From the IMG/VR virus record IMGVR_UViG_3300032296_003307, positions 62,001 through 126,000 of that record: a stretch of DNA of 64,000 nt, one strand, 5' to 3'. The notes beneath the pieces were generated by a model that made no database searches, had not been told where the DNA came from, and was given only the letters and a program-made list of their open reading frames with translations. This document shows, piece by piece, positions 1 to 64,000 of the stretch (positions are counted from its first letter, which is position 1; the number at the start of each line of letters is the position of its first letter). A program made the position numbers and the translations under genes.

Positions 1-573
1 ATAGAAGACCAAACAATTTATTCAGGTTATTATCATCAATTAAGCAATGGTAAATATTTCTCAGGTAAAACACCACAAGATACTCCTAGTTTTGAATTAA
101 CTACATTTACAAGAACTTCTTTTCCTTCTCCTATTACTCTAAATTCAGTACCTGTATATCCTGTTTTAACACCTGAGGGAACAGAAATATATGTTTCTTA
201 TCCTAATGATTTTAGTAGTCAAGAATACCCTAAATTTGAAGAGGTAACTCTTAATTCTCCCTCTTATAACCCAAATTATCCATCCCCTCAAGATTACCAA
301 ATAGGGGAATTTAGAAGATATTTCTGTAAAAAAACCAATGAAATAAAATATATAGAAATAGATAAAAATTATTTTGATTCATTAGTAGCCAAATCCACAA
401 ATGTGCTTTGGTCATTATATTTACCTTTTTATTTAGATTGGCAATTAACAGGAAACGAAGAACAAGTAGCTAGAGTCAATAAAAACAATGCTGAATTAAC
501 AGCCCAAAGATTAAAATTACCTGGTTTACTAGAATATCTAAGATTCGATTTTACAAAATATTATAAACCTTAA
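1..573 (+). CDS. 5'-truncated hypothetical phage protein
   Basis: Frame 1 is open from base 1 (IEDQTIYSGYYHQLSNGKYFSGKTP...) to TAA at 571-573; not in the ORF track because the start lies outside the window. Confidence 0.6.
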   Translation: MEDQTIYSGYYHQLSNGKYFSGKTPQDTPSFELTTFTRTSFPSPITLNSVPVYPVLTPEGTEIYVSYPNDFSSQEYPKFEEVTLNSPSYNPNYPSPQDYQIGEFRRYFCKKTNEIKYIEIDKNYFDSLVAKSTNVLWSLYLPFYLDWQLTGNEEQVARVNKNNAELTAQRLKLPGLLEYLRFDFTKYYKP

Positions 574-603
574 TTTGGCAACTTAAAACCTTGATGGTAC
601 ATT
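574..603 (+). promoter_or_regulatory. Early/middle promoter family (T/C/G)TTGG-N19-TA(C/T)ATT, representative copy
   Basis: Same two boxes with exactly 19 nt spacing, mostly just upstream of gene starts, at about 574, 2364, 4374, 9578, 11528, 14404, 18189, 19474, 20159, 23738, 26489, 26982, 30072, 32229, 33584, 45131, 47025, 49606, 52494 and 53895; resembles the Bacteroidota sigmaA -33 TTTG / -7 TAnnTTTG promoter. Confidence 0.85.
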
Positions 604-619
604 CATCTCAATCAAGGTT

Positions 620-1930
620 ATGTTTTGGTTAATTGAAAAAGAAGAGCATTTAGATTATTTAAGGCAAAGGCCAATCCAAGAAGCATTTGTTGAAATAATC
701 CCATATCACGACAACATACACCCTGCTTTAAACGATGTGTCTCTAGTGTATATTAGACCGTTTAATGACACGAAAGGTTATATGCTATGCGTTGACCATA
801 GTGAAACTGACTCGCTTAATAAAACGGTTATAAACGGTATACTACAAAATATAGATAAGGTGTGGGTACAAGATAAAAAACAAGCATTATATTATTTTCC
901 AATAAAATGTTTGCATGACCTATCCCAATTCTCTCCTCCGTATATACAAAACACTAAAGCACACGAACACTTTTATTTCAAAAATACGGATTATCCAAAA
1001 GTAAATAAACTTGTGCCCGTAAGCAAACACTATGAAAAATGCCAACATATTTATAATCACGTTCGTAGTGTTATACCTCAAGAGCTACCTTCATGGTTTG
1101 ATTTTTACAACAACAAGGTAGTATTGGCGTTTTTCGGAATAGAAAAGAACGGAATTAAAATAGATAAATATGAATTTGATAAACACTATGAGCTTAATCA
1201 CGAATTTTATTCAATCCAAGGCGATAGAACAATCCATCAGGATTGTTTCAGGATTTACACATGCTACAATTTGGCTACAACAACACGTAGACCAAGTAAC
1301 TCTTTTAATGGCATTAATTTTGCCGCAATAAATAAAGATAATGGCGCAAGGAGGAGCTTTAGATCGAGTCATGGTTTCATTGAGTTCGATATTAGCGCAT
1401 ACCATCCTCATCTTGTTTCTCGTATGGTTGCCTTTGATTTCCTCGATGGTGATGTCCACCAAACGTTCGCGAACCTCTATGGCACCTCGTATCAAGAGGC
1501 AAAAGAAATCACCTTCAAACAACTCTATGGTGGTGTATTTAAAGAGTACGCGCATTTGGAATTTTTTCAAAAAGTAAGTAAATTTGTAGACGATAACTGG
1601 AAAGAGTTCAATAACTCAGGCCAAGTTATTGTACCAATTTCAGGTTATTGTTTTGAAAAAGACAAGCTGGAGAATATGAATCCACAGAAACTGTTTAATT
1701 ATATGTTACAGAATGTGGAATCGGCTGTCAACACTTATATTTTAATGGATATACATAAGTTGTTGAGAGGCAAAAAAACAAAAATTGTATTATATACTTA
1801 CGATAGTTTCTTATTTGAAATGGGAGAGGGTGAGGAAGACATTGAAACAGATATACAAAACATTTTTAAAAAATATAAATTAACAACAAAAACAAAACGA
1901 GGTTACGATTATGACTTTACAGGAAAATAA
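620..1930 (+). CDS. polA: Minimal, divergent family-A DNA polymerase
   Basis: YNLATTTRRPSN, motif A-like FDISAYHP, motif B-like AKEITFKQLYGG, QNVES, motif C-like LYTYDSFLFE; only 436 aa. Confidence 0.75.
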   Translation: MFWLIEKEEHLDYLRQRPIQEAFVEIIPYHDNIHPALNDVSLVYIRPFNDTKGYMLCVDHSETDSLNKTVINGILQNIDKVWVQDKKQALYYFPIKCLHDLSQFSPPYIQNTKAHEHFYFKNTDYPKVNKLVPVSKHYEKCQHIYNHVRSVIPQELPSWFDFYNNKVVLAFFGIEKNGIKIDKYEFDKHYELNHEFYSIQGDRTIHQDCFRIYTCYNLATTTRRPSNSFNGINFAAINKDNGARRSFRSSHGFIEFDISAYHPHLVSRMVAFDFLDGDVHQTFANLYGTSYQEAKEITFKQLYGGVFKEYAHLEFFQKVSKFVDDNWKEFNNSGQVIVPISGYCFEKDKLENMNPQKLFNYMLQNVESAVNTYILMDIHKLLRGKKTKIVLYTYDSFLFEMGEGEEDIETDIQNIFKKYKLTTKTKRGYDYDFTGK

Positions 1931-2363
1931 ACATATGTATATGGGATACGATTTTGAACCCATAACTACGAGAGACGTGAATAATAAACTGTTTTGTACA
2001 TTTACAAACTTAGAGGAATTAGATTATTTGATCAGTCAACTGACAAAGTCGTACTCTATTATGTACAATAAAATGTTTGTTTTGTATGTAAAGAGTACAG
2101 ACGAGTATGTTGTTACTTACAATGTAGAACAAGGCAACGTTGATTCAATTCCTTTAAATACTATTTTAGTACATAGAAAGAAAGAAACCAACACATTATA
2201 TACAATTAATGCGTTGAATGATTTGATAAAAAAATTAAACGGTGGAGTGGTTGATCCTTCTTACCGTGTAAACTGGCAACACTATAAAAACTGTATTTTG
2301 TTAACCAACCACAATGAGTTGAAACAATTGAATACAAAAGTTTATAAGATTGTTGAACTTTAA
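1911..2363 (+). CDS. Hypothetical protein in the replication operon
   Basis: ORF between polA and SSB; true start may be a downstream Met. Confidence 0.65.
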   Translation: MTLQENKHMYMGYDFEPITTRDVNNKLFCTFTNLEELDYLISQLTKSYSIMYNKMFVLYVKSTDEYVVTYNVEQGNVDSIPLNTILVHRKKETNTLYTINALNDLIKKLNGGVVDPSYRVNWQHYKNCILLTNHNELKQLNTKVYKIVEL

Positions 2364-2422
2364 CTTGGTTATACAACACCTCGTTCTTACATTTCCGACA
2401 TTAAACTAATTAATTTATAATC

Positions 2423-3271
2423 ATGGATATTGCATCAATTAAACAACGACTAAATGCTTTACAGTCGACGAACAACACAGGCAAGAAAGAAAAAATCGAT
2501 TACTCAAAAGTTTACTGGAAACCAAAAGAGGAAGGCAAGTACCAAATTCGTATTGTGCCATCTAAACTAGATCCTAAAAACCCATTTAAAGAGGTTTTTG
2601 TTCACTATGGGTTTGGAAAATTTCCTATTTTTGCTTTAACCAACTGGGGTGAAAAAGATCCAATCGTAGAATTTGCCGCTCAATTAAGAAAAACTAATGA
2701 CAAAGAAAATTGGTCATTAGCTAAAAAATTGGACCCTAAAATGAGGATTTATGCTCCCGTTATTGTTAGGGGTGAAGAAGAAAAAGGTGTGCGCCTTTGG
2801 GAATTTGGTAAAGAAATTTACATGCAGCTTTTAGGTATTGCAGATGATGAAGATTATGGTGATTACACAGACATCAACGAAGGTAGAGACTTTACAGTTG
2901 AAGCTATTAAAGGTGATGTAGGTGGTCGTCAAGGATTGAAAACATCTATCCGTATTAAACCTAAAACCACTCCCGTAAGTACAGATGCTACTTTGATCGG
3001 TACTTTCCTTAGTGAACAACCCAATATTTTGGAAGTTCAACGTAAACGTACTTACGAAGAAATCAAAGAAATTCTCCAAAATTGGTTATCTCCAGAAGAA
3101 CCAGAAGAGGGTTCAATCATTGATGATGAGGACACACCCGAAGTAGAAGAAACAGTAACTACAAATGCTAAAGCTTATACTTTGAACCAACCTTTGGCTC
3201 CTAAAACATCAAAAGCAGACAAGTTCGATTCATTGTTTGAAGACGAGGACAACAACGATCTGCCTTTCTAA
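2423..3271 (+). CDS. Single-stranded DNA-binding protein (gp32-like)
   Basis: YWKP...QIRIVP...FKEVFVHY...DPIVEF...EGRDFTVE; acidic C-terminus ending DEDNNDLPF; sits upstream of recA. Confidence 0.75.
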   Translation: MDIASIKQRLNALQSTNNTGKKEKIDYSKVYWKPKEEGKYQIRIVPSKLDPKNPFKEVFVHYGFGKFPIFALTNWGEKDPIVEFAAQLRKTNDKENWSLAKKLDPKMRIYAPVIVRGEEEKGVRLWEFGKEIYMQLLGIADDEDYGDYTDINEGRDFTVEAIKGDVGGRQGLKTSIRIKPKTTPVSTDATLIGTFLSEQPNILEVQRKRTYEEIKEILQNWLSPEEPEEGSIIDDEDTPEVEETVTTNAKAYTLNQPLAPKTSKADKFDSLFEDEDNNDLPF

Positions 3272-3288
3272 TTAATTAAATTGAAGTT

Positions 3289-4371
3289 ATGGCTAGAACT
3301 AAGAAAAGCGAATCGCTAACGGCAGCAGTCTCCAAAGAGATTAAAGCCAATTTTAACCTTGATAAATTCAAGGAAAAGAAAATGCTTAATGGCAACGTTA
3401 AGTTTAAAGAACAAAAGTGGATTCCCCTTAGTCCAGCATTTCAAGAAGTAACAAGTGTGCCTGGTATTCCTACCGGGCACATTGTTCTACTTCGTGGACA
3501 TAGTGATACAGGTAAAACAACTGCTATGATTGAAGCAGCAGTTAATGCTCAAAAAATGGGTATTTTACCTGTGTTCATTGTTACAGAAATGAAATGGAAT
3601 TGGGAACACGCAATGCAAATGGGTTTGCAAGTTGAAATGGAAATGGATGAAGGAACAAATGAAGTTAATAACTACAGTGGTTTCTTCCTTTATGCCGATA
3701 GAGAAACTTTGCACACTATTGAAGATGTAGCAGCATTTATTTTGGATTTGTTGGATGAACAAAAGAAAGGTAATTTACCTTACGATTTGTGTTTCCTATG
3801 GGATTCAATTGGTTCAGTTCCTTGTGAATTGTCAGTTAAATCAAATAAAAACAACAATGAATGGAATGCTGGTGCTATGTCTACTCAGTTTGGTAATAAT
3901 GTAAACCAAAAAATTACATTATCACGTAAAGAATCATCACCTTATACTAATACCTTGGTATGTGTAAATAAGGTTTGGACAGCAAAAGCAGAAGTACCTA
4001 TGGGTCAACCTAAGTTGATGAACAAAGGTGGTTTTGCTATGTGGTTTGATGCTACGTTTGTTATTACTTTTGGTAATGTTTCAAATGCTGGTACATCTAA
4101 AATCAAAGCGATTAAGGATGGTAAGCAAGTTGAATTTGCTAAACGTACAAACATTCAGATTGATAAAAATCACATTAATGGTATTACTACTCGTGGTAAA
4201 ATCATTATGACTCCTCATGGCTTTATTAATGACACTGATAAAGAAATTAAGGCCTATAAGGATGAACATGCTAGTGAATGGATGAAAGTTTTAGGTGGAA
4301 TGGACTTCGATATTTTTGAAGAAGATGAAACCTTTGAAACATTAAATGTTTTTGAACAAGAACCAGATTAA
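3289..4371 (+). CDS. recA: RecA/UvsX-like recombinase
   Basis: Walker A GHSDTGKTT, Walker B FLWDSIGS, KGG loop, KNHING. Confidence 0.85.
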   Translation: MARTKKSESLTAAVSKEIKANFNLDKFKEKKMLNGNVKFKEQKWIPLSPAFQEVTSVPGIPTGHIVLLRGHSDTGKTTAMIEAAVNAQKMGILPVFIVTEMKWNWEHAMQMGLQVEMEMDEGTNEVNNYSGFFLYADRETLHTIEDVAAFILDLLDEQKKGNLPYDLCFLWDSIGSVPCELSVKSNKNNNEWNAGAMSTQFGNNVNQKITLSRKESSPYTNTLVCVNKVWTAKAEVPMGQPKLMNKGGFAMWFDATFVITFGNVSNAGTSKIKAIKDGKQVEFAKRTNIQIDKNHINGITTRGKIIMTPHGFINDTDKEIKAYKDEHASEWMKVLGGMDFDIFEEDETFETLNVFEQEPD

Positions 4372-4408
4372 TGTTGGCTTTGTTTAAAATTTTTATTACA
4401 TTTACAGT

Positions 4409-5446
4409 ATGAACAAGAGTGAACTATTAAACCTCCTAGATCAAATGGATAAACAGGAGTCTTCTCCTTCCAACCCACACGACAGAGTATTGCTTATTGA
4501 TGGGTTAAATTTGTTTTTTAGGAATTTTGCTATGATGAACTTTGTGAACGAACAAGGTGTTCACATTGGTGGTCTAGGAGGTTTTCTTCGCTCTTTAAAT
4601 TCTCTGATAAATCAAGTACAACCAACCTCTGTTTATGTAGTGTTTGATGGTGTTGGTTCTTCAACAAATCGTAAAAACATGCTACCTGAATATAAATCAG
4701 GTCGCAATTTAGTTCGTATTACCAACTGGGATGTGTTTGAGAGTTTGGACGACGAACATGATGCTAAAGTAGATCAAATTGTTCGTTTGATTCATTATCT
4801 CAAATGCCTACCAGTTAAAACATTGAGTTTAGATAAGGTGGAGGCCGATGATATAATCGCCTATTTAAGTGATATATTGCCTATAAAACACAATTCTCAA
4901 GTTTTCATAGTATCCAACGATAAGGACTTTGTTCAATTAGTAAACGATAAAGTTACGTTGTATCGTCCTGCTGAAAAGGAATATTATACACCTCAAACAG
5001 TAAGAGACAACTTTGGTATATTAGCTGAAAATTTTATTATTTATAAAACACTATTGGGAGACCAATCAGATAAAGTAGAGGGTGTAAAAGGATTAGGTCA
5101 AAAGGGTATATTGAAAAAATTCCCTGAATTAGCAGAACGATATATTAGTTTCCAAGAATTAATTGAAATATCTGCTGCTAAACATAAAGAACACGTTGTG
5201 TATTCAAGAGTAGTTTTTGATATGGAACGTTTGGAAAATAATTTCCGAATTATGGATTTAGAAAATCCATTGATTGATGACAATGACAAAGCATATCTTG
5301 AAGAAGAAACAGAAACCCCAACTCCAGCTTTGAATCTTGAAGGATTTTTACGACTTTACAATGAGGATGGTTTAGGAAAAATGATTAAAAATCCTGAATT
5401 TACAATCAACGATACATTTAAAATATTAAACAGTTTTAGAAAATAA
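4409..5446 (+). CDS. 5'-3' exonuclease / T4 RNase H-like flap nuclease
   Basis: LLIDGLN, VVFDG, YKSGR, VEADDII, SNDKDF, LLGDQSDKVEGVKGLG. Confidence 0.88.
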   Translation: MNKSELLNLLDQMDKQESSPSNPHDRVLLIDGLNLFFRNFAMMNFVNEQGVHIGGLGGFLRSLNSLINQVQPTSVYVVFDGVGSSTNRKNMLPEYKSGRNLVRITNWDVFESLDDEHDAKVDQIVRLIHYLKCLPVKTLSLDKVEADDIIAYLSDILPIKHNSQVFIVSNDKDFVQLVNDKVTLYRPAEKEYYTPQTVRDNFGILAENFIIYKTLLGDQSDKVEGVKGLGQKGILKKFPELAERYISFQELIEISAAKHKEHVVYSRVVFDMERLENNFRIMDLENPLIDDNDKAYLEEETETPTPALNLEGFLRLYNEDGLGKMIKNPEFTINDTFKILNSFRK

Positions 5447-5939
5447 GTTATATTTATGACCATGAAAAAATTAGAATTAATACAAATTATTAGAGAAGAA
5501 ATCAACAAGATTGTTAAAGAAGATTTTCGAATTGGTGGATTTCTACATTACACATATAATGAAAAAACACCAGATTTAGAATACCCCTTATCAAATCCAA
5601 AAGATGTTTGGACTTTTTTCTATTACAACTTTATACATCCTAGTAAAAATGCTGGATTTTATTTACCTCCCAGTATTAAAAAATGTAAAAATGAAATTGA
5701 TTTTTTTAAACTAAAAAATCAAAAAGAATCAGATGTCGATCCGAAATATAAAACAGAACTGAAAGACTATGATAGTCCGACTTTTACAGCAGGTTTGGTA
5801 GGAAGTATTGAAAGAGCTATGAAGCAAAGAAAATATACCGATAAGGAGACAACTTTTACTAAAATGGCTATGCAAATTCATAGAATACTTTAAATATTAA
5901 ACAGTTTTAGAAAAATAAGTTTTAGAAAATAAGTTATAT
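5421..5939 (+). repeat. Direct repeats flanking an inserted ORF
   Basis: AAATATTAAACAGTTTTAGAAAA at 5421-5443 and 5892-5914; AGTTTTAGAAAATAAGTTATAT at 5432-5453 and 5918-5939. Confidence 0.85.
5462..5893 (+). CDS. Inserted hypothetical protein with MKKLELIQIIREE leader
   Basis: ORF track starts at 5456; ATG 5462 gives a leader like that of 44390; TATTTATG just upstream. Confidence 0.7.
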   Translation: MKKLELIQIIREEINKIVKEDFRIGGFLHYTYNEKTPDLEYPLSNPKDVWTFFYYNFIHPSKNAGFYLPPSIKKCKNEIDFFKLKNQKESDVDPKYKTELKDYDSPTFTAGLVGSIERAMKQRKYTDKETTFTKMAMQIHRIL

Positions 5940-7299
5940 GACATTAAACAATTTATCTCAATATGGAATAGGATTCCAGATTAAGGTATTATCATCACTT
6001 TTAACACACAAAGAATTTCTTCTGAATATTCAAGATGTGTTGAGTGAGGAATACTTTGATAATCAAGCCCACAAATGGATTATTAAACAAATCCTAGATT
6101 ACTTCCAAAAGTATCATACTACTCCTTCAATGGATGTTTTGAAGGTAGAATTAAAGAAAATCGACAATGAAGTTCTACAAGTTTCTATTAAAGAACAATT
6201 AAGAGAGGCCTACAAATCCTCAGATGAAGATCTTAAGTATGTTGAGGAAGAATTTTCTAACTTTTGTAAAAACCAACAGCTTAAAAAAGCGTTGTTAACA
6301 AGCGTAGACTTTTTGAATGCAGGAGACTATGATTCAATCAGATCAATTGTTGATAACGCATTAAAAGCAGGTCAAGACAAAAATATGGGACACGAATACA
6401 ACAAAGATGTTGAATCTCGTTATCGTGAAGACCATAGAACAATTGTTCCTACCCCTTGGGAATCAATCAATGAATTACTACAGGGTGGTTTAGGAAATGG
6501 AGACTTTGGATTGATATTTGGTAATCCTGGTGGTGGTAAATCTTGGTCATTAGTTGCTTTAGGAGGATTTGCTGTTAAATTAGGTTACAATGTTTTACAC
6601 TATACTCTAGAATTAGGTTCTGATTATGTAGGACGAAGATATGATGCTTTCTTTACTGGAGTAGGAGTTCAAAACATTACCAAACATAAAGACCAAGTTG
6701 AAGAAGCAGTTACTCAATTACCAGGACAATTGATTATTAAAGAATACCCAACAGGTAAAGCCTCTATTTCAACAATTGAGTCCCATATTAAAAAATGTAT
6801 TGACCTAGACTTTAAACCAGATTTGATTATTATTGATTACGTAGATCTTCTCCGTTCAAAAAGAAAGAATCGTGAGCGTAAGGAAGAGATAGATGATATT
6901 TATATTAGTACTAAGGGACTTGCTAGAGAATTGAACCTACCAGTTTGGTCTGTTTCTCAAGTAAATCGAGCTGGTGCAAAAGATGATATTATTGAAGGTG
7001 ATAAAGCAGCAGGTAGCTATGATAAAATGATGGTTACCGATGTTGCTATATCCTTATCAAGGAAACGTCAAGACAAAGTAAATGGGACAGGAAGATTTCA
7101 CATCATGAAAAATAGATACGGTATGGACGGCCTAACGTTCTCAGTGAAAGCAGATACTTCTACAGGTCATTTTGAAGTATCAACCCATATTGAAGACGAC
7201 GAACCTGAAACATCATCTACACCCTCGTTTGGAAATCAGATAGATTCAGTAGACAAAGCCCTTATTAAACAAAAATTTTTCGAACTACAAACAGATTAA
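5938..7299 (+). CDS. dnaB: Replicative DnaB/gp41-like helicase
   Basis: Walker A GNPGGGKS, HYTLEL, IIIDYVDLL, SQVNR, KNRYG. Confidence 0.9.
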   Translation: MTLNNLSQYGIGFQIKVLSSLLTHKEFLLNIQDVLSEEYFDNQAHKWIIKQILDYFQKYHTTPSMDVLKVELKKIDNEVLQVSIKEQLREAYKSSDEDLKYVEEEFSNFCKNQQLKKALLTSVDFLNAGDYDSIRSIVDNALKAGQDKNMGHEYNKDVESRYREDHRTIVPTPWESINELLQGGLGNGDFGLIFGNPGGGKSWSLVALGGFAVKLGYNVLHYTLELGSDYVGRRYDAFFTGVGVQNITKHKDQVEEAVTQLPGQLIIKEYPTGKASISTIESHIKKCIDLDFKPDLIIIDYVDLLRSKRKNRERKEEIDDIYISTKGLARELNLPVWSVSQVNRAGAKDDIIEGDKAAGSYDKMMVTDVAISLSRKRQDKVNGTGRFHIMKNRYGMDGLTFSVKADTSTGHFEVSTHIEDDEPETSSTPSFGNQIDSVDKALIKQKFFELQTD

Positions 7300-7314
7300 A
7301 ATTATTAAAAAACA

Positions 7315-9171
7315 ATGTTAACAACAGAATCACAAATTTTGTCGGAAATTACTACCCATTTGAAATATGCTAAATTCGTACCCGAAAAGCATAGAAGGGA
7401 AACGTGGGATGAGTTGGTTACCCGAAACAAAGAAATGCACATCAAAAAGTTTCCCCAATTGGCTGAAGAGATTGAAGCCGCTTACAAGTACGTTTATGAC
7501 AAAAAGGTATTACCATCAATGCGTTCAATGCAATTTGCTGGTAAACCAATTGAAATAAACAATGCTCGTATTTTTAACTGTTCTTATTTACCAATTGATG
7601 ATTTTAGAGCATTTTCTGAAATCATGTTCTTATTACTTTCAGGTTGCGGAGTAGGTTATTCAGTACAAACACATCATGTAGAAAAGTTACCTGAAATTAG
7701 AAAACCACTTAAGTGGAAACGTTATTTAGTAGGTGATTCTATTGAAGGTTGGGCTGATGCAGTTCGTATGTTAACCAAAGCTTATTTTGGTCAAACATCA
7801 ACTGGTCCTTTATTTGATTTTAGAGACATTAGAGCAAAAGGTGCTTCATTAATTACAGTTGGAGGTAAAGCACCAGGTCCTGAACCATTGAAAATTGCTT
7901 TAATTCATATGCAAGCGATTTTAGACCATAAACAAGATGGTGAAAAATTAACTACTTTAGAATGTCACGATATTATTTGTCATTTGGCTGATGCTGTATT
8001 ATCAGGTGGTATTCGTAGAGCAGCTCTTATTGCTTTGTTCAATCTTCATGATGAAGATATGTTGACTTGTAAATTCGGTAACTGGTGGGAAAATAACCCT
8101 CAAAGAGGTAGAGCAAACAACTCAGCTGTATTACTTCGTAATATGATTGATAAAGAAACATTTATGAGTTTGTGGGGTAAAATTGAGGCATCTAATAGTG
8201 GAGAACCAGGTTTCTTATTTACAAATGATAAAGATGCTGGAACTAACCCTTGTGCCGAGATTAACTTAAAAGCTAATCAATTCTGTAACTTGTGTGAAAT
8301 CAATGCTTCAGATATTGAAACACAAGAGGAATATAATGCAAGAGCTAAAGCAGCAGCTTTCATTGGTACACTACAAGCTAGCTATACTGATTTCCATTAC
8401 TTGAGAGACATTTGGAGAAAAACAACCGAAAAAGAAGCATTGTTAGGTATTGGAATGACAGGTATTGCCTCAGGTGCTGTATTAAAACTTGATATGAAAC
8501 AAGCAGCTAAAGTAGCAGTATCAGAAAATGAAAGAGTAGCTGGTATTTTAGGTATCAATAAAGCAGCTCGTGTTACTACAGTTAAACCCTCAGGAACCAC
8601 TTCATTAGTATTAGGTACAAGTTCAGGTATTCACGCTTGGCACGATGATTACTATATGAGAAGAATTCGTTTAGGTAAAAATGAAGCTTTGTATACTTAT
8701 CTGAATGTTTACCATCCTGAAATGTTGGAAGATGATTTCTTTAAACCAAATCTTCAATCAATTGTTTCTGTTCCTCAACGTGCTCCAGAAGGTGCTATTA
8801 CACGTAAAGAATCAGCTATGGATTTGTTAGAACGTATTAAAACCATCAACAAAAACTGGATTAAACCAGGACATAGAAAAGGTGCTAACATGCATAACGT
8901 ATCAGCTACTGTTACTATCAAGCAAGATGAATGGCCTGCAGTTGGAGAATGGCTTTATGAAAATAAAGAATACTTTACAGCATTGTCTTTCTTACCATTT
9001 GACGGACACACCTATAAGCAAGCTCCTTTCGAAACTATAACAAAGGAAGAATTCGAAGCAGCAGTTAGTTCATTACATAAAGTAGATTTATCTTTAGTAA
9101 TTGAAATGAATGATAATACAGCATTAATGGAAAATCTTGCATGCTCTGGTGGGCAGTGTGAGATAGTTTAA
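7315..9171 (+). CDS. nrdJ: Class II (B12-dependent) ribonucleotide reductase
   Basis: VLPSMRS, FNCSY, TNPCAEI, VKPSGTTS, C-terminal ACSGGQCEIV; no beta subunit in the window. Confidence 0.85.
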   Translation: MLTTESQILSEITTHLKYAKFVPEKHRRETWDELVTRNKEMHIKKFPQLAEEIEAAYKYVYDKKVLPSMRSMQFAGKPIEINNARIFNCSYLPIDDFRAFSEIMFLLLSGCGVGYSVQTHHVEKLPEIRKPLKWKRYLVGDSIEGWADAVRMLTKAYFGQTSTGPLFDFRDIRAKGASLITVGGKAPGPEPLKIALIHMQAILDHKQDGEKLTTLECHDIICHLADAVLSGGIRRAALIALFNLHDEDMLTCKFGNWWENNPQRGRANNSAVLLRNMIDKETFMSLWGKIEASNSGEPGFLFTNDKDAGTNPCAEINLKANQFCNLCEINASDIETQEEYNARAKAAAFIGTLQASYTDFHYLRDIWRKTTEKEALLGIGMTGIASGAVLKLDMKQAAKVAVSENERVAGILGINKAARVTTVKPSGTTSLVLGTSSGIHAWHDDYYMRRIRLGKNEALYTYLNVYHPEMLEDDFFKPNLQSIVSVPQRAPEGAITRKESAMDLLERIKTINKNWIKPGHRKGANMHNVSATVTIKQDEWPAVGEWLYENKEYFTALSFLPFDGHTYKQAPFETITKEEFEAAVSSLHKVDLSLVIEMNDNTALMENLACSGGQCEIV

Positions 9172-9179
9172 TATTTATA
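9172..9179 (+). promoter_or_regulatory. Putative late promoter family TATTTATA, representative copy
   Basis: Sense-strand octamer shortly upstream of starts at 9172, 9247, 9808, 13726, 19500, 26515, 29837, 31574, 44375, 48142, 49468, 53103, 61200 and on the minus strand at 60581-60588; variants TATTTATT at 17427, 23540 and 54372, TATGTATA at about 46568. Confidence 0.8.
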
Positions 9180-9183
9180 CGGT

Positions 9184-9219
9184 ATGTGGAATAGTATAAA
9201 AGAAAGAATATTTTATTAA
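9184..9219 (+). pseudogene. First dead 5' stub (MWNSIKERIFY*) of the membrane-protein gene at 10403
   Basis: Shares AAAGAAAGAATATTT and IKERIF with the stub at 9622; has its own TATTTATA at 9172. Confidence 0.65.
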
Positions 9220-9257
9220 ACTTTGTAAATTAATAACAGAAAATAATATTTATAAAC

Positions 9258-9560
9258 ATGAATAATTTCGATTTAAAAAAATATTTAGTAGAAAATAAAT
9301 TAACTAAAAATAGTCAAGTAGAAGAAAATGAACTTGAAAATATATTTAAACTAGATAATCAAAACAGGCAAATTACTTTTGACTTGAGAAAACTATCTAA
9401 TTCAGAATTTGAAGAAATATATGATTCATTGACTAATAACCCTGATATATATAGAATAAGAACTTATGGAAATGGTTTTATAGAGGTTGATTTAAATGAA
9501 TTAAATAATGAAAATAAATTATTATTGTTGAAATACAAAGATAAGATAAAAATTAAATAA
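9258..9560 (+). CDS. Cassette ORF with MNNFDLKKYLVENK leader, putative virion-internal protein
   Basis: TATTTATA upstream, hairpin downstream; leader similar to 48863. Confidence 0.7.
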   Translation: MNNFDLKKYLVENKLTKNSQVEENELENIFKLDNQNRQITFDLRKLSNSEFEEIYDSLTNNPDIYRIRTYGNGFIEVDLNELNNENKLLLLKYKDKIKIK

Positions 9561-9574
9561 AAACAAATAAAGTT

Positions 9575-9601
9575 AAGCTTGGGAAACCAAGCTTTCTTTT
9601 T
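9575..9601 (+). terminator. Hairpin AAGCTTGG-GAAA-CCAAGCTT + T-tract, overlapping a TTGG-N19-TACATT promoter
   Basis: Perfect 8-bp stem with GAAA tetraloop; near-identical copies at 20155 and 26978. Confidence 0.85.
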
Positions 9602-9621
9602 TACATTATTGATTATAAATT

Positions 9622-9768
9622 ATGTTTCAAAAAATTAAAGAAAGAATATTTCCTTTCCTGATAGCATTTTCTGCCTTATCAGTTAGTGCATCAGCTGCTT
9701 TTTATAGCGTTACTGGTCTCAGCATGTTATTTGCTGGGGCTAGTTTCGCTGTAATTATTATTTTCTAA
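9622..9768 (+). pseudogene. Second dead 5' stub (48 aa) of the membrane-protein gene at 10403
   Basis: FLIAFSALSVSASAAFYSVTGLSMLFAGASFAVIII aligns without gaps to WLITFCALGLGGTAAYYSVIGLSKMFAGVSTAVIIM of the 10403 ORF; ends in TAA just before the HNH leader. Confidence 0.85.
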
Positions 9769-9775
9769 AGAATTA

Positions 9776-9829
9776 GTTTTTTCATTACTTTTTAATTAGA
9801 ATTAATATATTTATAATAAATGAAAAAAC
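9776..9829 (+). promoter_or_regulatory. Inverted repeat covering the HNH start codon, with the late promoter in the loop
   Basis: GTTTTTTCATT (9776-9786) pairs with AATGAAAAAAC (9819-9829); TATTTATA at 9808-9815. Confidence 0.75.
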
Positions 9830-10410
9830 GAGAACATTACACAGGAAGACCTAAGGGTTTATCCAAAAAATATAAAGAATTAATTTATATAGGGGCTAAA
9901 TTTGGTAGTTGGGAAGTAATTAGTGAAGAAGTAATAAAGAGTAATTACGGTAAAAACACAATTAGATGTAGATGTAGATGTGGTAATGAAAAAAATGTTG
10001 ATGTTTACACATTAGGCAAAGACTCACAAAGTTGTTTTAATTGTGGTCATAACAAAATAGGTTCTGAGCATCAAAATTATAAGGGATATAAAGAAATACC
10101 TCAAAAATGGTTTAGTAGATATACACGTAGAGATAGAGAATGCAATATTAAAATAGAAATGATATATGATTTATGGCTAGAGCAAGATAAAAAATGTGCT
10201 TTAAGTGGAATCCCTATTGACTTTAAAAATACAAACCCAAACCCAAAAAACTATAGATGTAATGCCTCTTTAGATAGAATAGATTCTACAAAAGGTTATA
10301 TAATAGGAAATATACAATTAGTACATAAAGACATTAATAGTATGAAAAGTGATTTTGAACAAAATTACTTTATTAAAATGTGTAAATTAATATCAATAAA
10401 TAATGAATAA
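9820..10410 (+). CDS. His-Me finger (HNH-like) homing endonuclease
   Basis: CRCRCG, CFNCG, CALSG and ASLDRIDSTKGYIIGNIQLVHKDINSMK. Confidence 0.8.
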   Translation: MKKREHYTGRPKGLSKKYKELIYIGAKFGSWEVISEEVIKSNYGKNTIRCRCRCGNEKNVDVYTLGKDSQSCFNCGHNKIGSEHQNYKGYKEIPQKWFSRYTRRDRECNIKIEMIYDLWLEQDKKCALSGIPIDFKNTNPNPKNYRCNASLDRIDSTKGYIIGNIQLVHKDINSMKSDFEQNYFIKMCKLISINNE

Positions 10411-11494
10411 AAAAATATTAGCATGGCTAATTACTTTTTGTGCTTTAGGATTAGGAGGCACAGCAGCTTATTACAGTGTAATAGGTTTGTCTAAAATGTT
10501 TGCTGGAGTTTCAACAGCTGTTATAATTATGGCTAGCTTTTTGGAAATTTCTAAATTGACTTTAGCTACTTTGTTACATACTTATTGGGAACCTTTAAGT
10601 AAACTTTCTAAAATATATTATATAATTTCATTAATTATATTATCTTTAATAACATCAGCAGGAATATACGGAATGCTTAGTAGTGGATACCAAAAAACAG
10701 CAGACCAAACCAGTATTGTTGAATCTAAAATTGCTGCTTTAGAATCTAAAAAGAAATTATTTGAGGAAACCAGAGACAATATTTTAAAAGAAAAACAATC
10801 TATAGCTAATTTACAAGGTAGTTTATCTCAAGCATCTACTACTCAATACACAGATAGAAAAGGTAATCTAGTAGTAAGATCAAATGATGCAGCTATCCGT
10901 AATATTGAATCAGCTTCTAAATCAAATGAAAAACTATCAGCCAAAATTGATGTGGTTAATGATTCTATTTTTTCTATTGAATCTAAAATTCTAGAGGTTA
11001 AAACAACATCAACTGCCGAAAGTGAATTAGGTCCATTAAAATACTTAAGTAAACTTACAGGAATTGCTATGGACCGAATCATTAACTGGTACATATTAGT
11101 TATTATATTTGTGTTTGATCCATTAGCTATTGCTCTTGTTATAGCCGCTAACTTTGCTTTTGCTCAACTTACTAAACGTGATAAAACACCTGTTGAAGAG
11201 CAAGTAGATGATTTAGAAGAGGAAATGAAAGAGTGGGAAGAAGCTAGTTTGACAGATCTTCATATTTTAGAAAAAGAGGAAGAGGAACAAGTTAAAGAAG
11301 AATCTATTGTAGAAAACCATGATACAGAACGTGAAAAAAAGGTAGAGGAATCTTTGGAAAGAATAGAACAAATGACTCATAATATAAACAGTGTGGAATT
11401 TTATAAAAAAGAAGCAACTTTGAATGAAATTCAAAAATTAAGGGAATTTTTAAAATCAAACAATAAAGACGAGGATACTATAACTTATTTTTAA
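10403..11494 (+). CDS. Multi-pass membrane protein with long coiled coil
   Basis: Three N-terminal hydrophobic helices, coiled coil, further TM segment (IFVFDPLAIALVIAA), acidic tail. Confidence 0.75.
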   Translation: MNKKILAWLITFCALGLGGTAAYYSVIGLSKMFAGVSTAVIIMASFLEISKLTLATLLHTYWEPLSKLSKIYYIISLIILSLITSAGIYGMLSSGYQKTADQTSIVESKIAALESKKKLFEETRDNILKEKQSIANLQGSLSQASTTQYTDRKGNLVVRSNDAAIRNIESASKSNEKLSAKIDVVNDSIFSIESKILEVKTTSTAESELGPLKYLSKLTGIAMDRIINWYILVIIFVFDPLAIALVIAANFAFAQLTKRDKTPVEEQVDDLEEEMKEWEEASLTDLHILEKEEEEQVKEESIVENHDTEREKKVEESLERIEQMTHNINSVEFYKKEATLNEIQKLREFLKSNNKDEDTITYF

Positions 11495-11530
11495 AGTTAT
11501 TTAGAATCATTCTAAATGAAAAAAAGATTT

Positions 11531-11550
11531 GGAGGGGCGAAAGCCCCTTC
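11531..11550 (+). promoter_or_regulatory. GC-rich GAAA-tetraloop hairpin inside a promoter spacer
   Basis: GGAGGGGC-GAAA-GCCCCTTC between TTTGG (11528) and TACATT (11552); similar stem-loops at 49443-49460 and 53891-53910. Confidence 0.7.
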
Positions 11551-11578
11551 GTACATTCATATCATAATAATAAGAGTT

Positions 11579-11809
11579 ATGTTGAATCACGAAATTTATG
11601 AAGCAGAGCAAGAGTACAATAAGTATCAAGAATTGATGTTTGGTAAAGAAATTCTTACTCAAGAAGAGTATGAGTTTTGTTTTTCTTGGGACCATGAAGA
11701 GACTCGTATTTCAACTACTAAAATAGGAGAAGGTCGTTACTTAAACCTTAATGTGTATTCTGAGGTTGAAAAAGAAGAATATGATTTAAGGAGAGAAATG
11801 GGTATATGA
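11579..11809 (+). CDS. Hypothetical protein
   Basis: ATG after promoter and AGTTATG context; the track's upstream extension is unlikely. Confidence 0.6.
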   Translation: MLNHEIYEAEQEYNKYQELMFGKEILTQEEYEFCFSWDHEETRISTTKIGEGRYLNLNVYSEVEKEEYDLRREMGI

Positions 11810-12318
11810 TTACAATTGAAGATTTTTGGGAGTGGAAGTCCACTTATGATCCTGCCCCTCCAAAACCAAATAAAACATACAATAAGTTTTTTTGGTGGAG
11901 GCGTTATCAAGAACACAAGTCACTACCAAAAATGGCCTCTATTTGGGATAAAGCAGCCAATGGTGATTATGATGTTTCACCTTATTGGAAACAACGTGAG
12001 TGGGAGTATTGGTTTGAAGATCAAGAAATTGCTAAATTCAAATCTACTTACACAGGTCATATAGAAAATTTTAGTTGGGCTGAAAGACAAATTACAAAAT
12101 TGTTTTGGGAGCGTAGAAAGCGTTTACTGAATGATGCTGAACGTGATGAATACAATCGTTGGCAATTGCTTATGAAGGATCTTAAAAATAATTTTGGTGG
12201 TAACGAAGATGATATCAAAGCAATGTTTGAATCGTTTGAAGGTACAATGATAGAATTTATCACCGCTTATCGTGATTCAAGAAATCTTCCTAAAATTCAA
12301 CCTCCTCCTAAATTTTAA
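11806..12318 (+). CDS. Hypothetical Trp-rich protein
   Basis: 170-aa ORF coupled to the upstream gene. Confidence 0.65.
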   Translation: MITIEDFWEWKSTYDPAPPKPNKTYNKFFWWRRYQEHKSLPKMASIWDKAANGDYDVSPYWKQREWEYWFEDQEIAKFKSTYTGHIENFSWAERQITKLFWERRKRLLNDAERDEYNRWQLLMKDLKNNFGGNEDDIKAMFESFEGTMIEFITAYRDSRNLPKIQPPPKF

Positions 12319-12354
12319 TTTGATAAACCCAGTATTTATTATTATATTACAGTT

Positions 12355-13131
12355 ATGAAAATAAGTCATGAAGTACCTTTATGTTTGCTAGAAGATAGTC
12401 TTTCATTTAACGATTATGATTATGCTTTAGTTCATTTATTAGATAAAGATGAAGACTACGCTAATTTTTTTATAAAAGCAAAACAACAAGGTCGTTATAT
12501 TATTTTAGATAACAGCTTACATGAACTTGGAACAGCATATCATGATTCAGGTCTAATACACTGGGTTGAAAAATTATTACCAAATGAATTTATTGTACCT
12601 GATGTTTGGCAAGATACAACTCAATCAATTGTTAATGCTAGAAAATGGGCACAAATTGAATTACCTAAAGAAGTTACTAAAGTAGCAGTAGTTCAAGCAG
12701 AAAGTTTAACAGGTGCTATGCTTTGTTATCAAACCTATAAAGATTTAGGTTATAAGAAAATAGCATTCTCTTATGGTGCTGATTATTATTTGAATCATTC
12801 ATCTCATCCTAATAAAAATATTGCCAAATCTTTAGGTAGAATTGAGGTAATAAGCAAATTATATAGTATGGGAATCATTTCAAAAAATGATAGAGTACAT
12901 TTATTAGGATGTCAGGTACCACAAGAATTTAGTTGGTATAAAGATATGCCCTTTATCGAAACAATTGATACATCTAATCCTGTTATGGCAACTTTAGATG
13001 GTATTAAATATGGTGAAAATGGTTTGACAGAAAAGCCAAAAGCAAATATGAATGACCATTTTTATACAACAGATATAGATTATGATTTGTTGGATTGGAA
13101 TTTAAAAATGTTTAGAAAATTATTAAAATAA
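12355..13131 (+). CDS. TGT/DpdA-like TIM-barrel base-exchange enzyme, divergent
   Basis: IILDNS, IVPDV, AVVQ, VHLLG and IDTSNP match the order of the TGT-fold D-S-G / H-x-L-G / D-S motifs; upstream of queC-queD-queE-folE. Confidence 0.6.
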   Translation: MKISHEVPLCLLEDSLSFNDYDYALVHLLDKDEDYANFFIKAKQQGRYIILDNSLHELGTAYHDSGLIHWVEKLLPNEFIVPDVWQDTTQSIVNARKWAQIELPKEVTKVAVVQAESLTGAMLCYQTYKDLGYKKIAFSYGADYYLNHSSHPNKNIAKSLGRIEVISKLYSMGIISKNDRVHLLGCQVPQEFSWYKDMPFIETIDTSNPVMATLDGIKYGENGLTEKPKANMNDHFYTTDIDYDLLDWNLKMFRKLLK

Positions 13132-13137
13132 AAGTAT

Positions 13138-13293
13138 ATGAGTAAGTTTGAAAAAATTTTTAACAAAGGTGTTATTATCATCAATGTTTTGGCTGGGCTG
13201 GTTAGTATTATCTGTCACAACTATGTGTTAGGTATGAATCAACTACTTGTGGCTTGGTTTGCATTTTTGTATTACAACGAAAGGAAAAAATAA
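13138..13293 (+). CDS. Small two-TM protein (51 aa)
   Basis: Translated by hand: MSKFEKIFNKGVIIINVLAGLVSIICHNYVLGMNQLLVAWFAFLYYNERKK. Confidence 0.55.
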   Translation: MSKFEKIFNKGVIIINVLAGLVSIICHNYVLGMNQLLVAWFAFLYYNERKK

Positions 13294-13296
13294 GTT

Positions 13297-13509
13297 ATGG
13301 AACAAATGTTATCACTTTTTGATTACCTAGGTTATGCTGCTGGTTCTAAATTAGGTAAAGATGTAGCAAAGGCCGCAGCAGCCGAAAAAGTTGGGTTCCA
13401 AACTAAAATAGTACAAAATCCAGCCTATTCAGGAGAAATAATGATGTATCCAAAATCATTTTTGGATAAATTTTTCAAAGGAGATGTTAACGACGATTTA
13501 CCCTTTTAA
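13297..13509 (+). CDS. Small protein ending in an SSB-like tail DDLPF
   Basis: C-terminus GDVNDDLPF. Confidence 0.65.
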   Translation: MEQMLSLFDYLGYAAGSKLGKDVAKAAAAEKVGFQTKIVQNPAYSGEIMMYPKSFLDKFFKGDVNDDLPF

Positions 13510-13511
13510 TT

Positions 13512-13673
13512 ATGAATACAAAATCACACCCTTCAAAACCAATGAAAGATATTAATTCGGCTTGGGAAGCAGAAATTAAAAAACAATTAGATGCCGTTTG
13601 GGAAAATCGTTTTCGCCTAAGCTTGAATAACCTAGAAACCTTACGTAAATTAGCTAATAAAACAAAAACATGA
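13512..13673 (+). CDS. Small hypothetical protein (53 aa)
   Basis: Translated by hand: MNTKSHPSKP...LANKTKT; stop overlaps the queC stub ATG. Confidence 0.5.
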   Translation: MNTKSHPSKPMKDINSAWEAEIKKQLDAVWENRFRLSLNNLETLRKLANKTKT

Positions 13674-13696
13674 ATAAACAAGCAGTATTGTTTTAA
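13670..13696 (+). pseudogene. Dead 5' stub of queC (MNKQAVLF*)
   Basis: AAACAAGCAGTA shared with the queC start (MNTNKKQAVLS) on the other side of the HNH gene. Confidence 0.7.
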
Positions 13697-13702
13697 AAGT
13701 TT

Positions 13703-13751
13703 ATGTTTTTTTATGGGGGTTATAATATTTATAACCGCCATAAAATTACAT
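13703..13751 (+). promoter_or_regulatory. 23-bp imperfect hairpin upstream of HNH containing the late promoter
   Basis: 13703-13725 pairs with 13729-13751 with 3 mismatches; TATTTATA at 13726-13733 spans loop and 3' arm; ATG at 13756. Confidence 0.75.
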
Positions 13752-13755
13752 TAAT

Positions 13756-14415
13756 ATGCCTAGTAAAGAATATATGAAAGAGTATAGGAGAAATAAAAAT
13801 CCTAAACTCAAAGAAAAAGAAGAACTTGCACAACAAGAAAAAAAACGTTGTACAAAATGTTTAGAAATAAAACCTTTTAATTCTTTCACCCCCCAAAAAG
13901 CAGGATTTATGGGATTAAAATCTCAATGTAAGGAGTGTGATTGTTTATATGATAAACATTTTCAATCTAAAACTAACTTTAGATCAGAACGAGATAAAAC
14001 AGATAAAGCTAAACAATATAGAAAAAATTATGTAGCTGAAAACTTAGACTGGTGGAGAAAATATGAAAGAGAATATAGATATAATCGTAGAAGAGAAGAT
14101 ATGTTTTTTAAAATAAAAGGAAACCTATCAGGACGACTATCTGATTTAATAAATAAAAGAAATTTATCTACTAATACTTTTGAACTTATAGGATGTGATA
14201 GAGAAACTTTTTTACAATATATTGAAAAACAATTTGTAGAAGGAATGACATGGGAAAATTATGGTTTAAAAGGATGGCATATAGATCACATAATTCCTTT
14301 ATCTTCTTTTGATTTAACTAACGAAGATGAAGTAAAGAAAGCATGTTATTATACTAATTTACAACCTCTTTGGTGGGAAGATAATTTAAAAAAAGGAAGT
14401 AAACTTGGAAATTAG
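13756..14415 (+). CDS. HNH homing endonuclease
   Basis: CTKC...CKEC zinc ribbon; WHIDHIIPLSSF...NLQPLWWEDNLKK. Confidence 0.88.
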   Translation: MPSKEYMKEYRRNKNPKLKEKEELAQQEKKRCTKCLEIKPFNSFTPQKAGFMGLKSQCKECDCLYDKHFQSKTNFRSERDKTDKAKQYRKNYVAENLDWWRKYEREYRYNRRREDMFFKIKGNLSGRLSDLINKRNLSTNTFELIGCDRETFLQYIEKQFVEGMTWENYGLKGWHIDHIIPLSSFDLTNEDEVKKACYYTNLQPLWWEDNLKKGSKLGN

Positions 14416-14439
14416 AAAAAGATTTATTATATTAATATT

Positions 14440-15318
14440 ATGAACACAAATAAAAAACAAGCAGTACTTAGCCTCTCAGGAGGATTAGATTCAAGTACTT
14501 TATTATTACATTTGTTAGCTAATGGGTATGAGGTTTGTGCCCTTTCTTTTGATTACGGACAAAAACACTCAGTTGAACTTGAACGTGCTAAAGAATTAGT
14601 AAATTATCTTAACCAAGAACAAGATTATCAATTGTCCTATATTGAATCTAAATTTAGCAAAATTAAATATCAAGTAATTAAACTTGATGGTTTATCTCAA
14701 TTACTTAATTCAGCACTTGTAACTGGTGGAGCAGAAGTTCCTGAAGGACACTATGCTGAAGAAAATATGAAAGCAACAGTTGTTCCTAATCGTAATAAAA
14801 TCTTTAGTTCAATTATTCAATCCGTTGCTTTATCAATTGCTAATGAAACTAAAGAAGAAGTTAAAATTGCTTTAGGGGTACACAGCGGTGATCATAGTAT
14901 TTACCCAGATTGTACTGAAGATTGGAGATCAGCAGATGAACATGCTTTTAAGGTAGGTAACTGGGATTCACATTTGGTAAATTATTATACTCCATATATG
15001 GAAGGAAACAAATTTACTATTTTACAAGATGGAGAAAAATGTTGTGAACAACTAGGTCTTGATTTTGATGCAGTATACAAACGTACTAATACATCTTACA
15101 AACCAATCAAACATGTAATTTTTTATGATGATGAAACCTCAAGTGAAGAATGGTTTTCTGATTACAAATCAGCATCTTCAGTAGAGCGAGTAGAGGCATT
15201 TATAAAATTAGGTAGAAAAGATGCTGTATCTTATGCTGACGAATTCGGACCAGTAACTTGGGAATTTGTAAAAGAGTACGTATCTTCCGTGTTAGATGAG
15301 TATCAGAAGACAATATAA
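14440..15318 (+). CDS. queC: 7-cyano-7-deazaguanine (preQ0) synthase
   Basis: SLSGGLDS PP-loop, FDYGQKH, VVPNRN, YPDC. Confidence 0.92.
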   Translation: MNTNKKQAVLSLSGGLDSSTLLLHLLANGYEVCALSFDYGQKHSVELERAKELVNYLNQEQDYQLSYIESKFSKIKYQVIKLDGLSQLLNSALVTGGAEVPEGHYAEENMKATVVPNRNKIFSSIIQSVALSIANETKEEVKIALGVHSGDHSIYPDCTEDWRSADEHAFKVGNWDSHLVNYYTPYMEGNKFTILQDGEKCCEQLGLDFDAVYKRTNTSYKPIKHVIFYDDETSSEEWFSDYKSASSVERVEAFIKLGRKDAVSYADEFGPVTWEFVKEYVSSVLDEYQKTI

Positions 15319-15511
15319 AAAATCAAAACCATTTCCTCAAATGTATGTAATACTTAACAAGTATGGACAAGTATTTACAGGAATGAAAAAAGGTTATATC
15401 CAATGGTCAGACAATTGGCTAGAGGCTAAACCTTTATTCGAAGAAAATACTACATTATTACTACAAGAAAACAAAGGAGCAGAACTAATTAAAGAAGAAG
15501 AATTAATATGA
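15296..15511 (+). CDS. Hypothetical protein
   Basis: 71-aa ORF overlapping both neighbours. Confidence 0.55.
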   Translation: MSIRRQYKKSKPFPQMYVILNKYGQVFTGMKKGYIQWSDNWLEAKPLFEENTTLLLQENKGAELIKEEELI

Positions 15512-15753
15512 AACAAATATTTTATTTTACAGCAGACTGGTGTCAACCCTGCCAATCATTAGGACCAATTATGGCTAAAGTAGCCCAACAAATACCTGTT
15601 GAAAAAATCAATATTGATTATGAAGCAGATAGAACAAAAGCAGCAAATGTAATGAGTGTTCCTACTGTTGTTTTGGCTCAAAACGGACAGGAACTTCGTC
15701 GATTTGTTGGTGTTAGAAGTTTTGAACAAATAATGCAATTTATCAATGGGTAG
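15508..15753 (+). CDS. Thioredoxin-family protein
   Basis: WCQPC active site, SVPT cis-Pro loop. Confidence 0.85.
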   Translation: MKQIFYFTADWCQPCQSLGPIMAKVAQQIPVEKINIDYEADRTKAANVMSVPTVVLAQNGQELRRFVGVRSFEQIMQFING

Positions 15754-16210
15754 TTTTAGATCAACAAAAGTATTTGATGGTTACTCAACAGTATTCCGTC
15801 AATGGAAAGCAGAAGGAACACATTGTAGGTTTCTTCATGGCTATGGAGTAAGTTTAAAGGTGTGGTTTGAAGGTGAACTTGATGAACGTAATTGGGTTTG
15901 GGATTTTGGAGGTATGAAACGCGCTAAAGGAACTATTGATGGTATGAATCCTAAAGCATGGTTAGATTATATGCTTGATCATACTACAATTGTAGCCGAA
16001 GATGATCCATATTTAGAAAGTTTCCAACTAATGGAAGAAAATGAACTCATCCAACTTCGTATCATTCCAGCTACAGGAGCAGAACGTTTTGCTGAATATT
16101 TTTATAATAAACTAAATGATTTTGTTCAAGCAGAAACAGAAGGTCGAGTTAAAGTAGTACAAGTTGAATTTAGAGAACACGAGAAAAACACAGCATTTTA
16201 TAAAGGATAA
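15746..16210 (+). CDS. queD: 6-carboxytetrahydropterin synthase-like (QueD/PTPS) variant
   Basis: HCRFLHGY, WVWDFGG, LDHTT, GAERFAE, FREHEKN. Confidence 0.78.
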   Translation: MGSFRSTKVFDGYSTVFRQWKAEGTHCRFLHGYGVSLKVWFEGELDERNWVWDFGGMKRAKGTIDGMNPKAWLDYMLDHTTIVAEDDPYLESFQLMEENELIQLRIIPATGAERFAEYFYNKLNDFVQAETEGRVKVVQVEFREHEKNTAFYKG

Positions 16211-16212
16211 TT

Positions 16213-17025
16213 ATGGATAGTAAAGTAACAGAAAAACAATGGTTAATTGAAGAACCAGGTCGTATTGAAGATTATAATAAAAAACTCCCAATACTTGAAA
16301 TTTATACCTGTGTACAATCAGAGGGTTCAAGACAAGGTCGTCCAACAGTAGCAGTTAGGGTAACAGGTTGTACTCATAGATGCTGGTTTGGTGCCGGAGG
16401 TTGGTGTGATTCTTGGTACACAAGTATTCATCCTGAAAAAGGTATTTACTGTTTTAATGACATTGTTAAAATATATGATGAAAATCCTCATATTAAGGAA
16501 ATGATGTTAACAGGTGGTTCCCCTACTATGCAACCAGCATTGGTTAATGAGTTGACTCGTTTTGCCTATAAAAGAGGTATTTTGATTACTATTGAAACCG
16601 AAGGTTCTCACTTTATTAAAACAGATTTTCCTATTGGTTTAATTTCTTTAAGCCCTAAATTCAGCAATTCAATTCCTAAAATTGATGTTAATACTCCTAT
16701 GGGAAAATTGGTTGACCAAAAAATGATTGATCAACATGAAAAGTTCCGTTTAAATAAAGAGGTAATGAAAATGATGATGGAATACCATACTGAATATCAT
16801 TTTAAACCTGTATGGGATGGAACAGAGGAAAACCTGGCTGAAATTGAGGCATTCAGAGTTGAAATGAATATTCCAAAATGGAAAACTTGGTTGATGCCTG
16901 CTGGTGATACTAGAGAAACTCTAATTGAAATGTATCCTATCTCAATTGAAAAATGTATGGAAATGGGTTACAACTGGACTGGTAGAGATCACATTATTGC
17001 TTACGATACTAAGAGAGCCGTTTAA
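16213..17025 (+). CDS. queE: 7-carboxy-7-deazaguanine synthase, radical SAM
   Basis: VQSEG, CTHRC-x7-C cluster motif, TGGSP, IETEG, SLSPK. Confidence 0.88.
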   Translation: MDSKVTEKQWLIEEPGRIEDYNKKLPILEIYTCVQSEGSRQGRPTVAVRVTGCTHRCWFGAGGWCDSWYTSIHPEKGIYCFNDIVKIYDENPHIKEMMLTGGSPTMQPALVNELTRFAYKRGILITIETEGSHFIKTDFPIGLISLSPKFSNSIPKIDVNTPMGKLVDQKMIDQHEKFRLNKEVMKMMMEYHTEYHFKPVWDGTEENLAEIEAFRVEMNIPKWKTWLMPAGDTRETLIEMYPISIEKCMEMGYNWTGRDHIIAYDTKRAV

Positions 17026-17426
17026 TGGATCTACTCTCAACTCATCCAGTCAAAAAATTAGATTTAGGTTTCCACGGCAATCTATTCGGAGGTAAATTAC
17101 TCTCCTGGATAGATGCCGCGGTTGCCGCTTATGCTATGGAAAAATGTAGAAGCCAAAACATGATTACTGTAGCAATGGACAGATGTGTTTTTAAAAAACC
17201 AGCCAAAGAAAAAAATCTAGTTAAAATTTATGCTGATGTTTTGAAAATAGGAAACACATCAGCTACTTTTAGGGTAGAGGCAAGAGCATACAATGTTTTT
17301 AGAGGTGATGAAGTTACATTATTAGAAACAAGCATGACTTTTGTAAGAGTAGATGACGAAGGAGCTCCTATATCCATTTCCCAAACAGTAAAAGACAAAT
17401 ACAAAATTCCTGAATCTAAACTTTAA
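17025..17426 (+). CDS. Hotdog-fold acyl-CoA thioesterase (YciA-like)
   Basis: DLGFHGNLFGGKLLSWID, FKKP, IGNTS, MTFVRVD. Confidence 0.8.
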   Translation: MDLLSTHPVKKLDLGFHGNLFGGKLLSWIDAAVAAYAMEKCRSQNMITVAMDRCVFKKPAKEKNLVKIYADVLKIGNTSATFRVEARAYNVFRGDEVTLLETSMTFVRVDDEGAPISISQTVKDKYKIPESKL

Positions 17427-17439
17427 TATTTATTAAAAA

Positions 17440-17685
17440 ATGAAACCAAAATTAACTTATTTTTATAGCGATACCTGCCCCAAATGCAGTGAATTAGAAC
17501 CCCTAGTAAAAGAATTAGAACAATTATTTGAAATTACTTATGTAGATACTTACGAAGATGATCTACTTACAGAATCAAACAACATTGAATGGATTCCTAC
17601 ATTTGTGTTGGAAGATAAAGATGGAAAACATAAATTTGAAGGCGCAAAACAAATTAAAGAGTTTTTAAGAAAAATCATTTCATGA
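17440..17685 (+). CDS. Thioredoxin/glutaredoxin-like protein
   Basis: CPKC motif, WIPT. Confidence 0.7.
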   Translation: MKPKLTYFYSDTCPKCSELEPLVKELEQLFEITYVDTYEDDLLTESNNIEWIPTFVLEDKDGKHKFEGAKQIKEFLRKIIS

Positions 17686-18182
17686 TACTATTTACAGAAA
17701 AAGAAATCCAAAACAAAGTAGGAGAGATTGCCTACAACCTTAAAAAAAGACATCACGAGGAACCTCCTGTGTTTATATGCGTTTTAAACGGCGCTTTCAT
17801 GTTTTTTACGGACTTGGTGAAACACATGGAAGATTGCCATATAGACTTTATACGCGCGAAATCTTACGAAGGAACCACACAGGGTGAAATATACATTACC
17901 AAACAAATAGAAAGTGATATTACTGGAAAAGATGTTTATTTGGTTGATGATATCTATGATTCAGGTAATACTATGAATCGTTTGATAAAAAACATTAGTT
18001 ATGGTAATCCAAAATCAATTACCCCAGTAACATTGTTTAAAAGACATACCTCCAAAAACCCTGATCTAATTTATGGTTTTGATTTAGAAAATGAATACTT
18101 TTTAGTGGGTTATGGTTTGGATGGAGAAAATGATTTAAAAAGGAACCAAAAATACATCACTGGTATAATGAGTGAAGATTAA
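17682..18182 (+). CDS. hpt: Hypoxanthine/guanine phosphoribosyltransferase
   Basis: CVLNGAFMFFTDL, KSYEG, PRPP loop VYLVDDIYDSGNT, FLVGYGLD. Confidence 0.88.
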   Translation: MILFTEKEIQNKVGEIAYNLKKRHHEEPPVFICVLNGAFMFFTDLVKHMEDCHIDFIRAKSYEGTTQGEIYITKQIESDITGKDVYLVDDIYDSGNTMNRLIKNISYGNPKSITPVTLFKRHTSKNPDLIYGFDLENEYFLVGYGLDGENDLKRNQKYITGIMSED

Positions 18183-18224
18183 TTTTAATTTGGTTTTTAT
18201 AAAAAATATTATTATATTATTGTT

Positions 18225-18959
18225 ATGACTATTGAAAATAAAAGAAGAAAAATTATTGATGTAGAAAAACTTGAACTGGCTCAACCTGGTTTTGCTAATG
18301 GTATTTCACTTCAGTTAGACAAAGTAATTAAAAATGGTGAACACCGTTCACTTACTGAAAATGAAAAATACGATATCATTGACAAAGCAGAAAAAGCATA
18401 TGGTGAGTTTTTAGATGCTTTAGGTGTTGATTGGAGAAACGATCCCAATTCAATGGAAACTCCTCGTCGTGTAGCAAAGGCTTATGTACTGGATTTGTGG
18501 AAAGGTCGTTATGATGTTCCTACTGAAATTACTGCTTTCCCAGCAGATGGTTACAATGGAATTATTTTAGAAAGAGATATTCCTATTGTAAGTATGTGTT
18601 CACACCACCACCAAGCTATTTTAGGAAAAGCCCACGTTGCTTATGTTCCTGGAAAAGATGGTAAGGTAATTGGATTGAGTAAATTGAACCGAATTGTAGA
18701 ACATTATGCTCGTAGAGGTGCTATTCAAGAACAACTTACAGTTGCTATTCACAATGCAATTAATGAAGTATGTGAAGGCAATATTGGAGTAATGGTTGTA
18801 GTTCATTCATTCCACAATTGTGTTTCATGTCGTGGTATTAAACATTTTGGAGCATCAATGGTTACAAGTGAAGTATCAGGTGTATTTGCTGACCACACCA
18901 AAACAGCAAAACAAGAAGTTATGGATATGTTAAAATTTAATATGGAGGGTTACAGATGA
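18225..18959 (+). CDS. folE: GTP cyclohydrolase I
   Basis: ETPRRVAK, SMCSHHH, GLSKLNR, IQEQLT, HNCVSCRG. Confidence 0.93.
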   Translation: MTIENKRRKIIDVEKLELAQPGFANGISLQLDKVIKNGEHRSLTENEKYDIIDKAEKAYGEFLDALGVDWRNDPNSMETPRRVAKAYVLDLWKGRYDVPTEITAFPADGYNGIILERDIPIVSMCSHHHQAILGKAHVAYVPGKDGKVIGLSKLNRIVEHYARRGAIQEQLTVAIHNAINEVCEGNIGVMVVVHSFHNCVSCRGIKHFGASMVTSEVSGVFADHTKTAKQEVMDMLKFNMEGYR

Positions 18960-19459
18960 TCCTAAACGCAGAACAACTTTTGGAACAAGGTCTAATAATT
19001 TTAGATGATGCCAAAGGTAAACCAGCACAAGTTGGTTATGATTTATCAATTAAAGAAGTTAATAAAGTAGGAGGTGAAATTGGAAGAGTTTTAAAAGACA
19101 AAACCATTGTAAACAAACATACTCCTGTTGAAAAAACTAGTTTGGAAGGTAAAAAAGGCTGGATACTATATCAGGGAGTTTATGATGTAATTATGAATGA
19201 AGGCTGTGATATTCATCCTGACAGAGTAGGACTAATTCGCCAACGTTCTTCTTTGATGAGAAACGGAGCAATTATTACCTCAAGTATTTTTGATCCTGGT
19301 TTTAAAACAGCAAATGTAGGAACTTACATGATTGTTTTTGAAACTATTTTTATTGAAGAGGATGCTCGAGTTGCTCAAATGTATTTCCACGAGTGTGAAC
19401 CAGTAAGCAAAGATCAGCTTTATAACGGTCAGTTCCAAAACGATAAACAAAGAGGTTAA
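18956..19459 (+). CDS. dCTP deaminase / trimeric dUTPase superfamily
   Basis: VGYDL, RSSLMRNG, FDPGF, RVAQ. Confidence 0.78.
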   Translation: MILNAEQLLEQGLIILDDAKGKPAQVGYDLSIKEVNKVGGEIGRVLKDKTIVNKHTPVEKTSLEGKKGWILYQGVYDVIMNEGCDIHPDRVGLIRQRSSLMRNGAIITSSIFDPGFKTANVGTYMIVFETIFIEEDARVAQMYFHECEPVSKDQLYNGQFQNDKQRG

Positions 19460-19527
19460 TTTTTTTTTTTTCATTTGGAAACCTTAATTTTCTTTCGTAT
19501 ATTTATAACAAATAAAAACTCAATAAA

Positions 19528-20130
19528 ATGAAAGACATAATTAGAATGAACCAGCTAGCTGGTATTATCACAGAAGGCCAAGCTAAAAAAATGATGGAAA
19601 TTTTAACTGAAGGAGAAGTAGATGAAATGGCTACCTTAATCAATAAAAAATCTTCAGAAGGAAGTGGAAAACCTGTACAAGTAGGTGATACAATCAAATG
19701 GCAACAAGCGGTGTCTAGTGGTGATAACTATTACGGTAAAAATTATGTAACAATGAAAGGTAAAGTAACCAAGTTGTTAGGATCAGCTAATGTAGAAGCT
19801 GAAGATCTTGAAACTGGTGATTTGTATAGAGTTTCTCGTAAAGAATTAACTGTGATTTCTGAAATGGAGGGAACTTTAAATGAAGCTAATCCTGATTTAA
19901 CAAAATTTAAAAATTACCTCAATAAAAAAAGTTTTGGTATGGAAGTATTAGATGAACCTGGACCAAACATTTATTTTGAATTCTGGACACCAGCTGGTTC
20001 ACAAGCTTTTGAAGATTTATTAAATAAATTAAGTCTAAAATTTAAGAAAAATACAGAAAGAGATGGTGGAAAGTTAGTAACTATGTATTATGTAGATAAA
20101 GCAAGTGCAAAACAACTTTTTGGAAAATAA
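19528..20130 (+). CDS. Cassette ORF with MKDIIRMNQLAGIITE leader, putative virion-internal protein
   Basis: Upstream DNA and first ~25 codons nearly identical to 26544; rest unrelated. Confidence 0.75.
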   Translation: MKDIIRMNQLAGIITEGQAKKMMEILTEGEVDEMATLINKKSSEGSGKPVQVGDTIKWQQAVSSGDNYYGKNYVTMKGKVTKLLGSANVEAEDLETGDLYRVSRKELTVISEMEGTLNEANPDLTKFKNYLNKKSFGMEVLDEPGPNIYFEFWTPAGSQAFEDLLNKLSLKFKKNTERDGGKLVTMYYVDKASAKQLFGK

Positions 20131-20154
20131 TTAAACAAACAAAAATCATAAATT

Positions 20155-20180
20155 AAGGCTTGGGAAACCAAGCCTTTTTT
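20155..20180 (+). terminator. Hairpin AAGGCTTGG-GAAA-CCAAGCCTT + T-tract, also the polB promoter
   Basis: 9-bp stem; TTGG at 20160-20163 lies 19 nt before TACATT at 20183. Confidence 0.88.
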
Positions 20181-20194
20181 ATTACATTGATGCT

Positions 20195-22789
20195 ATGTAT
20201 CAAGCAGTTTACTTTGATAGAGAGGAAAAACAATATTATCTAAGAGACGACAGATGGAAAGGTTTTAAAACAGTTCAACATTGGCCTACTCTTTATGTTG
20301 CTGATCCTGATGGTGACTTTGAAACACTAGAAGGTACCAAAGTATCCCCTGTTAAAAGAATGGATGATTGGAAAGATCCTAGATACTTTGAAAAAGACGT
20401 AGACAAACTTACTCGCTTACTTGTTGATTACTATTATGAATCTGATGATACACCAAAGTTTCATAATACAGTTTATTTAGATATTGAGTGTGAAATTGCC
20501 GGAGCATTAACTGAGGAAACAATTAAAGATCCTAAAGGTAAAATAACTGCTGTTGCTCTTTATGATGCTAATTCTAAAAAATATTATTGTTTACTTTTAG
20601 ATGAAAGTAAAACCTTTAAAGACATTGTTGAAGAAGATAAAGAGGTTATACCCTATGCCACTGAAAAAGAATTATTAAGTGGTTTTTTAGACAAATGGTA
20701 TGAATTAGACCCAACTATTATTACAGGTTGGAACAGTGGTTTCTTTGATATTCCTTACCTATACTATAGAATTTCTAAAGTATTAGGTGAAACACTTGCT
20801 CAAACCCTATCTCCAATAGGAAAAATTCAATTCACCCCCCAATTTCCAGATCAACCTGTTAATTTAGGAGGTATTAACCATCTTGACTATATGCTTTTGT
20901 TTAAAAAGTTTATTACAAAACAAGAGTCATCTTATCGTTTAGGTGATATTGGTAAAAAATATGCTAAATTAGAAAAAATAGAGTATCAAGGTTCACTTGA
21001 TAAATTATTTAAAGAAGATATTCATACATTTATTGAATATAACCTTCGAGACGTTGAAATTATTGTTGAGCTTGAAAAACGAATGAAGTTTATCGAACTA
21101 ACAGTTACAATTGGTCATTTATGTCATACAACTTACGAATCGATTTACTTTTCAACAGTATTAAATGAAGGTGCTATTTTAACTTACCTAAAACGTAAAG
21201 GAATAGTTTCACCTAATAAACCAACTACCTATAATCCAGCTCTAAAAACATTACAAGAGGAATATGCTGGTGGTTATTTGAAAGATCCTGTTCCTGGTTT
21301 ATATGAATGGGTTATTGATTTGGATTTTACATCTTTGTATCCCTCTATTATTCGTTCACTTAATATGGGAATTGAAACATTAGTTGGACGTGTTGTAAAC
21401 AGAGGTAAATTTGATAATCAATGGTCACTTAAAGAACTTAAAGCAATGAACCCTAGTACTATGGTTACTATTGAAAAAGTTAAAAAAGATCGTAGATTAG
21501 CCCAATCAGAAATTTCAGTAGGTGATTTAATAGAAATTATTGAAGGTAATGATTTAATTATTTCAGCACCCGGTGTTATGTTCCGTAAAGACAAATCAAG
21601 TGTTGTTTGTGAAATTCTAGCTGACTGGTTTGCTAAACGTCAAGAATATAAAAAGTTGATGAAAAAGGCATATAAAGAAGATAACGACCCTGTTATGGGA
21701 TCCTTTTATGATAGACGTCAACATGCTTATAAAATTAAATTAAATGATGTTTATGGTGTATTTGCAATTAATGGTTGGAGATACACTGATGGAAACAAAT
21801 TCATTAGTAAAGCAATTACTTTAACAGGTCAGCGCTTAACTCAAGAATCTATTAAGTTTGTAAACAATTGGATGAATGAGCAATTAGGTACAGACAATAA
21901 AGATTACATTGTTACCTCAGATACCGACTCATTATTCATTCAGGTTAAAGATTTAATTTTACAACGTAAACCTGAATTAGCTACAGCAGATCAAGAAACA
22001 ATTGTACAAGAGGTACTTAAAGTTGCTACTGAAATTCAAAAATTAGCAAATGAAAATCTACATACCATAGTACAAGAATTATTTAATGTTAAATACCCTA
22101 ATGAACCTCACTATTTTGAATTAAAACAAGAGGTTGTACTTGATAGAGGTTATTTTGCTGGTAAGCGTAGATACGCCCAACACATTGTTAATAAAGAAGG
22201 TGTACCAACAGATGAACTAGATGTTAAAGGATTGGATTTGATGAAATCAAATTTCCCACCATTGTTTAAAAAGTTTGGTGAACACATTATTAATGAAATT
22301 ATGTTTGGTAAACCTAAAACAGATATTGATAAACAAATACTTGATTTTAGAACCGAATTAAGAACAATTAATTGGAAACAAATTCTAAAACCTACTGGAT
22401 TAAAGAAAATGGGTGAATATTTGGCTTCACCTCCTAGAGCAGGTGAGGTATTTTCAAAATTAGGATTAAAATGTCCTATTAATACCAAAGCAGCTATTTA
22501 CTATAATGATATTTTAACTTTTAAAGGTTTAGATAAAAAATATCCAACATTCCAAATAGGTGATAAAATGTATATTGCTTATTTAAAAGATAATCCTTAT
22601 AGAATAGATGTTGTTGGTTTTAACGGATTTAATGACCCTCCTGAGGTAATGGAATTTATAGAAAAATACATTGATAGAGACGGTTTATTTGATTCAGTTA
22701 TGAAAAACAAATTAGAGTCATTATATTCAGATCTAGGATGGGGTGCTGTAGTACTCAATCAAAACATAAACAAGTTTTTTAAATTTTAA
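20195..22789 (+). CDS. polB: Family-B replicative DNA polymerase
   Basis: Exo I YLDIECE, Exo II GWNSGFFD, DLDFTSLYPS, KIKLNDVYG, SDTDS, KRRY. Confidence 0.95.
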   Translation: MYQAVYFDREEKQYYLRDDRWKGFKTVQHWPTLYVADPDGDFETLEGTKVSPVKRMDDWKDPRYFEKDVDKLTRLLVDYYYESDDTPKFHNTVYLDIECEIAGALTEETIKDPKGKITAVALYDANSKKYYCLLLDESKTFKDIVEEDKEVIPYATEKELLSGFLDKWYELDPTIITGWNSGFFDIPYLYYRISKVLGETLAQTLSPIGKIQFTPQFPDQPVNLGGINHLDYMLLFKKFITKQESSYRLGDIGKKYAKLEKIEYQGSLDKLFKEDIHTFIEYNLRDVEIIVELEKRMKFIELTVTIGHLCHTTYESIYFSTVLNEGAILTYLKRKGIVSPNKPTTYNPALKTLQEEYAGGYLKDPVPGLYEWVIDLDFTSLYPSIIRSLNMGIETLVGRVVNRGKFDNQWSLKELKAMNPSTMVTIEKVKKDRRLAQSEISVGDLIEIIEGNDLIISAPGVMFRKDKSSVVCEILADWFAKRQEYKKLMKKAYKEDNDPVMGSFYDRRQHAYKIKLNDVYGVFAINGWRYTDGNKFISKAITLTGQRLTQESIKFVNNWMNEQLGTDNKDYIVTSDTDSLFIQVKDLILQRKPELATADQETIVQEVLKVATEIQKLANENLHTIVQELFNVKYPNEPHYFELKQEVVLDRGYFAGKRRYAQHIVNKEGVPTDELDVKGLDLMKSNFPPLFKKFGEHIINEIMFGKPKTDIDKQILDFRTELRTINWKQILKPTGLKKMGEYLASPPRAGEVFSKLGLKCPINTKAAIYYNDILTFKGLDKKYPTFQIGDKMYIAYLKDNPYRIDVVGFNGFNDPPEVMEFIEKYIDRDGLFDSVMKNKLESLYSDLGWGAVVLNQNINKFFKF

Positions 22790-22791
22790 AG

Positions 22792-23532
22792 ATGATAAAT
22801 AAATTAGATTTAGTTTCAATTATTTCAAAGTATTTCCTTAACGGAATGAATGAGGCCGTTAAGTGGGAAATTAAAGACAATAACTTAACTATTAAGTTTA
22901 CGGCTCCTGATAGATCAATGATTGGAAAAGTAACTTATGAAGGGTTTGAATTAGAGGATTCAACAGTTGGTATTAGTAATACTACTCAATTAAACAAATT
23001 ACTTGCTATTACAAATGGTTATTTAAATTTAGAGTATTTTAAACAACACAAACTAATTACCAAACTTATTGTAGCAGATAACCAGTTTACTCTAAACTAT
23101 GCTTTAGCCGATACTATGATTATTCCTAAAGCAGGAGAGTATGTTGGTGATGGTCAATACAATATTGAAGCCACGTTAGATAACGAAAGTATAAACGCTA
23201 TAGTTAAAGCAAAATCAGCACTTGCGGAAACCGACACAGTTGTATTTAAACCATTTACTAACGATGATGGTGATTTACAATTGGAAATGCTATTTGGAGG
23301 CAATATTGAACACTCAAACAAAATATCTTTTTACCTTCCAGATATTACAACAAACAATTTACCTTCTGATTTTAAAGTCCATTATAATTCTAATTTAATT
23401 AAAGAAATTATGTACTGTAACAAAGATGTTTCCAGTGGGGTTATGGGAATTAATTTGGATGGAGTTATGAGATTGTTTTTTGATAGTGGAAAAACTAAAA
23501 GTGAGTATTATTTAGTTGCAAAAGAACTCTAA
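22792..23532 (+). CDS. Sliding clamp (gp45-like)
   Basis: 246 aa, beta-rich, directly after polB; clamp loader nearby. Confidence 0.7.
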   Translation: MINKLDLVSIISKYFLNGMNEAVKWEIKDNNLTIKFTAPDRSMIGKVTYEGFELEDSTVGISNTTQLNKLLAITNGYLNLEYFKQHKLITKLIVADNQFTLNYALADTMIIPKAGEYVGDGQYNIEATLDNESINAIVKAKSALAETDTVVFKPFTNDDGDLQLEMLFGGNIEHSNKISFYLPDITTNNLPSDFKVHYNSNLIKEIMYCNKDVSSGVMGINLDGVMRLFFDSGKTKSEYYLVAKEL

Positions 23533-23555
23533 TTAAATATATTTATTATAAAGTT

Positions 23556-23750
23556 ATGGGTTTTGAATTAATTAAGGTTGGTGACGACTTATATACAGTT
23601 GAGCGTAAAATTTCTGAAAATACAGGAATTGATACAAATCTTTACAAAGGATACACAAACACAACAAACGTATTTAGAAAAGATGGCAAATTTTGGTTTT
23701 GTCGTCTTATTGAAGAAGCACAAGTTATTGAAGAAAATTTGGAAAATTAA
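23556..23750 (+). CDS. Hypothetical protein
   Basis: ORF with upstream TATTTATT. Confidence 0.55.
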   Translation: MGFELIKVGDDLYTVERKISENTGIDTNLYKGYTNTTNVFRKDGKFWFCRLIEEAQVIEENLEN

Positions 23751-23773
23751 AAAATATTTCATATATTCCCGTT

Positions 23774-24067
23774 ATGAGTACTGAAAAAGAAAACCTACGA
23801 ATTATTACAGATCCAGTAATGGAACCTTATTTCATTTCAATGGATGATTATTGTATGACAGTTAATGTTAAAATTACACCTGATTCCCGTTACACCAATT
23901 CAGGAAAAGATTACAACAAAACAATTGGTCACTACAATAATTTAGCTAATGCTTTAAAAGCGATTGCAAGAGACAAAGTGAATTCAAAATCTTACGAATC
24001 ATTAAATGAGTACATTGATACTTACAAAAACACAATTAATTCAATCACAGAAAAAATAAGTATTTAA
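23774..24067 (+). CDS. Hypothetical protein
   Basis: First ORF after the promoter at 23738. Confidence 0.6.
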   Translation: MSTEKENLRIITDPVMEPYFISMDDYCMTVNVKITPDSRYTNSGKDYNKTIGHYNNLANALKAIARDKVNSKSYESLNEYIDTYKNTINSITEKISI

Positions 24068-24068
24068 T

Positions 24069-24392
24069 ATGAAACTAGAAGCATTATACAACGCAGTTAT
24101 CGTAAAACCTATTGAGGCAGAAGAAACCTCTTATGGTGGAATTATTGTTCCCGATTTGGGAAATGAGAAAAACAAACTTGGTAAAGTAGTAGCAGTTGGT
24201 AAAGGTTATTATTCAGTAACTGGAGCTTGGATTGAAACTGTACTAAAAGTTGGAGAAACTATTATTCTTCCTACTATGGGTTTTAGCAAACTAGAACACG
24301 AAGGAGAAGAGTATTGGATTGGTCCTGAAAACCAAGTACTAGGTAAACTAGTAGATGAAACTGAAGAAACAGAAGAAGAACTACCCTTTTAA
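24069..24392 (+). CDS. groES: Co-chaperonin GroES with acidic tail
   Basis: YNAVIVKP, mobile loop GGIIVPD, GKVVAVGKG, LKVGE. Confidence 0.9.
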   Translation: MKLEALYNAVIVKPIEAEETSYGGIIVPDLGNEKNKLGKVVAVGKGYYSVTGAWIETVLKVGETIILPTMGFSKLEHEGEEYWIGPENQVLGKLVDETEETEEELPF

Positions 24393-24397
24393 TTTAA

Positions 24398-26014
<1,617 letters not shown>

Positions 26015-26024
26015 ATTTAAAATT

Positions 26025-26213
26025 ATGAAGGATGCAGTAGCTTTAGAAGGTCAAATTCTTAAAATTGAAGGTGTTGACCATGTTATTAAAAACTTTTATT
26101 TTGTGCCCAATACTAATTATCTTTATGTAGGGCTGTTAACACCACAAAATACAACTATTAACTATGCCTTCGAAAAGCTACTGCCCTACTTAATTGAACA
26201 AATAAAGTTATGA
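26025..26213 (+). CDS. Hypothetical protein
   Basis: Short ORF in operon. Confidence 0.5.
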   Translation: MKDAVALEGQILKIEGVDHVIKNFYFVPNTNYLYVGLLTPQNTTINYAFEKLLPYLIEQIKL

Positions 26214-26479
26214 GTAAAACAGAAATCCAAGAAAAACTAATTGAAATTGCTCAACGTGTCCCACCAGGAGATCAATGGAAAGTAAATAATGTTAATGCTG
26301 TTCAAAAATCTTTAACAGATGCTTTAGAAGCATGGTTTCAAATAGCAACAGTTAAACCTAAAGCATTTCGTTTAGATTTGGCTCAAGGTAAACTTTTTGC
26401 TATATTACCTGAGGAAGTAGAAATACAAGAACCGGAACCTAAAAAATATTCAATTTACGGAGATTATACTTTAGATTAA
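26210..26479 (+). CDS. Hypothetical protein
   Basis: Short ORF in operon. Confidence 0.55.
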   Translation: MSKTEIQEKLIEIAQRVPPGDQWKVNNVNAVQKSLTDALEAWFQIATVKPKAFRLDLAQGKLFAILPEEVEIQEPEPKKYSIYGDYTLD

Positions 26480-26543
26480 GTTTTTTTATTTGGTGACTTA
26501 AATTCTTTTTCGTATATTTATAACAAAACAAAAACTCAATAAA

Positions 26544-26951
26544 ATGAAAGACATAATTAGAATAAATCAATTAGCTGGCATTATTACCGAAGGTCAAGCC
26601 AGAAAGATGATGCAAGTATTAAATGAAGAAGAAACTAATGAATATTCCTTAGAAAATCTAATTAAACAATGGGTTAATGATAATGCTGGGGGTTATGGTC
26701 CTGATAAAGATGATCCTCAATATTTCAAATTTAAGAAAGAAATGAATATGCTTCTTAATAATACTCTTGAAGAATTTAATCCTGATTATTATGGGGATGA
26801 TACAACAATGAGTCCTAATGATATATTAGAAGATTTTATAGAAGAAGCTGTTAATATTATTTCTAAATATACAATGGGTTACTATGGAGATGATACCTCA
26901 TTCAGTCCCGAAGATATTAAGGATGATTTTTATATTTTTATAAAAAGGTAA
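26544..26951 (+). CDS. Cassette ORF with MKDIIRINQLAGIITE leader, acidic
   Basis: Leader shared with 19528; internal repeat YYGDDT-x-x-SP-x-DI-x-(E/D)DF occurs twice. Confidence 0.75.
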   Translation: MKDIIRINQLAGIITEGQARKMMQVLNEEETNEYSLENLIKQWVNDNAGGYGPDKDDPQYFKFKKEMNMLLNNTLEEFNPDYYGDDTTMSPNDILEDFIEEAVNIISKYTMGYYGDDTSFSPEDIKDDFYIFIKR

Positions 26952-26977
26952 ATAAAACTTTATTTATATTTTAAACT

Positions 26978-27003
26978 AAGGCTTGGGAAACCAAGCCTTT
27001 TTT
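26978..27003 (+). terminator. Hairpin AAGGCTTGG-GAAA-CCAAGCCTT + T-tract, also the clamp-loader promoter
   Basis: Identical to the 20155 copy; TATATT 19 nt downstream of TTGG. Confidence 0.88.
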
Positions 27004-27017
27004 ATTATATTAATGTT

Positions 27018-27953
27018 ATGAGTAAAAAAGAACACACCCTTTGGGTTGAAAAATATCGTTCTAATACTTTAGAAAATTATGTTGGTAACGAAAATATCAA
27101 ACAAACAGTTCAAAAGTATTTAGATCAAAATGATATTCAAAACTTTTTGTTTTACGGACCTGCTGGTACTGGTAAAACTACTTTAGCAAAACTTATTGTT
27201 AACAATCTAGATTGTGATTATCTTTATATTAATGCAAGTGATGAAAGAGGTATTGACACAATTAGAGATAAAGTATCTGGTTTTGCCTCTGCTGCCTCAT
27301 TTAAACCACTTAAAGTAGTTATTTTAGATGAAGCCGATTTTATTACAATTCAGGGTCAAGCAGCACTTCGAAATGTAATTGAGACTTATTCACGTACTAC
27401 AAGATTTATTTTAACTTGTAACTTTGTTGAACGTATTATTGATCCTCTCCAATCACGTTGTCAGGTACTTAAAATTGTTCCTCCCTCTAAAAATGATATT
27501 GCAAAACACGTTTTCAATATTCTAAAACAAGAGGAAACAGAAATTCAATTAGAGGATCTAAAACTAGTAGTTAATCAGTTTTATCCTGATGTTCGTAAGA
27601 TACTTAATACCCTACAAATGGGTGCCAAAGACGGACAGATAGTTGTTGATAAAACTATATTAGTGTCTAGTAACTACAAAAACCAAATTCTCACCGAGTT
27701 ATGCAAACCATCACAAAAATCGTTTAATAACATTAGACAAATAATTGCTGATGCTGGTGTAAGTGATTTTGAGGATTTATTTAGATTCCTATACGATAAT
27801 GTAGAAAAATATGCTCCCTTAAGTGTAGGTGAGGTAGTAATTTTTATCGAAGAATATCAATACCACTCCAACTTTCGTATCGATAAAGAGATAAATCTTA
27901 TGGCTTTGATATCCAGAATTTTATCATTAATTTTAAATAAAAGAATAATATGA
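27018..27953 (+). CDS. Clamp loader AAA+ subunit (gp44/RFC-like)
   Basis: LWVEKYR, GPAGTGKTT, NASDERG, ILDEAD, LQSRC. Confidence 0.92.
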   Translation: MSKKEHTLWVEKYRSNTLENYVGNENIKQTVQKYLDQNDIQNFLFYGPAGTGKTTLAKLIVNNLDCDYLYINASDERGIDTIRDKVSGFASAASFKPLKVVILDEADFITIQGQAALRNVIETYSRTTRFILTCNFVERIIDPLQSRCQVLKIVPPSKNDIAKHVFNILKQEETEIQLEDLKLVVNQFYPDVRKILNTLQMGAKDGQIVVDKTILVSSNYKNQILTELCKPSQKSFNNIRQIIADAGVSDFEDLFRFLYDNVEKYAPLSVGEVVIFIEEYQYHSNFRIDKEINLMALISRILSLILNKRII

Positions 27954-28198
27954 ACAATAAACAACAACAATTGAACGTCAACATCGACATTAAAAACACT
28001 AGACCTATTGTGTCTGAGGATGGAAATCAAGTATTTGCAGAAGGTGTTATCCTTCGTAAAGTATCTCGTTTTGTAACTGGTACTCAAGAAGATGGAATTA
28101 TTCCTATTCCCTGTTTTTATGATGTAAAAAGCGGTAAGGTATTGGTTGAATTGCTTCCTAAGGAACTTAGAGAGGAATTTGAGAGTGACAATATTTGA
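27950..28198 (+). CDS. Hypothetical protein
   Basis: Coupled ORF. Confidence 0.6.
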   Translation: MNNKQQQLNVNIDIKNTRPIVSEDGNQVFAEGVILRKVSRFVTGTQEDGIIPIPCFYDVKSGKVLVELLPKELREEFESDNI

Positions 28199-28604
28199 TT
28201 GGCTAAAACATATCACAGTAGATAAAAAACCCTGGTCATCTTTCACAGAGGTACAGCAAGAGTCATTTAATTCTTACATGGTTCATCGGTTTGTTAGTAT
28301 GTATGAAGGATACACTGAGGTTGCAAATTACGGCCAAAGAATCCCCTATCCTGAAAAAGAAAAAACTTATAAATACTATTGCCATATGTTGCCTAAAAAG
28401 AATGTCTTCCTCAAGTACGTAAAAAGTTCACGTAAAAAACCAAGTGAAAAACTATTACATCACATTGCTGACCATTATACTATTTCACTGGGAGAGGCAG
28501 AAGATTATATTTACATTCTTAAAAAAGAAGGAGTAGAGATGATTCTTGAAAAATCAGGTATTGAAGATAAAGAAATTAAAAAGTTACTAAAAGAAATACA
28601 ATGA
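28185..28604 (+). CDS. Probable clamp loader small subunit (gp62-like)
   Basis: GTG start in frame with the track ORF; FNSYMVHRFVSM and FLKYVK; position after the AAA+ subunit. Confidence 0.5.
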   Translation: MTIFDWLKHITVDKKPWSSFTEVQQESFNSYMVHRFVSMYEGYTEVANYGQRIPYPEKEKTYKYYCHMLPKKNVFLKYVKSSRKKPSEKLLHHIADHYTISLGEAEDYIYILKKEGVEMILEKSGIEDKEIKKLLKEIQ

Positions 28605-28867
28605 CAAAAAATAGTGAAATCTATGGTACTAGAATTTATACTGATATAAACAATACCAATAGAACTATAGAAAAAACAGACTCAATTGTAGATTCAGTTA
28701 TTGATGAACACATTAAGAGAGCTAAATTAGGTAAAACAAAGTACAACAATACTTTAGATAGAACAGATTTATCAGTAATAGAGTATTTACAACATGCTAA
28801 AGAAGAAGCAATGGATTTAGCTCTGTATCTAGAGAAAACAATCCAAATGTTGCAAGGAAAAAAATAA
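28601..28867 (+). CDS. Possible all-alpha (MazG-like) nucleotide pyrophosphatase
   Basis: GKTKYNNTLDR and HAKEEAMDLALY with an EExxD acidic motif. Confidence 0.4.
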   Translation: MTKNSEIYGTRIYTDINNTNRTIEKTDSIVDSVIDEHIKRAKLGKTKYNNTLDRTDLSVIEYLQHAKEEAMDLALYLEKTIQMLQGKK

Positions 28868-28870
28868 GTT

Positions 28871-29827
28871 TTGCCAAAAAAGAAGAAAATACCTTCCATA
28901 GTAAAACAAATTCAAAAACACACTCTTAAGGAAATCAATTATTCTACGGAAAAACAGATTTCCTATAGCCAGGTGTCTATGTTTTTGAATTGTCCTCGTA
29001 AATGGTCTTTACAGTATAGAGACGGTTATTATCAATCCGAATCCTCTATTCATATGACATTCGGAACTGCTTTACACGAGGCATTACAACACTATATAAC
29101 AACTATATACGAAGTTAGTGGTGCGGAAGCCGACCGAATTAATTTAGAGGAATACTTTGAAGAACGTTTTAGAGAAACTTACCAAAAAGACTACAAATCA
29201 AACAAAAAAGTCCATTTTTCTGATCCTGTTGAAATGAGAGAATTTTATGAAGACGGATTAGAAATTTTAAACTTTGTTAAGAAAAAAAGAGGTGGTTATT
29301 TTGGTAAGCGAGGTTGGTATTTAGTAGGTTGTGAAGTTCCTTTATTATTGAACCCACATCCTGAATACAAGAATATTTTGTATAAGGGTTATTTGGATGT
29401 TGTTTTATATCACGAACCAACCAACACTTTTAAAATTTTAGATATTAAAACCTCTAGAAGTGGATGGGATGACAAAACAAAAAAAGACGAAACAAAACAG
29501 CTCCAATTAATCCTTTACAAAAAATTCTACAGCCAACAATTTGGAGTTCCTGAAGACAATATTAGTGTTGAATTCTTTATTGTTAAAAGAAAAGTATGGG
29601 AAGAATCCCCATTCCCAATCTCAAGGATACAAGAATACAAACCAGCAAGTGGTAAGGTTAAAATGAATAAGGCAACTAATACAATCAATTCATTTATTGA
29701 AGAGGTGTTTAATTATGATGGTTCACACAAAAATAAAATATTTGAACCAAACCCTTCATCCCACAATTGTCGTTTCTGTCCTTTTAAAAATAATAAGGAG
29801 CTTTGTCCATTAGGTGTATCTTCATAG
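28871..29827 (+). CDS. Cas4/RecB-like PD-(D/E)xK nuclease
   Basis: SYSQ...NCPRK, FGTALHE, GYLD...ILDIKT, QLILY, C-terminal CRFCPF...CP; TTG start. Confidence 0.82.
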   Translation: MPKKKKIPSIVKQIQKHTLKEINYSTEKQISYSQVSMFLNCPRKWSLQYRDGYYQSESSIHMTFGTALHEALQHYITTIYEVSGAEADRINLEEYFEERFRETYQKDYKSNKKVHFSDPVEMREFYEDGLEILNFVKKKRGGYFGKRGWYLVGCEVPLLLNPHPEYKNILYKGYLDVVLYHEPTNTFKILDIKTSRSGWDDKTKKDETKQLQLILYKKFYSQQFGVPEDNISVEFFIVKRKVWEESPFPISRIQEYKPASGKVKMNKATNTINSFIEEVFNYDGSHKNKIFEPNPSSHNCRFCPFKNNKELCPLGVSS

Positions 29828-29865
29828 ATCCCAATATATTTATATACAACAAATAAATAAAGATT

Positions 29866-30066
29866 ATGACAAATAAAAAAGAAATGACATTAACCTCTGT
29901 AAAAGTACAGAGTGGATTGTTTGAAGAATTTAAAGTTGCTACAGTTCGTTACAAGTTTTCTCTTCAAAAATTGACCGAAAGATCTATTCACCTTTATCTC
30001 ACAGATGATGATTTTAGAAAAAAATTACATTCACACACAAACACAGAGTTTGAACAAAACGACTAA
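29866..30066 (+). CDS. Small putative ribbon-helix-helix DNA-binding protein
   Basis: TLTSVKV strand followed by two helices; late promoter upstream. Confidence 0.45.
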   Translation: MTNKKEMTLTSVKVQSGLFEEFKVATVRYKFSLQKLTERSIHLYLTDDDFRKKLHSHTNTEFEQND

Positions 30067-30110
30067 TTAAATTTGGTTTTTACAAGAAAAAAAGTTATAT
30101 TAAAACATAT

Positions 30111-31547
30111 ATGAATTCAAGTTTTGCTTATTTGCCTCCTGACAAAAGGAAAAAGATTATGCTTATTTGTGATGATATTCGAGTTCACTCGGGTATAGCA
30201 ACAGTAGGCAGAGAAGTAGTTATTCACACAGCCCAACATTTTAATTGGGTTAACATTGGAGGAGCCATTAACCATCCTGAAATGGGAAAACGTTTGGATC
30301 TTTCTCAATCAACAAACGATACAACTGGATTGAAAGATTCATCTGTAATAATGTATCCTGTTCATGATTATGGAAACCCTGATCTTTTAAGACAACTAAT
30401 TCAGATTGAAAAACCTGATGCAATAATGTTGATTACTGATCCTCGTTATTTTGTTTGGTTGTTTTCAATGGAAAATGAAATTAGAAAACACATTCCAATT
30501 GCTTACCTTAATATTTGGGATGATTATCCTGCTCCTCACTACAATAAAGCTTTTTATGAGGCATGTGATTTGTTGATGGGAATTTCAAAACAAACAGTAA
30601 ATATCAATAAATTGGTTTTGAGAGAAAAAGCAGCCAATAAAATCATTAAGTATGTTCCTCATGGTTTGAACCACGAAATTTTTAAACCAATTGACAAAAA
30701 CGATTCTAAATTAAAAGAATTTAAGAAAACCTTATTCAAAGGTAAAGAATATGATTTTGCTCTGTTGTTTAACTCTAGAAACATTAGAAGAAAACAAATT
30801 CCAGATACCATTTTATCTTACAAATACTTTATTGATTCTCTTCCAGTTGAAAAAGCTAAAAAATGTGCTTTAGTTCTTCATACAGAACGTGTAAGTGATC
30901 ATGGTACTGATTTGGATGCTGTTATTGAATTGCTTTGTAATGATGAAAAATATAATATTATCTTTACAGATGCAAAATACGATCCAATATCAATGAATTT
31001 GCTTTACAATAGTACTGATTGTCAAATCCTTTTGACCTCAAACGAAGGTTGGGGATTGAGTTTGACAGAAGCTATTTTGTGTGGTAATCCTATTATTGCA
31101 AATACAACAGGTGGTATGCAAGACCAAATGAGATTTGAAGATGAAAATGGAAATTGGTTTACACCATCATCAAAAATCCCTTCTAACCATAGAGGTACTT
31201 ACAAAAAACATGGTGAATGGGCATTTCCAGTTTATCCCGTAACACGTACTCTTGTAGGTTCACCTCCCACTCCTTACATTTGGGACGACCTTTGTAAAGC
31301 AGAAGATGCAGCTCAACGTATTATGGAAGTTTATAATTTAACCCCTGAAGAACGTAAAGCTAGAGGTTTAAAAGGTAGAGAATGGGCAATTGGAGAAGAA
31401 GCAGGTTTTACAGGAGAAACTCAAGGTAAAAGAGTAATAGATGCTTTTGATGAATTGTTTACCACCTGGAAGCCAAGAGAAAAATATGAATTGATAAATG
31501 CAAATCAAGTAGAAGATAGAACCTTAAACCACGAATTATTATATTAA
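30111..31547 (+). CDS. Glycosyltransferase (GT-B, GT4-like)
   Basis: HSGIATVGRE, NSRNIRRK, NEGWGLSLTEA. Confidence 0.85.
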   Translation: MNSSFAYLPPDKRKKIMLICDDIRVHSGIATVGREVVIHTAQHFNWVNIGGAINHPEMGKRLDLSQSTNDTTGLKDSSVIMYPVHDYGNPDLLRQLIQIEKPDAIMLITDPRYFVWLFSMENEIRKHIPIAYLNIWDDYPAPHYNKAFYEACDLLMGISKQTVNINKLVLREKAANKIIKYVPHGLNHEIFKPIDKNDSKLKEFKKTLFKGKEYDFALLFNSRNIRRKQIPDTILSYKYFIDSLPVEKAKKCALVLHTERVSDHGTDLDAVIELLCNDEKYNIIFTDAKYDPISMNLLYNSTDCQILLTSNEGWGLSLTEAILCGNPIIANTTGGMQDQMRFEDENGNWFTPSSKIPSNHRGTYKKHGEWAFPVYPVTRTLVGSPPTPYIWDDLCKAEDAAQRIMEVYNLTPEERKARGLKGREWAIGEEAGFTGETQGKRVIDAFDELFTTWKPREKYELINANQVEDRTLNHELLY

Positions 31548-31558
31548 AATGAAATCCT

Positions 31559-31600
31559 TTTGACACTCATACATATTTATAACAAAATGAGTGTCAAATG
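31559..31600 (+). promoter_or_regulatory. Perfect 12-bp hairpin over the HNH start region with the late promoter in the loop
   Basis: TTTGACACTCAT (31559-31570) pairs with ATGAGTGTCAAA (31587-31598); TATTTATA at 31574-31581; ATG at 31598. Confidence 0.82.
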
Positions 31601-32251
31601 GATTATCAAAAAATATACCACCAAATAGTAGAAAGAGCAAAAAACAGAGTGTTAGAAGGTTATAAAGAAAAACATCATATTATTCCTAAATGTTTAGGTG
31701 GTAGTAATGATAAAAATAACTTAGTGGAACTAACAGCTAGAGAACATTTTTTATGTCATATGTTACTTTGTGAAATATATCCTAACGAAAATAAATTAAG
31801 ACATGCTTTATTTTTAATGGCTATAGGAAAGAAAAAAATTAAAGAAAAAACATATGTTATAAGTTCAAGAGTATATGAAAGATTAAAATGTGAATATTCT
31901 CAAATGTTAACTGGTAAAAAACAATCTGAAGAAACAAGAAATAAGAAATCCAAATCCATGATAGGTCATTCTATGTATACTGAAGAATGGAAACAAAAAA
32001 TAAGTAAATCTAATACTGGAAGAGAAATAACATGGGGTGATAAAATATCTTCTTCTTTAAAAGGAAGAAAAATTGATTGGGATAGAGGAATAAATAAAAC
32101 TATCATACAGTATGATTTAGAAGGTAATTTTATTAAAGAATATTCCTCAATAAATGAAGCTAAAAGACAAATCAAAGGAGATATAGGAGCCATGCTTTCA
32201 GGAAGACAAAAAACTGCTGGTGGTTATATTTGGAAATTTAAAGAAAATTAA
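31598..32251 (+). CDS. HNH homing endonuclease with NUMOD3/NUMOD1-type DNA-binding modules
   Basis: EKHHIIPKCLGGSNDKNNLVELTAREHFLCH, KKQSEETRNK, IIQYDLEGNFIKEYSSINEA...GGYIWKF. Confidence 0.9.
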   Translation: MDYQKIYHQIVERAKNRVLEGYKEKHHIIPKCLGGSNDKNNLVELTAREHFLCHMLLCEIYPNENKLRHALFLMAIGKKKIKEKTYVISSRVYERLKCEYSQMLTGKKQSEETRNKKSKSMIGHSMYTEEWKQKISKSNTGREITWGDKISSSLKGRKIDWDRGINKTIIQYDLEGNFIKEYSSINEAKRQIKGDIGAMLSGRQKTAGGYIWKFKEN

Positions 32252-32274
32252 TTATATTATTTAAAATAAAAAAC

Positions 32275-33570
32275 ATGAATAAGCCGTTATTTGTAATAAG
32301 TTGTGCCTATGATACCTATAGTGGGTATGGGGCTAGAAGTCGCGATTTGGTTAAAGCCATTATTGAAACAGACAAATATGAAGTTAAATTGATGTCTCAA
32401 AGATGGGGAAATACACCTTTTGGATTCTGCAAAGACAATCCCGAATGGACATTCTTATCAAGCCATAACCTACCTAACAATCAGTTGACTCAACAACCTG
32501 ATATTTGGATGCAGATTACTGTTCCAAATGAATTCCAACCAGTAGGAAAATTTAGTATTGGTTGTACAGCAGGTATTGAAAGTACAGTTGCTCCTGGTGA
32601 TTGGATTGAAGGAATAAATAGAATGAATCTGACTTTAGTTTCGTCTGAATTTTCTAAAAAAGTGTTATTGGATTCCAAGTTTGAAAAAAGAAACAAACAA
32701 ACCAATGCTTTAGAAGCTCATGTTCAAGTTGAAAAGCCTCTTGAAGTATTGTTTGAAGGAGCCAACACAAACATCTATAAACAAACAGATGAACCTTGTT
32801 TAATTGATTTCAATATTCCAGAATCATTTGCTTACTTGTTTGTAGGCCACTGGATGGAAGGTGATTTGGGAGAAGATAGAAAAAATGTAGGATTATTAGT
32901 TAAAGCATTCTATGAAACATTTAAAAACAAACCTAAAAAACCAGCTTTGATTTTGAAAGCAGCTCAAGTAGGTGCCTCTTATGTTGATAGAGAAAGTATT
33001 TTAAATAAAATTAAACAAGTTCGTAAAACAGTAAATTCAAAAGATCTACCAAATATTTACCTTTTACATGGTGAATTTTCAGATGAGGAAATGAACTCTC
33101 TTTATAACCATTCTAAAGTAAAAGCAATGGTTAGTTTGACTAAAGGAGAAGGATATGGTCGTCCATTACTTGAATTCACTTTAGTTAAAAAACCTTTAAT
33201 ATGTTCAGGTTGGTCAGGACAAATGGACTTTTTAAATCCTGAATTTACTAATTTGTTAGGAGGTACTTTAACTCCTGTTCACCCAAGTACTAAAAATCAG
33301 TTCTTGATTGAAGGTTCTCAATGGTTCTCTCCTGATCATGGTCAAATAGGTTTTTATTTGAAAGATGTTTTTGAAAACTATAAAAACTATACTGAAAAAG
33401 CAAAACGCCAAGCCTACAAATCAAAAACAGAATTTAACTGGGATAAAATGAAGGAAAAAGTAGATGAATTATTTACTCAATACATTCCTGAGTTCCCAAA
33501 ACAAGTTCCTTTAGCACTTCCAAAATTAAAGAAAATAGAGTTACCCTCTTTGAAAAAAATTGAATCCTAA
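32275..33570 (+). CDS. Glycosyltransferase (GT-B, GT4-like)
   Basis: SGYGARSRD, FVGHW...DRKN, KGEGYGRPLLE. Confidence 0.85.
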   Translation: MNKPLFVISCAYDTYSGYGARSRDLVKAIIETDKYEVKLMSQRWGNTPFGFCKDNPEWTFLSSHNLPNNQLTQQPDIWMQITVPNEFQPVGKFSIGCTAGIESTVAPGDWIEGINRMNLTLVSSEFSKKVLLDSKFEKRNKQTNALEAHVQVEKPLEVLFEGANTNIYKQTDEPCLIDFNIPESFAYLFVGHWMEGDLGEDRKNVGLLVKAFYETFKNKPKKPALILKAAQVGASYVDRESILNKIKQVRKTVNSKDLPNIYLLHGEFSDEEMNSLYNHSKVKAMVSLTKGEGYGRPLLEFTLVKKPLICSGWSGQMDFLNPEFTNLLGGTLTPVHPSTKNQFLIEGSQWFSPDHGQIGFYLKDVFENYKNYTEKAKRQAYKSKTEFNWDKMKEKVDELFTQYIPEFPKQVPLALPKLKKIELPSLKKIES

Positions 33571-33620
33571 TAAAAGGGGTATATTTGGAAATATAAAAAT
33601 AATTAATTACATTTAATAAT

Positions 33621-34082
33621 ATGAATTTTGATGAATTAACAATATGTCCTCGATGTGGAGGAGATGCCAATTATGTAGATGAAGTAAATGAAAGCATATC
33701 TACTCAGTTTTGCTTTTCATGTGGTTTTCAAACCAACTCATTAATGAAAGAAGGTGAAACCTTTTATGAAGAACAAATTTCAATTTTACCTGAGCTTTAT
33801 AAAGATTTGCTTTACAAAGATGAAAATGAAAATGTTTGGATGCCAACTACAGTAAATGTTCCTACTCAAGGAATGATATTTGCAAATGGTCCTTCTAAAG
33901 AACAATGGAAATGGGCAGCTGTAAAAGCAATTCAAGTAACAGAAGAAGAAAAAACTAAATACCCTATCCCAGGAAAACAAGGACAATACTATGAATGGAG
34001 AATGGATATGACAACTTTGAAAGAATATCATGAGCGTGAGTTTATGGATTGTTTAAGCTATATTGGAGTACTTCCAGAATGA
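33621..34082 (+). CDS. Hypothetical protein with zinc ribbon
   Basis: CPRCG...CFSCG. Confidence 0.65.
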   Translation: MNFDELTICPRCGGDANYVDEVNESISTQFCFSCGFQTNSLMKEGETFYEEQISILPELYKDLLYKDENENVWMPTTVNVPTQGMIFANGPSKEQWKWAAVKAIQVTEEEKTKYPIPGKQGQYYEWRMDMTTLKEYHEREFMDCLSYIGVLPE

Positions 34083-34687
34083 TTAGCTTGGCTATAACTG
34101 TATGTAATGAAGCTCATGAGCTAGAAACACTACTAACTTATTTAGAAGATAGAGCTTTATCTCATGAATATGAAATAGTAATTCAAATTGATAAAGACAA
34201 TCACACCGATGAAGTATTGAGTGTTATTGTCAACAGAGGAATAAAACATTGGTTTTATCCTTTAAATAAAGACTTTGCTGGTTACAAAAATGAATTAGCA
34301 AAACACTGTTCAGGAGAATATATCTTCCAAATCGATGCTGATGAAATTCCAGCAATAGAATTACTTGATATACTTCCAGGCATATTAGAAAGTAATCCTG
34401 AGGTGGATGTATACTTAGTTCCTCGGATTAATACCGTAAGTGGTATCACCGAGGAACATATCCTGAAATGGGGTTGGAAATATGAAAATGAAAGAGTAAA
34501 TTTTCCTGATTATCAGTGGAGAATTTATAGAAACTCTCCTTCAATAAAATGGATAAATAAAGTTCACGAGCGTTTGGAAGGTTATAAACTATTTAGTACA
34601 TTACCTCCACAGGATGAATTCTGTTTATTACATCCAAAAACAATAGAAAGACAAGAAAAACAAAACCAGTTTTATAATACATTGTGA
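34079..34687 (+). CDS. Glycosyltransferase family 2
   Basis: ISLAITVCNE, YIFQIDADE, FPDYQWR, VHE. Confidence 0.82.
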   Translation: MISLAITVCNEAHELETLLTYLEDRALSHEYEIVIQIDKDNHTDEVLSVIVNRGIKHWFYPLNKDFAGYKNELAKHCSGEYIFQIDADEIPAIELLDILPGILESNPEVDVYLVPRINTVSGITEEHILKWGWKYENERVNFPDYQWRIYRNSPSIKWINKVHERLEGYKLFSTLPPQDEFCLLHPKTIERQEKQNQFYNTL

Positions 34688-35496
34688 AAATAAAAGCAGC
34701 TCATTTTGATAAAAATGTATTTGAAGATAAATTAAAACATTTGTCTCATTTAGATTTTTCTCTATTTATTGATACTCCCCCTCAATCCCAAGATGAATTA
34801 TCTCCAATAAACATCATCTCGTTCCAGGAACCAAATGAATATTTTGGTCTTCATGATTGGACTATTCAAAATAAAGACCTATTTCAAATTATTTTAACTC
34901 AAAGTGATAAAGTATTAAATAATTGTGATAATGCTGTTTATCAACCTTTTGGACATACTTGGTTACAACCAAATCAATATGAAAAAAAACATAAAAAAGA
35001 ATTTAAAATAGCTCATCTTCAAGGTAAGTTACTTAAAACATATGGTCATTCTTTAAGACATGAAGTAACAGCTAGAAAAAATGAATTTAATATTCCTACT
35101 AAGTTTTATGAAACATATGGAGACAGAAATAATATTGAAGATGCTCGTTTAGGCAAAGAATTTATTTTTGGGGGTTCTCAATTTGGAGTGGTAATTGAAA
35201 ATACTTCCCATAGAGGTTATTTTACTGAAAAAATATTAGATTGTTTATTATTGAAAACAATTCCTTTATATTGGGGTTGCTCAAATATAGGTGATTATTT
35301 TGATATAGACGGTATTATACCGTTTAATAATGTAGATGATTTAATTTACATATCAAATAATTTAACTGAGGAATTTTATGAATCTAAAAAAGAAATAATT
35401 AATAAAAATTGGAAATTGGCTTTAAATTACGTAAATTATGAACAAAATATAGTTAACACAATTACAAACATTTTTAAACACAATAATATTATATGA
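34684..35496 (+). CDS. GT10 (fucosyltransferase)-like glycosyltransferase
   Basis: FGVVIEN...YFTEKILD...TIPLYWG. Confidence 0.7.
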   Translation: MKIKAAHFDKNVFEDKLKHLSHLDFSLFIDTPPQSQDELSPINIISFQEPNEYFGLHDWTIQNKDLFQIILTQSDKVLNNCDNAVYQPFGHTWLQPNQYEKKHKKEFKIAHLQGKLLKTYGHSLRHEVTARKNEFNIPTKFYETYGDRNNIEDARLGKEFIFGGSQFGVVIENTSHRGYFTEKILDCLLLKTIPLYWGCSNIGDYFDIDGIIPFNNVDDLIYISNNLTEEFYESKKEIINKNWKLALNYVNYEQNIVNTITNIFKHNNII

Positions 35497-36635
35497 AAAA
35501 AATATGGTATGCTCCTTATAAATTTGAATCTTATGGGGAAGAAGAAATTAAAGCAGTAGAAGAATCACTCCGTTCAGGATGGTTAGGTGGACAAGGTCCA
35601 AAATCTGTTGAGTTTGAAGAAAAAATAGCAAAACGTTTTGGAAAAAAATACGGTGTATTTGTTAATTCAGGCTCTTCGGCTTGTTTACTTGCATTAGCTA
35701 GTTTACAATTACCAAAAGGTACTAAAGTAATTACTCCTGCTTGTACGTTTTCCACAACATTAGCACCTATTATTCAACTAGGACTTATTCCGGTATTTGT
35801 AGATGTAGGGTTAAATGATTATGTAGCAGATATTGAACAAGTGATAGAGGCTGTTACTCCTGAAGTAAAAATAATTATGTTACCTAATTTAATTGGTAAT
35901 AAACCAGATTGGAAAAAATTAAAAAATGATTTAAAATATTTAGGTAGAAAAGATATAATATTAATTGAAGACTCAGCAGATACTGTAACCTATACTCCTG
36001 AATCCGATATTGCTACAACTAGTTTCTATGCTTCACATGTTATCACAGCTGGTGGTTCAGGTGGGATGGTAATGTTTAATGATAAAAAATTAGTAAATGT
36101 TTGTTTACAATTTAGAGATTGGGGTAGATTAGGAGGTGATTCTGAAATTATGTCTGAACGTTTTAATCATATGGTAGATGGTATTCCTTATGACCATAAA
36201 TTCTTGTATAGTGTCTTAGGATATAATTTTAAATCATCTGAAATGAATGCTGCTTTTGGTTTAGTTCAATTAGAACGTTTTAAAACATTCGAACAAATTA
36301 GAAGAGCAAATGTTGAGCGTTATATTGAAAATCTTAAAGATGTAGAAGAAATTTTGTTACCTGATGATTCAATTAAACCAAATTGGTTAGCTATTCCTTT
36401 GCAAACTGAAAGACGTTTTGAACTACTTAACTTCCTTGAAGATAATAACATCCAAACCAGAGTAACCTTTGCTGGAAATGTAACACGTCACCCTGTTTAT
36501 AGAGAATATCTACAAGAATTTACTAATTCAGATACTATTATGAAAAACGGATTCTTGTTAGGTGCTCATCATGGAATGACTATCGAGGATGTAGATTATG
36601 TTTGTGATAAAATCAAAGAATTCTTTAAAAAATGA
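35493..36635 (+). CDS. PLP/PMP-dependent NDP-4-keto-6-deoxysugar 3-dehydratase (DdhC/RfbH/ColD-like)
   Basis: VNSGSSA, IEDSAD, SFYASH (His in place of the Schiff-base Lys), FRDWGR, YDHKF...GYN. Confidence 0.8.
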   Translation: MKKIWYAPYKFESYGEEEIKAVEESLRSGWLGGQGPKSVEFEEKIAKRFGKKYGVFVNSGSSACLLALASLQLPKGTKVITPACTFSTTLAPIIQLGLIPVFVDVGLNDYVADIEQVIEAVTPEVKIIMLPNLIGNKPDWKKLKNDLKYLGRKDIILIEDSADTVTYTPESDIATTSFYASHVITAGGSGGMVMFNDKKLVNVCLQFRDWGRLGGDSEIMSERFNHMVDGIPYDHKFLYSVLGYNFKSSEMNAAFGLVQLERFKTFEQIRRANVERYIENLKDVEEILLPDDSIKPNWLAIPLQTERRFELLNFLEDNNIQTRVTFAGNVTRHPVYREYLQEFTNSDTIMKNGFLLGAHHGMTIEDVDYVCDKIKEFFKK

Positions 36636-37240
36636 TAGATTTAAAAAAACGTATATTAGAAATAGCCTATAAAAATAAATTAAGTCACTTGGGTTCATAT
36701 CTCTCTAGTTTAGAAATAATAGAAGAAATATACAAAAAGAAAAACCCAGAAGACATATTTATCTTATCTTCAGGACATGCTGCTTTAGCTTTATATGTTG
36801 TTTTAGAAGCATATGAAGGTAGAAATGCTGAAGAATTATTTAAAAAACATGGTGGTCATCCTCATAGAGATGAAAAAAACGGATTGTATTGCTCCACAGG
36901 AAGCTTAGGTTTGGGGATAACAATAGCAGTAGGTAGAGCATTAGCTAATCCGAAACGTAAAGTTTATGTTTTGATTAGTGATGGTGAAGCTGCTGAAGGT
37001 TCCATTTGGGAATCTTTAAGATTTATTTATGAACAAAATATAAAAAATATAGAAGTATATGCTAATATAAATGGTTATGCTGCTTATGATAAAATAGATG
37101 TTGAATATTTAAGTAAAAGATTATTATCTTTTTTACCTAACATAAATCTACGTTATACATCAGTAAACCAATATCCCTTTTTAAAAGGTATAAATGCTCA
37201 TTACCATGTAATGTCAGAGGAGGACTATAAATTAATATGA
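36632..37240 (+). CDS. Transketolase-like N-terminal (TPP-binding) subunit
   Basis: SHLGS, LSSGHA, STGSLGLG, SDGEAAEGSIWE. Confidence 0.85.
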   Translation: MIDLKKRILEIAYKNKLSHLGSYLSSLEIIEEIYKKKNPEDIFILSSGHAALALYVVLEAYEGRNAEELFKKHGGHPHRDEKNGLYCSTGSLGLGITIAVGRALANPKRKVYVLISDGEAAEGSIWESLRFIYEQNIKNIEVYANINGYAAYDKIDVEYLSKRLLSFLPNINLRYTSVNQYPFLKGINAHYHVMSEEDYKLI

Positions 37241-37707
37241 GAAAAGAATTCGCTTCAATACTCCATTCAGAAATGTCTCAAAATGAAAATATTATTTTGT
37301 TAACTGGAGACTTAGGGTATGGAATGTGGGATAAAATTAAAATAGATTATCCTGATAGGTTTTATAATACTTTATCAGCTGAACAATTAATGATGGGGGC
37401 AGCCATAGGAATGGCTATGGAAGGTAAAATTCCTATAGTTTATTCAATAACTCCTTTTGCTATTTATAGACCATTTGAATTAATAAGAAATTATTTGAAC
37501 CATGAAAATATACCTGTAAAAATAGTAGGTGGAGGTAGAGATAAAGAATATGGATACTTAGGTTTTTCACACTGGGCTGAAGAAGATATTGATGTTTTGT
37601 CAAATTTTAAAAATTTGGCCTTATTTAAACCAAAAGAATTCTCTGATAAAATATTTAGTGATTTTTTATATAACCAGAAACCATCTTATTTAAATTTGTC
37701 TCGATGA
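37237..37707 (+). CDS. Transketolase-like pyrimidine-binding subunit, short
   Basis: LTGDLG, AEQLMMGAAIGMA, RPFELIR, GFSHWAEED. Confidence 0.82.
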   Translation: MRKEFASILHSEMSQNENIILLTGDLGYGMWDKIKIDYPDRFYNTLSAEQLMMGAAIGMAMEGKIPIVYSITPFAIYRPFELIRNYLNHENIPVKIVGGGRDKEYGYLGFSHWAEEDIDVLSNFKNLALFKPKEFSDKIFSDFLYNQKPSYLNLSR

Positions 37708-38483
37708 AAATATTAATCACAGGGGGTAATGGATATATAGGTAAGTCATTATATAATGCTTTAAAAGATAAATATGATGTTACTTCTGTAAGTCGAAAAG
37801 ATTTTGATTTAACTGCTTTTGAAGCAATGAATAAATTTTTTCAAGGAAAATATTTTAATGTAGTTATTCATTGTGCTGTTGTAGGAGGTAGTAGATTAAA
37901 AACAGATTCACATAAAGATATGGATGTGAATTTAGTTATGTATTATAATCTCCTTCAACATAAACCCCATTTTAACAAATTAATACATTTTGGTTCAGGA
38001 GCAGAAATACATAATCCTGAATCCCCCTATGGTTTAAGTAAAAAAGTTATATCCAATTCAATATCTGAAATAGATAATTTTTATAATATAAGAATATATG
38101 GGGTATTTGATGAAAATGAATTAGACACTAGATTTATTAAAACTTGTATTAAGAAATACATTAATAAAGAACCAATGTTAGTTCAAGATAAGAAAATGTC
38201 CTTTTTTTACATGAAGGATTTAATAACATTAGTAGATTATTATATCCAATCTTCCCCAAGTACATTATTAAAGGAAAGCAATTGTGCCTATATCAATTCA
38301 ACATCTTTATTAGATATAGCTAATATTATAAATGAATTAGAAGATTATAAAGTTCCTATTTACTTGGATACACAAGTAGGTAAAGATTATGAATCAAAGT
38401 ATAATGCTCCTTACGGATTAAAATACATAGGACTAAAACAAGGTATTATAGAAACATATAATAAATTAAAAAATGAATATTAA
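37704..38483 (+). CDS. NAD-dependent epimerase/dehydratase
   Basis: ITGGNGYIG, YGLSK. Confidence 0.85.
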   Translation: MKILITGGNGYIGKSLYNALKDKYDVTSVSRKDFDLTAFEAMNKFFQGKYFNVVIHCAVVGGSRLKTDSHKDMDVNLVMYYNLLQHKPHFNKLIHFGSGAEIHNPESPYGLSKKVISNSISEIDNFYNIRIYGVFDENELDTRFIKTCIKKYINKEPMLVQDKKMSFFYMKDLITLVDYYIQSSPSTLLKESNCAYINSTSLLDIANIINELEDYKVPIYLDTQVGKDYESKYNAPYGLKYIGLKQGIIETYNKLKNEY

Positions 38484-39414
38484 AATAATGTTCCATATAA
38501 TGCCATGGGATATAGATTGCGCATTATTAGTTTTTGATAAATTAAAACAATCTTCTTATTTTATTGATAATGAAGATAAAATTTATATTGATTCTTTTTT
38601 AAATTTATCACATGATATTATTGATTGGGATAATTCTTCGTTCCCAAAAGAATATTTTATTAAAAAATACCAAATATTAGATGATTTAGTTAAAGATATT
38701 TTTGTACATAAACCTTTTGTATACGATAAAGAAGGTATTTATGGTCATTTAGATTCTCAAAAAACTATAATCGAACCCCACATTGATTATTATGTAGGAT
38801 TATGTCCTGATGTTGACTTTCAAGAACATCTTCTCTATTACCTAATAGAATCAGCAAAACAGATAAAAAATGAATACTTTGTTTTAACTCCACAAATATT
38901 TAAAAGTTGGGATTCAAGTTGGGACCTTTTAGTAAATGACAAATTTCAAAATATTCCCTACAATCAATGTTATAATATTGATATCCATAAAATAAGACAT
39001 GATTGTTTAGAATTAGATACTCCTGCACTTAAACTTTCTCCTGGTTTTAAATTTGCTGGTTGGCTTGATTTGTATAGTAAAAATTTTTATGAAAAATTAA
39101 TACCTACTTTAGATGAATGGAAAGGATATGGTCCTTGGGATTTGTATGCTATGAATGTGTGTAATATTGCAAAATCTAAAGGAGTAGATATTGAACAATA
39201 TATTTTAGAAAATCAAGTAATATGGTTTAAAGATGTAGGTTGTTGGCAAAATGAAGAAGAACATGCAGGTCATGGAAAAATAAGATTAATTTATAAAGAT
39301 TTTTTAACACTAAAACTTGGAAGACAAGAACAAAGATCATACATTGATAAAAATCTTCTTCATTATTTAAATAAATGGATAGAATACGCTAAAAATAATA
39401 ACATAATTAAGTAA
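38473..39414 (+). CDS. Hypothetical protein in the glycan island
   Basis: 313-aa ORF; no firm motif. Confidence 0.6.
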   Translation: MNIKIMFHIMPWDIDCALLVFDKLKQSSYFIDNEDKIYIDSFLNLSHDIIDWDNSSFPKEYFIKKYQILDDLVKDIFVHKPFVYDKEGIYGHLDSQKTIIEPHIDYYVGLCPDVDFQEHLLYYLIESAKQIKNEYFVLTPQIFKSWDSSWDLLVNDKFQNIPYNQCYNIDIHKIRHDCLELDTPALKLSPGFKFAGWLDLYSKNFYEKLIPTLDEWKGYGPWDLYAMNVCNIAKSKGVDIEQYILENQVIWFKDVGCWQNEEEHAGHGKIRLIYKDFLTLKLGRQEQRSYIDKNLLHYLNKWIEYAKNNNIIK

Positions 39415-39417
39415 AAC

Positions 39418-40113
39418 ATGAAAACAATTACAACGTATGAAGATCTAGTTCAAGATCTTATCGACAACAAAATTACAATGGTCCGTCCAGATGAATTCAA
39501 AACAATATTTAAACATTATCCCAAAATATCTGAGGTTGAAGGTGATATAGTAGAATGTGGGGTTTGGAGAGGTGGGTTTTCAATATTTCTAAGTTATGTA
39601 TTTCAAGATAAAAATATTTGGGTATGTGATTCATATGAAGGATTTCAACCTTTAGAAACAGCTAAACATAAATACGATAAAGAAAGACATACTCCTCAAT
39701 TTACACATAACGCTGTAGGTCCATTAGGTATTAGTTTAGAAGAAGTTCAAACCCATTTTAGAAATTATGGTTTAGGAGATCAAGATCGAATTAAATTTTT
39801 AAAAGGATTTGTTAAAGATACTTTACCAACTTCAGGAATTGAGAAAATAGCTTTATTAAGAATAGATGTAGACGCATATTCAGCTACATTAGAAACTTTA
39901 GAAGAATTATATGATAAAGTTCAACCTGGAGGGTATATTATATTTGATGATTCTTGTTTATATGAAACTCTAGATGCTATTAAAGCATTCTTTAAACAAA
40001 GAAATTTACCCGAATTTATAAACCATCCAGTGACTAGTCAACCTTTAAATATTAATGAAAAACACACTAATGATAATTCAGGGTTACCAGCAGGATGTTA
40101 TATTGTAAAATAG
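39418..40113 (+). CDS. TylF/NovP-family sugar O-methyltransferase
   Basis: GDIVECGVWRGG, DSYEG, LKGFVKDTLP, LLRIDVD, GGYIIFDD. Confidence 0.88.
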   Translation: MKTITTYEDLVQDLIDNKITMVRPDEFKTIFKHYPKISEVEGDIVECGVWRGGFSIFLSYVFQDKNIWVCDSYEGFQPLETAKHKYDKERHTPQFTHNAVGPLGISLEEVQTHFRNYGLGDQDRIKFLKGFVKDTLPTSGIEKIALLRIDVDAYSATLETLEELYDKVQPGGYIIFDDSCLYETLDAIKAFFKQRNLPEFINHPVTSQPLNINEKHTNDNSGLPAGCYIVK

Positions 40114-40120
40114 ATAAGAT

Positions 40121-40828
40121 ATGAAAAAAACACTAACACAAATCGCAAATTCAATTGGAATTGATAAAGGAACAATTGCAAATTCATGTCATGGATTTAC
40201 AAAAATGTATGATGATATATTAACTCCTTTAAGAGAAAAACCTATTATTATGTTAGAAATAGGAGTATCTGGAGGTGGTTCTCTTAAAATGTGGGAAGAA
40301 TATTTTTCAGATGCTATAATTATCGCTCTAGACATTGTTAATGAGACTCATTTATCAAATGATAAAACTTTTGTTTACCAATTAGATCAATCTGATGAAA
40401 CTCAATTACAAAATTTTGTAAATCAATGTAAAGAAAATGGATACGAATTTGATTTTATTATTGATGATGGAAGTCATCATATGCGAGATCAACAATTAAC
40501 ATTAGCTTATCTCTTTCCATTATTAAAGTCTCAAGGAATATATGTTATAGAAGATCTCCATACATCTTTACTTCCTAACGGTTATTCATTATATGGAAAA
40601 CTTACAGAAATTTCCCCAGATAGACATAATACCACATTAAATTATCTTTCTCATGGTATAAATAGTATTTATATTACCCCAGAACAAAATATGTATTTAA
40701 ATAAAAATATTGATTCTATTAATATACATAATATATTTAATCCTATTATAGATACATGGCATGAATCTTTAGGTGTAGGAAAACCATATATGGGAAGAAG
40801 TATAACATCCTTTATAATTAAAAAATAA
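40121..40828 (+). CDS. Class I SAM-dependent methyltransferase, sugar O-MTase-like
   Basis: LEIGVSGGGSL, DQSD, FIIDDGSH, YVIEDL. Confidence 0.8.
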   Translation: MKKTLTQIANSIGIDKGTIANSCHGFTKMYDDILTPLREKPIIMLEIGVSGGGSLKMWEEYFSDAIIIALDIVNETHLSNDKTFVYQLDQSDETQLQNFVNQCKENGYEFDFIIDDGSHHMRDQQLTLAYLFPLLKSQGIYVIEDLHTSLLPNGYSLYGKLTEISPDRHNTTLNYLSHGINSIYITPEQNMYLNKNIDSINIHNIFNPIIDTWHESLGVGKPYMGRSITSFIIKK

Positions 40829-40832
40829 GAAT

Positions 40833-41414
40833 ATGAAAATAATTCAAATAGGAGCTAATAATGGAAAGGATAATGTTTTTGATTTTATTAAAGAAAACCA
40901 AAAATCTTTAGAGTTAGCAATATTAATAGAACCTATACCTTTTATTATTGACGAATTAAAATTTCAATATAAAGATATAAATAATGTTATAGTAGAAAAT
41001 ATAGCTATAACTGATGAGGAAAATCTTGAAAAAATGACTTTGTATTATTTAGGAGACAGTAATTATGAGGTAAGTTCATTCAGTAAGAATCATGTTATAA
41101 CCCACAAACCCCCAGGCTCATCATTCCCCTTAGAATCATTAGAAGTTTCTTGCTTAACTATTAATAATATTATGACTAAATATGATCTGGAAGTAATAGA
41201 TTATCTATTTATAGATACTGAAGGATTGGACGTTCATATAATAGCTAGTATCGATTTTGCAAAATATAAAATTAAAAATATAATATTTGAAGCTGTTCAT
41301 ACTGATGGAGCATTTAGTAGAGGTGAAAATTTTAATAAAATATGTAACTATTTAAATCAATTAGGGTATAATTTATCAAATATGGACCAATTAAATATAA
41401 AAGCCAGTCTATGA
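40833..41414 (+). CDS. FkbM-family methyltransferase
   Basis: QIGANNG, LIEP, FIDTEGLD. Confidence 0.8.
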   Translation: MKIIQIGANNGKDNVFDFIKENQKSLELAILIEPIPFIIDELKFQYKDINNVIVENIAITDEENLEKMTLYYLGDSNYEVSSFSKNHVITHKPPGSSFPLESLEVSCLTINNIMTKYDLEVIDYLFIDTEGLDVHIIASIDFAKYKIKNIIFEAVHTDGAFSRGENFNKICNYLNQLGYNLSNMDQLNIKASL

Positions 41415-42148
41415 AAATCATCTACCGTATCTCAGACACAGGTTATAACAAAGTAAAACCAAATTACGTTAACAATGAAAATTGTTTGAGAAATTTCTGT
41501 AATGTATTTTTTGATCATATTTATGATATTATAGTTTTAGCAGACAATTGTAGTGAACCTACTTTAGATATAATTAAAAAATTTATTGACCCAATCAATA
41601 TAGAAAAAGTATCTGTAGGACATGGTGCTGGAACTTTTAATTTGGCTTTAGATAAAGCATTAAAATGGGAAGATGATGAAATAGTTTACTTTGTAGAAAA
41701 CGATTATATTCATTTACAAGGTTCTCCCCAAATTATAAAAGAAGGAATTAAATTAGGAGCACCTTATGTTACTTTATATCTTCATCCTGATAAATTTATG
41801 TCACCTTCTCAAGGAGGTAATCCTGAGGTTGATGAAGATGGAGGTTATTTAACAAGAATTTATAGAGGTGAAACTCAATTATTTGGAATGTTTAATAGCA
41901 CAACTATGACTTTTGCTTCAACAGTAAAAACATTAAGAGAAGACGAATCTATTTTAAGAAAACATACCAACAAAGGTCATTATCCTGATGATTTTAAAAT
42001 GTTTTTGGAGTTAAGAGATAATGGAAAAGCATTATTGTGTCCCTTAAATACTTTTTCCACTCATGGAGAAACAAATTGGTTAGCTCCTTTATATAAAGTA
42101 AAACAAGAAAACCTAGTTGAGGAATGGAAAAAGCATATATTTCAGTAA
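41411..42148 (+). CDS. GT-A-like glycosyltransferase
   Basis: VLADN, YFVENDYIH, STHGE. Confidence 0.6.
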   Translation: MKIIYRISDTGYNKVKPNYVNNENCLRNFCNVFFDHIYDIIVLADNCSEPTLDIIKKFIDPINIEKVSVGHGAGTFNLALDKALKWEDDEIVYFVENDYIHLQGSPQIIKEGIKLGAPYVTLYLHPDKFMSPSQGGNPEVDEDGGYLTRIYRGETQLFGMFNSTTMTFASTVKTLREDESILRKHTNKGHYPDDFKMFLELRDNGKALLCPLNTFSTHGETNWLAPLYKVKQENLVEEWKKHIFQ

Positions 42149-42903
42149 TAATACCTACTTATAAATCACCAGAGGCACTTGATTTGTGTTTACGTTCGGC
42201 TATTGAAGGACAACAAAACAAAAACCAAATCATAGTAGTGGTTGATGGTTTTTATGATTTAAATAAAGAGGTATTAGAAAAATGGAGTCAACATATTGAT
42301 ATTCTAAATTTAGAAGAAAATGTTGGTTTGTGTAGAGGTACTAATTTAGGTGTTTACAACTCTCAGTACGACAAAATACTGATAGTGAATGATGATAATA
42401 TTTTTCCTAAAAATTGGGATGTTGATTTACTAAATTCCTATAAGGAAAATAGTGTTATCTCTCCTAACCAAATTGAACCTATTCCCTCTATATTCAAACA
42501 ATTTAAAATTGAAAATTTAGGTCGTGACCCAAAAACATTTGATTTGGAGGCTTTTTGGGATTATGCTTCAAAAACTTCTTCTCAATTAAACGAGGAATCT
42601 GGCTCTACTTTACCTATATTCATGAAAAAATACGACTATTTAAAAGTGGGAGGTTGGGACGAAAATTATGATATGGGAGTTGTAGCCGATTGGGATTTCT
42701 TTCTAAAATGCACTATCTCAGGAATGAAAATGATAAGAACATATAGTTGTCATTTTTATCATTTTGTTTCTCTAACCACTATGACCCCAGAAAAAGAACA
42801 ACAAAGAAGACAATCAGAACAAAATGGTCATGAATATGCAAAATACAAATGGGGTAGTTATATTTATTCTCATCCTGAAACTAATTTAAAATTTATTCTA
42901 TGA
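42124..42903 (+). CDS. Glycosyltransferase family 2
   Basis: ISVIIPTY, VVVDG, VNDD, GGWDENY, DWDF. Confidence 0.85.
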   Translation: MEKAYISVIIPTYKSPEALDLCLRSAIEGQQNKNQIIVVVDGFYDLNKEVLEKWSQHIDILNLEENVGLCRGTNLGVYNSQYDKILIVNDDNIFPKNWDVDLLNSYKENSVISPNQIEPIPSIFKQFKIENLGRDPKTFDLEAFWDYASKTSSQLNEESGSTLPIFMKKYDYLKVGGWDENYDMGVVADWDFFLKCTISGMKMIRTYSCHFYHFVSLTTMTPEKEQQRRQSEQNGHEYAKYKWGSYIYSHPETNLKFIL

Positions 42904-43058
42904 TATTTGGATTTTATAATAAAAGAGATAAAACACAAGAAACAATTGGACGCACAGTTGGACTTTCAAGATTGGAGGCAGCAAAATACTTTGCCGAGCG
43001 TAAACAACTGTCATTAAAAGAATTTTTAAAAATATTTGGTGTTAAAACAATCATATGA
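42900..43058 (+). CDS. Small hypothetical protein (52 aa)
   Basis: Translated by hand: MIFGFYNKRDK...FGVKTII; coupled at both ends. Confidence 0.5.
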   Translation: MIFGFYNKRDKTQETIGRTVGLSRLEAAKYFAERKQLSLKEFLKIFGVKTII

Positions 43059-43423
43059 AAGAGTTTGGTAAAAATTTAAAAATACAACAAAAGAAAAAAC
43101 AAACCAGTGATAAAGAACTATTTGTTGACCTAATTAATCTTTTTGACGAGTGCAACTCAAGAACAGATGCTTTAGAAAATGACTTTTTATTAGGGATATC
43201 ATCATATGATGAATCGTTTTATATATTAATAGAAAACCTTTTAGTCGTGGCCTATGGTGATTGGAAAGCAGACATCATTTTATGGTGGGTATATGACCGT
43301 TATGACGGTGAAGGAAATTTGTTACCCGTGGAATTAAATTTCCATGATGAAAACAAACAAGAAGAAATTCTGATTGAAACAGCAGAACAATTGTGGGACA
43401 TACTTAAAAAAATAGAAGAATAA
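43055..43423 (+). CDS. Hypothetical protein
   Basis: 122-aa acidic ORF. Confidence 0.6.
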   Translation: MKEFGKNLKIQQKKKQTSDKELFVDLINLFDECNSRTDALENDFLLGISSYDESFYILIENLLVVAYGDWKADIILWWVYDRYDGEGNLLPVELNFHDENKQEEILIETAEQLWDILKKIEE

Positions 43424-43720
43424 ATGAAAAATTGTGTTAAATGTGGAGGGATGATTCCTGAGGGAAGACTCAAAGCACTACCAGGAACTAAAACATGTGT
43501 GAATTGCTCTAGTGCCAAAATGAAAGGTACAGTAACAGTAATGAAAGGTGAGGGAGATCACACTTGGATTGAAACTATTCATTTGGAACATGAAGACTAC
43601 AAAGCCTATGTTGAGGCAGAAAACAAAATGAGAAAAGGAGGAATGAGATTACTTGACGATCCTGACGATAGTAAAGATGTTCCTTACGGATTCCACGAAA
43701 CAAAAATAGATAAAGAGTAA
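43424..43720 (+). CDS. Protein with DksA/TraR-type C4 zinc finger
   Basis: CVKCGGMIPEGRLKALPGTKTCVNC. Confidence 0.7.
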   Translation: MKNCVKCGGMIPEGRLKALPGTKTCVNCSSAKMKGTVTVMKGEGDHTWIETIHLEHEDYKAYVEAENKMRKGGMRLLDDPDDSKDVPYGFHETKIDKE

Positions 43721-44364
43721 TGCCAAAAGCAAGACCACTTGGTAAAGAAATGATTTTAGCTGCAATGGCTAAAACTAAATCAAATCGTAGTGCTGCTCGC
43801 TATTTGAATTGTAGTTATATTCATTATAAAATGTGGGCAAAACGATATGATGCAACCGAACCTGGTTATGCTAATTTATTTGAACAACATAAAAACCAAT
43901 CAGGCAAAGGTATTCCCAAATTCTTAAGCAACGGAAAACCAAGAAGTGATTTTTCTTTATTAGACATTATTGAAGGAAGAGTAGATCCCTCCTCTTTTAA
44001 CCCAGATAAAATTAAATGGAGATTGTTACAAGAGGGTTATATGAAAGAGGAATGTTATTCATGTGGTTTTCATGAGCATCGAGTTTTGGATTACAAAATG
44101 CCTCTTTTATTAAATTTTAAGGATGGCAATAAACAACATTACAGACTAGAAAATTTGGAAATGCTTTGTTACAATTGCTATTTCCTCCAAATTGGCAATT
44201 TATTTACTGATAAACAATTAGAGGGAATAGAGGATCACGTTGTTAAAAATGAATCTAAAGTTGATTGGGAAGTAGATTCTTATACCCAAGAACGTTTACG
44301 AGAACTAGGATTGTATGATCCTAAGCCTCTTGACGATGGTAGTGAGTATATATCTCGTTTGTAA
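43720..44364 (+). CDS. HTH plus degenerate HNH-fold protein
   Basis: SNRSAARYL; CYSCG...LLNFKDGN...LENLEMLCYNCY, lacking the usual His residues. Confidence 0.55.
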   Translation: MPKARPLGKEMILAAMAKTKSNRSAARYLNCSYIHYKMWAKRYDATEPGYANLFEQHKNQSGKGIPKFLSNGKPRSDFSLLDIIEGRVDPSSFNPDKIKWRLLQEGYMKEECYSCGFHEHRVLDYKMPLLLNFKDGNKQHYRLENLEMLCYNCYFLQIGNLFTDKQLEGIEDHVVKNESKVDWEVDSYTQERLRELGLYDPKPLDDGSEYISRL

Positions 44365-44389
44365 TAAAATCTAATATTTATAACAAAAT

Positions 44390-44590
44390 ATGAAAAAATC
44401 TGAATTAATGCGAATAGTTAAAGAAGAGATGGAAAAATCTCTAATTAAAAAAGAGATAGAAAAATCTAAAGATAATAATCTTAAAGAAAAATTAAAAAAA
44501 GCTTTAGATGCACTTAAAAATAGTGGAAAAGTTACTAAAGAAGCCTTATTAGATTTTTTAGAAGGTTTTTTAAAAAACATAGACGATTAA
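44390..44590 (+). CDS. Small late protein with MKKSELMRIVKEE leader
   Basis: TATTTATA upstream; leader like 5462. Confidence 0.6.
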   Translation: MKKSELMRIVKEEMEKSLIKKEIEKSKDNNLKEKLKKALDALKNSGKVTKEALLDFLEGFLKNIDD

Positions 44591-44600
44591 ATTTACAACT

Positions 44601-44789
44601 GTGGGAAAAAAACGAGTACCTCTACTAAAAAAAGGAAAGCATAAAAAACACGATGCTATTGTCAATGATTTTGATGCTCAAAAGGAAAAACACCTTGAAA
44701 AACTAGCCACCAAAACATTACAAGAGCAGGAAAAACTTAGTAGATTGAAAGAAAAGAACATTAAAACAGACTTTTTTAAATTATTTTAA
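44601..44789 (+). CDS. Small basic hypothetical protein
   Basis: GTG start, Lys-rich. Confidence 0.5.
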   Translation: MGKKRVPLLKKGKHKKHDAIVNDFDAQKEKHLEKLATKTLQEQEKLSRLKEKNIKTDFFKLF

Positions 44790-44791
44790 CT

Positions 44792-45130
44792 ATGGTAGCA
44801 GAGATAACAGTTAACAACACTGAAGAATTTCAGGAATTAGTTGACAATAAAGATATCAGAATAGCAAAAGCTATTGTTGGAGGAATACTAGATAACATAA
44901 ACACAAACAAAAAACATGTTCATGTATTATCTGTAACTTGTTTAGAGGAGGGAGAGGTTTATGATATTACTGTTGAAAGGAAATACTTTGCTTCAACCCT
45001 AGAAGAAAACCTACCATACTATATCCGAGAAGAATTATATGAGGATTGTCAACGTATTGTTGAAACAGTAAATAAATTAAAAAATGCTGTTCCTGTGAAA
45101 AGAGGAAGACCAAAAAAGAATCCATCTTAA
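44792..45130 (+). CDS. Hypothetical protein with C-terminal AT-hook-like KRGRPKK
   Basis: Ends VKRGRPKKNPS. Confidence 0.6.
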   Translation: MVAEITVNNTEEFQELVDNKDIRIAKAIVGGILDNINTNKKHVHVLSVTCLEEGEVYDITVERKYFASTLEENLPYYIREELYEDCQRIVETVNKLKNAVPVKRGRPKKNPS

Positions 45131-45178
45131 TTTGGTTTTCTAAAATCCGTTTATTATATTTCCAACAAAAAAACAGTT

Positions 45179-45502
45179 ATGAAAAATCTATTGACAGAAG
45201 AATTCAAGGAAAAAGTTAAAGTAGCGTTTACTCGCTTCATGAACATTATCATTGTTACCTCAACTTTGATTGCTGGTTTTGGTTTGGGCTACTATTTTCA
45301 AGAACTGAAAATGAAACCAAAAGCCGTTAATGAAACTATCTTAAACAAAGAAGTTAGAATTGCAATCGATTCAGAAGACAAGTTGATTATTATGGATCGC
45401 AAAACAGGTGGTTATACTATTTACAGTGATTCAATTGGTAAAATTGTTTTCAAAATGTATGCCACTAAAATTGCTGCTCCTGTAACTACTAGTACTAAAT
45501 AA
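45179..45502 (+). CDS. Single-TM hypothetical protein
   Basis: IIIVTSTLIAGFGLGYYF. Confidence 0.6.
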   Translation: MKNLLTEEFKEKVKVAFTRFMNIIIVTSTLIAGFGLGYYFQELKMKPKAVNETILNKEVRIAIDSEDKLIIMDRKTGGYTIYSDSIGKIVFKMYATKIAAPVTTSTK

Positions 45503-45824
45503 AATGAGATATATAGGATATAATATAATTGCAATTTGTTTTTTAGCCCTGGCTGCCTTTATGATACATACCAAAACTCCAGGATGGGGATGGTGTGTTT
45601 TTGGAGCCATCATAACAACAGTTATACCCTCAGGCAAAGAAAATACTAAATAAAAATCATAAAAATTATGGAAACAGGAACTTTATTTGAGGTAATACGT
45701 TGGGGATTTTCTATCTTTATTGTTGTATGGTATTTTTCTATTTTATACACAGGAATTAAAGATAGAAATGATATTGATGATGTTATGAAAAATAGAAAAT
45801 CTAAATAATTAATAAATTAAAAAT

Positions 45825-46025
45825 ATGGAAGATAAAATTTTCAAAGCAGATGCTAAACAAATAGTTGATATGGCATTTGACAACAAATTATTTAAGGACA
45901 AATTAACTCGTGATGATTTTAATGCTTTTGAGGACTTAATACAGTACTTGTTACAAAGTAGGTTTGAAAGCTATCAGAGAGTTGAAAAGTTAATGAAGTC
46001 TATTGAGGGTCGAGAGAAAAAATGA
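45825..46025 (+). CDS. Hypothetical protein
   Basis: Coupled to the SLT gene. Confidence 0.5.
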   Translation: MEDKIFKADAKQIVDMAFDNKLFKDKLTRDDFNAFEDLIQYLLQSRFESYQRVEKLMKSIEGREKK

Positions 46026-46555
46026 ACTTTTTTTCAAAAATAAAAAATTGGTATTTAATACTAGTCCTAGCAATTGTAGGCTTGATGTACTACAATATAA
46101 ACAGGAAACTAGATTATTTTGAGGATCGTTTAGATTTAGCTAAAGGAACTATTTCACTCCAGATGTTTGAAAGTATTGAACACTGGAGTGATAGTTTCAA
46201 TGTTCCTAAATACATTGCTTACAATGTAGCTTATTTGGAAACTGGCTATAGAGGTCCATTTGATTTCAATTACAATCCTTATTTAACATCATCTGCTGGA
46301 GCAGTAGGACCTATGCAAATTATTACTCAGTGGGCTCATCCTTATGCAGGTCGTCGTTTAACTGACAAAGAATTGAAAACCAACATTGATTTAAATGTTA
46401 AAATAAGTATGCAAATGCTTAATGTTTGGTATAAAATTCATAAGGACTGGACATTGGCTTGTGGAGCATATAACAGTGGACAGCCAATAAGAAATGATTA
46501 TGCTGTTTATGCCTCTAGTAATAAAAATTATAAAAATAAATGGGTGAAACTTTAA
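46022..46555 (+). CDS. Lytic transglycosylase (SLT-like) with N-terminal TM anchor
   Basis: AYLETG catalytic Glu, SSAGAVGPMQI, GAYNSG. Confidence 0.8.
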   Translation: MNFFSKIKNWYLILVLAIVGLMYYNINRKLDYFEDRLDLAKGTISLQMFESIEHWSDSFNVPKYIAYNVAYLETGYRGPFDFNYNPYLTSSAGAVGPMQIITQWAHPYAGRRLTDKELKTNIDLNVKISMQMLNVWYKIHKDWTLACGAYNSGQPIRNDYAVYASSNKNYKNKWVKL

Positions 46556-46579
46556 CAAAAAATCCATGTATGTATAAGC

Positions 46580-46732
46580 ATGGCAACAAAGAAAAAATCA
46601 TCATCGGCAAGTGCTTTTTCGCACTACAAGAAAAAACCCAAAGTTCGCAGACCTGGAGTACACGCTAAAACAAAAACAAGCAAATCAAAAAACGCAACAA
46701 ATTATAAAAAGTTATCAGTCGGACAAGGTTAA
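46580..46732 (+). CDS. 50-aa highly basic late protein
   Basis: Translated by hand: MATKKKSSSASAFSHYKKKPKVRRPGVHAKTKTSKSKNATNYKKLSVGQG; 15 K/R and no D/E. Confidence 0.6.
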   Translation: MATKKKSSSASAFSHYKKKPKVRRPGVHAKTKTSKSKNATNYKKLSVGQG

Positions 46733-47072
46733 TTAAAAAAAGTTTATGTCAAAAACAAGTAACAAACAAAAATTAGAAACACTCAAAATTTGGTTAGACA
46801 ATCTTAAAAAGAAAAATCCAAAACCTAAAAAACAGCCTAAGTGGGTAAAAGATCTAGAATATGAAGACTAATCCAGGTGGTGCTATAGAGTTTTTTCATA
46901 GCATCCCTGATGATGTTTTAGTAAAAATAGCTCTATATGATTGGAGAGCTTTAGAATCACTATGTATTGCTCTTACTTTAGATCTTCAACTTCTTAGAGA
47001 AGAGACAGAAAGAGAAAAGAAAAATTTGGCTTCTTAAAGGATTGTTCGTACATTTATGTCATAATAAAGGTT

Positions 47073-47510
47073 ATGGCAATTTTAGAATTTTCACACAAAA
47101 CAGGTAAAGGAAATATAAGAAAACGTTTGTTTTATAATCCTACTACCTCTTACGGAGTAAAAAATCCTACTGCTTATGGCTCTACAGTAGCAATAAGGGT
47201 TCATAAATATGTTTATGAGCATCCTTACCTAGCTCCTACTTTATTTACTAACTTTAAAGGAGAAAAATTCATAACACCAGGTTGGATTCCAGTTTTACCT
47301 GAAACCACTTATAATGATATTGAATGGATTAAACCAGAGATTGTTAAAGTTAAAGAAGAACCACAAACTTGGAAATTTGAATCCTCTAGTGATCCTGGTT
47401 CATTTTATATTGTAAGAAAAGCTGGTGAGACACTTAAGTGTAATTGTATGGGGTTTTTTAGATCTCGTGGTAATTGCAAGCACGTTCAAGAAGTAAAAAA
47501 ATTAAAGTAA
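47073..47510 (+). CDS. SWIM zinc-finger protein
   Basis: CNCMGF...CKH. Confidence 0.7.
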   Translation: MAILEFSHKTGKGNIRKRLFYNPTTSYGVKNPTAYGSTVAIRVHKYVYEHPYLAPTLFTNFKGEKFITPGWIPVLPETTYNDIEWIKPEIVKVKEEPQTWKFESSSDPGSFYIVRKAGETLKCNCMGFFRSRGNCKHVQEVKKLK

Positions 47511-47725
47511 TGATAAAAAGTAAAAGTAAAAAATCTAAAATCGAAATCGATTTAACAGGTCCTGATGGTAATGCATTTGTATTGCTTGGTATTGCAAAAG
47601 ATTTATGTCATAAAACAGGTATTGAATGGAGTAAAGTTCAAGCCGAAATGACAAGTGGTGATTACGAGAACTTGATTCAAACACTAGACAGATATTTTGG
47701 TAGTATAATTGTAATGTATAGATAA
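47510..47725 (+). CDS. Hypothetical protein
   Basis: IDLTGPDGNAFVLLG; ATG overlaps the previous stop. Confidence 0.6.
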   Translation: MIKSKSKKSKIEIDLTGPDGNAFVLLGIAKDLCHKTGIEWSKVQAEMTSGDYENLIQTLDRYFGSIIVMYR

Positions 47726-48141
47726 TGGCAGAAAGAGGTAGACCAAAAGAAACACCAATAGTTCAACTTGATAAGTGGACTAGAGAATTTTACGAAGTAC
47801 CATCAAAACCCGAATTAGGTTGGAAAATGGTTTGGCACTATGATTTGAATAAAAGTGTAAGTGGTCCTTTTAAAACAGAAATGAATTATCCTAAAAACTT
47901 TAAACACGAAAAAGTAAAAGCAGATAAAGGTAAAGCCTATAGTGGACAACCTGTTGTAATGGTATTTAAAACATCCGAACGCTCAAACGCTAAAACCAAA
48001 ATGAAAGTTTGGAACAATGAAAATATTGATTATATCCTTACTGCCCCTACTCTTCCAGGTGTTCCTGATAATGCTGTTATTTTGGAAATAGCAGTAGGTG
48101 AAAGTTTTATTGATAATTTTAAACAGAAATACTCTTTATAA
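47725..48141 (+). CDS. Hypothetical protein
   Basis: N-terminal ERGRPKE. Confidence 0.6.
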   Translation: MAERGRPKETPIVQLDKWTREFYEVPSKPELGWKMVWHYDLNKSVSGPFKTEMNYPKNFKHEKVKADKGKAYSGQPVVMVFKTSERSNAKTKMKVWNNENIDYILTAPTLPGVPDNAVILEIAVGESFIDNFKQKYSL

Positions 48142-48164
48142 TATTTATAACATATAATTAAACT

Positions 48165-48863
48165 ATGGGAACTAGAGCTCTTATTGGTTATTTAGACACA
48201 GATGGTGATCTAAAATTAACTTCAACATACAACCACTACGATGGTTATCCTCAAAACTTAGGTAAAGGTTTAGAAAATTTCTACAACAGTGATGCTAAAG
48301 CAGAAGAAGTTGCTAATGTAGGATATATTTCATTTTTAGATGGTGAAACAGGTGAAATTGAATCTAAAAACCAACAAATGCCTGATGTAACTAAATTGAC
48401 TGATAATTTTGAAGAAGCTATGATGGAAATAGCTGGAGAAATTGATGGAATGAGTGCTGATTATGGTTATATTTGGGATAATGAAAATCAAGAATGGATT
48501 ACTGTTAAAAACGAAGGCATTGGGTTAATGGCCAAAAATTTAGCATTGGATTTATCCCACCTAAAAGGCAAATTTGAAATGTCTCCCGAACAAACTATGG
48601 AAGCTAAAAAAGAAGTAAAAGAAGGTTATTATGGTACCACTAATGCTGAATACTATCTCCAAACCATAGGATATGATTCATTTGAAGATTTTTTTAATGA
48701 CAACCCAGGTGGTGAAGAGGCTTTAATTAATTGGATTGAAAGTGTTCCTGAATTTAGAAAAATGCTTATGCAACAAGGAATGATGGAAGCTAAAAAAGAT
48801 AAAGAAGAATTAGATGAATATTTCATCAACAAAATGAAATTTAGAGCTGGTATTATAAAATAA
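48165..48863 (+). CDS. Acidic late protein with C-terminal KMKFRAGIIK tag
   Basis: TATTTATA upstream; MGTR...YNHYDGYP; C-terminus resembles the RMxxLAGII leaders. Confidence 0.65.
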   Translation: MGTRALIGYLDTDGDLKLTSTYNHYDGYPQNLGKGLENFYNSDAKAEEVANVGYISFLDGETGEIESKNQQMPDVTKLTDNFEEAMMEIAGEIDGMSADYGYIWDNENQEWITVKNEGIGLMAKNLALDLSHLKGKFEMSPEQTMEAKKEVKEGYYGTTNAEYYLQTIGYDSFEDFFNDNPGGEEALINWIESVPEFRKMLMQQGMMEAKKDKEELDEYFINKMKFRAGIIK

Positions 48864-49408
48864 TGAAAAAAGCAGATAACTTCAACCCTGGTAAATGGCT
48901 AGTAGAAAATAAAATTACTACCCAATCTCGTTTAAACGAGGCTTTAGCTGGTCAAATGGGAGCTGTTGCTGCTGCTACTAAAAACATTAAAACACCATCA
49001 GGAGAAGAACCTTCATCTAAACCAGATGAATTCAATTTATCTGTATTGGTAAATCCTTTATATAAAAGATATGCTAATTACAACTACAAACTTAAAGATG
49101 TAGTATTTGAAAAAGCAAAAGTAAAAGAAGGATTTTTCTCCGGTATATTTAGTAGTAATCCTACTATTAAATTTGTTTTCACCAAAGTTGCTGATGGTAA
49201 AGAAGCAACAATCCAAGTAAAACTTAAAGGTGATAAATTTGTATTAAGTAATTCCTCAACCTCAGATGACGTAATAGGTAGTATTCCCGACAGTGGTGAA
49301 GCCACTAAGTTTATAAATTACTTATTAGGACAATCCGAGTGGAAAGATGACTTAAACAATTCATTTGAAAATATCAAAGACAAATTAACACCTGAATCTT
49401 TCAAATAA
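48863..49408 (+). CDS. Late protein with NFNPGKWLVENK...LNE leader
   Basis: Leader similar to 9258. Confidence 0.65.
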   Translation: MKKADNFNPGKWLVENKITTQSRLNEALAGQMGAVAAATKNIKTPSGEEPSSKPDEFNLSVLVNPLYKRYANYNYKLKDVVFEKAKVKEGFFSGIFSSNPTIKFVFTKVADGKEATIQVKLKGDKFVLSNSSTSDDVIGSIPDSGEATKFINYLLGQSEWKDDLNNSFENIKDKLTPESFK

Positions 49409-49480
49409 TCTTATTTGGAATTATTCTAAATGAAAAACTTTTGGGCCTCGCATGAGGCCCTTTCGTATATTTATACCATA

Positions 49481-49618
49481 ATGAAAGAGCAAGATAAAAT
49501 AAATGGTTTAAATAAAAGGCACGTTGCCCAAATTATAAGAAGAAACATGGTTACTCGTACTAAGCCAAGTAAAAAAGTTTACGACAGAAAAGCTTTTAAG
49601 AAAGGTTTGGAATCCTGA
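49481..49618 (+). CDS. Small basic late protein
   Basis: ATG after TATTTATA at 49468. Confidence 0.5.
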   Translation: MKEQDKINGLNKRHVAQIIRRNMVTRTKPSKKVYDRKAFKKGLES

Positions 49619-49666
49619 GATCCTGTTCGTACATTCACAATATAGAGATAATAAATAATAAAGGTT

Positions 49667-49939
49667 ATGAATAAAATAGAAGTAAATCCCGATTTTAAAT
49701 TTTCATTTGATGATGATTATCAATTGTTTGATGTTCAAGTAGCAAGAGGTTATATTGAGTCATATGATATGGTTCGTGCTTGTGTTAAGTACAAAGATGG
49801 TCCTCAAATTGATTATCCATTAAAGACTAAAGAAAATTACTTTAATGAAATTGCTCGCTTAAATGGAAGAGCAAGTGATATTGAATCAGTGGAAATTTAT
49901 CAATCCACTCATATGTTTGATATTAATGATTATCTATAA
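49667..49939 (+). CDS. Hypothetical protein
   Basis: After the promoter at 49606. Confidence 0.6.
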   Translation: MNKIEVNPDFKFSFDDDYQLFDVQVARGYIESYDMVRACVKYKDGPQIDYPLKTKENYFNEIARLNGRASDIESVEIYQSTHMFDINDYL

Positions 49940-49954
49940 TAAAAAATAAAAGTT

Positions 49955-50248
49955 ATGAAAAAAACAATTTGGAAATTCAGTACAATCGAAGATGGTTTTA
50001 AAGAATCATTTACCATCAAAATGCCTAAGGGAGCAGAAATATTAACAATCCAAACCGATCAAAAAAATAACCATCCAACAATTTGGGCTCTAGTCAATCC
50101 TGAGGCCGAATTGGAAGAAAGATACTTTGAGTTATTTGGAACAGGTCATGAGGTTTATTGTGATATGGGTATTGAAAGAAAATACATTGGTACCTACCAG
50201 TATCAAAGAGGTGAGTTTGTAGGACATATTTTTGAAAGAATTAATTAA
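49955..50248 (+). CDS. Hypothetical protein
   Basis: MPKGAEILT...IWALVNP...FGTGH. Confidence 0.65.
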   Translation: MKKTIWKFSTIEDGFKESFTIKMPKGAEILTIQTDQKNNHPTIWALVNPEAELEERYFELFGTGHEVYCDMGIERKYIGTYQYQRGEFVGHIFERIN

Positions 50249-50849
50249 AATAAAAGTTATGGAAAACATAATCAAAACAGACAACTATCTTCTTATTGTA
50301 AGTGATGAGGAGATTAAAGAAGGTGATTTCCTTTTATCTAAAGAAGGATTTATTCATAATAATTTTGGATGGAATTATGGTGATAAAAAAATCACCGCAC
50401 ACCTACCACTCAACAACTCACCTATTCTTGAAGGTGTGGACTTATTGCCCCTAATGCAAGATGAAACCATAGGTAAGCCATTGGTGGATTATGTATTTTT
50501 GAAGCATACCCAAGAAGAATGTATTGGATTTATAGATGGCTACAACAAAGCCAAAGAGAAGTATAATTTAACTTTAGATAAGTTGCTTGACTTATACATT
50601 GAAGAAAGCGGTTATGGTATGGATATGTGGAGTAAAGAAGAAAATGCAACAATGAATATTGTAACTAAAATCATCCAATCCCTCCAACAACCGAAATATC
50701 CTATTGGGTTTGAGTGTGAAATGGAAGCACCTTATACAGACGGTTATGCTGATGATAGGGTAAGAAGATTTTATGGTGTTCCTGAACCCAAAACCACAAC
50801 CAACTCACAAGGACAAACAGTATTAGTAGGAACTTACATTTACGAATAA
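50232..50849 (+). CDS. Hypothetical protein
   Basis: Long ORF; true start probably the second Met after AAAAGTTATG. Confidence 0.6.
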   Translation: MKELIKIKVMENIIKTDNYLLIVSDEEIKEGDFLLSKEGFIHNNFGWNYGDKKITAHLPLNNSPILEGVDLLPLMQDETIGKPLVDYVFLKHTQEECIGFIDGYNKAKEKYNLTLDKLLDLYIEESGYGMDMWSKEENATMNIVTKIIQSLQQPKYPIGFECEMEAPYTDGYADDRVRRFYGVPEPKTTTNSQGQTVLVGTYIYE

Positions 50850-50860
50850 AAATAAAAGTT

Positions 50861-51088
50861 ATGAAAAAAACAAATATAGTAACCCCTATGTGGGAAAATT
50901 GCAGATCAATTATCGCAACCGGTGATATAGAACTTGCCGACCAAAAACTAATGGAATTGGTTTGGAAACTAGCCGATTACACAATGTTAGGTTATAAAGA
51001 TACCGATAAAGTTGAAGGTGTGAAAATGGAAGTTTGGAAAGAGCGATGTTGGAGTCAAATAGAAAATCTTGGTTTGCTTCCTGAATAA
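50861..51088 (+). CDS. Hypothetical protein
   Basis: AAAAGTTATG start context. Confidence 0.55.
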   Translation: MKKTNIVTPMWENCRSIIATGDIELADQKLMELVWKLADYTMLGYKDTDKVEGVKMEVWKERCWSQIENLGLLPE

Positions 51089-51107
51089 TCTTTCGTACAT
51101 TTAAGTT

Positions 51108-51422
51108 ATGGCAGAAAAAAAGGGTCACACAGAAACCATAAAATATGATTTCAATACTATTCCCGAATGTCAAGTTCAACTTGACAACGGGAAGTGGTAT
51201 AGAGCAACTCCTTTACATTTTAGATCATTCAATGGTCCAAGACGATTTGTAAGATATAAAGGTGAAGAAGTTACTTATGAGGAATACGATGGAACACTTT
51301 ATTATTGGAATACAAACATTAAGGTTAAAGAACCTAATGGTTTTGGTGTTCAATATATTGAATCAATGCCTCGAAAAACTCAAATAAGACCACATGAAAG
51401 GCATTTACTTGACTATATCTAA
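51108..51422 (+). CDS. Hypothetical protein
   Basis: AAGTTATG start context. Confidence 0.55.
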   Translation: MAEKKGHTETIKYDFNTIPECQVQLDNGKWYRATPLHFRSFNGPRRFVRYKGEEVTYEEYDGTLYYWNTNIKVKEPNGFGVQYIESMPRKTQIRPHERHLLDYI

Positions 51423-51625
51423 TGATATGTATATCCATGACTAATGAGGAATTAATTGAGGAATTATACCACAAAGCCCACCAAAAAGGGTTTTTCAATG
51501 AATTACACCAAAAAGTGGATGAAATCAAAAAACAAAATCCAAGAATGCCTTTATGTGATGTAACACAATCGGCATATAGAGAAGTTAAACAAAACAAGCT
51601 TGCATTACCTACCCCACAATCTTAA
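51422..51625 (+). CDS. Hypothetical protein
   Basis: Short ORF. Confidence 0.45.
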   Translation: MICISMTNEELIEELYHKAHQKGFFNELHQKVDEIKKQNPRMPLCDVTQSAYREVKQNKLALPTPQS

Positions 51626-51637
51626 TCCGTATATACG

Positions 51638-51820
51638 ATGGACTTAGTACATAATTACGTTTTTTGGTACAATACGTATGACAACCTTTGGTATGCAATT
51701 CCAAGAGACCAATACACGAGTTTTTTCTCCGGACACCTACCTTATGAGGGAGTAATAAAATCAAATAAAATAGATACTTTAATACTAATAATCGAACATC
51801 CCGAACAATTAAATAAATAA
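51638..51820 (+). CDS. Hypothetical protein
   Basis: Short ORF. Confidence 0.45.
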   Translation: MDLVHNYVFWYNTYDNLWYAIPRDQYTSFFSGHLPYEGVIKSNKIDTLILIIEHPEQLNK

Positions 51821-51825
51821 AAAAT

Positions 51826-52515
51826 ATGAAATTCAAAGATTATGTTATGTTAATGGGTGCCAGTTTGGCACTAGGTTTTGTTTTAAGTTGGTCTATACCC
51901 TCATTTAAACCAAAAAGAGCAATCGATACACTAAAAACAGACACTACCCAAGTAGTGGTTAAAAAAGACACTACAGTCAATGTTAAAGATAAAACAGCCA
52001 TTTACATTGGAGATTCTCATACTGCCAACAATACTCAAGGTTGGCAAGTCCAACTATCAAAACTAGTGGGTTTTAAAATGACAAATGTTTCGGTTGGTGG
52101 AAAGATGACATACTGGATGTTGCAACAGGCCAAATTGCATTTGACTCCAAAATACGATTATTGTTTTATATATGGTGGGGCAAATGATATGTATTCGGTG
52201 GGTATTAAACCACAGACGGCAGTCGATAATATAAAGTCTATTGCGCGTATATGCAGGGAAAAAGAAATTGTATGTGTGGTGTTAACCGGGTTTGATGCTA
52301 AAACTTGTACCAAGTCCAATAACTTGGAATATCCGACAAGATATACAGAGTTTCAGAAATTGTTAATGAGTCAGGATATGGAAGGGGCTGTTGTTATAGA
52401 CACTAGAGTGGTGGATAGGAGAGACTGTTGGGACTATTTGTGTCATATGGCACCTAGTGGACATAAAAAGATTGCAGAAAAAATTGTGAAAGATTTGGCT
52501 TTGCAAAGGATTTGA
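51826..52515 (+). CDS. Exported SGNH/GDSL hydrolase
   Basis: N-terminal hydrophobic segment, IGDSHT, GGANDM, DYLCH. Confidence 0.75.
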   Translation: MKFKDYVMLMGASLALGFVLSWSIPSFKPKRAIDTLKTDTTQVVVKKDTTVNVKDKTAIYIGDSHTANNTQGWQVQLSKLVGFKMTNVSVGGKMTYWMLQQAKLHLTPKYDYCFIYGGANDMYSVGIKPQTAVDNIKSIARICREKEIVCVVLTGFDAKTCTKSNNLEYPTRYTEFQKLLMSQDMEGAVVIDTRVVDRRDCWDYLCHMAPSGHKKIAEKIVKDLALQRI

Positions 52516-52706
52516 CGTACATTCACGGAAATAATAAGTTATGTTTGCATTGTGGTTTAAGGGGAGTTTGGCTCTAATGTTGGGATTGAGTGTTGGGGGT
52601 GCTTTAAAAACCCGTAAGGAAATTAGAAAAGGGAATGTTCAATGGACAGCTTGGAAAGGCAAACATGATTCATTATATTTGGCTAAACAGAAAAATAAAT
52701 AAACAT

Positions 52707-53102
52707 ATGAAAAAATTAATATTTGCACTATTGCTGATTCCCTTTACCTCTAAAGCACAGGAGGTAAGACACTTTTGTAGTTATGATGCTGAAACTACAG
52801 CCAAACACATTATGATGCTTCACATTACTGATCATCTACATGATACAGTGGAGTTTTCTGTTGAGAAAAAAGGATACAAGTACAGTAAAAAGTACTTGAC
52901 ACCTGTTCAAGCAGAAAAGAAGTTGAAGAAAGTATTGAAAAAAGGTAAATCTGCTTATTCAAGTAGAACTAATGCTGGGTATGTGTTCAATATTGTGGTT
53001 GTGAGTTTGGCTGATGATACTGAAATATTGAATTTTGTTAAATTTGAGGTAGATCATTTTAGTCAGAAAATTATATCAATTGAAGTATCTAAAGGGCAAT
53101 GA
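52707..53102 (+). CDS. Secreted hypothetical protein
   Basis: Signal peptide MKKLIFALLLIPFTSKA-Q. Confidence 0.6.
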   Translation: MKKLIFALLLIPFTSKAQEVRHFCSYDAETTAKHIMMLHITDHLHDTVEFSVEKKGYKYSKKYLTPVQAEKKLKKVLKKGKSAYSSRTNAGYVFNIVVVSLADDTEILNFVKFEVDHFSQKIISIEVSKGQ

Positions 53103-53146
53103 TATTTATAGACACGACAATATTTGAAAATTAAATAAATAAACAT

Positions 53147-53875
53147 ATGAAAAAACTATTATTTGCTCTTACTCTTATTGGAATGATTTCCTTTATAGGT
53201 TGTAAAAAGGAACTTATTACTCCTGATCCCGAAGTTGTTGTTTTATTGATGGATGAAGAACCACAGGCCTTAGTTGATACATTAGGGGTTGTTTTTGATA
53301 ATCCTGTAACTACTGAGGTAACACCATTAACAGATGCTGTTATAATGGATTATCCATTATTTTTAGATTATGACCCATTTACAATGGTTGTTTCTAGAAC
53401 TAATAAGGGAATTGATTCTTGTGTTAGAGGTATTGAAACTACAAAAGCTGAAAAAGAATTACTTAATAAAGCGTTTTTAGCTAAATTAGAGTGTCAAAAA
53501 TACAATAAAGAAATCATTGCTAAAATTCATAGGGAAATTGAATCTTGGGCTAAAACTCAAAAAGAAAATTATTATAAAAATTGGTATTTGGTTGAAAAAG
53601 GAAAACTCGATGATTCATTGAAAAGAGGTTTATTGACTCAAACACAATATAAAGAAAAATTGGCTTCTTTGGATAGAACCTGGTCCAGCAAAATGTCTTA
53701 TTTAAATGGTCAAGTTAAAGAAAAAATTAAATTGAGTATTGAAAGAGCCGAAGCTAGTGGTAAAATAAAAGATTGTGAAAAAATCTATTTGAATAAAGTT
53801 TTAGATATTTTAGGTAAAACTAGATATAAAAAGTGGATTGAGTGTTATAAACACAATTATAAATCAAGAAAATAA
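53147..53875 (+). CDS. Lipoprotein
   Basis: MKKLLFALTLIGMISFIG-CKKE lipobox; late promoter upstream. Confidence 0.7.
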   Translation: MKKLLFALTLIGMISFIGCKKELITPDPEVVVLLMDEEPQALVDTLGVVFDNPVTTEVTPLTDAVIMDYPLFLDYDPFTMVVSRTNKGIDSCVRGIETTKAEKELLNKAFLAKLECQKYNKEIIAKIHREIESWAKTQKENYYKNWYLVEKGKLDDSLKRGLLTQTQYKEKLASLDRTWSSKMSYLNGQVKEKIKLSIERAEASGKIKDCEKIYLNKVLDILGKTRYKKWIECYKHNYKSRK

Positions 53876-53939
53876 AAAAAAAATTACAAGAGGGTTGGTT
53901 TTCCAACCCTTTTTTTGTACATTCACGTAAATAAAAGTT

Positions 53940-54362
53940 ATGAAAGTAGAATATAAAAATCGTTACAATGATGTTTTTACATTTAGTAAAACAGAAGATG
54001 GAAACATCTTATGGGAAGGTAATTTTGAGTATAGCAGAAGAGGTTGGCCAAATGTTTACACTGAGGCTTATAACCAGTATGTTTTAGATGGTGGTGATAT
54101 GGATCTTAAACAGTTTAAAAAAGAGGTTCACGAGGCTGTTTATGATGAAAATGGAAAATATTTACATATGAGTGAAACAAGCCAAAAGTATTGTAAATTA
54201 GTTTATTCAGATTTAAATACAATTGATTTTGCGGATCCATCAGGTGGTCCATATATATCTTCAAATATGGATATGGGAAGATTTGATGAGGAATTTAAAG
54301 GAATGATTGTTGAAAAATTTGAACGAGTAGAAACAGGATATAAAATAATAATTAAAAAATAA
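53940..54362 (+). CDS. Hypothetical protein
   Basis: After the promoter/hairpin at 53891. Confidence 0.6.
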   Translation: MKVEYKNRYNDVFTFSKTEDGNILWEGNFEYSRRGWPNVYTEAYNQYVLDGGDMDLKQFKKEVHEAVYDENGKYLHMSETSQKYCKLVYSDLNTIDFADPSGGPYISSNMDMGRFDEEFKGMIVEKFERVETGYKIIIKK

Positions 54363-54368
54363 TTTTTG

Positions 54369-54480
54369 CAATATTTATTACCGAATGCCGAGTCGCAGCG
54401 GTAATAGTATTGAAAATAAACCAAAATACCCAAGCATGAGTAGGGAACTGCGACCCCGAAAGTGCTTGGGTTTTTTATTT
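54369..54480 (+). ncRNA. Candidate structured leader RNA: two stem-loops with a 7-bp kissing interaction, followed by a U-tract
   Basis: P1 TATTACCG/CGGTAATA; P2 CCCAAGCA/TGCTTGGG with inner GGG/CCC; loop GTCGCAG (54392-54398) is complementary to loop CTGCGAC (54448-54454); GC-rich island in AT-rich DNA. Confidence 0.7.
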
Positions 54481-54481
54481 T

Positions 54482-55123
54482 ATGAAAAAATGTACAAAAT
54501 GTAAAGAAGAAAAACAATTAACTGAGTTTAATAAAGCTAAAAATCAAAGAAATGGATTAAGTCCATGGTGTAAAGAATGTATTAATCAAAATGGTAAAGA
54601 TTGGTATCTCAAAAATAAAGAAAAACACATGGTGTATGTTCTTGAATATAGAAAAAAATGGGATAAAGAAAATAAAGAACATATTAAGAGTTATGGGAAA
54701 GAATATAGGCAAAATAATAAAGACAAAATTAGACAAAGAGAAAAACTATATAGAGAAAAAAACAACCATGTCTCCAGATGGAGAGATATTCTTAAAAGTA
54801 CTTTAAAAAGATTTCATAGAGGAAAAACAGCCTCAACCCAAACTTTATTAGGTTATTCAGCCCAAGAATTAAAAGAACATTTAGATAAATTAGGAATGAA
54901 TTGGGATACTGATCATATTGATCATATAATACCTTTGAGTTGGTTTAAGAAAAGCACCCCCATTCATGTTGTAAATGACTTAAGAAATCTTCAACCATTA
55001 TTTTCAGAAGAAAATCTAAAAAAGCATAATAAGTTTGGAGATTTAAAAGATATTTCGTATATTAATGATGTAAAAAAATATATAAAAAAAGATAAATTAA
55101 AGTTATGTTTACCTATCATTTAA
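54482..55123 (+). CDS. HNH homing endonuclease, same family as 13756
   Basis: CTKC...CKEC; DHIDHIIPLSWF...NLQPLFSEENLKK. Confidence 0.85.
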   Translation: MKKCTKCKEEKQLTEFNKAKNQRNGLSPWCKECINQNGKDWYLKNKEKHMVYVLEYRKKWDKENKEHIKSYGKEYRQNNKDKIRQREKLYREKNNHVSRWRDILKSTLKRFHRGKTASTQTLLGYSAQELKEHLDKLGMNWDTDHIDHIIPLSWFKKSTPIHVVNDLRNLQPLFSEENLKKHNKFGDLKDISYINDVKKYIKKDKLKLCLPII

Positions 55124-55461
55124 GCGAAACTGAATATTTGGTTTTTAAAACCTACAACAATCATTTTGAGCTATTTTCAGGACACGAAGGTGGTGCTGAG
55201 TTAAAGAAAATTGCTAACTATCAAGGTGGTAAATGGTTTTTTGATTCATATGATCAACAAAAGTTGTTTTGGTTTTTATTTAATTTGTTTAAAATGGATT
55301 TTGGAAAAGCATTAAAAAAGTTTTCTAGATCATTGAATGAAAAACCTAAAACATATGTTTTTACTTGTGCTAAACGTAGGTTTGATATTAAAGTACAAAA
55401 GATGAAACGTGGTTGGAGTAATTTGTTTTACGGATTTTATGAAGGGAATAGACGTGGCTAA
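55105..55461 (+). CDS. Hypothetical protein
   Basis: AAGTTATG start context. Confidence 0.55.
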   Translation: MFTYHLSETEYLVFKTYNNHFELFSGHEGGAELKKIANYQGGKWFFDSYDQQKLFWFLFNLFKMDFGKALKKFSRSLNEKPKTYVFTCAKRRFDIKVQKMKRGWSNLFYGFYEGNRRG

Positions 55462-55702
55462 ACCTATTTTTATTATCAGATTTCCTTATGTTAAAGAACA
55501 ACATATAGTAGATAAGTACTTAAAAATGTATAAGGAACTTGGTGAGCAAATGACTGATTATCACGTACTATGTCCTATGGACAATAGTGTTGAAAGAGTT
55601 GAATTTGAATGTTACAATGCTATCAATGCAACCGATGTTGAAATTGAAGAATTGAAGCAAATAATACTTGAAAAAATTAAAACAATAGAAAGTTATGAAT
55701 AA
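55409..55702 (+). CDS. Hypothetical protein, cassette array
   Basis: Ends KTIESYE within a junction repeat; true start probably a downstream GTG. Confidence 0.5.
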   Translation: MVGVICFTDFMKGIDVAKPIFIIRFPYVKEQHIVDKYLKMYKELGEQMTDYHVLCPMDNSVERVEFECYNAINATDVEIEELKQIILEKIKTIESYE

Positions 55703-56081
55703 AGAACAACAAGAATTATTGGATGATGTCTATAAAAATTGGTTTGAAAAAGGTAGAACTGAATTTGAAGAGTTTGCTGATCCTATGTTTATGAGTGAAG
55801 ATGCTTTAGGGGAGGAAAAATTTCATAAAATTTCTAAAGAATGGTTTATTGAACAAATCAAAACCGATACAGAGTTCTCTGAAAAGTGGGGATTAAAGAT
55901 TGAAGAACGAGAGTTGTTTAGATTAGAACGAATAAATATTGCTATTGAGAAAAAATTAACTCATAAAACTGCACACTTAACAAAAGACTTTGATTATCAG
56001 AAATGGTGCGATGAACATAATATCCCAACCAAACTAATTACAGTAACATACAACAATAAAACAATAGAAAGTTATGAATAA
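55695..56081 (+). CDS. Hypothetical protein, cassette array
   Basis: Starts MNKE and ends KTIESYE, both inside junction repeats. Confidence 0.65.
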   Translation: MNKEQQELLDDVYKNWFEKGRTEFEEFADPMFMSEDALGEEKFHKISKEWFIEQIKTDTEFSEKWGLKIEERELFRLERINIAIEKKLTHKTAHLTKDFDYQKWCDEHNIPTKLITVTYNNKTIESYE

Positions 56082-56232
56082 AGAAACTATAGTAATATCT
56101 ATTAACTTTACGGTTAAAGAATTCAACGAACATTATTGTATATTACAATATGATGATGAGAGAACTTTAAAATTATATTCCTTTGATAAGGAATACAAAA
56201 CAATTAAAGAATATTATGAACAATATAGATAA
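56074..56232 (+). CDS. Small hypothetical protein (52 aa), cassette array
   Basis: Translated by hand, starts MNKETIVI. Confidence 0.5.
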   Translation: MNKETIVISINFTVKEFNEHYCILQYDDERTLKLYSFDKEYKTIKEYYEQYR

Positions 56233-56431
56233 ACTAATAGAACAAGGAGCTGAATTAGCACGTAAACATGAAGAACTACGTGATGAAATTCTAAATAATC
56301 CTGATATGCCACAGGAGTTAAAAGATATTATCAATAAAAGTAGAATACCTGATGATAAGATAGTTGATTTAACTAGTGGTAAAAAAATAAAATATATTAA
56401 TCCTGATACATTTGAAATTGAATATGAATAA
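56216..56431 (+). CDS. Small hypothetical protein starting MNNIDK
   Basis: First 6 codons mimic the thyA start. Confidence 0.55.
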   Translation: MNNIDKLIEQGAELARKHEELRDEILNNPDMPQELKDIINKSRIPDDKIVDLTSGKKIKYINPDTFEIEYE

Positions 56432-56645
56432 TCTAGACAAAAAATACATTATTGATGGTATTACTATCGATAAAACAAAAGAGGGGTATAGAGTTTTTAC
56501 AATACCAACCCAACATTTTGATATTGTTAATTTAGATGAACTAACTAACGATAGATTTGATTTGGAAATTAAAAGACAGGAACAATATAAAAAAGATAGT
56601 TCCGAATTAATTAACTTATGGTTAAATGAAAATGAACAACATTGA
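56424..56645 (+). CDS. Small hypothetical protein starting MNNLDKKY
   Basis: First 8 codons mimic the thyA start. Confidence 0.55.
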   Translation: MNNLDKKYIIDGITIDKTKEGYRVFTIPTQHFDIVNLDELTNDRFDLEIKRQEQYKKDSSELINLWLNENEQH

Positions 56646-56709
56646 TAAACAATACCAACAACTACTCAAAGACATTATTGAGTATGGTGTAGAAAAACAA
56701 GACAATTGA
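56632..56709 (+). pseudogene. Dead 5' stub of thyA (MNNIDKQYQQLLKDIIEYGVEKQDN*)
   Basis: Near-identical to 56863-56938: 2 substitutions and one 3-nt indel. Confidence 0.9.
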
Positions 56710-56714
56710 AAGTT

Positions 56715-56873
56715 ATGAATAAAGAAAGAAGAATAATTAAAGTACCTATACCAAAAGAAATTTGGGATGCTGACATGTCAATATGGAATGTACTCTTTGG
56801 AAGAAGATATATTATGAGAGCTTGGATGAATAGTATAAAAGATGTAATTAACCAAATGAGTGATGAACAATAA
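56715..56873 (+). CDS. Small hypothetical protein (52 aa) between the two thyA starts
   Basis: Translated by hand, starts MNKERRII within the junction repeat. Confidence 0.55.
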   Translation: MNKERRIIKVPIPKEIWDADMSIWNVLFGRRYIMRAWMNSIKDVINQMSDEQ

Positions 56874-58014
56874 CATTGACAAACAATACCAGCAACTACT
56901 CAAAGACATTATTGAGTATGGTGTAGAAAAACAAGACAGGACAGGAACTGGAACTAAAAGTATATTTGGTTATACCATCCGTCATAATATGAGAGATGGT
57001 TTTCCTCTTTTAACAACTAAAAAACTTCATTGGCCTTCTATAGTAAGTGAGCTTTTATGGTTTCTGCAAGGCAGAACTGACTTGAGATGGTTATTGGAAC
57101 AAGGGAATACGATTTGGGTTGGTGATTGTTATGAGAACTATTTGAATGTAGTTATGTATGAAAAACCTGATTATCTTCATGAAAAACACGGGCATCTTAA
57201 AATGAGTGTGAAAAAAGAAGATGATAATTATTTACCACTTACACAGGAGGAATTTATTAACAGAATTAAAACTGATGATAAATTTAGACATTGGGGTGAA
57301 TTAGGTCCAATTTATGGTAAACAATGGAGGGATTGGGGTGGTAGAAAGACAGATGGGTTTATTGAGTTTGAAAGTAATGGATATAGTGACCATATTAAAG
57401 GTAAAGACCAAATCCAAAATCTAATCAACGACCTTAAAACAAATCCAGACTCAAGACGATTAATGGTTAATGCTTGGAATGTTGGTGAATTAGACCAAAT
57501 GGTTCTTCCACCTTGTCATTATGGATTTCAAGTTTATACAAGAGAGCTAAGTTTAAAAGAGAGAAGACTGTTAGTTACACAAGAAATGTTCAACCAAATT
57601 TACAATGGTGGAGGTCCAGAAAGCTTATCTCATAAAGAAATAGATAAGTGGAACGTACCAACTAGAGCAATCTCTTTAATGTGGAATCAACGTTCAGTAG
57701 ATGTAGGTTTAGGTCTCCCATTCAACATAGCATCTTACGGACTATTACTTGAAATTATTGCCAAAATTACAAATATGGTTCCTGATGAATTGATTGGAAA
57801 CTTGGGTGATACACACCTTTATTTAAACCACATTGAACCAATTAAGGAACAATTAACAAGAGAACCATTTGAATTACCTAAATTGGTTCATATGAAAACA
57901 GATGAGTTTTGGAAAGAATTTAACATAAGTTTAATTGGACATTTGGACCCTAAAGATTTCACATTAGAAAACTATCAATCACACCCAACAATTAAATTAC
58001 CATTAAGTAACTAA
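56863..58014 (+). CDS. thyA: Thymidylate synthase
   Basis: DRTGTGT, FPLLTTKK, ELLWFL, LGPIYGKQWR, LPPCHY, QRSVD, GLPFNIASY, HLYLNH. Confidence 0.96.
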   Translation: MNNNIDKQYQQLLKDIIEYGVEKQDRTGTGTKSIFGYTIRHNMRDGFPLLTTKKLHWPSIVSELLWFLQGRTDLRWLLEQGNTIWVGDCYENYLNVVMYEKPDYLHEKHGHLKMSVKKEDDNYLPLTQEEFINRIKTDDKFRHWGELGPIYGKQWRDWGGRKTDGFIEFESNGYSDHIKGKDQIQNLINDLKTNPDSRRLMVNAWNVGELDQMVLPPCHYGFQVYTRELSLKERRLLVTQEMFNQIYNGGGPESLSHKEIDKWNVPTRAISLMWNQRSVDVGLGLPFNIASYGLLLEIIAKITNMVPDELIGNLGDTHLYLNHIEPIKEQLTREPFELPKLVHMKTDEFWKEFNISLIGHLDPKDFTLENYQSHPTIKLPLSN

Positions 58015-58850
58015 TGTCTTACATCTATAATATATTCAAAAAATATAAGTGTTCACTTTTAATGATATATCTTTTTGTGTTCATAGCACAAATTGAATAT
58101 CTTATTGAACCCTATGTTTTGGGTAAAATGATAGATGGACTATTGATTGGTGAGTACTATTGGTTAATGATATTTTTTATTACATCCATGGTTGCAAATG
58201 TTTTTATGTATAAAAGAATGGTTTTGGATACAAAAATATACACAACAATTTATAATGATATTGTTTTTGAATATCTTAAAAATGATAAAACATCCGAACC
58301 ATCAGCCAAAATAGCAAGGACAGAAATGGCTAACAATATAATTAACTTCTTAGAAAACGATTTACAGTATTACATTATGGCAATTATGTCCTTGATTGGT
58401 ACGTTATTTTTTGTATTTTTACAGGACTATATTACAGGATTTGTGGTTGCGTTGTGTTTGATTCCTGTATTATACATTATTAAGAAACTTTACAAAAAAA
58501 TCGCACAAGGAACTAAAGTGGCATTTAACCAATACGAAAAGAAGATAGGTACCATGAACGAAGGTAATGATAAAAATATTAACAGTTTTTTTGAAAGAAG
58601 AAGAAAAATCTTTATTCACCTATCAACCCTACAAGGTAAAAATTGGTTCTCACTTAATTCAGTTAAAACCTTGTTTTTAGTTATCGCTTTAGTTGTATTT
58701 ACAAGTAGACACACTAATATATCTCAAGGACAAGCCGTAACAATATACACATACATAAATCAGTTTTTAATATCATTAATGTCAATACCAATTGGAGTTG
58801 AAACATTTACTAGAATTAAAGATGTGATACACAGAATAAAAACAACATAA
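58014..58850 (+). CDS. Stand-alone ABC-transporter-type transmembrane domain protein
   Basis: About 5-6 hydrophobic helices, PYVLGKMIDGLL; no ATPase domain. Confidence 0.55.
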   Translation: MSYIYNIFKKYKCSLLMIYLFVFIAQIEYLIEPYVLGKMIDGLLIGEYYWLMIFFITSMVANVFMYKRMVLDTKIYTTIYNDIVFEYLKNDKTSEPSAKIARTEMANNIINFLENDLQYYIMAIMSLIGTLFFVFLQDYITGFVVALCLIPVLYIIKKLYKKIAQGTKVAFNQYEKKIGTMNEGNDKNINSFFERRRKIFIHLSTLQGKNWFSLNSVKTLFLVIALVVFTSRHTNISQGQAVTIYTYINQFLISLMSIPIGVETFTRIKDVIHRIKTT

Positions 58851-58851
58851 A

Positions 58852-59046
58852 GTGGCAACATTAAAAACACAATATAACCTTTTTATTAAAAAACATCCTG
58901 ATAAATCACATTGGACGTATCAAATGTGGTTAGATTGGTGGAGTAATGAAGTAACTGAAGCAATAAAGAACGGATTTGAGCCTACGATATCAGATGATTT
59001 TCAAATAGGACCTGACGGAGCATATGAACACACAGAAGAAAACTAA
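58852..59046 (+). CDS. Hypothetical protein
   Basis: Ends DDFQIGPDGAYEH. Confidence 0.5.
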   Translation: MATLKTQYNLFIKKHPDKSHWTYQMWLDWWSNEVTEAIKNGFEPTISDDFQIGPDGAYEHTEEN

Positions 59047-59053
59047 ATAAAAT

Positions 59054-59602
59054 ATGAAAGTAGAAACAACACCAATTAAAGACCTTTTGGTAATCACACC
59101 AAAGGTGTATGAAGACGACAGAGGATATTTCTTAGAGTCATTTAACTCAAGAGCATTTCGAGATGCCGGACTATATTACAATTTTGTTCAAGACAATCAA
59201 TCCGTAAGTCTAAAAAACGTAATTAGAGGGTTACATTTTCAAAAAAGTGTACCTCAGGCTAAATTAGTCAGGGTAATTGCCGGTGCAATTTGGGATGTGG
59301 CGGTAGATTTAAGAAAAGGTAGTAAGACCTATGGACAATGGTTCGGTATTGAACTTAATGAAGATAATTTCAAACAACTATTAGTACCAAGAGGATTTGC
59401 ACACGGTTTCTCAGTACTATCGGATGTTGCCGTTGTAAGCTATAAATGTGATGAGATATATATGTTGTCCGCTAGTGGAGGAATTATTTATTCAGACCCA
59501 ACCTTGAAAATAGATTGGAAGATAACAGAAAAACCAATAGTCTCAGATAAAGACGGTGAATTACCTAAATATGAGGATATAATAAAGGAACTTAACTTTT
59601 AG
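59054..59602 (+). CDS. rmlC: dTDP-4-dehydrorhamnose 3,5-epimerase
   Basis: DDRGYF, QDNQS, RGLHFQ, QAKLVR, DVAVDLR, PRGFAHGF. Confidence 0.92.
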   Translation: MKVETTPIKDLLVITPKVYEDDRGYFLESFNSRAFRDAGLYYNFVQDNQSVSLKNVIRGLHFQKSVPQAKLVRVIAGAIWDVAVDLRKGSKTYGQWFGIELNEDNFKQLLVPRGFAHGFSVLSDVAVVSYKCDEIYMLSASGGIIYSDPTLKIDWKITEKPIVSDKDGELPKYEDIIKELNF

Positions 59603-59951
59603 AAAGTTCCATTACCATTTTTCTTTTTATTTCCTTTAATAATGAATAAATTTCTTTCATCGCTGAATCATTTTTGATTTTTGTTAACACCGAAGATATT
59701 CTCGTTGGATTAACATCGTCAAATAGTTCCATTAAATCATCAGTTGTTTCAACATCAAATAAGGCGAAAAGTTGTTTTTTAGTCATTTCGTTTTTTTCAT
59801 CCTCCAATATATCTCTAACATTAAACTCACCATTAATTTGTTGAGATGTTGGTTTTTGTATTTTAAGACCCTGAAACGAGGGTGAATTGATTGAAATCTG
59901 TTCATTAAGACCCATCAATTTTAACATTCTTTTTTGGCTTTCGTTAATCAT
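59592..59951 (-). CDS. Late protein with RMLKLMGLNEQ leader
   Basis: Directly downstream of the M23 gene; shared leader. Confidence 0.65.
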   Translation of the reverse strand: MINESQKRMLKLMGLNEQISINSPSFQGLKIQKPTSQQINGEFNVRDILEDEKNEMTKKQLFALFDVETTDDLMELFDDVNPTRISSVLTKIKNDSAMKEIYSLLKEIKRKMVMELSKS

Positions 59952-59952
59952 T

Positions 59953-60576
59953 TTATTTTTTTGGACAGAAGTTTTTATTTATTATTTTATCCGGGTCTAC
60001 AAATTGACCATTCTTTTTTAATTCAAAATGTAAATGAGGTGCTTGTGAATTTCCTTTCTTTGATGGTGAGTCACTCTTAGCACCACCACTAACACCAACA
60101 ACTTCACCTCTTTTAACAGTTCCTGACATTTTATCAATTTTAGACATGTGACAGAATTTGGCTTGAAGTTTTTTCTCATCGTTCTTGATGATTATCATTC
60201 CACCACAATCACCGTTAGTTGGATTGGATGAGTTACCAAAACTACCTGAAATTGTTCCATCAAAAGGTGCAACAACTTTTTCATAATTTGCGGCTAAATC
60301 AACCGCAGGATGATATGAATATCCTAAAAGTTTTCTTGGACCAAAAGGACTTGTAACGTTCCAAGGGTTAGACGCACCACACATTGGAGATATAACATCA
60401 TCAGGTTTAGACACAGATTCAGTGTCGACCTCAGAATCAACGTCTTTTTTCTCGTCAGAGTCACCTGAAAATAAGTTACCGATAAAAGATTTAATTTTAT
60501 CTAAAACGGACTGTTCATTTAAACCCATTAAGGTTAATATTCTTTCCGTTTCTTCATTTAGTGGTTGTTTAGACAT
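59953..60576 (-). CDS. M23-family peptidoglycan endopeptidase with leader
   Basis: VTSPFG, HPAVD, KFCHM, GNSQAPHLHFE; ATG at 60576 after minus-strand TATTTATA. Confidence 0.85.
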   Translation of the reverse strand: MSKQPLNEETERILTLMGLNEQSVLDKIKSFIGNLFSGDSDEKKDVDSEVDTESVSKPDDVISPMCGASNPWNVTSPFGPRKLLGYSYHPAVDLAANYEKVVAPFDGTISGSFGNSSNPTNGDCGGMIIIKNDEKKLQAKFCHMSKIDKMSGTVKRGEVVGVSGGAKSDSPSKKGNSQAPHLHFELKKNGQFVDPDKIINKNFCPKK

Positions 60577-60590
60577 ATTGTATAAATACA

Positions 60591-61163
60591 TCAATCCCAC
60601 CAATTTTCAATACGTCGTTCTAATATTTTAAATAGTAGTTTTTTAGCCTTTTCATGTCTTACAATCCCAACCGCTAAATAACCCTTTCTTCCTTCAATAA
60701 AATAATTAACAAATCTTGGGTCCCTTTTCGCCACTCTTAGTGAGTGCGGATACTTTTCTAAGTATTGGTCTATATCGTCTCTTTTTGTGTCAAATACGAC
60801 TTCATACAAATTGTTTTCTGTAGGAACAAATTTCATATCCACATCACGATAATCAAAGTGTTCTGATTGATAATATTCTTCTTGAATCCTACCAATTAAT
60901 TTTTCACAAATTCTCATATAACGAACTTCGTTTTCCCATCCAACAAACCTCTGATTTTTTTCAAAAAGGTCTGCAGTATTTTTAATCTTGAACTTCAAAA
61001 CTTCAAAAATGAAATGGTCGTCCCAATCACGGTCTTTCCAAATTATTGGAAACCATCTCCAAAGATTTCTAAATCCTTGAAAAATGTCACGATGTAAGTG
61101 TTTTGCATCCCATTTAAACCATCTATATAGTTTCCAATACCACTGATTATATTCTTTTTTCAT
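60591..61163 (-). CDS. Hypothetical Trp-rich protein
   Basis: 190-aa ORF. Confidence 0.65.
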   Translation of the reverse strand: MKKEYNQWYWKLYRWFKWDAKHLHRDIFQGFRNLWRWFPIIWKDRDWDDHFIFEVLKFKIKNTADLFEKNQRFVGWENEVRYMRICEKLIGRIQEEYYQSEHFDYRDVDMKFVPTENNLYEVVFDTKRDDIDQYLEKYPHSLRVAKRDPRFVNYFIEGRKGYLAVGIVRHEKAKKLLFKILERRIENWWD

Positions 61164-61210
61164 ATTGATAAAGATATTAAATTATTATGAGTTAACAAGT
61201 ATTTATATTT

Positions 61211-62698
61211 GTGGGACAAAGATTTCTTATATCTGAAAGTGAAAAAAAAGATATATTAGGGTTATATGAAGACATCATAAGACCTTACCATAAATTAATG
61301 CAATGTAAATTTAGTTCCGATGGTAAAGTAATTGTTTATGAAAATGTTGCATATAGTACTGAAACAGGTGAAGAACTACTCATTAATGAAGGTTGGTCTT
61401 TAAGTGATATATTACATGCGGGTGCAGATGTTTTGTCTGCGGGTTTGGATTTTGTAATACCAGGTTCAGGGGCAATTGTTGATATATTGAACGGACTAAG
61501 TTATATAATTGAAGCTCAGTTCAAAAGCGAAGCGGAAAAAGATAGTTTATATCTTATGGCAGCGGTAACATTTGCATTTGTTGTTTTGCCAGGTCCATTA
61601 CAAACTGTTGCGGTACCACTAAAACAATTTTTGAAAGGAGGTGCAAAAGGTGCATCAAAATTAGTTTTATTAGCACTTAAAGTTGTTGGAGGGATTCTAG
61701 ATAAAGTTTTACTTGGAATACCCAAATTGATTAATAAAGCATTGAGTACCAAATTAGGGAAAGGTATATTAGGTAAGTGGGGTAAAAAAATATCTGACTT
61801 TTTTTCAGCGTTTTCCGCAAGGGTAAAAAATTTATTTAACAAAATGACTGGAGGCTCCGCAGCACAAACCGTAACGAAGAAAACTTTGACAGGTGCTGAA
61901 AAATTAGCAGTCAAGTCGTCCAAATTAACACCCAAAGCGTTAAGTAAGATGACCGTTATGTCGCAAAAATTAGTTGGAAAGATAATTGGTAACAAGGCGG
62001 TGGCACTTAAAGCTCTAGGATTTAAGCCAGGAAAAATGTATAGATATTTGGGAAAAAACGGAAAAATGAATACAGTTTACATCAAAGAAATAAAACCTGA
62101 TGGGACTGTGATAGGACTTTTTGGAAAAAAATCGGGAGATACTGTTCTTGGAACCCAAGCTGCGGTTCCCGCAGAAACATTTTTAGGAAGAGGAATAGGG
62201 GGTCCATGGGGTAGAAGAGGTTCATCAGTCATGGTTCCTTTATTTGTTAAAAGAATGACTGATGCTATGAGAGATGATGGTACTATTGATGCGAATGTTT
62301 TAGCCGCTGGTGGTGAATTAAACGCCGATGAAGTTTCCGCGGCATCTTTAGAGTTTGCACCTGAGGATGTGGTTGCTGATTACCAAGGGGATACCGGTCA
62401 GTACGATGTTTCAAGTAACGTAACATCAATTCAAAATGCGTTAATGGAGTTAGACCCTAATTCATTACCCAAATTTGGCGCTGATGGTAAATTCGGACCT
62501 GAAACATTATCCGCAATTGAAAAATTCCAAAAAGATAATGGACTTACACCAAACAAAAAGGCTGATAAAGCTTTTGTCAAAAAATTAATAGAAAAATTAC
62601 CGGCTAATAGTCCAAACAAAGAAGAATTAAATTCATTATTAACTAAACCATCTGAGGTTAAATCAACTGAAACAGATGCTGAAATTGAAACAACATAA
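61211..62698 (+). CDS. Putative virion protein: leader, hydrophobic Gly/Ala-rich region, C-terminal peptidoglycan-binding domain
   Basis: MGQRFLISESEKKDILGLY leader; IQNALMEL...GADGKFGPETLSAIEKFQKDNGL. Confidence 0.7.
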   Translation: MGQRFLISESEKKDILGLYEDIIRPYHKLMQCKFSSDGKVIVYENVAYSTETGEELLINEGWSLSDILHAGADVLSAGLDFVIPGSGAIVDILNGLSYIIEAQFKSEAEKDSLYLMAAVTFAFVVLPGPLQTVAVPLKQFLKGGAKGASKLVLLALKVVGGILDKVLLGIPKLINKALSTKLGKGILGKWGKKISDFFSAFSARVKNLFNKMTGGSAAQTVTKKTLTGAEKLAVKSSKLTPKALSKMTVMSQKLVGKIIGNKAVALKALGFKPGKMYRYLGKNGKMNTVYIKEIKPDGTVIGLFGKKSGDTVLGTQAAVPAETFLGRGIGGPWGRRGSSVMVPLFVKRMTDAMRDDGTIDANVLAAGGELNADEVSAASLEFAPEDVVADYQGDTGQYDVSSNVTSIQNALMELDPNSLPKFGADGKFGPETLSAIEKFQKDNGLTPNKKADKAFVKKLIEKLPANSPNKEELNSLLTKPSEVKSTETDAEIETT

Positions 62699-62702
62699 AA
62701 AA

Positions 62703-63101
62703 ATGGGAAAAAGATTTATTATAACAGAAGAAGAGAAAAAAAGAATTCTCGGACTTTATGAACAGGACGAACCAACACCTGAAACAACTGATGAAAAACC
62801 ATCATTAATTGACACCTTAAAACAAATGGGATTTGAAGAAAGTTCTGACCGTATTGGTTTGTGGCAAATAAAAAAAGACGACAATACATATGCTGCGGTT
62901 TTAACGTTGAATCCAACAAAAGACCAAATTAGCAAAGCGGAAATTGTAGGAACTCCAGATATCCTTTCCACAATACAAAAGGCATTCAACGAGGTCAACA
63001 TTCCAAATATTATTTCAGGTGAAAAACTAATTACTCGAGCACCATTTAAAGAAGAAAATTTAATTAAGAAATTATCAGAACCGGCAAAAAGTGAGTTTTA
63101 A
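62703..63101 (+). CDS. Protein with MGKRFIITEEEKKRILGLYE leader
   Basis: Leader paralogous to 61211. Confidence 0.65.
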   Translation: MGKRFIITEEEKKRILGLYEQDEPTPETTDEKPSLIDTLKQMGFEESSDRIGLWQIKKDDNTYAAVLTLNPTKDQISKAEIVGTPDILSTIQKAFNEVNIPNIISGEKLITRAPFKEENLIKKLSEPAKSEF

Positions 63102-64000
63102 TGAAATTCAAAATAACCCATACACAATATAAAAAATTAACAGAATCATTGGACCCTGATGTTCAAGATTTTTTTAGTGCTGAAAAGGGTAAGTTTCATT
63201 TGTTGGCACCAATTCCAATTAGTAGAACAACCGCTTCTGAGGTTATAAAAAGAATTTTGAAATCAGAAAACAAAAAGTATTTTTTTGGTGATGATATTGA
63301 CCTTAATGAATTATCTTTAGTTAACAGATTAAGATTTGGTGTTTATTTAGAAGAGGTCTTAAGCGAGGTTGGTACAAGAGGTCATAACTATGAAGGATTT
63401 ATGGCAGGTCTTTTTGATGGATATCTACCTAAAGACACTAATTATTGGTTTGATTATAGGATTAGAGAGGGTTCGGTAGAACAAAAGTTTATAAAAAGTA
63501 GTGGAGAATCACCACAACTTAAAACATATGCTAATTTCATAAAAAACAATCCTCAATACGAAGGTTTATTAGATAAACAAAATACTCCTGAAATCATCAA
63601 ACAGAAAATACAAATGTTAAACAGTCCTGAGTTTTTAACAGACATTTACATTTTTTCAACTAAAACACCTGAACCAGGAAAAGGTTATAGAATCGATAAT
63701 TATGTTGTTTACAAAGATGAGATGATTAAGATTTTAATGAATCCTAATAATCTTAGAGAGCCTAAACAAAAAGGACAAACCGCTTTGAGAATACCGGCAA
63801 GTGTCTTGGGGGGAATTGATTTTACCATAATAACTCCAAGATATAAATCGTCCGAACTACAGGAACTTGTAAAATTGGACGAAAAAGAACGTGCGGTGTT
63901 AAGTGCGTTTGGTAAACATAGTGAACACATAAGACCAGATGTAATTAAAGATTTGAGTAAAAACTTAGATGAGTTTATCGAATCACTTATTGAAATACAA
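63101..64000 (+). CDS. 3'-truncated protein with MKFKITHTQYKKLTE leader and possible PD-(D/E)xK nuclease fold
   Basis: 300 open codons to the window end; GHNYEGFMAGLFDG...FDY-x7-EQK. Confidence 0.6.
   Translation, partial: MKFKITHTQYKKLTESLDPDVQDFFSAEKGKFHLLAPIPISRTTASEVIKRILKSENKKYFFGDDIDLNELSLVNRLRFGVYLEEVLSEVGTRGHNYEGFMAGLFDGYLPKDTNYWFDYRIREGSVEQKFIKSSGESPQLKTYANFIKNNPQYEGLLDKQNTPEIIKQKIQMLNSPEFLTDIYIFSTKTPEPGKGYRIDNYVVYKDEMIKILMNPNNLREPKQKGQTALRIPASVLGGIDFTIITPRYKSSELQELVKLDEKERAVLSAFGKHSEHIRPDVIKDLSKNLDEFIESLIEIQ

What the first reader, a model, noticed from the sequence alone, without database searches (positions are those of the whole stretch)
5462..63145. About 12 unrelated late proteins carry short shared leaders ending in (I/L/V)xE: candidate capsid-targeting code
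Seen: four leader families. (a) MKKxELxxI(I/V)(R/K)EE at 5462 and 44390. (b) NFxxxK(Y/W)LVENK at 9258 and 48863. (c) R(M/I)xxL(A/M)G(I/L)xxE at 19528, 26544, 59951 and 60576, with a C-terminal version KMKFRAGIIK at 48863. (d) MGxRFxIxExEKKxILGLYE at 61211 and 62703, plus MKFKITHTQYKKLTE at 63101. Nearly all sit under TATTTATA. Known: T4 internal proteins use a 10-aa capsid-targeting sequence ending in Glu that is removed by prohead protease gp21 at (I/L)xE sites. Inference: a modular address system loading diverse cargo (peptidase, possible nuclease, unknowns) into heads for injection.
Basis: partly seen in the sequence, partly recalled or inferred. Interest (0 to 1): 0.78.

Follow-up and report, generated by a model that had tools for sequence, protein, structure and literature searches.

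The report
Capsid-address leaders on phage proteins
A large uncultured T4-like phage puts a few short, interchangeable end-peptides, copied from its own head-scaffold proteins and ending in the head protease's cutting motif, on many unrelated small proteins, most likely to load them into the capsid; this is inferred from sequence and not yet tested at the bench.

Summary
Ten of the eleven cited N-terminal leaders form five pairs (a, b, c, c', d) that match only in their first 17-49 residues. The C-terminal ...RAGIIK tag on ORF 48165-48863 is real too. Only the 63101 leader is unverified.

The window is the replication/accessory module of a 268.7-kb T4-like phage contig, syntenic with cultured Flavobacterium phage immuto.

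In public data, leaders a, b and c sit on 179, 102 and 78 non-redundant cargos. Homologous cargos carry different tags (a/b/e; a versus the C-terminal tag). Synonymous sites are near saturation while the peptides stay conserved. Conservation stops at a second (I/L)xE.

The new link is to head assembly:
- Leader c is the C-terminal tail of the gp22-like scaffold (...RMQKLAGIIK, 63 of 64 head modules; ...RWQKLAGIK in this genome).
- Leader a is the N-terminus of a small head-module protein.
- Leader b marks the variable gene beside the gp21-type (Peptidase_S77) protease.

This genome encodes that protease, scaffold and gp23. TATTTATA is the late promoter.

Best reading: prohead-docking peptides clipped by the protease, a multi-address relative of the T4 capsid targeting sequence. 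Packaging, cleavage and injection are untested. Confidence 0.62.

The parts
5462..5893 (+). Leader-a protein (143 aa). Leader MKKLELIQIIREEINKIVKE with IxE at residues 10-12 and VxE at 18-20. ORFan cargo.
   Evidence: (lead_a HMM E = 1e-8); no Pfam or PHROG hit
44390..44590 (+). Leader-a protein (66 aa), MKKSELMRIVKEE...
   Evidence: (E = 6e-6)
9258..9560 (+). Leader-b protein (100 aa), MNNFDLKKYLVENKLTKNSQVEE. In relatives its cargo carries leader a or e instead.
   Evidence: E = 1e-13
48863..49408 (+). Leader-b protein (181 aa), ...NFNPGKWLVENKITTQSRLNE...
   Evidence: E = 2.5e-5
19528..20130 (+). Leader-c protein (200 aa). Leader MKDIIRMNQLAGIITEGQAKKMMEILTE holds the docking motif RMNQLAGII, then ITE and LTE sites. 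A disordered linker follows, then an SH3/Tudor-like beta-barrel and an alpha/beta domain.
   Evidence: (E = 9e-19)
26544..26951 (+). Leader-c protein (135 aa), MKDIIRINQLAGIITEGQARKMMQVLNE; different cargo.
   Evidence: (E = 5e-16)
59592..59951 (-). Leader-c' protein (119 aa), ...QKRMLKLMGLNEQ...; a divergent c-type motif R-h-x-x-L-(A/M)-G-(I/L).
   Evidence: no relatives elsewhere
59953..60576 (-). Leader-c' protein (207 aa), ...ERILTLMGLNEQ..., with a Peptidase_M23 cargo.
   Evidence: (PF01551, E = 2.4e-14)
61211..62698 (+). Leader-d protein (495 aa, GTG start), (M)GQRFLISESEKKDILGLYE. The cargo has hydrophobic segments and a C-terminal PG_binding_1 domain.
   Evidence: (PF01471, E = 6e-10)
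62703..63101 (+). Leader-d protein (132 aa), MGKRFIITEEEKKRILGLYEQ.
63101..64000 (+). ORF running off the window, MKFKITHTQYKKLTES...; claimed leader not verified.
   Evidence: (no profile hit)
48165..48863 (+). Protein (232 aa) with a C-terminal tag: ...ELDE-YFINKMKFRAGIIK*, the scaffold-tail motif with LDE 14 residues upstream of the end. A homologous cargo in L034 carries N-terminal leader a instead.
   Evidence: PHROG 1987, unknown function
19500..19507 (+). TATTTATA late-type promoter core. Same element at 9247, 26515, 44375, 48142 and 61200 (+ strand), at 60581-60588 (- strand), and as the variant TATTTATG at 5451.
   Evidence: class assigned from immuto and relatives

Best explanation
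The leaders are prohead-docking peptides of a T4-like phage.

Anatomy. Each is a short terminal peptide of 14-28 residues. It imitates an end of one of the phage's own head-morphogenesis proteins:
- Leader c and the C-terminal ...(R/L)AGII(K) tag copy the C-terminal tail of the gp22-like scaffold.
- Leader a copies the N-terminus of a small protein that occupies the gp67 position of the head module.
- Leader b marks the variable gene next to the prohead protease.

Proposed mechanism. The genes are transcribed from the late promoter together with the structural genes. The tagged proteins would bind the assembling prohead core or the inner face of the gp23 shell. The Peptidase_S77 (gp21-type) protease would then cut at the (I/L/V)xE sites that lie on the cargo side of the docking motif, freeing the cargo inside the head. 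The cargo may later leave with the DNA.

Shown here:
- modularity and tag swapping;
- selection at the peptide level;
- the position of the (I/L)xE motifs;
- identity of leader c with the scaffold tail;
- the late-type promoter;
- protease, scaffold and gp23 in the same genome.

Inferred, not shown: binding, cleavage, retention in the head and ejection.
For: 1. Modularity.
- Leader c heads more than 100 otherwise unrelated metagenomic proteins.
- An exhaustive profile search finds 145 representatives at 50% identity, nearly all with the leader at residues 1-31.
- Leaders a, b and c sit on 179, 102 and 78 non-redundant cargos.
- In unsupervised N-terminal clustering, leader clusters have many cargo clusters, while ordinary gene families have one.

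2. Tag swapping on homologous cargo.
- The 9258 cargo carries a, e or b.
- The 48165 cargo carries the C-terminal tag here and N-terminal leader a in L034.
- There are further a/b and a/c cases.

3. Selection on the peptide, not the DNA.
- In-window pairs give pS 0.56 against pN 0.19. For the c pair it is 0.65 against 0.07.
- Across contigs pS is 0.57-0.72, and Ser and Leu use 5-6 codons.

4. Anatomy.
- A first [ILV]xE is about 90% conserved.
- Information content falls to background immediately after a second LxE.
- [IL]xE is enriched over other window genes.

5. Link to the head.
- In an MCP-anchored sample chosen without regard to leaders, 63 of 64 scaffolds end in ...Q(K)LAGII(K), with (V/I)xE about 16 residues upstream.
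- The leader-c HMM hits 51 scaffold C-termini.
- The leader-a HMM hits the small head-module protein in 14 loci.
- Leader-b proteins flank the S77 protease.

6. Same genome. Contig 26-35 kb encodes Portal_T4, Peptidase_S77, a scaffold ending ...IME-VNDQFARWQKLAGIK*, and Gp23.

7. Cleavage logic is conserved. The T4 gp23 site LTE|A aligns with VSE|A of the immuto capsid protein. T4 gp21 cuts after L/I-x-E, and T4 targeting sequences are 10-19-residue propeptides (PMC9026906; T4 sequences read).

8. Late promoter.
- In immuto, TATTTATA precedes the terminase, portal, sheath, tape-measure and hub genes.
- In relatives it precedes portal (68%) and g284 (86%), but none of the SSB, UvsX or helicase genes.

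9. Phage-specific. Leader b gives at least 120 viral loci but one 1-kb contig in 185,579 cellular genomes.

10. Structure. AF2 models the leader as a low-confidence flexible extension, detached from the folded cargo.
Against: - There is no virion proteomics or N-terminal data for any phage that carries these leaders. Immuto is the only cultured carrier of leader b that was found. A 31-residue leader-c query matched no isolate, although immuto does carry divergent c-type leaders.
- Leaders a-d show no significant sequence similarity to the T4 targeting sequence.
- [ILV]xE is a three-residue motif in K/E/I/L-rich sequence, and the residue after Glu varies.
- In this genome the leader genes lie in the replication/accessory module. 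No a, b or c leader was found in the 36 kb of head and tail genes upstream.
- TATTTATA also precedes the clamp loader and HNH-like genes.
- The pS/pN values across contigs are biased, because the loci were fetched with amino-acid-level patterns.
- The 495-aa membrane-like d protein is an awkward capsid cargo.
- Family c' has no relatives.
- The binding partner of the scaffold tail is unknown.
Confidence: 0.62

Rival explanations
1. The leaders do dock proteins onto the assembling prohead and are clipped. But the tagged proteins are transient assembly or core components, degraded or expelled like T4 gp22, gp67 and gp68. They are not cargo kept for injection.
For: Leaders a and c copy termini of scaffold and core proteins that in T4 are removed from the head (PMC9026906). 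The small a-type head-module protein is conserved, not variable.
Against: Hundreds of unrelated, fast-turning-over ORFan cargos are not expected for assembly factors. T4 internal proteins and Alt, which use the same logic, are retained and ejected (PMC9026906).
Confidence: 0.15
2. The leaders address proteins to some other shared hub unrelated to the capsid, for example the phage GroEL/GroES, a membrane site, a host complex or a protease (degron). The resemblance to scaffold termini would then reflect a common binding partner outside the head.
For: The leader genes sit among replication and accessory genes, and two c-leader genes flank the polymerase/GroEL region. The cargo function is unknown.
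Against: The same motif forms the extreme C-terminus of the scaffold directly upstream of gp23 in 63 of 64 head modules. Expression is from the late promoter. The (I/L)xE sites lie on the cargo side of the motif. The leaders have no hydrophobic signal-peptide core (sequences).
Confidence: 0.1
3. The shared 5' ends are mobile regulatory or recombination cassettes (promoter plus translation-start region). They are conserved at the DNA or RNA level and shuffle ORFans, like the PeSL cassettes of T4-type phages. The peptide itself would have no function.
For: About 50 nt upstream of the c leaders is conserved with the promoter. Tag swapping implies recombination at leader-cargo junctions.
Against: Synonymous sites inside the leaders are near saturation while the amino acids are kept. 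Many a and b leaders lack the promoter. The same peptide also occurs at C-termini and on the scaffold.
Confidence: 0.05
4. For families c' and d only. The M23 peptidase, the membrane/PG-binding protein and their neighbours at 59.6-63.1 kb form a lysis or cell-wall module. Their shared N-termini would serve that function, not capsid loading.
For: M23 and PG_binding_1 domains match endolysin PHROGs. The d protein has hydrophobic segments. Neither family was linked to head modules, and c' is unique to this genome.
Against: c' keeps the R-h-x-x-L-(A/M)-G-(I/L) core of the scaffold tail, followed at once by LNE. Leader d ends in LYE and is modular on three other cargos. Both are under TATTTATA.
Confidence: 0.3

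Closest known systems
T4 capsid targeting sequences (CTS) of internal proteins IPI/IPII/IPIII and Alt, processed by prohead protease gp21
   Same: A short N-terminal propeptide shared by unrelated proteins. It ends in hydrophobic-x-Glu. The phage is T4-type with a gp21-family protease, gp22-like scaffold and gp23. The cargos are polymorphic ORFans. The T4 targeting sequence MKTYQEFIAE also resembles the T4 gp22 N-terminus MLKEQLIAE (PMC9026906).
   Different: There are at least five leader families instead of one, each 14-28 residues with two candidate sites. They have no detectable sequence homology to the T4 CTS. One address is a copy of the scaffold C-terminal tail and works at either protein end. 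Hundreds of cargos are spread over a very abundant aquatic clade. Nothing has been tested experimentally.
Scaffold C-terminal coat-binding tails with a release cleavage (herpesvirus scaffold/protease M-site; P22 scaffold C-terminal domain, used to load enzymes into P22 particles)
   Same: A conserved extreme C-terminal peptide on the scaffold, with a protease-type site about 16 residues upstream. Other proteins carry the same tail, as the herpes protease shares the scaffold tail. P22 cargo fusions: abstract of 10.1101/2022.02.10.479872. The herpes facts are from general knowledge and were not checked here.
   Different: Here the tail is naturally grafted onto many unrelated proteins, and mostly at the N-terminus. 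The binding partner was not determined.
Encapsulin cargo-loading peptides
   Same: Short terminal peptides address diverse cargo to the interior of an HK97-fold shell (PMC8346489, abstract).
   Different: This is a DNA-packaging phage capsid with portal, scaffold and maturation protease. No homology to encapsulin peptides was tested or claimed.
Propeptides of head and ejection proteins in giant phages (phiKZ, 201phi2-1, SPN3US)
   Same: Many head-internal proteins are cut after Glu by a gp21-related protease. The motif there is S/A-x-E (PMC9026906; PMC5694885, PMC7411985 and PMC10052503 were listed).
   Different: A different cleavage motif and lineage. Those substrates were found by mass spectrometry. 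Interchangeable short address families were not reported in the papers read here.
PeSL mobile regulatory cassettes of T4-type phages (recalled from memory, not checked here)
   Same: Conserved 5' modules in front of shuffled ORFans. The c leaders do travel with a conserved promoter block.
   Different: Conservation here is in the encoded peptide, not the DNA.

Membership tests
T4-type CTS / gp21-processed propeptide | Short N-terminal peptide shared by otherwise unrelated proteins | tested here: met
T4-type CTS / gp21-processed propeptide | Peptide ends in the gp21 motif L/I-x-E | tested here: met
   Sequence level only. Conserved [ILV]xE lies at about residues 12-16 and at the end of conservation. 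Enrichment is shown.
T4-type CTS / gp21-processed propeptide | Same genome encodes a gp21-family prohead protease with a T4-type portal, scaffold and gp23 | tested here: met
   PF03420, PF07230 and PF07068 on contig 26-35 kb; termini read
T4-type CTS / gp21-processed propeptide | Sequence homology to the T4 CTS (MKTYQEFIAE / MKTFKEF...) | tested here: not met
   Leaders a-d share only the general form. Only the rare family e (MKHIxxFESFxNE) looks similar, and that is by eye.
T4-type CTS / gp21-processed propeptide | Made when proheads assemble (late expression) | tested here: met
   By promoter class only. TATTTATA precedes structural genes in immuto and relatives and the leader genes.
T4-type CTS / gp21-processed propeptide | Protein is incorporated into the prohead, the propeptide is removed, and the mature part is ejected with the DNA | not testable with these tools
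   No proteomic data found
Scaffold-tail docking peptide (P22/herpes type) | Conserved peptide at the extreme C-terminus of the scaffold, next to the capsid gene | tested here: met
   63 of 64 MCP-anchored loci; more than 100 loci; own genome
Scaffold-tail docking peptide (P22/herpes type) | Same peptide present on non-scaffold proteins | tested here: met
   The leader-c HMM hits scaffold tails. C-terminal tags occur on other proteins.
Scaffold-tail docking peptide (P22/herpes type) | Peptide binds the inner face of the capsid protein | not testable with these tools
Mobile regulatory cassette (PeSL-like) | Conservation at nucleotide level, independent of coding | tested here: not met
   pS 0.56-0.72 inside the leaders. 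Only the c promoter block is conserved as DNA.
Secretion signal peptide | Hydrophobic core of about 10 or more residues after a basic N-terminus | tested here: not met
   By inspection of the leaders. No predictor was run.

The most novel reading that the evidence does not exclude
An abundant aquatic clade of T4-like phages uses a combinatorial protein-packaging code. At least five interchangeable end-peptides mimic the termini of the phage's own scaffold and core proteins. They load several hundred fast-evolving ORFan effector families (plus a cell-wall peptidase) into the capsid for co-injection. Different addresses would specify different docking sites, copy numbers or release steps.
Probability: 0.35. 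Interest if true: 0.85.

Novelty: new variant of a known kind. Interest (0 to 1): 0.72.

Why it matters
- It would extend the T4 capsid-targeting idea from one short peptide in coliphages to a multi-address system in a very abundant environmental phage clade.
- It would give a mechanistic origin for such addresses: mimicry of scaffold termini.
- It would mark several hundred ORFan families as candidate injected proteins, such as anti-defence or host-takeover factors.
- It would offer natural tags for loading proteins into large capsids.
- It is directly testable, because Flavobacterium phage immuto is cultured and carries at least nine such genes.

Tried and rejected
- Near-identity DNA searches of the window against isolate phages found only short hits to immuto queE/thyX.
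- tblastn and blastn with the leader-c cassette against isolates gave no real match. Leader b occurs only in immuto among isolates.
- Pfam and PHROGs on the leader proteins found only M23 and PG_binding_1. Seventy further cargos had no Pfam hit.
- ESM-Atlas look-alikes returned only viral hypothetical proteins. Foldseek on the 19528 model gave weak SH3/Tudor-like matches only.
- I first suspected that TATTTATA was a host-type early promoter of the Bacteroidota -33/-7 kind. I rejected this because it precedes structural genes and not SSB, UvsX or helicase.
- I tried to reach the window's own head module through the MCP searches. Its contig was not among those returned. Walking upstream gene by gene did reach it.
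- The first cargo-cluster analysis chained everything through long leaders. Only the four clean tag-swap clusters were used.
- Literature searches for the motifs, for Mel-JY01 and for immuto virion data found nothing relevant.
Full report
**1. Observation**

- Six-frame regex scans find each motif only at those ORF starts.
- They form five pairs: a (5462, 44390), b (9258, 48863), c (19528, 26544), c' (59951-, 60576-) and d (61211 with a GTG start, 62703).
- blastp among the twelve proteins aligns only residues 1 to about 17-49 within a pair, and nothing significant beyond.
- Leader HMMs built almost entirely from other contigs recover exactly the a, b and c pairs (E from 9e-19 to 2.5e-5). The next hit is noise at E >= 1.
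- The 63101 'leader' has no support.
- Every leader has hydrophobic-x-Glu at about residues 9-16 and again at about 17-28. Two or more [IL]xE in the first 30 residues occur in 7 of 11 leader proteins against 4 of 96 other genes (p = 3.6e-6). This is really five independent families, not eleven proteins.

**2. Context**

The window is bases 62,001-126,000 of a 268,739-bp JGI/IMG-VR contig.

It encodes a gp32-like SSB, UvsX, a 5'-3' exonuclease, a DnaB-type helicase, ribonucleotide reductase, 7-deazaguanine genes, a family-B polymerase, GroES/GroEL, a clamp loader, a PD-(D/E)XK nuclease, glycosyltransferases and thymidylate synthase. This is the replication/accessory module of a T4-like phage. 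Gene order matches cultured Flavobacterium phage immuto, 160 kb.

Walking upstream on the same contig reached the structural genes:
- tape-measure-sized, hub and sheath genes;
- then Terminase_6N, Portal_T4 and a conserved 285-aa protein;
- Peptidase_S77 (the gp21 family);
- a 363-aa gp22-like scaffold;
- a 587-aa Gp23.

**3. The leaders are modular addresses**

- A word-indexed search with the 19528 protein returned more than 100 proteins of 110-240 aa. They share only MKDIIRMNQLAGIITEGQAKKMMEILNE and then diverge completely.
- An exhaustive profile search of 1.84 billion 50%-identity representatives found 145 carriers, nearly all with the leader at residues 1-31.
- Back-translated patterns for leaders a and b each hit the 120-locus ceiling in IMG/VR, with up to seven leader-a genes in 7 kb.
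- After removing related cargos, a, b and c sit on 179, 102 and 78 different cargos.
- Unsupervised clustering of N-termini separates ordinary gene families (one cargo cluster each) from leader clusters (236, 89 and 30 cargo clusters).
- Leader d occurs on three further cargos. c' occurs only here.
- Leader b is essentially absent from 185,579 cellular genomes: one 1-kb contig.
- None of 70 cargos matches Pfam.

**4. Tags are interchangeable**

- Homologues of the 9258 cargo carry leader a, or a fifth leader e (MKHIxxFESFxNE), instead of b.
- The 48165 cargo carries a C-terminal ...RAGIIK tag here and in L240, but N-terminal leader a in L034.
- Two other cargos switch a/b and a/c.

**5. The peptide is what is selected**

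- In-window pairs differ at 56% of synonymous but 19% of non-synonymous sites. For the c pair the figures are 65% against 7%.
- Across contigs pS is 0.57-0.72, and conserved Ser and Leu use 5-6 codons. The pN values there are biased downward, because the loci were fetched with amino-acid patterns. The synonymous saturation is not affected by that bias.
- This excludes a purely DNA- or RNA-level element. The roughly 50 nt upstream of the c leaders is conserved as a promoter block.

**6. Anatomy**

- Each family has a first [ILV]xE kept in about 90% of members: IKE in a, LVE in b, ITE in c.
- Each has a second LxE after which information content drops to background. LNE closes 80% of c leaders.
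- AF2 models residues 1-47 of the 19528 protein as low-confidence short helices plus a linker. These are detached from a beta-barrel and an alpha/beta domain.

**7. Link to head assembly (the new result)**

*Scaffold tail.*
- While checking promoters, I saw that the codons just upstream of gp23 genes read ...RMQKLAGIIK-stop.
- That tail ends every complete gp22-like scaffold in the first set, immuto's included. It ends more than 100 further loci.
- In a sample of head modules chosen only by capsid-protein similarity, it ends 63 of 64 scaffolds.
- The leader-c HMM, built from N-terminal leaders, hits 51 scaffold C-termini in that sample.
- About 16 residues before the scaffold end there is a conserved (V/I)(I/V)xE.
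- In C-terminally tagged non-scaffold proteins, an [ILVM]xE sits 4-17 residues before the motif. The candidate cut therefore always lies on the cargo side of the docking motif.
- This genome's scaffold ends ...KPIME-VNDQFARWQKLAGIK.
- Microcystis phage Mel-JY01 has the same arrangement...ILNE-SNNVVERMKKLAGIVK.

*Leaders a and b.*
- The leader-a HMM hits the N-terminus of a conserved 58-130-aa protein. It lies between the portal-side genes and the protease, the position of T4 gp67. Its sequence continues ...EL(D/N)E-ANVTGG.
- The variable gene or genes between protease and scaffold mostly carry b-type leaders, or another family, MKLxxIILE.

*Cleavage site.*
- The T4 gp23 maturation site LTE|A aligns with VSE|A of the immuto capsid protein. 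The clade consensus there is (I/L)(V/I)xE|A.

**8. Timing**

- In immuto, (A/C)TATTTATA precedes the terminase, portal, tail-spike, sheath, hub and tape-measure genes.
- In relatives it precedes portal (68%) and the 284-aa head gene (86%), but none of the SSB, UvsX or helicase genes. Those genes carry GTTGCA-N17-TATATTAA instead.
- It is therefore the late promoter.
- In the window it lies directly before six leader genes and before the C-tagged gene. A TATTTATG variant precedes 5462. The remaining leader genes follow in the same operons.

**9. Mechanism proposed**

- The tagged proteins are made late.
- They dock on the prohead through peptides that imitate scaffold or core termini.
- The S77 protease cuts at (I/L/V)xE on the cargo side of the docking motif.
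- The freed cargo stays in the head and may be ejected with the DNA.

This follows the T4 rule. T4 propeptides of 10-19 residues target internal proteins to the core, and gp21 removes them after L/I-x-E. Alt is trimmed at both ends (PMC9026906). The T4 sequences read here show the same mimicry on a small scale: IPII/IPIII MKTYQEFIAE|A against gp22 MLKEQLIAE|A.

Binding, cleavage, retention and ejection are inferences.

**10. Rivals**

- A DNA-level cassette is contradicted by synonymous saturation and by the C-terminal and scaffold copies of the motif.
- A different cellular hub cannot be excluded, but it does not explain the scaffold tail or the late promoter.
- The tagged proteins might be transient assembly factors rather than injected cargo.
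- The c' and d genes (M23 peptidase; hydrophobic protein with a PG-binding domain) may belong to lysis.

**11. Known or new**

The principle (targeting peptide plus gp21 cleavage) is known from T4. It is echoed by herpesvirus and P22 scaffold tails, by encapsulin loading peptides and by giant-phage propeptides.

New here:
- several interchangeable address families;
- their derivation from scaffold and core termini, including an address that works at either end of a protein;
- the scale, in a clade with at least 8000 capsid-protein clusters (the tool's scoring cap).

No paper in the searchable library contains these motifs.

**12. Limits**

- All evidence is comparative.
- Most loci were ascertained through leader patterns, apart from the MCP-anchored set and the protein searches.
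- The contig beyond 126 kb was not read.
- The cargo functions are unknown.

Noticed in passing
window 2423-3271, 13297-13509, 24069-24392: Three unrelated proteins end in an SSB-type acidic tip ...D(D/E)LPF: the gp32-like SSB, a 70-aa ORF, and the phage GroES. This may be a second shared terminal address, the partner-recruiting tip of SSB.
   Followed up: no
window 9247/9258, 44375/44390, 61200/61211, 60588/60576(-): At several leader genes the TATTTATA element ends only 3-7 nt before the start codon. The spacing is 16-25 nt at structural genes of immuto. This suggests leaderless or near-leaderless late mRNAs.
   Followed up: no
window 26961, 9808, 13726, 29837, 31574, 53103: The late-type promoter also precedes the clamp loader (49 nt upstream), HNH-like genes, a 66-aa conserved ORF and a lipoprotein-like ORF. 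SSB genes of relatives instead carry GTTGCA-N17-TATATTAA.
   Followed up: partly
L381-L449 (e.g. L395, L399), L257:23355-23576: After its predicted cleavage site, the small head-module protein repeats the segment that follows the capsid protein's maturation site. The small protein reads E|ANVTGG..SFTPG.GAQYATP and gp23 reads E|ANxTG..FTAG.GEQWAGV. It looks like a mimic of the gp23 N-terminal region.
   Followed up: partly
L461:5871-6078 (own contig 31.9-32.1 kb): In this genome the slot between protease and scaffold holds no gene. In relatives it is filled by leader-b genes. Here it is a 208-nt spacer with a GC-rich inverted repeat (CCCTCC...GGAGGG).
   Followed up: no
MW353175 125626-126867 and 117631-118632: Two immuto annotations look wrong. 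The 'DNA polymerase phi-like protein' is the gp22-type scaffold. The 'cob(I)alamin adenosyltransferase' starts with a b-type leader under a late promoter.
   Followed up: partly
window 20195-22789 versus MW353175 37898-40231: The window phage has a family-B (gp43-like) polymerase where syntenic immuto has a family-A polymerase. This looks like a polymerase replacement within one clade.
   Followed up: no
window 55439-56645: An array of small overlapping genes whose products end alike (...TIESYE, ...EIEYE), with the next start overlapping the stop.
   Followed up: no
L416, L417, L420, L421, L424, L426, L427 (gene after the S77 protease): A further candidate address family, MK(L/I)xxIILE..., occupies the slot next to the protease. 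It also heads kinase-like and other proteins (cluster of 28 proteins and 12 cargos).
   Followed up: partly

Follow-up and report, generated by a model that had tools for sequence, protein, structure and literature searches.

A predicted HNH nuclease gene that may replace the start of a phage membrane-protein gene

Three successive gene starts downstream of a ribonucleotide reductase gene

A conserved membrane-protein gene lies downstream of the class II ribonucleotide reductase (RNR) gene in a 268-kb freshwater phage (IMG/VR record IMGVR_UViG_3300032296_003307). Here, we analyse the stretch of 64,000 nucleotides that contains this locus (positions 62,001 to 126,000 of the record, hereafter the window) and show, using comparison with related loci (labelled L followed by a number), profile and structure searches, phylogenetic tests and read-derived unitigs, that the membrane-protein gene has three starts in a row, two of which are stubs. 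All three starts are present as described in the first-pass annotation. The features of the locus are as follows, in window coordinates.

7315-9171, plus strand: class II RNR gene, the conserved left neighbour that anchors the locus.
9171-9179, plus strand: promoter-like motif ATATTTATA of the native membrane-gene start.
9184-9219, plus strand: stub 1, the first 10 codons of the resident (MWNS-type) membrane gene, then two out-of-context codons and a stop.
9209-9265, plus strand: 3' remnant (last ~19 codons, YFIKLCKLITENNIYKHE and a stop) of an HNH gene of the type found in locus L004, joined to stub 1 in the microhomology TATTT (9209-9213).
9258-9560, plus strand: orf100, a 100-aa accessory gene of the 'MxNFDLKKYLxENK' leader family, with its own ATATTTATA motif at 9246-9254 and an ATG that overlaps the stop of the HNH remnant.
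9575-9604, plus strand: terminator-like hairpin and T-run closing the orf100 cassette.
9622-9768, plus strand: stub 2 (48 aa), 47 native (type A) codons of the membrane gene, then one junction codon (Phe) and a stop.
9762-9819, plus strand: left end of the HNH element, including a promoter-like motif at 9807-9815.
9820-10410, plus strand: intact gene for a predicted HNH-fold endonuclease (196 aa) with an N-terminal Cys4 zinc-finger-like motif.
10403-10695, plus strand: imported 5' segment (type B, codons 1 to ~96) of the live membrane gene, whose start overlaps the HNH stop (ATGAATAA).
10696-11494, plus strand: resident (type A lineage) body of the live membrane gene.

The RNR gene is identified by phrog_367 (E = 1e-126) and by the Pfam RNR barrel and RNR-II insertion domains, and it is 86-94% identical in 28 related loci. 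The ATATTTATA motif occurs 14 times in the window, all on the plus strand, against 4.6 expected, and it stands at the same place before the ATG in the uninterrupted (zero-insert) alleles L042, L011, L034 and L016, although its promoter function is inferred. Pfam and PHROG searches gave nothing for orf100 or the membrane protein, and a protein atlas returned only unnamed viral clusters. Public phage records hold no close relative of the region, with only short matches, including one in the membrane gene of Flavobacterium phages.

The arrangement is unlikely in the extreme to be an assembly chimera of co-existing alleles, even though the metagenomic source contains several alleles of this gene and native and zero-insert-like contigs are seen in run X11. 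In the source run, one 940-base unitig covers 8802-9741 and one 1036-base unitig covers 9712-10747, both with 0 mismatches, so that every junction is bridged, albeit by short unitigs and not by long reads. In addition, the unit of stub 2, HNH gene and live gene was assembled independently in at least 5 samples and is present in contigs of two further studies. A simple tandem duplication of the gene start can also be rejected, as the three starts are not copies of each other: stub 2 and the live 5' end are 51% identical in protein and belong to different clades. The genome contains no second HNH copy and no further stub; the only hits are the 17-codon remnant and two weak leader-like hits.

Origin of the stubs and of the live gene

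Both stubs are true native 5' ends. For stub 1, which reads MWNSIKERIFY and then a stop, window 9169-9213 is identical over 45 bases to the native stretch from RNR stop to gene start in L042, comprising a promoter-like motif, a spacer and 10 codons, and the homology of every zero-insert relative ends at 9213. We estimate the chance of such an exact match at about 1e-22 for a 64-kb window. Stub 2 matches an HMM of the family's N-termini at E = 1e-21, is 80-89% identical to native N-termini and 80-93% identical to native alleles, and its homology to native alleles ends at 9761 in all loci. It is itself a recombinant, with an L027-like 5' end and upstream flank (9555-9761 is 90.9% identical to L027) and an L042-like 3' part (9634-9761 is 93% identical to L042).

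Relatives supply the predicted series of alleles. In twelve zero-insert alleles (L005, L011, L016, L018, L019, L024, L026, L032, L034, L040, L042 and L043) the membrane gene starts 6-16 bases after the RNR stop, whereas HNH-bearing alleles occur beside RNR genes that are 86-94% identical. A clean one-insert allele is L137, with RNR, a 47-codon native stub, HNH gene and membrane gene in this order, and the window is the two-insert case. A scan of viral contigs with the HNH protein found no relatives; these came instead from the protein database and from contig look-ups.

The sequence next to stub 1 shows that orf100 travelled behind a nuclease gene and not alone. Window 9209-9297 matches L004 5364-5452 at 87.6%, and 9205-9247 matches the 3' ends of intact HNH genes in L046-L054 at 85-86%. 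In L004/L138 an intact HNH gene precedes the same kind of gene as orf100, and leader-family genes follow GIY-YIG genes in L028-31 and L047. The conserved 5' end of the orf100 cassette (9246-9303) is 96.6% identical to L027 and its 3' flank is conserved in L027, L028, L004 and L002, while the middle is unrelated. An exact search for junction 1 in viral contigs found one hit, L045, which shares nothing else with the window and is a chance match.

The live gene is a chimera. Residues 1-85 are 83-91% identical to native type B (L057-59) but 50-55% to type A, whereas residues 86-265 are 86-92% identical to type A but 34-36% to type B. At the nucleotide level the 5' segment is 70-87% identical to the native type B genes L057/L058, against 50-70% to type A, and the body is 87-96% identical to L004/L005/L008, against 33-60% to L058, with the switch at about 10690-10700. 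The trees of the two parts are incongruent: the 5' clade has a starred support of 98, the body clade a starred support of 99, and AU tests reject congruence (p = 2e-8 and 1e-78, the latter against grouping the body with native type B). In the 5' tree, stub 2 and the stubs of L047 and L048 group together among type A alleles, beside L004 and L026, which also belong to the body clade of the live gene, while the L055 stub lies elsewhere on the type A side.

Recurrence of the arrangement and its interpretation

Upstream stubs were found in 14 loci that carry this HNH gene directly before the membrane gene (the window, L047-50, L051-54, L055/56, L137 and L139/140), and no stub was found in ~108 loci without it. 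The 14 loci cover at least five diverged HNH lineages, with HNH genes that are 97, 74, 70, 62 and 55% identical to that of the window, in RNR-linked, carbamoyltransferase-linked and lysis-like neighbourhoods. The left junction, ATTAT followed directly by TTTCTAAAGAATTAG, is identical in the window, L047 and L048, although the 5' parts of the stubs differ (MFQK, MLEK, MWSK). The right crossovers vary, at about codon 96 in the window, about codon 61-66 in L137 and about codon 51 in L051. In L139, stub and live 5' end are 95% identical in protein but 78% in DNA, so they come from two functional alleles.

Is the HNH protein an active nuclease? The 196-aa protein matches phrog_3322, phrog_1035 and phrog_374 at E = 3e-19 to 1e-11, and its AF2 model (pLDDT 88) has as top Foldseek hits PacI HNH (E = 1e-3), Cas9 HNH, Gme HNH and Cap5. 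However, Pfam and PDB sequence searches were empty, weak PHROG hits to non-nuclease Srd-like families also exist, and the canonical first histidine of the HNH motif is an invariant arginine (DRID) in this family, while D152, Y160, N164, H169 and N173 are invariant. Any activity would have to be of a non-canonical, perhaps PacI-like, kind.

Taken with these reservations, the locus is best read, with a probability of roughly 0.7, as a record of two hits by HNH homing-endonuclease elements on the 5' end of one conserved phage membrane-protein gene, in which nuclease cleavage, its site and the direction of transfer are inferred. The intact element (9762 to ~10695) would consist of a promoter-like motif, an HNH gene and a translationally coupled substitute 5' end of about 96 codons taken from the type B lineage. 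It sits after codon 47 of the resident gene, whose first 47 codons are left upstream as dead stub 2, and the imported 5' end is fused to the resident body by homologous crossover in a conserved patch around codon 96-100, so that the gene stays whole without an intron or intein. The element may spread when the HNH protein cuts HNH-less alleles near codon 47 and repair copies the element from a donor, with the stub as left and the gene body as right homology arm. The first creation of a stub needed an illegitimate left join, but this founding event is conjecture, as no donor with this HNH subfamily upstream of the gene but without a stub was found. In addition, L001-3 carry the same type B/type A chimera behind a GIY-YIG gene and without a stub, and it is therefore unclear which nuclease first imported the type B end. 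A 33-base block shared by HNH-less type A alleles differs in all five HNH-bearing live genes, which hints at a target, yet stub 2 retains this block and the element would cut its own genome if the block alone were recognized. Third-codon-position conservation across 23 type A alleles gave only a weak, non-decisive rise around codons 27-41.

The other event brought in an L004-type unit, consisting of HNH gene, orf100, its terminator and an MFQK-type gene start. Its right crossover lies inside codons ~5-25, and its left end was joined in the 5-base microhomology between resident codon 10 and the last ~19 codons of that HNH gene, which left stub 1 and the HNH remnant, either as an aborted copying tract or by a later deletion.

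The core of the first-pass annotation, successive insertions into the 5' end of one gene that each brought a replacement 5' end from another allele and were linked to homing-endonuclease co-conversion, is supported, with three corrections. The non-nuclease cargo gene, which was suggested to have used this route, did not use it on its own. The replacement 5' segment is about 290 bases and not just the ~45 codons duplicated in the stub. Finally, the proposed nested serial order is not established, as the orf100 event could have hit the live gene before the HNH gene arrived, or the already dead stub afterwards.

Could the junction between RNR and membrane gene simply be a recombination hot spot between co-infecting phages, with exchanges mediated by short conserved promoter, leader and terminator sequences, HNH genes as passengers or domesticated proteins, and stubs as by-products of illegitimate joins? 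The variety of inserts at this junction (a small basic ORF, GIY-YIG genes, leader-family genes and HNH genes), the conserved ends and unrelated middle of the orf100 cassette, the microhomology at junction 1 and the missing canonical catalytic histidine would fit. Nonetheless, we consider this unlikely, as stubs are found only next to this HNH subfamily (14 loci, against none in ~108 without it), the arrangement recurs in unrelated neighbourhoods and diverged lineages, and variable conversion tracts around a fixed junction are the signature of nuclease-started repair.

It is also improbable, though it would not contradict the origin proposed here, that the stubs are kept because they are useful, for instance with stub 2 as an expressed 48-aa single-helix membrane peptide that regulates or antagonizes the full-length protein. 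Stub ORFs are intact, with start and stop, in the window, L047, L048, L137, L139 and L055. However, the L051-54 stub has lost its start and first codons, stub lengths differ (34-47 native codons), stub 1 has only 10 native codons, and stub sequences track local resident alleles, which recent insertion explains without any selection.

Relation to known mobile endonuclease elements

Nuclease genes inside phage genes are usually borne by introns or inteins, or split the gene (PMC2988022), and an intein is present in the neighbouring RNR gene of L018. Such readings are rejected for the HNH gene in the window. No Rfam intron family matched in 8900-11600, even at E = 1, only 58 bases lie between the stub and the HNH start and none after the HNH stop, and the stub ends in a stop codon while the HNH gene has its own start. 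In genes-in-pieces created by nuclease insertion, such as Aeh1 nrdA/mobE and T4 gene 39/60 with mobA (PMC2988022), a nuclease gene also lies inside a conserved coding region without an intron or intein, but the two halves are complementary and both needed. Here, the live gene aligns with full-length homologues from residue 1 and the stub repeats residues 1-47.

The closest precedent is formed by the mobile endonuclease ORFs (mORFs) of fungal mitochondria that carry a foreign gene C-terminus, such as those in Allomyces macrogynus atp6 (Paquin et al. 1994, cited in PMC3630166) and Glomus atp6/atp9/cox2/nad3 (PMC3630166). There, too, an endonuclease gene inserted in a conserved gene brings a substitute gene end from another lineage that is fused to the resident core, the native end is left beside it as a diverged stub, and the inserted and native ends fall in different clades. 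The phage case is the mirror image, as the 5' end is replaced, the stub lies upstream, and the element also supplies a promoter-like motif and a coupled start. The predicted nuclease is an HNH-fold protein with its own ORF and not a LAGLIDADG or GIY-YIG ORF in phase with the host gene, spread in a phage genome needs co-infection, and two events are stacked at one gene. A phage precedent of a stub with a replaced gene end was not found in the literature we searched, which is not proof that none exists.

Similar to free-standing phage homing endonucleases such as T4 SegF, SegB, SegG and MobE (PMC2988022, PMC2330249, PMC2790892), the stand-alone HNH gene is sporadically present next to conserved genes, flanking sequence is converted together with it, and related GIY-YIG or HNH genes alternate at the same locus. 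The described T4-type cases, however, sit between genes or split a gene into two working halves, and the review has no case of a duplicated gene end left as a stub.

More tentatively, and with slightly less than even support, this HNH lineage may have made gene-start replacement its regular way of living inside a conserved phage gene, as a third solution beside self-splicing and gene splitting. The element would then be a self-contained module of promoter, nuclease and coupled substitute 5' end, and the stub would not be mere debris but the left homology arm that makes later homing efficient. The strongly diverged type B 5' end would both protect the carrier from its own nuclease and prevent repair from short-circuiting on the carried copy, and cargo genes such as orf100 would spread by sitting between the nuclease and the substitute start.

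On the reading we favor, a nuclease gene can enter a viral gene without splicing and without breaking it, short orphan ORFs that look like gene starts upstream of nuclease genes in phage genomes would have this origin, and stubs, remnants and crossover points record successive invasions at one locus. Part of a protein, here the first two membrane helices, would have moved between distant lineages in one step.

Finally, the locus resembles the HEG islands, and the nucleases at boundaries of genetic exchange, of ICP1-like and T4-like phages (PMC10448857), in which cargo genes ride next to nuclease genes, islands are mobilised piecemeal with partial, polar homology, and mosaic boundaries coincide with nuclease genes. 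That work does not describe gene-end replacement with stubs, and the nuclease family in the window is different. The Cys-rich DNA-binding motif ahead of the predicted nuclease domain is nevertheless reminiscent of those proteins.

Anatomy of the locus

The window comprises bases 62001-126000 of a 268,739-base virus record, and the public runs that hold it come from freshwater and lake metagenomes. On the + strand, the region of interest contains the following features:

7315-9171 (+), class II ribonucleotide reductase (RNR) gene
9184-9219 (+), stub 1
9258-9560 (+), a 100-aa gene (orf100)
9575-9594 (+), terminator-like hairpin
9622-9768 (+), stub 2
9820-10410 (+), a 196-aa nuclease-like gene
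10403-11494 (+), a 363-aa membrane-protein gene (the live gene)

The membrane protein has no named family, but more than 7,800 homologues exist in metagenomes, many of which carry EF-hand Pfam hits (P0013, P0016, P0020, P0050-P0056 and others). In other phages, the membrane gene directly follows endolysin-like and holin-like genes (L007:1408-3875, L008:4235-7060, L058:2016-4307 and L139:1781-4976, where L numbers designate related loci), which hints at a lysis-related role for the target protein.

The first-pass annotation reported three successive starts of this one gene, and we confirm that observation here by comparison with 43 viral, 80 metagenomic and about 15 further contigs carrying the gene. 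In twelve of them the membrane gene begins 6-16 bases after the RNR stop, and we refer to these as zero-insert alleles. Stub 1 and the 15 bases before it are identical (45/45) to this native arrangement in the zero-insert locus L042, and every zero-insert locus loses homology at window position 9213. Stub 2 is 80-89% identical in protein to native N-termini and matches an HMM of them at E = 1e-21, with all homologies ending at 9761. The motif ATATTTATA stands before stub 1, orf100 and the nuclease-like gene. It occurs 14 times in the 64-kb window, always on the + strand, against 4.6 expected, and typically lies a few bases before a start codon. It is a candidate phage promoter element. An assembly chimera fails on the evidence at hand, although this rests on assembled short sequences without long reads: in the source run, one 940-base and one 1036-base unitig, both without mismatch, bridge all junctions, and the unit of stub 2, nuclease-like gene and live gene was assembled in at least five other samples and in contigs of two further studies.

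What lies after stub 1? Window 9209-9265 reads, in another frame, YFIKLCKLITENNIYKHE followed by a stop, and this matches the C-terminus of the intact 211-aa HNH gene of locus L004. At the nucleotide level, window 9209-9297 is 87.6% identical to L004 5364-5452, and the segment also matches the 3' ends of the HNH genes of loci L046-L054. In L004 and L138 the order is RNR, HNH, leader-family gene, small gene and membrane gene. The join between resident codon 10 and the HNH tail lies in the shared bases TATTT, and the orf100 ATG overlaps the stop of the remnant in the same ATGAATAA arrangement as the intact HNH and the live gene. Thus, orf100 arrived behind a predicted nuclease gene of which only the tail remains, which refines the suggestion in the first-pass annotation that a non-nuclease cargo gene had used the same route as the nuclease.

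The orf100 gene (conserved 5' end at window 9246-9303) belongs to a family of small genes of unknown function that share a promoter-like motif, conserved first ~20 codons (MxNFDLKKYLxENK) and a conserved terminator, but that have unrelated middles and lengths of 73-172 aa. Other members are found at L004:5413-5670, L016:7257-7496, L020:3771-4253, L028:5685-5906 and L047:847-1365. Seven of eleven such genes in the loci directly follow a nuclease gene or its remnant. In L027 (5512-5690), a GIY-YIG gene is reduced to roughly its first 50 codons ahead of a leader-family gene, providing a second example of a decayed nuclease gene with a surviving cargo gene.

Recombinant structure of stub 2 and the live gene

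Stub 2 is itself recombinant. Its upstream flank and first codons match L027 (90.9% over 9555-9761), whereas from about 9634 on it is closest to L042 (93%), which is also the best match of stub 1 and of the RNR 3' end. The right crossover of the orf100 event therefore lies inside codons ~5-25.

The live gene is a chimera. The N-termini of the membrane protein fall into two types: type A reads like stub 2 (...IKERIFPFIIALSALSVSASAAFYSVTGLS...), and type B reads MNKK.L.WLITFCALGLGGTAAYYSVIGLS.... Type B is native in L058/L059, with no nuclease gene, and in a broad clade of other lake phages. The first 85 residues of the window protein resemble native type B, while the following residues resemble type A.

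Identity of the window protein to the two types
Residues 1-85: 83-91% to native type B; 50-55% to type A
Residues 86-265: 34-36% to native type B; 86-92% to type A

At the DNA level the switch is at about 10690-10700 (codon ~96-100), in a conserved patch, so that the replaced segment is about 290 bases long. The body tree places the window in a 13-member clade (support 99, starred) with type A genes, whereas the 5' tree places it in a 9-member clade (support 98, starred) with native type B. AU tests reject the swapped groupings, with p = 2e-8 for the 5' segment and p = 1e-78 for the body. The stub 2 of the window and the stubs of L047 and L048 group together on the type A side of the 5' tree, next to L004 and L026, which belong to the body clade, while the stub of L055 lies elsewhere on that side. 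A tandem duplication of the gene start likewise fails on the evidence. The same type B/type A chimera is, however, carried by loci L001-3 behind a GIY-YIG gene and without a stub, and it is open which nuclease first imported the type B end.

Recurrence of the arrangement and the predicted HNH nuclease

Upstream stubs occur in every examinable locus where this HNH subfamily directly precedes the gene, and in none of ~108 other loci. The arrangement is a recurrent element rather than an accident, and its neighbourhoods differ, being RNR-linked, carbamoyltransferase-linked and lysis-like.

Loci with an upstream stub and identity of their HNH to that of the window
Window: reference
L047-50: 97%
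L055/56: 74%
L051-54: 70%
L139/140: 62%
L137: 55%

The clean one-insert allele is L137, in which the RNR gene is followed by a native start at the native place, cut after 47 codons, then by the HNH, a type B 5' end and a type A body. Its right crossover is earlier than that of the window, at about codon 61-66, and in L051 only the HNH and the first ~51 codons are alignable with the window at the DNA level. The window, L047 and L048 share the identical left junction, but their stubs begin MFQK, MLEK and MWSK. In L139, stub and live 5' end are 95% identical in protein but 78% in DNA, and they are the ends of two functional alleles, not a fresh duplication. A fixed junction with variable conversion tracts on both sides is what repeated nuclease-started repair would give. 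In addition, the block GGTCTCAGCATGTTATTTGCTGGGGCT(AGT), at window 9715-9744 in stub 2 and at the same codons of HNH-less type A alleles, is identical, at synonymous sites too, in most HNH-less type A alleles and in the long stubs, but differs in all five HNH-bearing live genes, and is a candidate recognition region.

Is the protein encoded at 9820-10410 a nuclease? PHROG families named endonuclease, endonuclease VII and HNH match it at E = 3e-19 to 1e-11, whereas no Pfam model and no PDB sequence match. Structural comparison of an AlphaFold model built from 55 homologues (pLDDT 88) finds HNH nucleases first, with PacI at E = 1e-3, followed by Cas9 HNH domains, Gme HNH and Cap5. Four invariant cysteines form a zinc-finger-like motif, and D152, R153, Y160, N164, H169 and N173 are invariant in the family. 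However, an invariant arginine (DRID) takes the place of the usual first, catalytic histidine, and activity of the protein is unproven.

Alternative ways for a nuclease gene to reside within a gene do not fit. No Rfam intron family matches and there is no room for a ribozyme core; an intein is contradicted by the stop codon after the stub and by the HNH having its own start; and the downstream gene is complete, in contrast to a split gene. Hot-spot recombination with passenger nucleases, although unlikely, remains possible, as the junction hosts many different inserts. In L010, L012, L014, L015, L017 and L025, for instance, a 223-252-base insert between the RNR stop and the membrane gene encodes a small basic protein (MN.IQKLRNLIFG...KKKKSTGESK) followed by a hairpin, and represents a non-nuclease one-insert allele without any stub.

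Taken together, the structural history of the locus is secure (about 0.9), and nuclease-driven homing is its likely, albeit untested, cause (about 0.6-0.7). The interpretation in the first-pass annotation, that incoming elements landed inside the 5' end of the gene and each brought a replacement 5' end from another allele, is supported. Its nested serial order is not established, as the orf100 unit may have recombined with the live gene before the HNH came, or with the dead stub afterwards.

Relation to known elements and to other insertions at the locus

Phage reviews describe free-standing nucleases between genes, co-conversion, and genes split in two, but no stubs (PMC2988022). Cargo-carrying nuclease islands and nucleases at mosaic boundaries have been described for ICP1-like phages (PMC10448857). 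The closest precedent is in fungal mitochondria, where endonuclease ORFs insert into atp6, atp9, cox2 or nad3, bring a foreign C-terminus and leave the native one as a stub (PMC3630166). The phage case is the mirror image of this, at the 5' end, with a predicted HNH-fold protein and with a promoter-like motif and start supplied by the element, and we found no phage description of such an arrangement in the literature searched.

Duplicated gene ends also occur at the 3' end of the left neighbour. In L013 (5090-5145) and L047 (160-215), and in degenerate form in L006, L027 and L028-L031, a remnant copy of the last ~8 codons of the RNR gene, plus the native promoter-like motif, lies between the RNR stop and a GIY-YIG nuclease gene, and the GIY-YIG ATG stands where the native membrane-gene ATG would be. 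Finally, the RNR gene of L018 (2990-5986) carries an in-frame insertion of about 380 aa at the NQFC|NLCEIN site, with intein-like ends and a LAGLIDADG-type block, representing a third kind of selfish element in the same neighbourhood.

What the first reader, a model, noticed from the sequence alone, without database searches (positions are those of the whole stretch)
12355..19459. 7-deazaguanine DNA-modification cluster with unusual accessory genes
Seen: a TGT/DpdA-like gene, queC, queD, queE and folE, with no queF, Gat-QueC or arcS in the window. Interleaved are a phosphoribosyltransferase, a hotdog thioesterase, two thioredoxins and a dCTP deaminase/dUTPase. Known: FolE-QueD-QueE-QueC make preQ0 from GTP, and DpdA-type enzymes exchange it into DNA as an anti-restriction mark. 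Inference: the DNA carries dPreQ0 or a further derivative made by the extra genes.
Basis: partly seen in the sequence, partly recalled or inferred. Interest (0 to 1): 0.7.

Follow-up and report, generated by a model that had tools for sequence, protein, structure and literature searches.

The report
DpdA3-type 7-deazaguanine DNA replacement cluster
A large uncultured T4-like phage carries a known kind of gene set (DpdA3 type) that makes the guanine look-alike preQ0 and puts it into the phage DNA in place of G; the extra genes are nucleotide-pool enzymes, and together with a linked kinase they suggest the swap may happen before replication, not after as published.

Summary
Window 12355-19459 encodes, all on the + strand, a DpdA3-family transglycosylase, QueC, QueD, QueE and FolE. 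Among them lie two thioredoxins, a hotdog thioesterase, an HGPRT-type phosphoribosyltransferase and a dCTP-deaminase/dUTPase-like enzyme. T4-type PolB follows directly.

The whole 268.7-kb genome has no QueF, ArcS, DpdL or DpdN, so the predicted base is preQ0. The gene order is conserved in 80 IMG/VR relatives.

The closest characterised systems are the DpdA3 phages immuto_2-6A, CP220 and phiST, all of which replace 100% of G. The kind is therefore known.

What is new:
- The accessory genes are not tailoring enzymes. HGPRT sits in a conserved QueE-PRTase-FolE slot, and I infer it recycles the displaced guanine.
- The FolE-to-polymerase slot holds either a dUTPase-like or a MazG-like pyrophosphatase, never both.
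- A (deoxy)nucleoside/nucleotide-kinase-like P-loop protein lies next to DpdA3 in 53 of 59 diverse loci. In this genome it sits 51 kb away, beside a COG2509 flavoprotein.

I favour, at about 45%, base exchange on a dG nucleotide before replication. Post-replicative DNA exchange, the published but untested proposal, gets about 35%. Interest is moderate to high as a testable challenge to that proposal.

The parts
7315..9171 (+). Class II (B12-type) ribonucleotide reductase, 618 aa. It is context: the likely client of the two thioredoxins.
   Evidence: PF02867 and the RNR-II insertion domain; phrog_367 1.3e-126; the only RNR hit in the genome.
10403..11494 (+). Conserved phage-only protein of unknown function, 363 aa, upstream of DpdA3.
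   Evidence: Found in 72 of 82 compared loci. No Pfam, PHROG or PDB hit. Only viral unnamed clusters in the Atlas. Not related to CP220 gp055.
11806..12318 (+). Conserved unknown 170-aa protein directly upstream of DpdA3.
   Evidence: Found in 52 of 82 loci. No family hit.
12355..13131 (+). DpdA3-family guanine/7-deazaguanine transglycosylase. It is a minimal TGT-fold TIM barrel of 258 aa with no Zn subdomain.
   Evidence: tblastn 36-39% identity to immuto DpdA and CP220 gp056. 1472 cluster representatives in a 1.8-billion-protein library. AF2 pLDDT 97.8. Foldseek top 50 are all TGT, E about 1e-7. The family profile aligns D205 and L184 with the Asp256 nucleophile and Leu236 of bacterial DpdA 7ui4. 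Invariant D52 and D205; no conserved Cys.
13138..13673 (+). Three small ORFs (51, 70 and 53 aa), partly conserved, function unknown.
   Evidence: Found in 6, 39 and 21 of 82 loci respectively.
13756..14415 (+). HNH/endonuclease VII-like homing endonuclease. It is an insertion, not part of the pathway.
   Evidence: phrog_1035 5.7e-20. Absent from all 82 compared loci.
14440..15318 (+). QueC (7-cyano-7-deazaguanine synthase), a 292-aa variant that lacks the canonical C-terminal Cys4 zinc site.
   Evidence: PF06508 130 bits, PP-loop SGGLDSS. Alignment to the PDB QueC structures stops before the zinc region. Only C158 and C202 are conserved among 49 homologues. 64% identical to immuto QueC, and that phage makes a preQ0-derived base.
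15296..15511 (+). Conserved 71-aa protein of unknown function between QueC and thioredoxin A.
   Evidence: Found in 32 of 82 loci. No family hit.
15508..15753 (+). Thioredoxin A, 81 aa, WCQPC motif. It is a core gene of this lineage's cluster.
   Evidence: PF00085 59.7 bits. A thioredoxin is present in 25 of 25 relatives with a complete QueC-to-PolB stretch. The CxxC motif is conserved.
15746..16210 (+). QueD (6-carboxytetrahydropterin synthase), CxxxHGY variant.
   Evidence: PF01242 57 bits. It is the only PTPS-family gene in the genome. The same motif type is found in immuto and phiST QueD.
16213..17025 (+). QueE (7-carboxy-7-deazaguanine synthase, radical SAM).
   Evidence: phrog_2076 5.5e-49. 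Several NCBIfam QueE models match below their cut-offs. 77% DNA identity to immuto queE.
17025..17426 (+). YciA-like hotdog (4HBT) thioesterase. It is accessory and its role is unknown.
   Evidence: PF03061 63 bits. 59% identical to immuto gp50. Found in 17 of 82 loci. Lies next to HGPRT in the distant locus L263. A second copy sits at genome 182452-182877.
17440..17685 (+). Thioredoxin B, 81 aa, TCPKC motif. Accessory.
   Evidence: PF00085 37 bits. Found in 22 of 82 loci.
17682..18182 (+). HGPRT-type purine phosphoribosyltransferase, 166 aa.
   Evidence: TIGR01203 123 bits, below its 150-bit cut-off. Full-length alignment to HGXPRT 1hgx (1e-26), with the PRPP loop and the FLVGYGLD motif. Present in 36 of 38 relatives with enough flank. 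A PRTase also fills the QueE-FolE slot in other DpdA3 clades.
18225..18959 (+). FolE (GTP cyclohydrolase I), the first step from GTP.
   Evidence: PF01227 151 bits. NF006826 157 bits.
18956..19459 (+). DCD/dUTPase-superfamily (d)NTP pyrophosphatase, 167 aa, overlapping FolE by 4 bp. Specificity unknown.
   Evidence: PF22769 49 bits, PF00692 22 bits. PRK02253 83 bits, below its cut-off. In relatives the same slot holds either this fold or a MazG-like enzyme, never both. A separate canonical dUTPase lies at genome 259232-259633.
20195..22789 (+). T4 gp43-type family B DNA polymerase. It would have to copy, and possibly incorporate, the modified base.
   Evidence: PF00136 and PF03104. The best cultured relative is only 33% identical. 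Follows the cluster in the window's relatives.

Best explanation
This is a DpdA3-type system that replaces guanine in the phage genome with a 7-deazaguanine, here most likely preQ0 (7-cyano-7-deazaguanine). Each step below is marked as shown or inferred.

1. FolE, QueD, QueE and QueC convert GTP to the free base preQ0. The enzyme families are shown by homology. The end point is inferred from the genome-wide absence of QueF, ArcS, DpdL and DpdN.

2. The minimal TGT-fold enzyme DpdA3 exchanges guanine for preQ0 at the glycosidic bond through its conserved Asp pair. The fold and residues are shown. The activity has never been shown for any DpdA3.

3. I think the exchange most likely happens on a free deoxyguanosine nucleotide or nucleoside rather than on finished DNA. 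In this view the pyrophosphatase next to FolE (DCD/dUTPase-like here, MazG-like in relatives) turns dGTP into dGMP and empties the dGTP pool. DpdA3 swaps the base. The DpdA3-linked P-loop kinase, here at genome 23503-24033, rephosphorylates the product. PolB then builds DNA with no G. This step is inferred from gene linkage. I give it about 45%.

4. In either version one free guanine is released per exchange. The HGPRT-type enzyme returns it, with PRPP, to GMP and so to GTP, the substrate of FolE. This closes a loop. It is inferred.

5. The two thioredoxins most simply serve the class II ribonucleotide reductase 3 kb upstream. This is inferred.

Identity as a DpdA3 7-deazaguanine DNA system is about 0.9. 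The stated confidence of 0.45 refers to the whole mechanism, including the nucleotide-level step.
For: Identity:
- Searches give the pathway enzymes.
- Searches show that DpdA3 has the TGT fold, the nucleophile Asp aligned with bacterial DpdA, and homologues in CP220, immuto and phiST.
- Searches show synteny in 80 relatives.

End point: searches find no QueF, DpdL, DpdN or ArcS in 268.7 kb. The QueC type is shared with immuto, which makes a preQ0-derived base.

Complete replacement in DpdA3 phages: PMC10516641.

Nucleotide-level route:
- A P-loop protein lies next to DpdA3 in 53 of 59 diverse IMG/VR loci and in 12 of 15 DpdA3 clusters at 60% identity. It is also adjacent in CP220, immuto, Bacillus phage BSTP8 and the contigs L092, L095 and L178.
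- The window genome keeps a homologue of this protein (1e-15 to 1e-18).
- Its family profile best matches deoxynucleoside kinase, NadR ribosylnicotinamide kinase, deoxyguanosine kinase and thymidylate kinase.
- The FolE-to-polymerase slot holds a DCD/dUTPase-like or a MazG-like pyrophosphatase, with both present in 0 of 73 loci. phiST and immuto have a MazG-type enzyme beside FolE.
- The window genome has a separate canonical dUTPase.
- The ADG nucleoside was reported in the cytoplasm of CP220-infected cells (cited in PMC10516641).
- DpdA3 expressed in E. coli did not modify DNA.
- From general knowledge: the well-studied complete base replacements I know of (T4 hmC, S-2L 2-aminoadenine, PBS1 dU) are made at the nucleotide level and include removal of the canonical dNTP.

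HGPRT: full-length match to HGXPRTs with intact PRPP and purine motifs. Present in 36 of 38 relatives. A PRTase occupies the same QueE-FolE slot in other clades and in immuto, and phiST encodes one elsewhere.
Against: - No member of the TGT/DpdA superfamily is known to act on a mononucleotide; all characterised ones act on tRNA or DNA. The authors who defined DpdA3 propose post-replicative exchange.
- In this genome and its lineage the kinase is not near DpdA3 (0 of 38 loci).
- The kinase family also occurs in about 89 Streptomyces phages with no DpdA3 hit.
- The pyrophosphatase may simply be the housekeeping dUTPase. Three relatives with the MazG slot have no other PF00692 dUTPase hit (the MazG-like slot enzyme is their only candidate), and in two with the DCD slot the slot enzyme is the only PF00692 hit. 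Both folds include true dUTPases.
- 14 of 35 and 9 of 38 loci show no pyrophosphatase within reach.
- CP220 has no PRTase.
- The complex prediction for DpdA3 plus kinase gave no answer.
- No chemistry was measured. The base, its level in DNA and every substrate are inferred.
Confidence: 0.45

Rival explanations
1. Post-replicative exchange, the published proposal. The phage replicates with ordinary dGTP. DpdA3 then removes every G from duplex DNA and inserts preQ0. The P-loop protein is either an ATPase helper analogous to bacterial DpdB or an unrelated thymidylate kinase. The pyrophosphatase is the ordinary dUTPase. HGPRT still recycles the released guanine.
For: All characterised DpdA/TGT enzymes act on polynucleotides. 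Bacterial DpdA needs the ATPase DpdB to insert preQ0 into DNA (PMC10164549). The DpdA3 active-site residues match those of DNA-acting DpdA. Cui et al. propose this route. In relatives the slot pyrophosphatase is the only dUTPase-family enzyme found. The kinase is not clustered with DpdA3 in the window's lineage.
Against: Complete replacement with no detectable dG is hard to reach by exchange on finished DNA; this is my inference. DpdA3 alone gave no DNA modification in E. coli. DpdA3 lacks the extra subdomains of the larger DNA- and tRNA-acting relatives: it has 258 aa and no conserved Cys. The linked P-loop family resembles small-molecule nucleoside and nucleotide kinases.
Confidence: 0.35
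2. Ribonucleotide route, like toyocamycin and tubercidin biosynthesis. The HGPRT homologue attaches preQ0 (or CDG) to PRPP to give a 7-deaza-GMP. A kinase makes the diphosphate or triphosphate. The class II ribonucleotide reductase, fed by the two thioredoxins, makes the deoxy form, and PolB incorporates it. DpdA3 would have a secondary role, such as correcting residual G.
For: HGPRT sits between QueE and FolE in 36 of 38 relatives, and a PRTase fills the same slot in other clades. The class II RNR and two thioredoxins are in the same gene block. From memory, not tested here: ToyH and TubE are HGPRT-like enzymes that phosphoribosylate 7-deazaguanine bases in Streptomyces.
Against: This route leaves the universally conserved DpdA3 without a necessary role. 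CP220 has no PRTase, and about half of the diverse DpdA3 loci that contain QueE and FolE lack one. The enzyme keeps the standard HGPRT motifs, including the acidic loop that in HGPRTs contacts N7; I read that residue's role from memory. No similarity to ToyH or TubE was tested.
Confidence: 0.1
3. The pathway feeds tRNA queuosine or the host's preQ0 pool rather than DNA, acting as an auxiliary metabolic gene set.
For: FolE, QueD, QueE and QueC are also the bacterial queuosine precursor pathway (established knowledge).
Against: The genome has no QueF and no TGT, and both are needed for bacterial queuosine. The cluster is headed by a DpdA3 homologue and is syntenic with clusters of phages whose DNA is fully modified. 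It lies inside the replication module, next to the polymerase.
Confidence: 0.03

Closest known systems
[quoted passage not shown] 2023, PMC10516641)
   Same: DpdA3 is 36% identical, QueC 64%, QueD 70%, QueE 63%, FolE 62% and the hotdog thioesterase 59%. Both have the Zn-less QueC type with a thioredoxin nearby. Both have a PRTase between QueE and FolE and an NTP pyrophosphatase after FolE. Both clusters end at a DNA polymerase.
   Different: immuto has QueF, the DpdN formyltransferase and the kinase directly beside DpdA3. Its PRTase is a short 131-aa type rather than HGPRT-like, its pyrophosphatase is MazG-like, and its polymerase is family A. The window genome has none of QueF or DpdN, so a different end product is expected. 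Its kinase lies 51 kb away.
Campylobacter phage CP220 (Firehammervirus; dADG, 100% of G)
   Same: It has a DpdA3 homologue of 38% identity (gp056) with the homologous P-loop kinase (gp057) directly downstream. It is also a T4-like myovirus.
   Different: Its genes are scattered rather than in one operon. It has no PRTase. Its synthesis is reported to stop at CDG and the DNA carries dADG. An HD/P-loop protein lies upstream of DpdA3 and is unrelated to the window's upstream gene.
Cellulophaga phage phiST (dDG, 100% of G)
   Same: It has QueD-QueE-FolE, then a MazG/dUTPase-like pyrophosphatase, then DpdA3, lying before the polymerase genes according to the paper. It shares the CxxxHGY QueD type. 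A PRTase is encoded elsewhere in its genome.
   Different: It has no QueC. It has the QueD paralogue DpdL, the proposed CDG decarboxylase. Its DpdA3 is only about 22% identical.
Bacterial Dpd system (DpdA/DpdB/DpdC, Salmonella Montevideo; PMC10164549)
   Same: It has the TGT-fold transglycosylase, with the same nucleophile Asp and stacking Leu aligned, and preQ0 as the inserted base.
   Different: Bacterial DpdA has 400+ aa, needs the ATPase DpdB, modifies fewer than 0.1% of G at a sequence motif, and belongs to a restriction-modification system. DpdA3 has 258 aa, has no DpdB or DpdC homologue nearby, and is associated with complete replacement.
Pre-replicative base-replacement pathways: T4 (dCTPase gp56, dCMP hydroxymethylase gp42, dNMP kinase gp1) and cyanophage S-2L (MazZ, PurZ, DatZ; PMC8342488)
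   Same: They are working analogues only. Each combines a pyrophosphatase that removes the canonical dNTP and supplies the monophosphate, an enzyme that changes the base at the monophosphate level, a kinase, and a polymerase gene nearby. The same set of activities is linked to DpdA3.
   Different: None of the base-changing enzymes is homologous to DpdA3. Base exchange on a nucleotide by a TGT-fold enzyme has no precedent. The T4 comparison rests on my own knowledge.

Membership tests
TGT/DpdA transglycosylase superfamily | TIM-barrel TGT fold | tested here: met
   AF2 model pLDDT 97.8, pTM 0.93. The Foldseek PDB top 50 are all tRNA-guanine or archaeosine transglycosylases, E 7e-8 to 1e-6, TM by query 0.61-0.69.
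TGT/DpdA transglycosylase superfamily | Nucleophile Asp (bacterial DpdA Asp256) and base-stacking Leu236 | tested here: met
   The family profile aligns HLLG...SIDTSNP with 7ui4 residues 254-279 (20-residue tag offset). This puts invariant D205 on Asp256 and invariant L184 on Leu236. The profile E-value is only 0.024.
TGT/DpdA transglycosylase superfamily | General acid/base Asp (Asp95), gate Phe (Phe99) and Watson-Crick-edge Asp (Asp130) | tested here: inconclusive
   Invariant D52 with F56 four residues later, and nearly invariant D83, fit the Asp95/Phe99/Asp130 pattern. However, no residue-level structural alignment was available.
TGT/DpdA transglycosylase superfamily | Match to Pfam TGT model PF01702 | tested here: not met
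   No hit in the protein or in the whole genome at E up to 1. The same holds for other DpdA3 proteins, which were recognised only by HHpred.
TGT/DpdA transglycosylase superfamily | C-terminal zinc-binding subdomain of TGTs | tested here: not met
   The protein has 258 aa against about 370-580 aa for TGTs. No conserved Cys is found among 72 family members.
DpdA3 subfamily (Cui et al. 2023) | Sequence kinship with phiST CGPG_00065, CP220 gp056 and immuto gp65 | tested here: met
   tblastn E 6e-45 (immuto), 8e-41 (CP220), 1e-4 (phiST). All lie in one tree with 133 environmental representatives.
DpdA3 subfamily (Cui et al. 2023) | Co-encoded 7-deazaguanine synthesis genes | tested here: met
   FolE, QueD, QueE and QueC lie in the same operon.
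DpdA3 subfamily (Cui et al. 2023) | Complete replacement of dG in virion DNA | not testable with these tools
   This needs LC-MS/MS of virion DNA. The genome is a metagenomic record.
DpdA3 subfamily (Cui et al. 2023) | DNA-guanine transglycosylase activity | not testable with these tools
   It has never been demonstrated for any DpdA3; heterologous tests failed.
preQ0 pathway (FolE-QueD-QueE-QueC) | All four enzyme families present above family thresholds | tested here: met
   FolE 151 bits against a 27-bit cut-off, QueD 57 against 22.4, QueC 130 against 22. QueE matches only by PHROG (5.5e-49) and by sub-threshold NCBIfam QueE models.
preQ0 pathway (FolE-QueD-QueE-QueC) | Canonical QueC Cys4 zinc site and QueD CxxxHGH motif | tested here: not met
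   The QueC clade keeps only C158 and C202. QueD has CxxxHGY. Both variants are shared with immuto and/or phiST, which do make 7-deazaguanines, so they are probably active.
Hypoxanthine-guanine phosphoribosyltransferase | Equivalog-level match, PRPP loop and purine-binding motifs | tested here: inconclusive
   TIGR01203 gives 123 bits, below its 150-bit cut-off. The protein aligns over its full length to HGXPRT and Hpt structures (1e-26 to 1e-22), with VDDIYDSGNT and FLVGYGLD conserved. Base specificity was not tested.
Trimeric dUTPase / dCTP deaminase superfamily | Family match; specificity for dUTP | tested here: inconclusive
   PF22769 gives 49 bits against a 27-bit cut-off. PF00692 gives 22.1 against 22. 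PRK02253 gives 83 against 130. Superfamily membership is met. The substrate is unknown, and a stronger canonical dUTPase (84.7 bits) exists elsewhere in the genome.
Toyocamycin/tubercidin-type 7-deazapurine nucleotide pathway (ToyH/TubE) | PRTase that accepts preQ0 or CDG | not tested
   No ToyH or TubE sequence was available from a tool. The resemblance is recalled from memory and is only a lead.

The most novel reading that the evidence does not exclude
DpdA3 is not a DNA transglycosylase. It would be the first TGT-fold enzyme to exchange the base of a free deoxyguanosine nucleotide or nucleoside. Together with a dGTP-clearing pyrophosphatase, a dedicated kinase and a guanine-recycling PRTase, it would form a pre-replicative pathway that lets many aquatic, Campylobacter and Bacillus phages build DNA with no guanine at all. 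[quoted passage not shown] A COG2509 flavoprotein linked to DpdA3 and the kinase in basal clades, and present in this genome, could be an additional, unknown step.
Probability: 0.4. Interest if true: 0.85.

Novelty: new variant of a known kind. Interest (0 to 1): 0.6.

Why it matters
DpdA3 phages are the only known viruses that remove guanine from their DNA completely. How they do so has never been shown; the enzyme failed in heterologous tests.

This window belongs to a very abundant uncultured aquatic lineage. IMG/VR holds 419 relatives of its DpdA3, and thousands of metagenomic proteins match the linked flavoprotein.

Its gene content, compared with 160 loci, yields a concrete and testable gene set: a pyrophosphatase, DpdA3, a kinase and a PRTase. 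This gene set points to synthesis of the modified nucleotide before replication.

If that is right, it changes how 7-deazaguanine genomes are understood. It would give a route to enzymatic synthesis of 7-deaza-dGTP analogues, and it would explain why DpdA3 alone is inactive in E. coli.

If it is wrong, the cluster is still a new DpdA3 variant. Its predicted product, a genome in which dPreQ0 fully replaces dG, has not been reported.

Tried and rejected
- Pfam TGT (PF01702) on the protein and on the whole genome gave nothing, and phmmer against the PDB gave nothing. DpdA3 is too divergent, and only profile, fold and tblastn evidence worked.
- I tested whether the conserved upstream 363-aa gene matches the HD/P-loop protein upstream of CP220 DpdA3. 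There is no similarity. No PDB, PHROG or Atlas lead emerged.
- The idea that a second QueD paralogue (DpdL) or QueF hides in the genome was rejected. The apparent two classes of QueD identity among relatives are two subtypes with the same CxxxHGY motif, not QueD versus DpdL.
- I tested whether the cluster's dUTPase-like enzyme cannot be the housekeeping dUTPase. This is only half supported. The window genome has a second canonical dUTPase, but five relatives do not. I therefore do not use it as strong evidence.
- The kinase is not exclusive to DpdA3 phages: about 89 Streptomyces phages have a homologue.
- The complex prediction for DpdA3 plus kinase gave no answer. It is not evidence either way.
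- A single-protein scan with a distant DpdA3 (P0086) returned only 2 loci. The alignment-based scan was needed.
- Literature searches found no paper in the held library that connects a phosphoribosyltransferase, a dGTPase or a pre-replicative route to phage 7-deazaguanines. Crippen et al. 2019 on CP220 was not in the library and is cited only through PMC10516641.
- An association of thioredoxin with the Zn-less QueC is seen in the window lineage, in immuto and in L223. These are too few independent events to build on.
- I did not use sequencing-read tools, because short reads or contigs cannot reveal the modification.

Full report
**1. What is there**

The window is bases 62001-126000 of a 268,739-bp IMG/VR virus record that CheckV rates as complete. 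GC content is about 31%.

Bases 12355-19459 hold a run of + strand genes with small gaps or overlaps:
- a 258-aa protein
- three small ORFs
- an HNH/endonuclease VII gene
- QueC
- a 71-aa ORF
- thioredoxin A
- QueD
- QueE
- a hotdog thioesterase
- thioredoxin B
- an HGPRT-like phosphoribosyltransferase
- FolE
- a dCTP-deaminase/dUTPase-like protein

The family assignments come from Pfam, PHROGs and NCBIfam.

The block lies inside the replication module. Upstream are a gp32-like protein, a RecA-like protein, a 5'-3' exonuclease, a DnaB-type helicase and a class II ribonucleotide reductase. Downstream are a T4 gp43-type PolB and a chaperonin.

The genome also encodes a T4-type portal and terminase. 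Its polymerase is at most 33% identical to that of any cultured phage. It is therefore a distant T4-like jumbo phage with no cultured relative.

**2. The DpdA-like gene**

The 258-aa protein has no Pfam, NCBIfam or PDB sequence hit. The Pfam TGT model finds nothing anywhere in the genome. Other evidence nevertheless places it in the DpdA3 family.

- It is 36% identical to the annotated DNA-guanine transglycosylase of Flavobacterium phage immuto_2-6A. It is 37-39% identical to a conserved protein of Campylobacter firehammerviruses (CP220 gp056) and about 22% identical to phiST CGPG_00065. These three proteins are the founding members of the DpdA3 subfamily (PMC10516641).
- A full HMMER scan of 1.8 billion representative proteins finds 1472 family clusters.
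- With a 72-sequence alignment, AlphaFold gives a model with pLDDT 97.8. Its 50 best PDB matches are all tRNA-guanine or archaeosine transglycosylases.
- The family profile weakly hits bacterial DpdA (7ui4, E 0.024). The alignment places the invariant D205 and L184 on the experimentally essential nucleophile Asp256 and the stacking Leu236.
- Invariant D52 followed by F56, together with D83, fits the Asp95/Phe99/Asp130 pattern. I could not confirm this by superposition.
- There is no conserved cysteine. The zinc subdomain of the larger relatives is therefore missing.

**3. The pathway and its end point**

FolE, QueD, QueE and QueC make preQ0 from GTP. That is established biochemistry.

QueC here belongs to a clade without the Cys4 zinc site. 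QueD has CxxxHGY instead of CxxxHGH. The same variants occur in immuto and/or phiST, whose DNA does contain 7-deazaguanines, so I take them to be active.

The genome contains no QueF, no second QueD paralogue (DpdL), no DpdN formyltransferase, no ArcS/DUF5591 and no amidotransferase-fused QueC. The predicted base is therefore preQ0.

Complete replacement by dPreQ0 has not been reported. Known DpdA3 phages carry dADG, dDG or fdPreQ1.

**4. Conservation**

Eighty IMG/VR loci whose DpdA3 is 60-86% identical share this order: 363-aa unknown, (170-aa unknown), DpdA3, QueC, Trx, QueD, QueE, (hotdog), (Trx), HGPRT, FolE, pyrophosphatase, PolB.

The HNH gene at 13756-14415 is absent from all of them, so it is a mobile insertion.

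A second set of 80 diverse DpdA3 loci, 41-52% identical to a distant member, has this core order: QueD, QueE, (PRTase), FolE, (MazG), DpdA3, (DpdN), kinase, QueF, (QueC), (DCD/dUTPase). These loci sit next to PolB or Pol III alpha genes.

**5. The accessory genes**

*(a) HGPRT.* The protein aligns over its full length with solved HGXPRT and Hpt enzymes (1e-26). The PRPP loop and the FLVGYGLD purine motif are intact.

It is present in 36 of 38 relatives with enough flanking sequence. A PRTase, either a short type or the HGPRT type, occupies the same QueE-FolE slot in roughly half of the diverse loci and in immuto. phiST encodes one elsewhere and CP220 has none.

Whatever DpdA3's substrate is, every exchange frees one guanine. 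A guanine PRTase would return it to GMP and GTP, the substrate of FolE. This is inference, but it explains the gene's position and needs no unusual specificity.

*(b) Pyrophosphatase.* The slot between FolE and the polymerase holds one of two unrelated folds.

| Loci with enough flank | DCD/dUTPase-like | MazG-like | Both | Neither |
|---|---|---|---|---|
| Window lineage (38) | 16 | 13 | 0 | 9 |
| Diverse set (35) | 7 | 14 | 0 | 14 |

They show displacement of one fold by another in the same place, so the needed function is (d)NTP pyrophosphohydrolysis.

Whether the substrate is dUTP (housekeeping) or dGTP is open. The window genome has a separate canonical dUTPase, but five relatives have none other than the slot enzyme.

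*(c) Thioredoxins.* Thioredoxin A is present in all complete relatives. A class II reductase, a thioredoxin client, lies 3 kb upstream. That is the simplest role.

A thioredoxin also lies near the Zn-less QueC in immuto and in locus L223, and never near zinc-type QueC genes. The independent cases are too few to draw a conclusion.

*(d) Hotdog thioesterase.* It is YciA-like. It is optional in relatives (17 of 82 loci) and is shared with immuto and with L263, where it again precedes HGPRT. I have no supported role for it.

**6. A second module outside the window**

The P-loop protein that sits directly beside DpdA3 in the following places has a homologue in this genome at 23503-24033, which is 51 kb upstream of DpdA3:
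- CP220 (gp057)
- immuto (gp68)
- Bacillus phage BSTP8 (gp008)
- contigs L092, L095 and L178

In the diverse set this protein is adjacent to DpdA3 in 53 of 59 loci, and in 12 of 15 DpdA3 clusters at 60% identity. Its family profile best matches deoxynucleoside kinase, NadR ribosylnicotinamide kinase, deoxyguanosine kinase and thymidylate kinase.

In this genome it follows an 82-aa ORF and a 452-aa COG2509/PF21688-type FAD protein. Homologues of that FAD protein lie between DpdA3 and the kinase in L095, and by position in L178.

The kinase family also occurs in Streptomyces phages that show no DpdA3 hit.

**7. Mechanism**

The published view is that DpdA3 exchanges bases on replicated DNA. This has never been shown, and expression in E. 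coli failed.

Several observations together resemble the logic of the T4 hmC and S-2L 2-aminoadenine pathways:
- the tight linkage of a nucleoside/nucleotide-kinase-like protein
- the pyrophosphatase slot
- the PRTase
- the position next to whichever polymerase the phage uses
- complete replacement of G
- the reported ADG nucleoside in infected cells
- the small size of DpdA3

I therefore favour the following route, at about 45%: dGTP is converted to dGMP, the base is exchanged on the nucleotide, the product is rephosphorylated, and the polymerase incorporates it. Guanine is recycled by HGPRT.

The main rival, at about 35%, is exchange on DNA. In that model the P-loop protein would be a helper analogous to DpdB, which bacterial DpdA requires.

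A ribonucleotide route like that of toyocamycin (HGPRT acting on preQ0, then the reductase) gets about 10%. It leaves DpdA3 unexplained. A tRNA role gets about 3%.

The complex prediction for DpdA3 with the kinase gave no answer.

**8. Verdict**

It belongs to a known kind, the DpdA3 7-deazaguanine systems.

It is a new variant in three respects:
- its end point (preQ0, with no tailoring enzymes)
- its accessory set (HGPRT-type PRTase, two thioredoxins, DCD-type pyrophosphatase)
- its split architecture (the kinase and flavoprotein lie elsewhere in the genome)

They look like nucleotide-pool enzymes.

The comparative pattern gives a testable alternative to the post-replicative model for all DpdA3 phages.

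Noticed in passing
outside the window: genome 21855-24033 (locus L096:4856-7034): A COG2509/PF21688-type FAD-dependent dehydrogenase (452 aa), an 82-aa ORF and an AAA_28 P-loop kinase (176 aa). The kinase is homologous to the gene beside DpdA3 in CP220, immuto, BSTP8 and many metagenomic loci. The flavoprotein is homologous to the ORF between DpdA3 and the kinase in L095, and an ORF sits at the same position in L178. The flavoprotein family is very abundant in aquatic viromes (at least 7972 hits).
   Followed up: partly
window 13756-14415 and 9820-10410; also L096:4206-4847: Two HNH/endonuclease VII-like genes and a GIY-YIG/NUMOD1 gene, probably homing endonucleases. The one at 13756-14415 splits the DpdA3-QueC interval and is absent from all 82 compared loci. 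The one at 9820-10410 is found in only 3.
   Followed up: partly
window 14440-15318 with 15508-15753; L264:1293-1556 and 3108-3989; L223: The QueC clade without the Cys4 zinc site has a thioredoxin within 1.5 kb in 60 of 63 relatives. One lies 33 bp away in L223 and about 1.5 kb away in immuto. None of 16 zinc-type QueC genes in other DpdA3 loci has one. This may be a functional link, or only shared ancestry.
   Followed up: partly
outside the window: genome 259232-259633 (-), locus L265: A second, canonical trimeric dUTPase (PF00692, 84.7 bits). Five smaller relatives (136-170 kb) lack it.
   Followed up: partly
outside the window: genome 182452-182877 (-), locus L097: A second copy of the hotdog thioesterase. 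It scores slightly higher against immuto gp50 (1.6e-54) than the copy in the cluster does (2.3e-50).
   Followed up: no
window 24404-26014 and 19528-20130: A GroEL-type chaperonin (PF00118, 236 bits) lies a few genes after PolB. The 200-aa ORF between the dUTPase-like gene and PolB has a weak GroES-PHROG hit (6e-4) and is found in only 2 of 82 relatives.
   Followed up: no
loci L092 (1272-1685) and L178 (6204-9982): Other DpdA3 clusters carry possible new tailoring genes. L092 has a GNAT acetyltransferase in the slot where DpdN sits, which could point to an acetylated preQ1. L178 has DDAH-like, PS-decarboxylase-like and DUF5591 (ArcS core) genes, with a Pol III alpha polymerase.
   Followed up: no
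relatives G001-G005 (contigs of L053, L041, L036, L080, L006): Relatives that share the cluster are rated 83-100% complete at only 136-170 kb; one has terminal repeats. The 268.7-kb genome of the window is therefore an enlarged member of the lineage.
   Followed up: no
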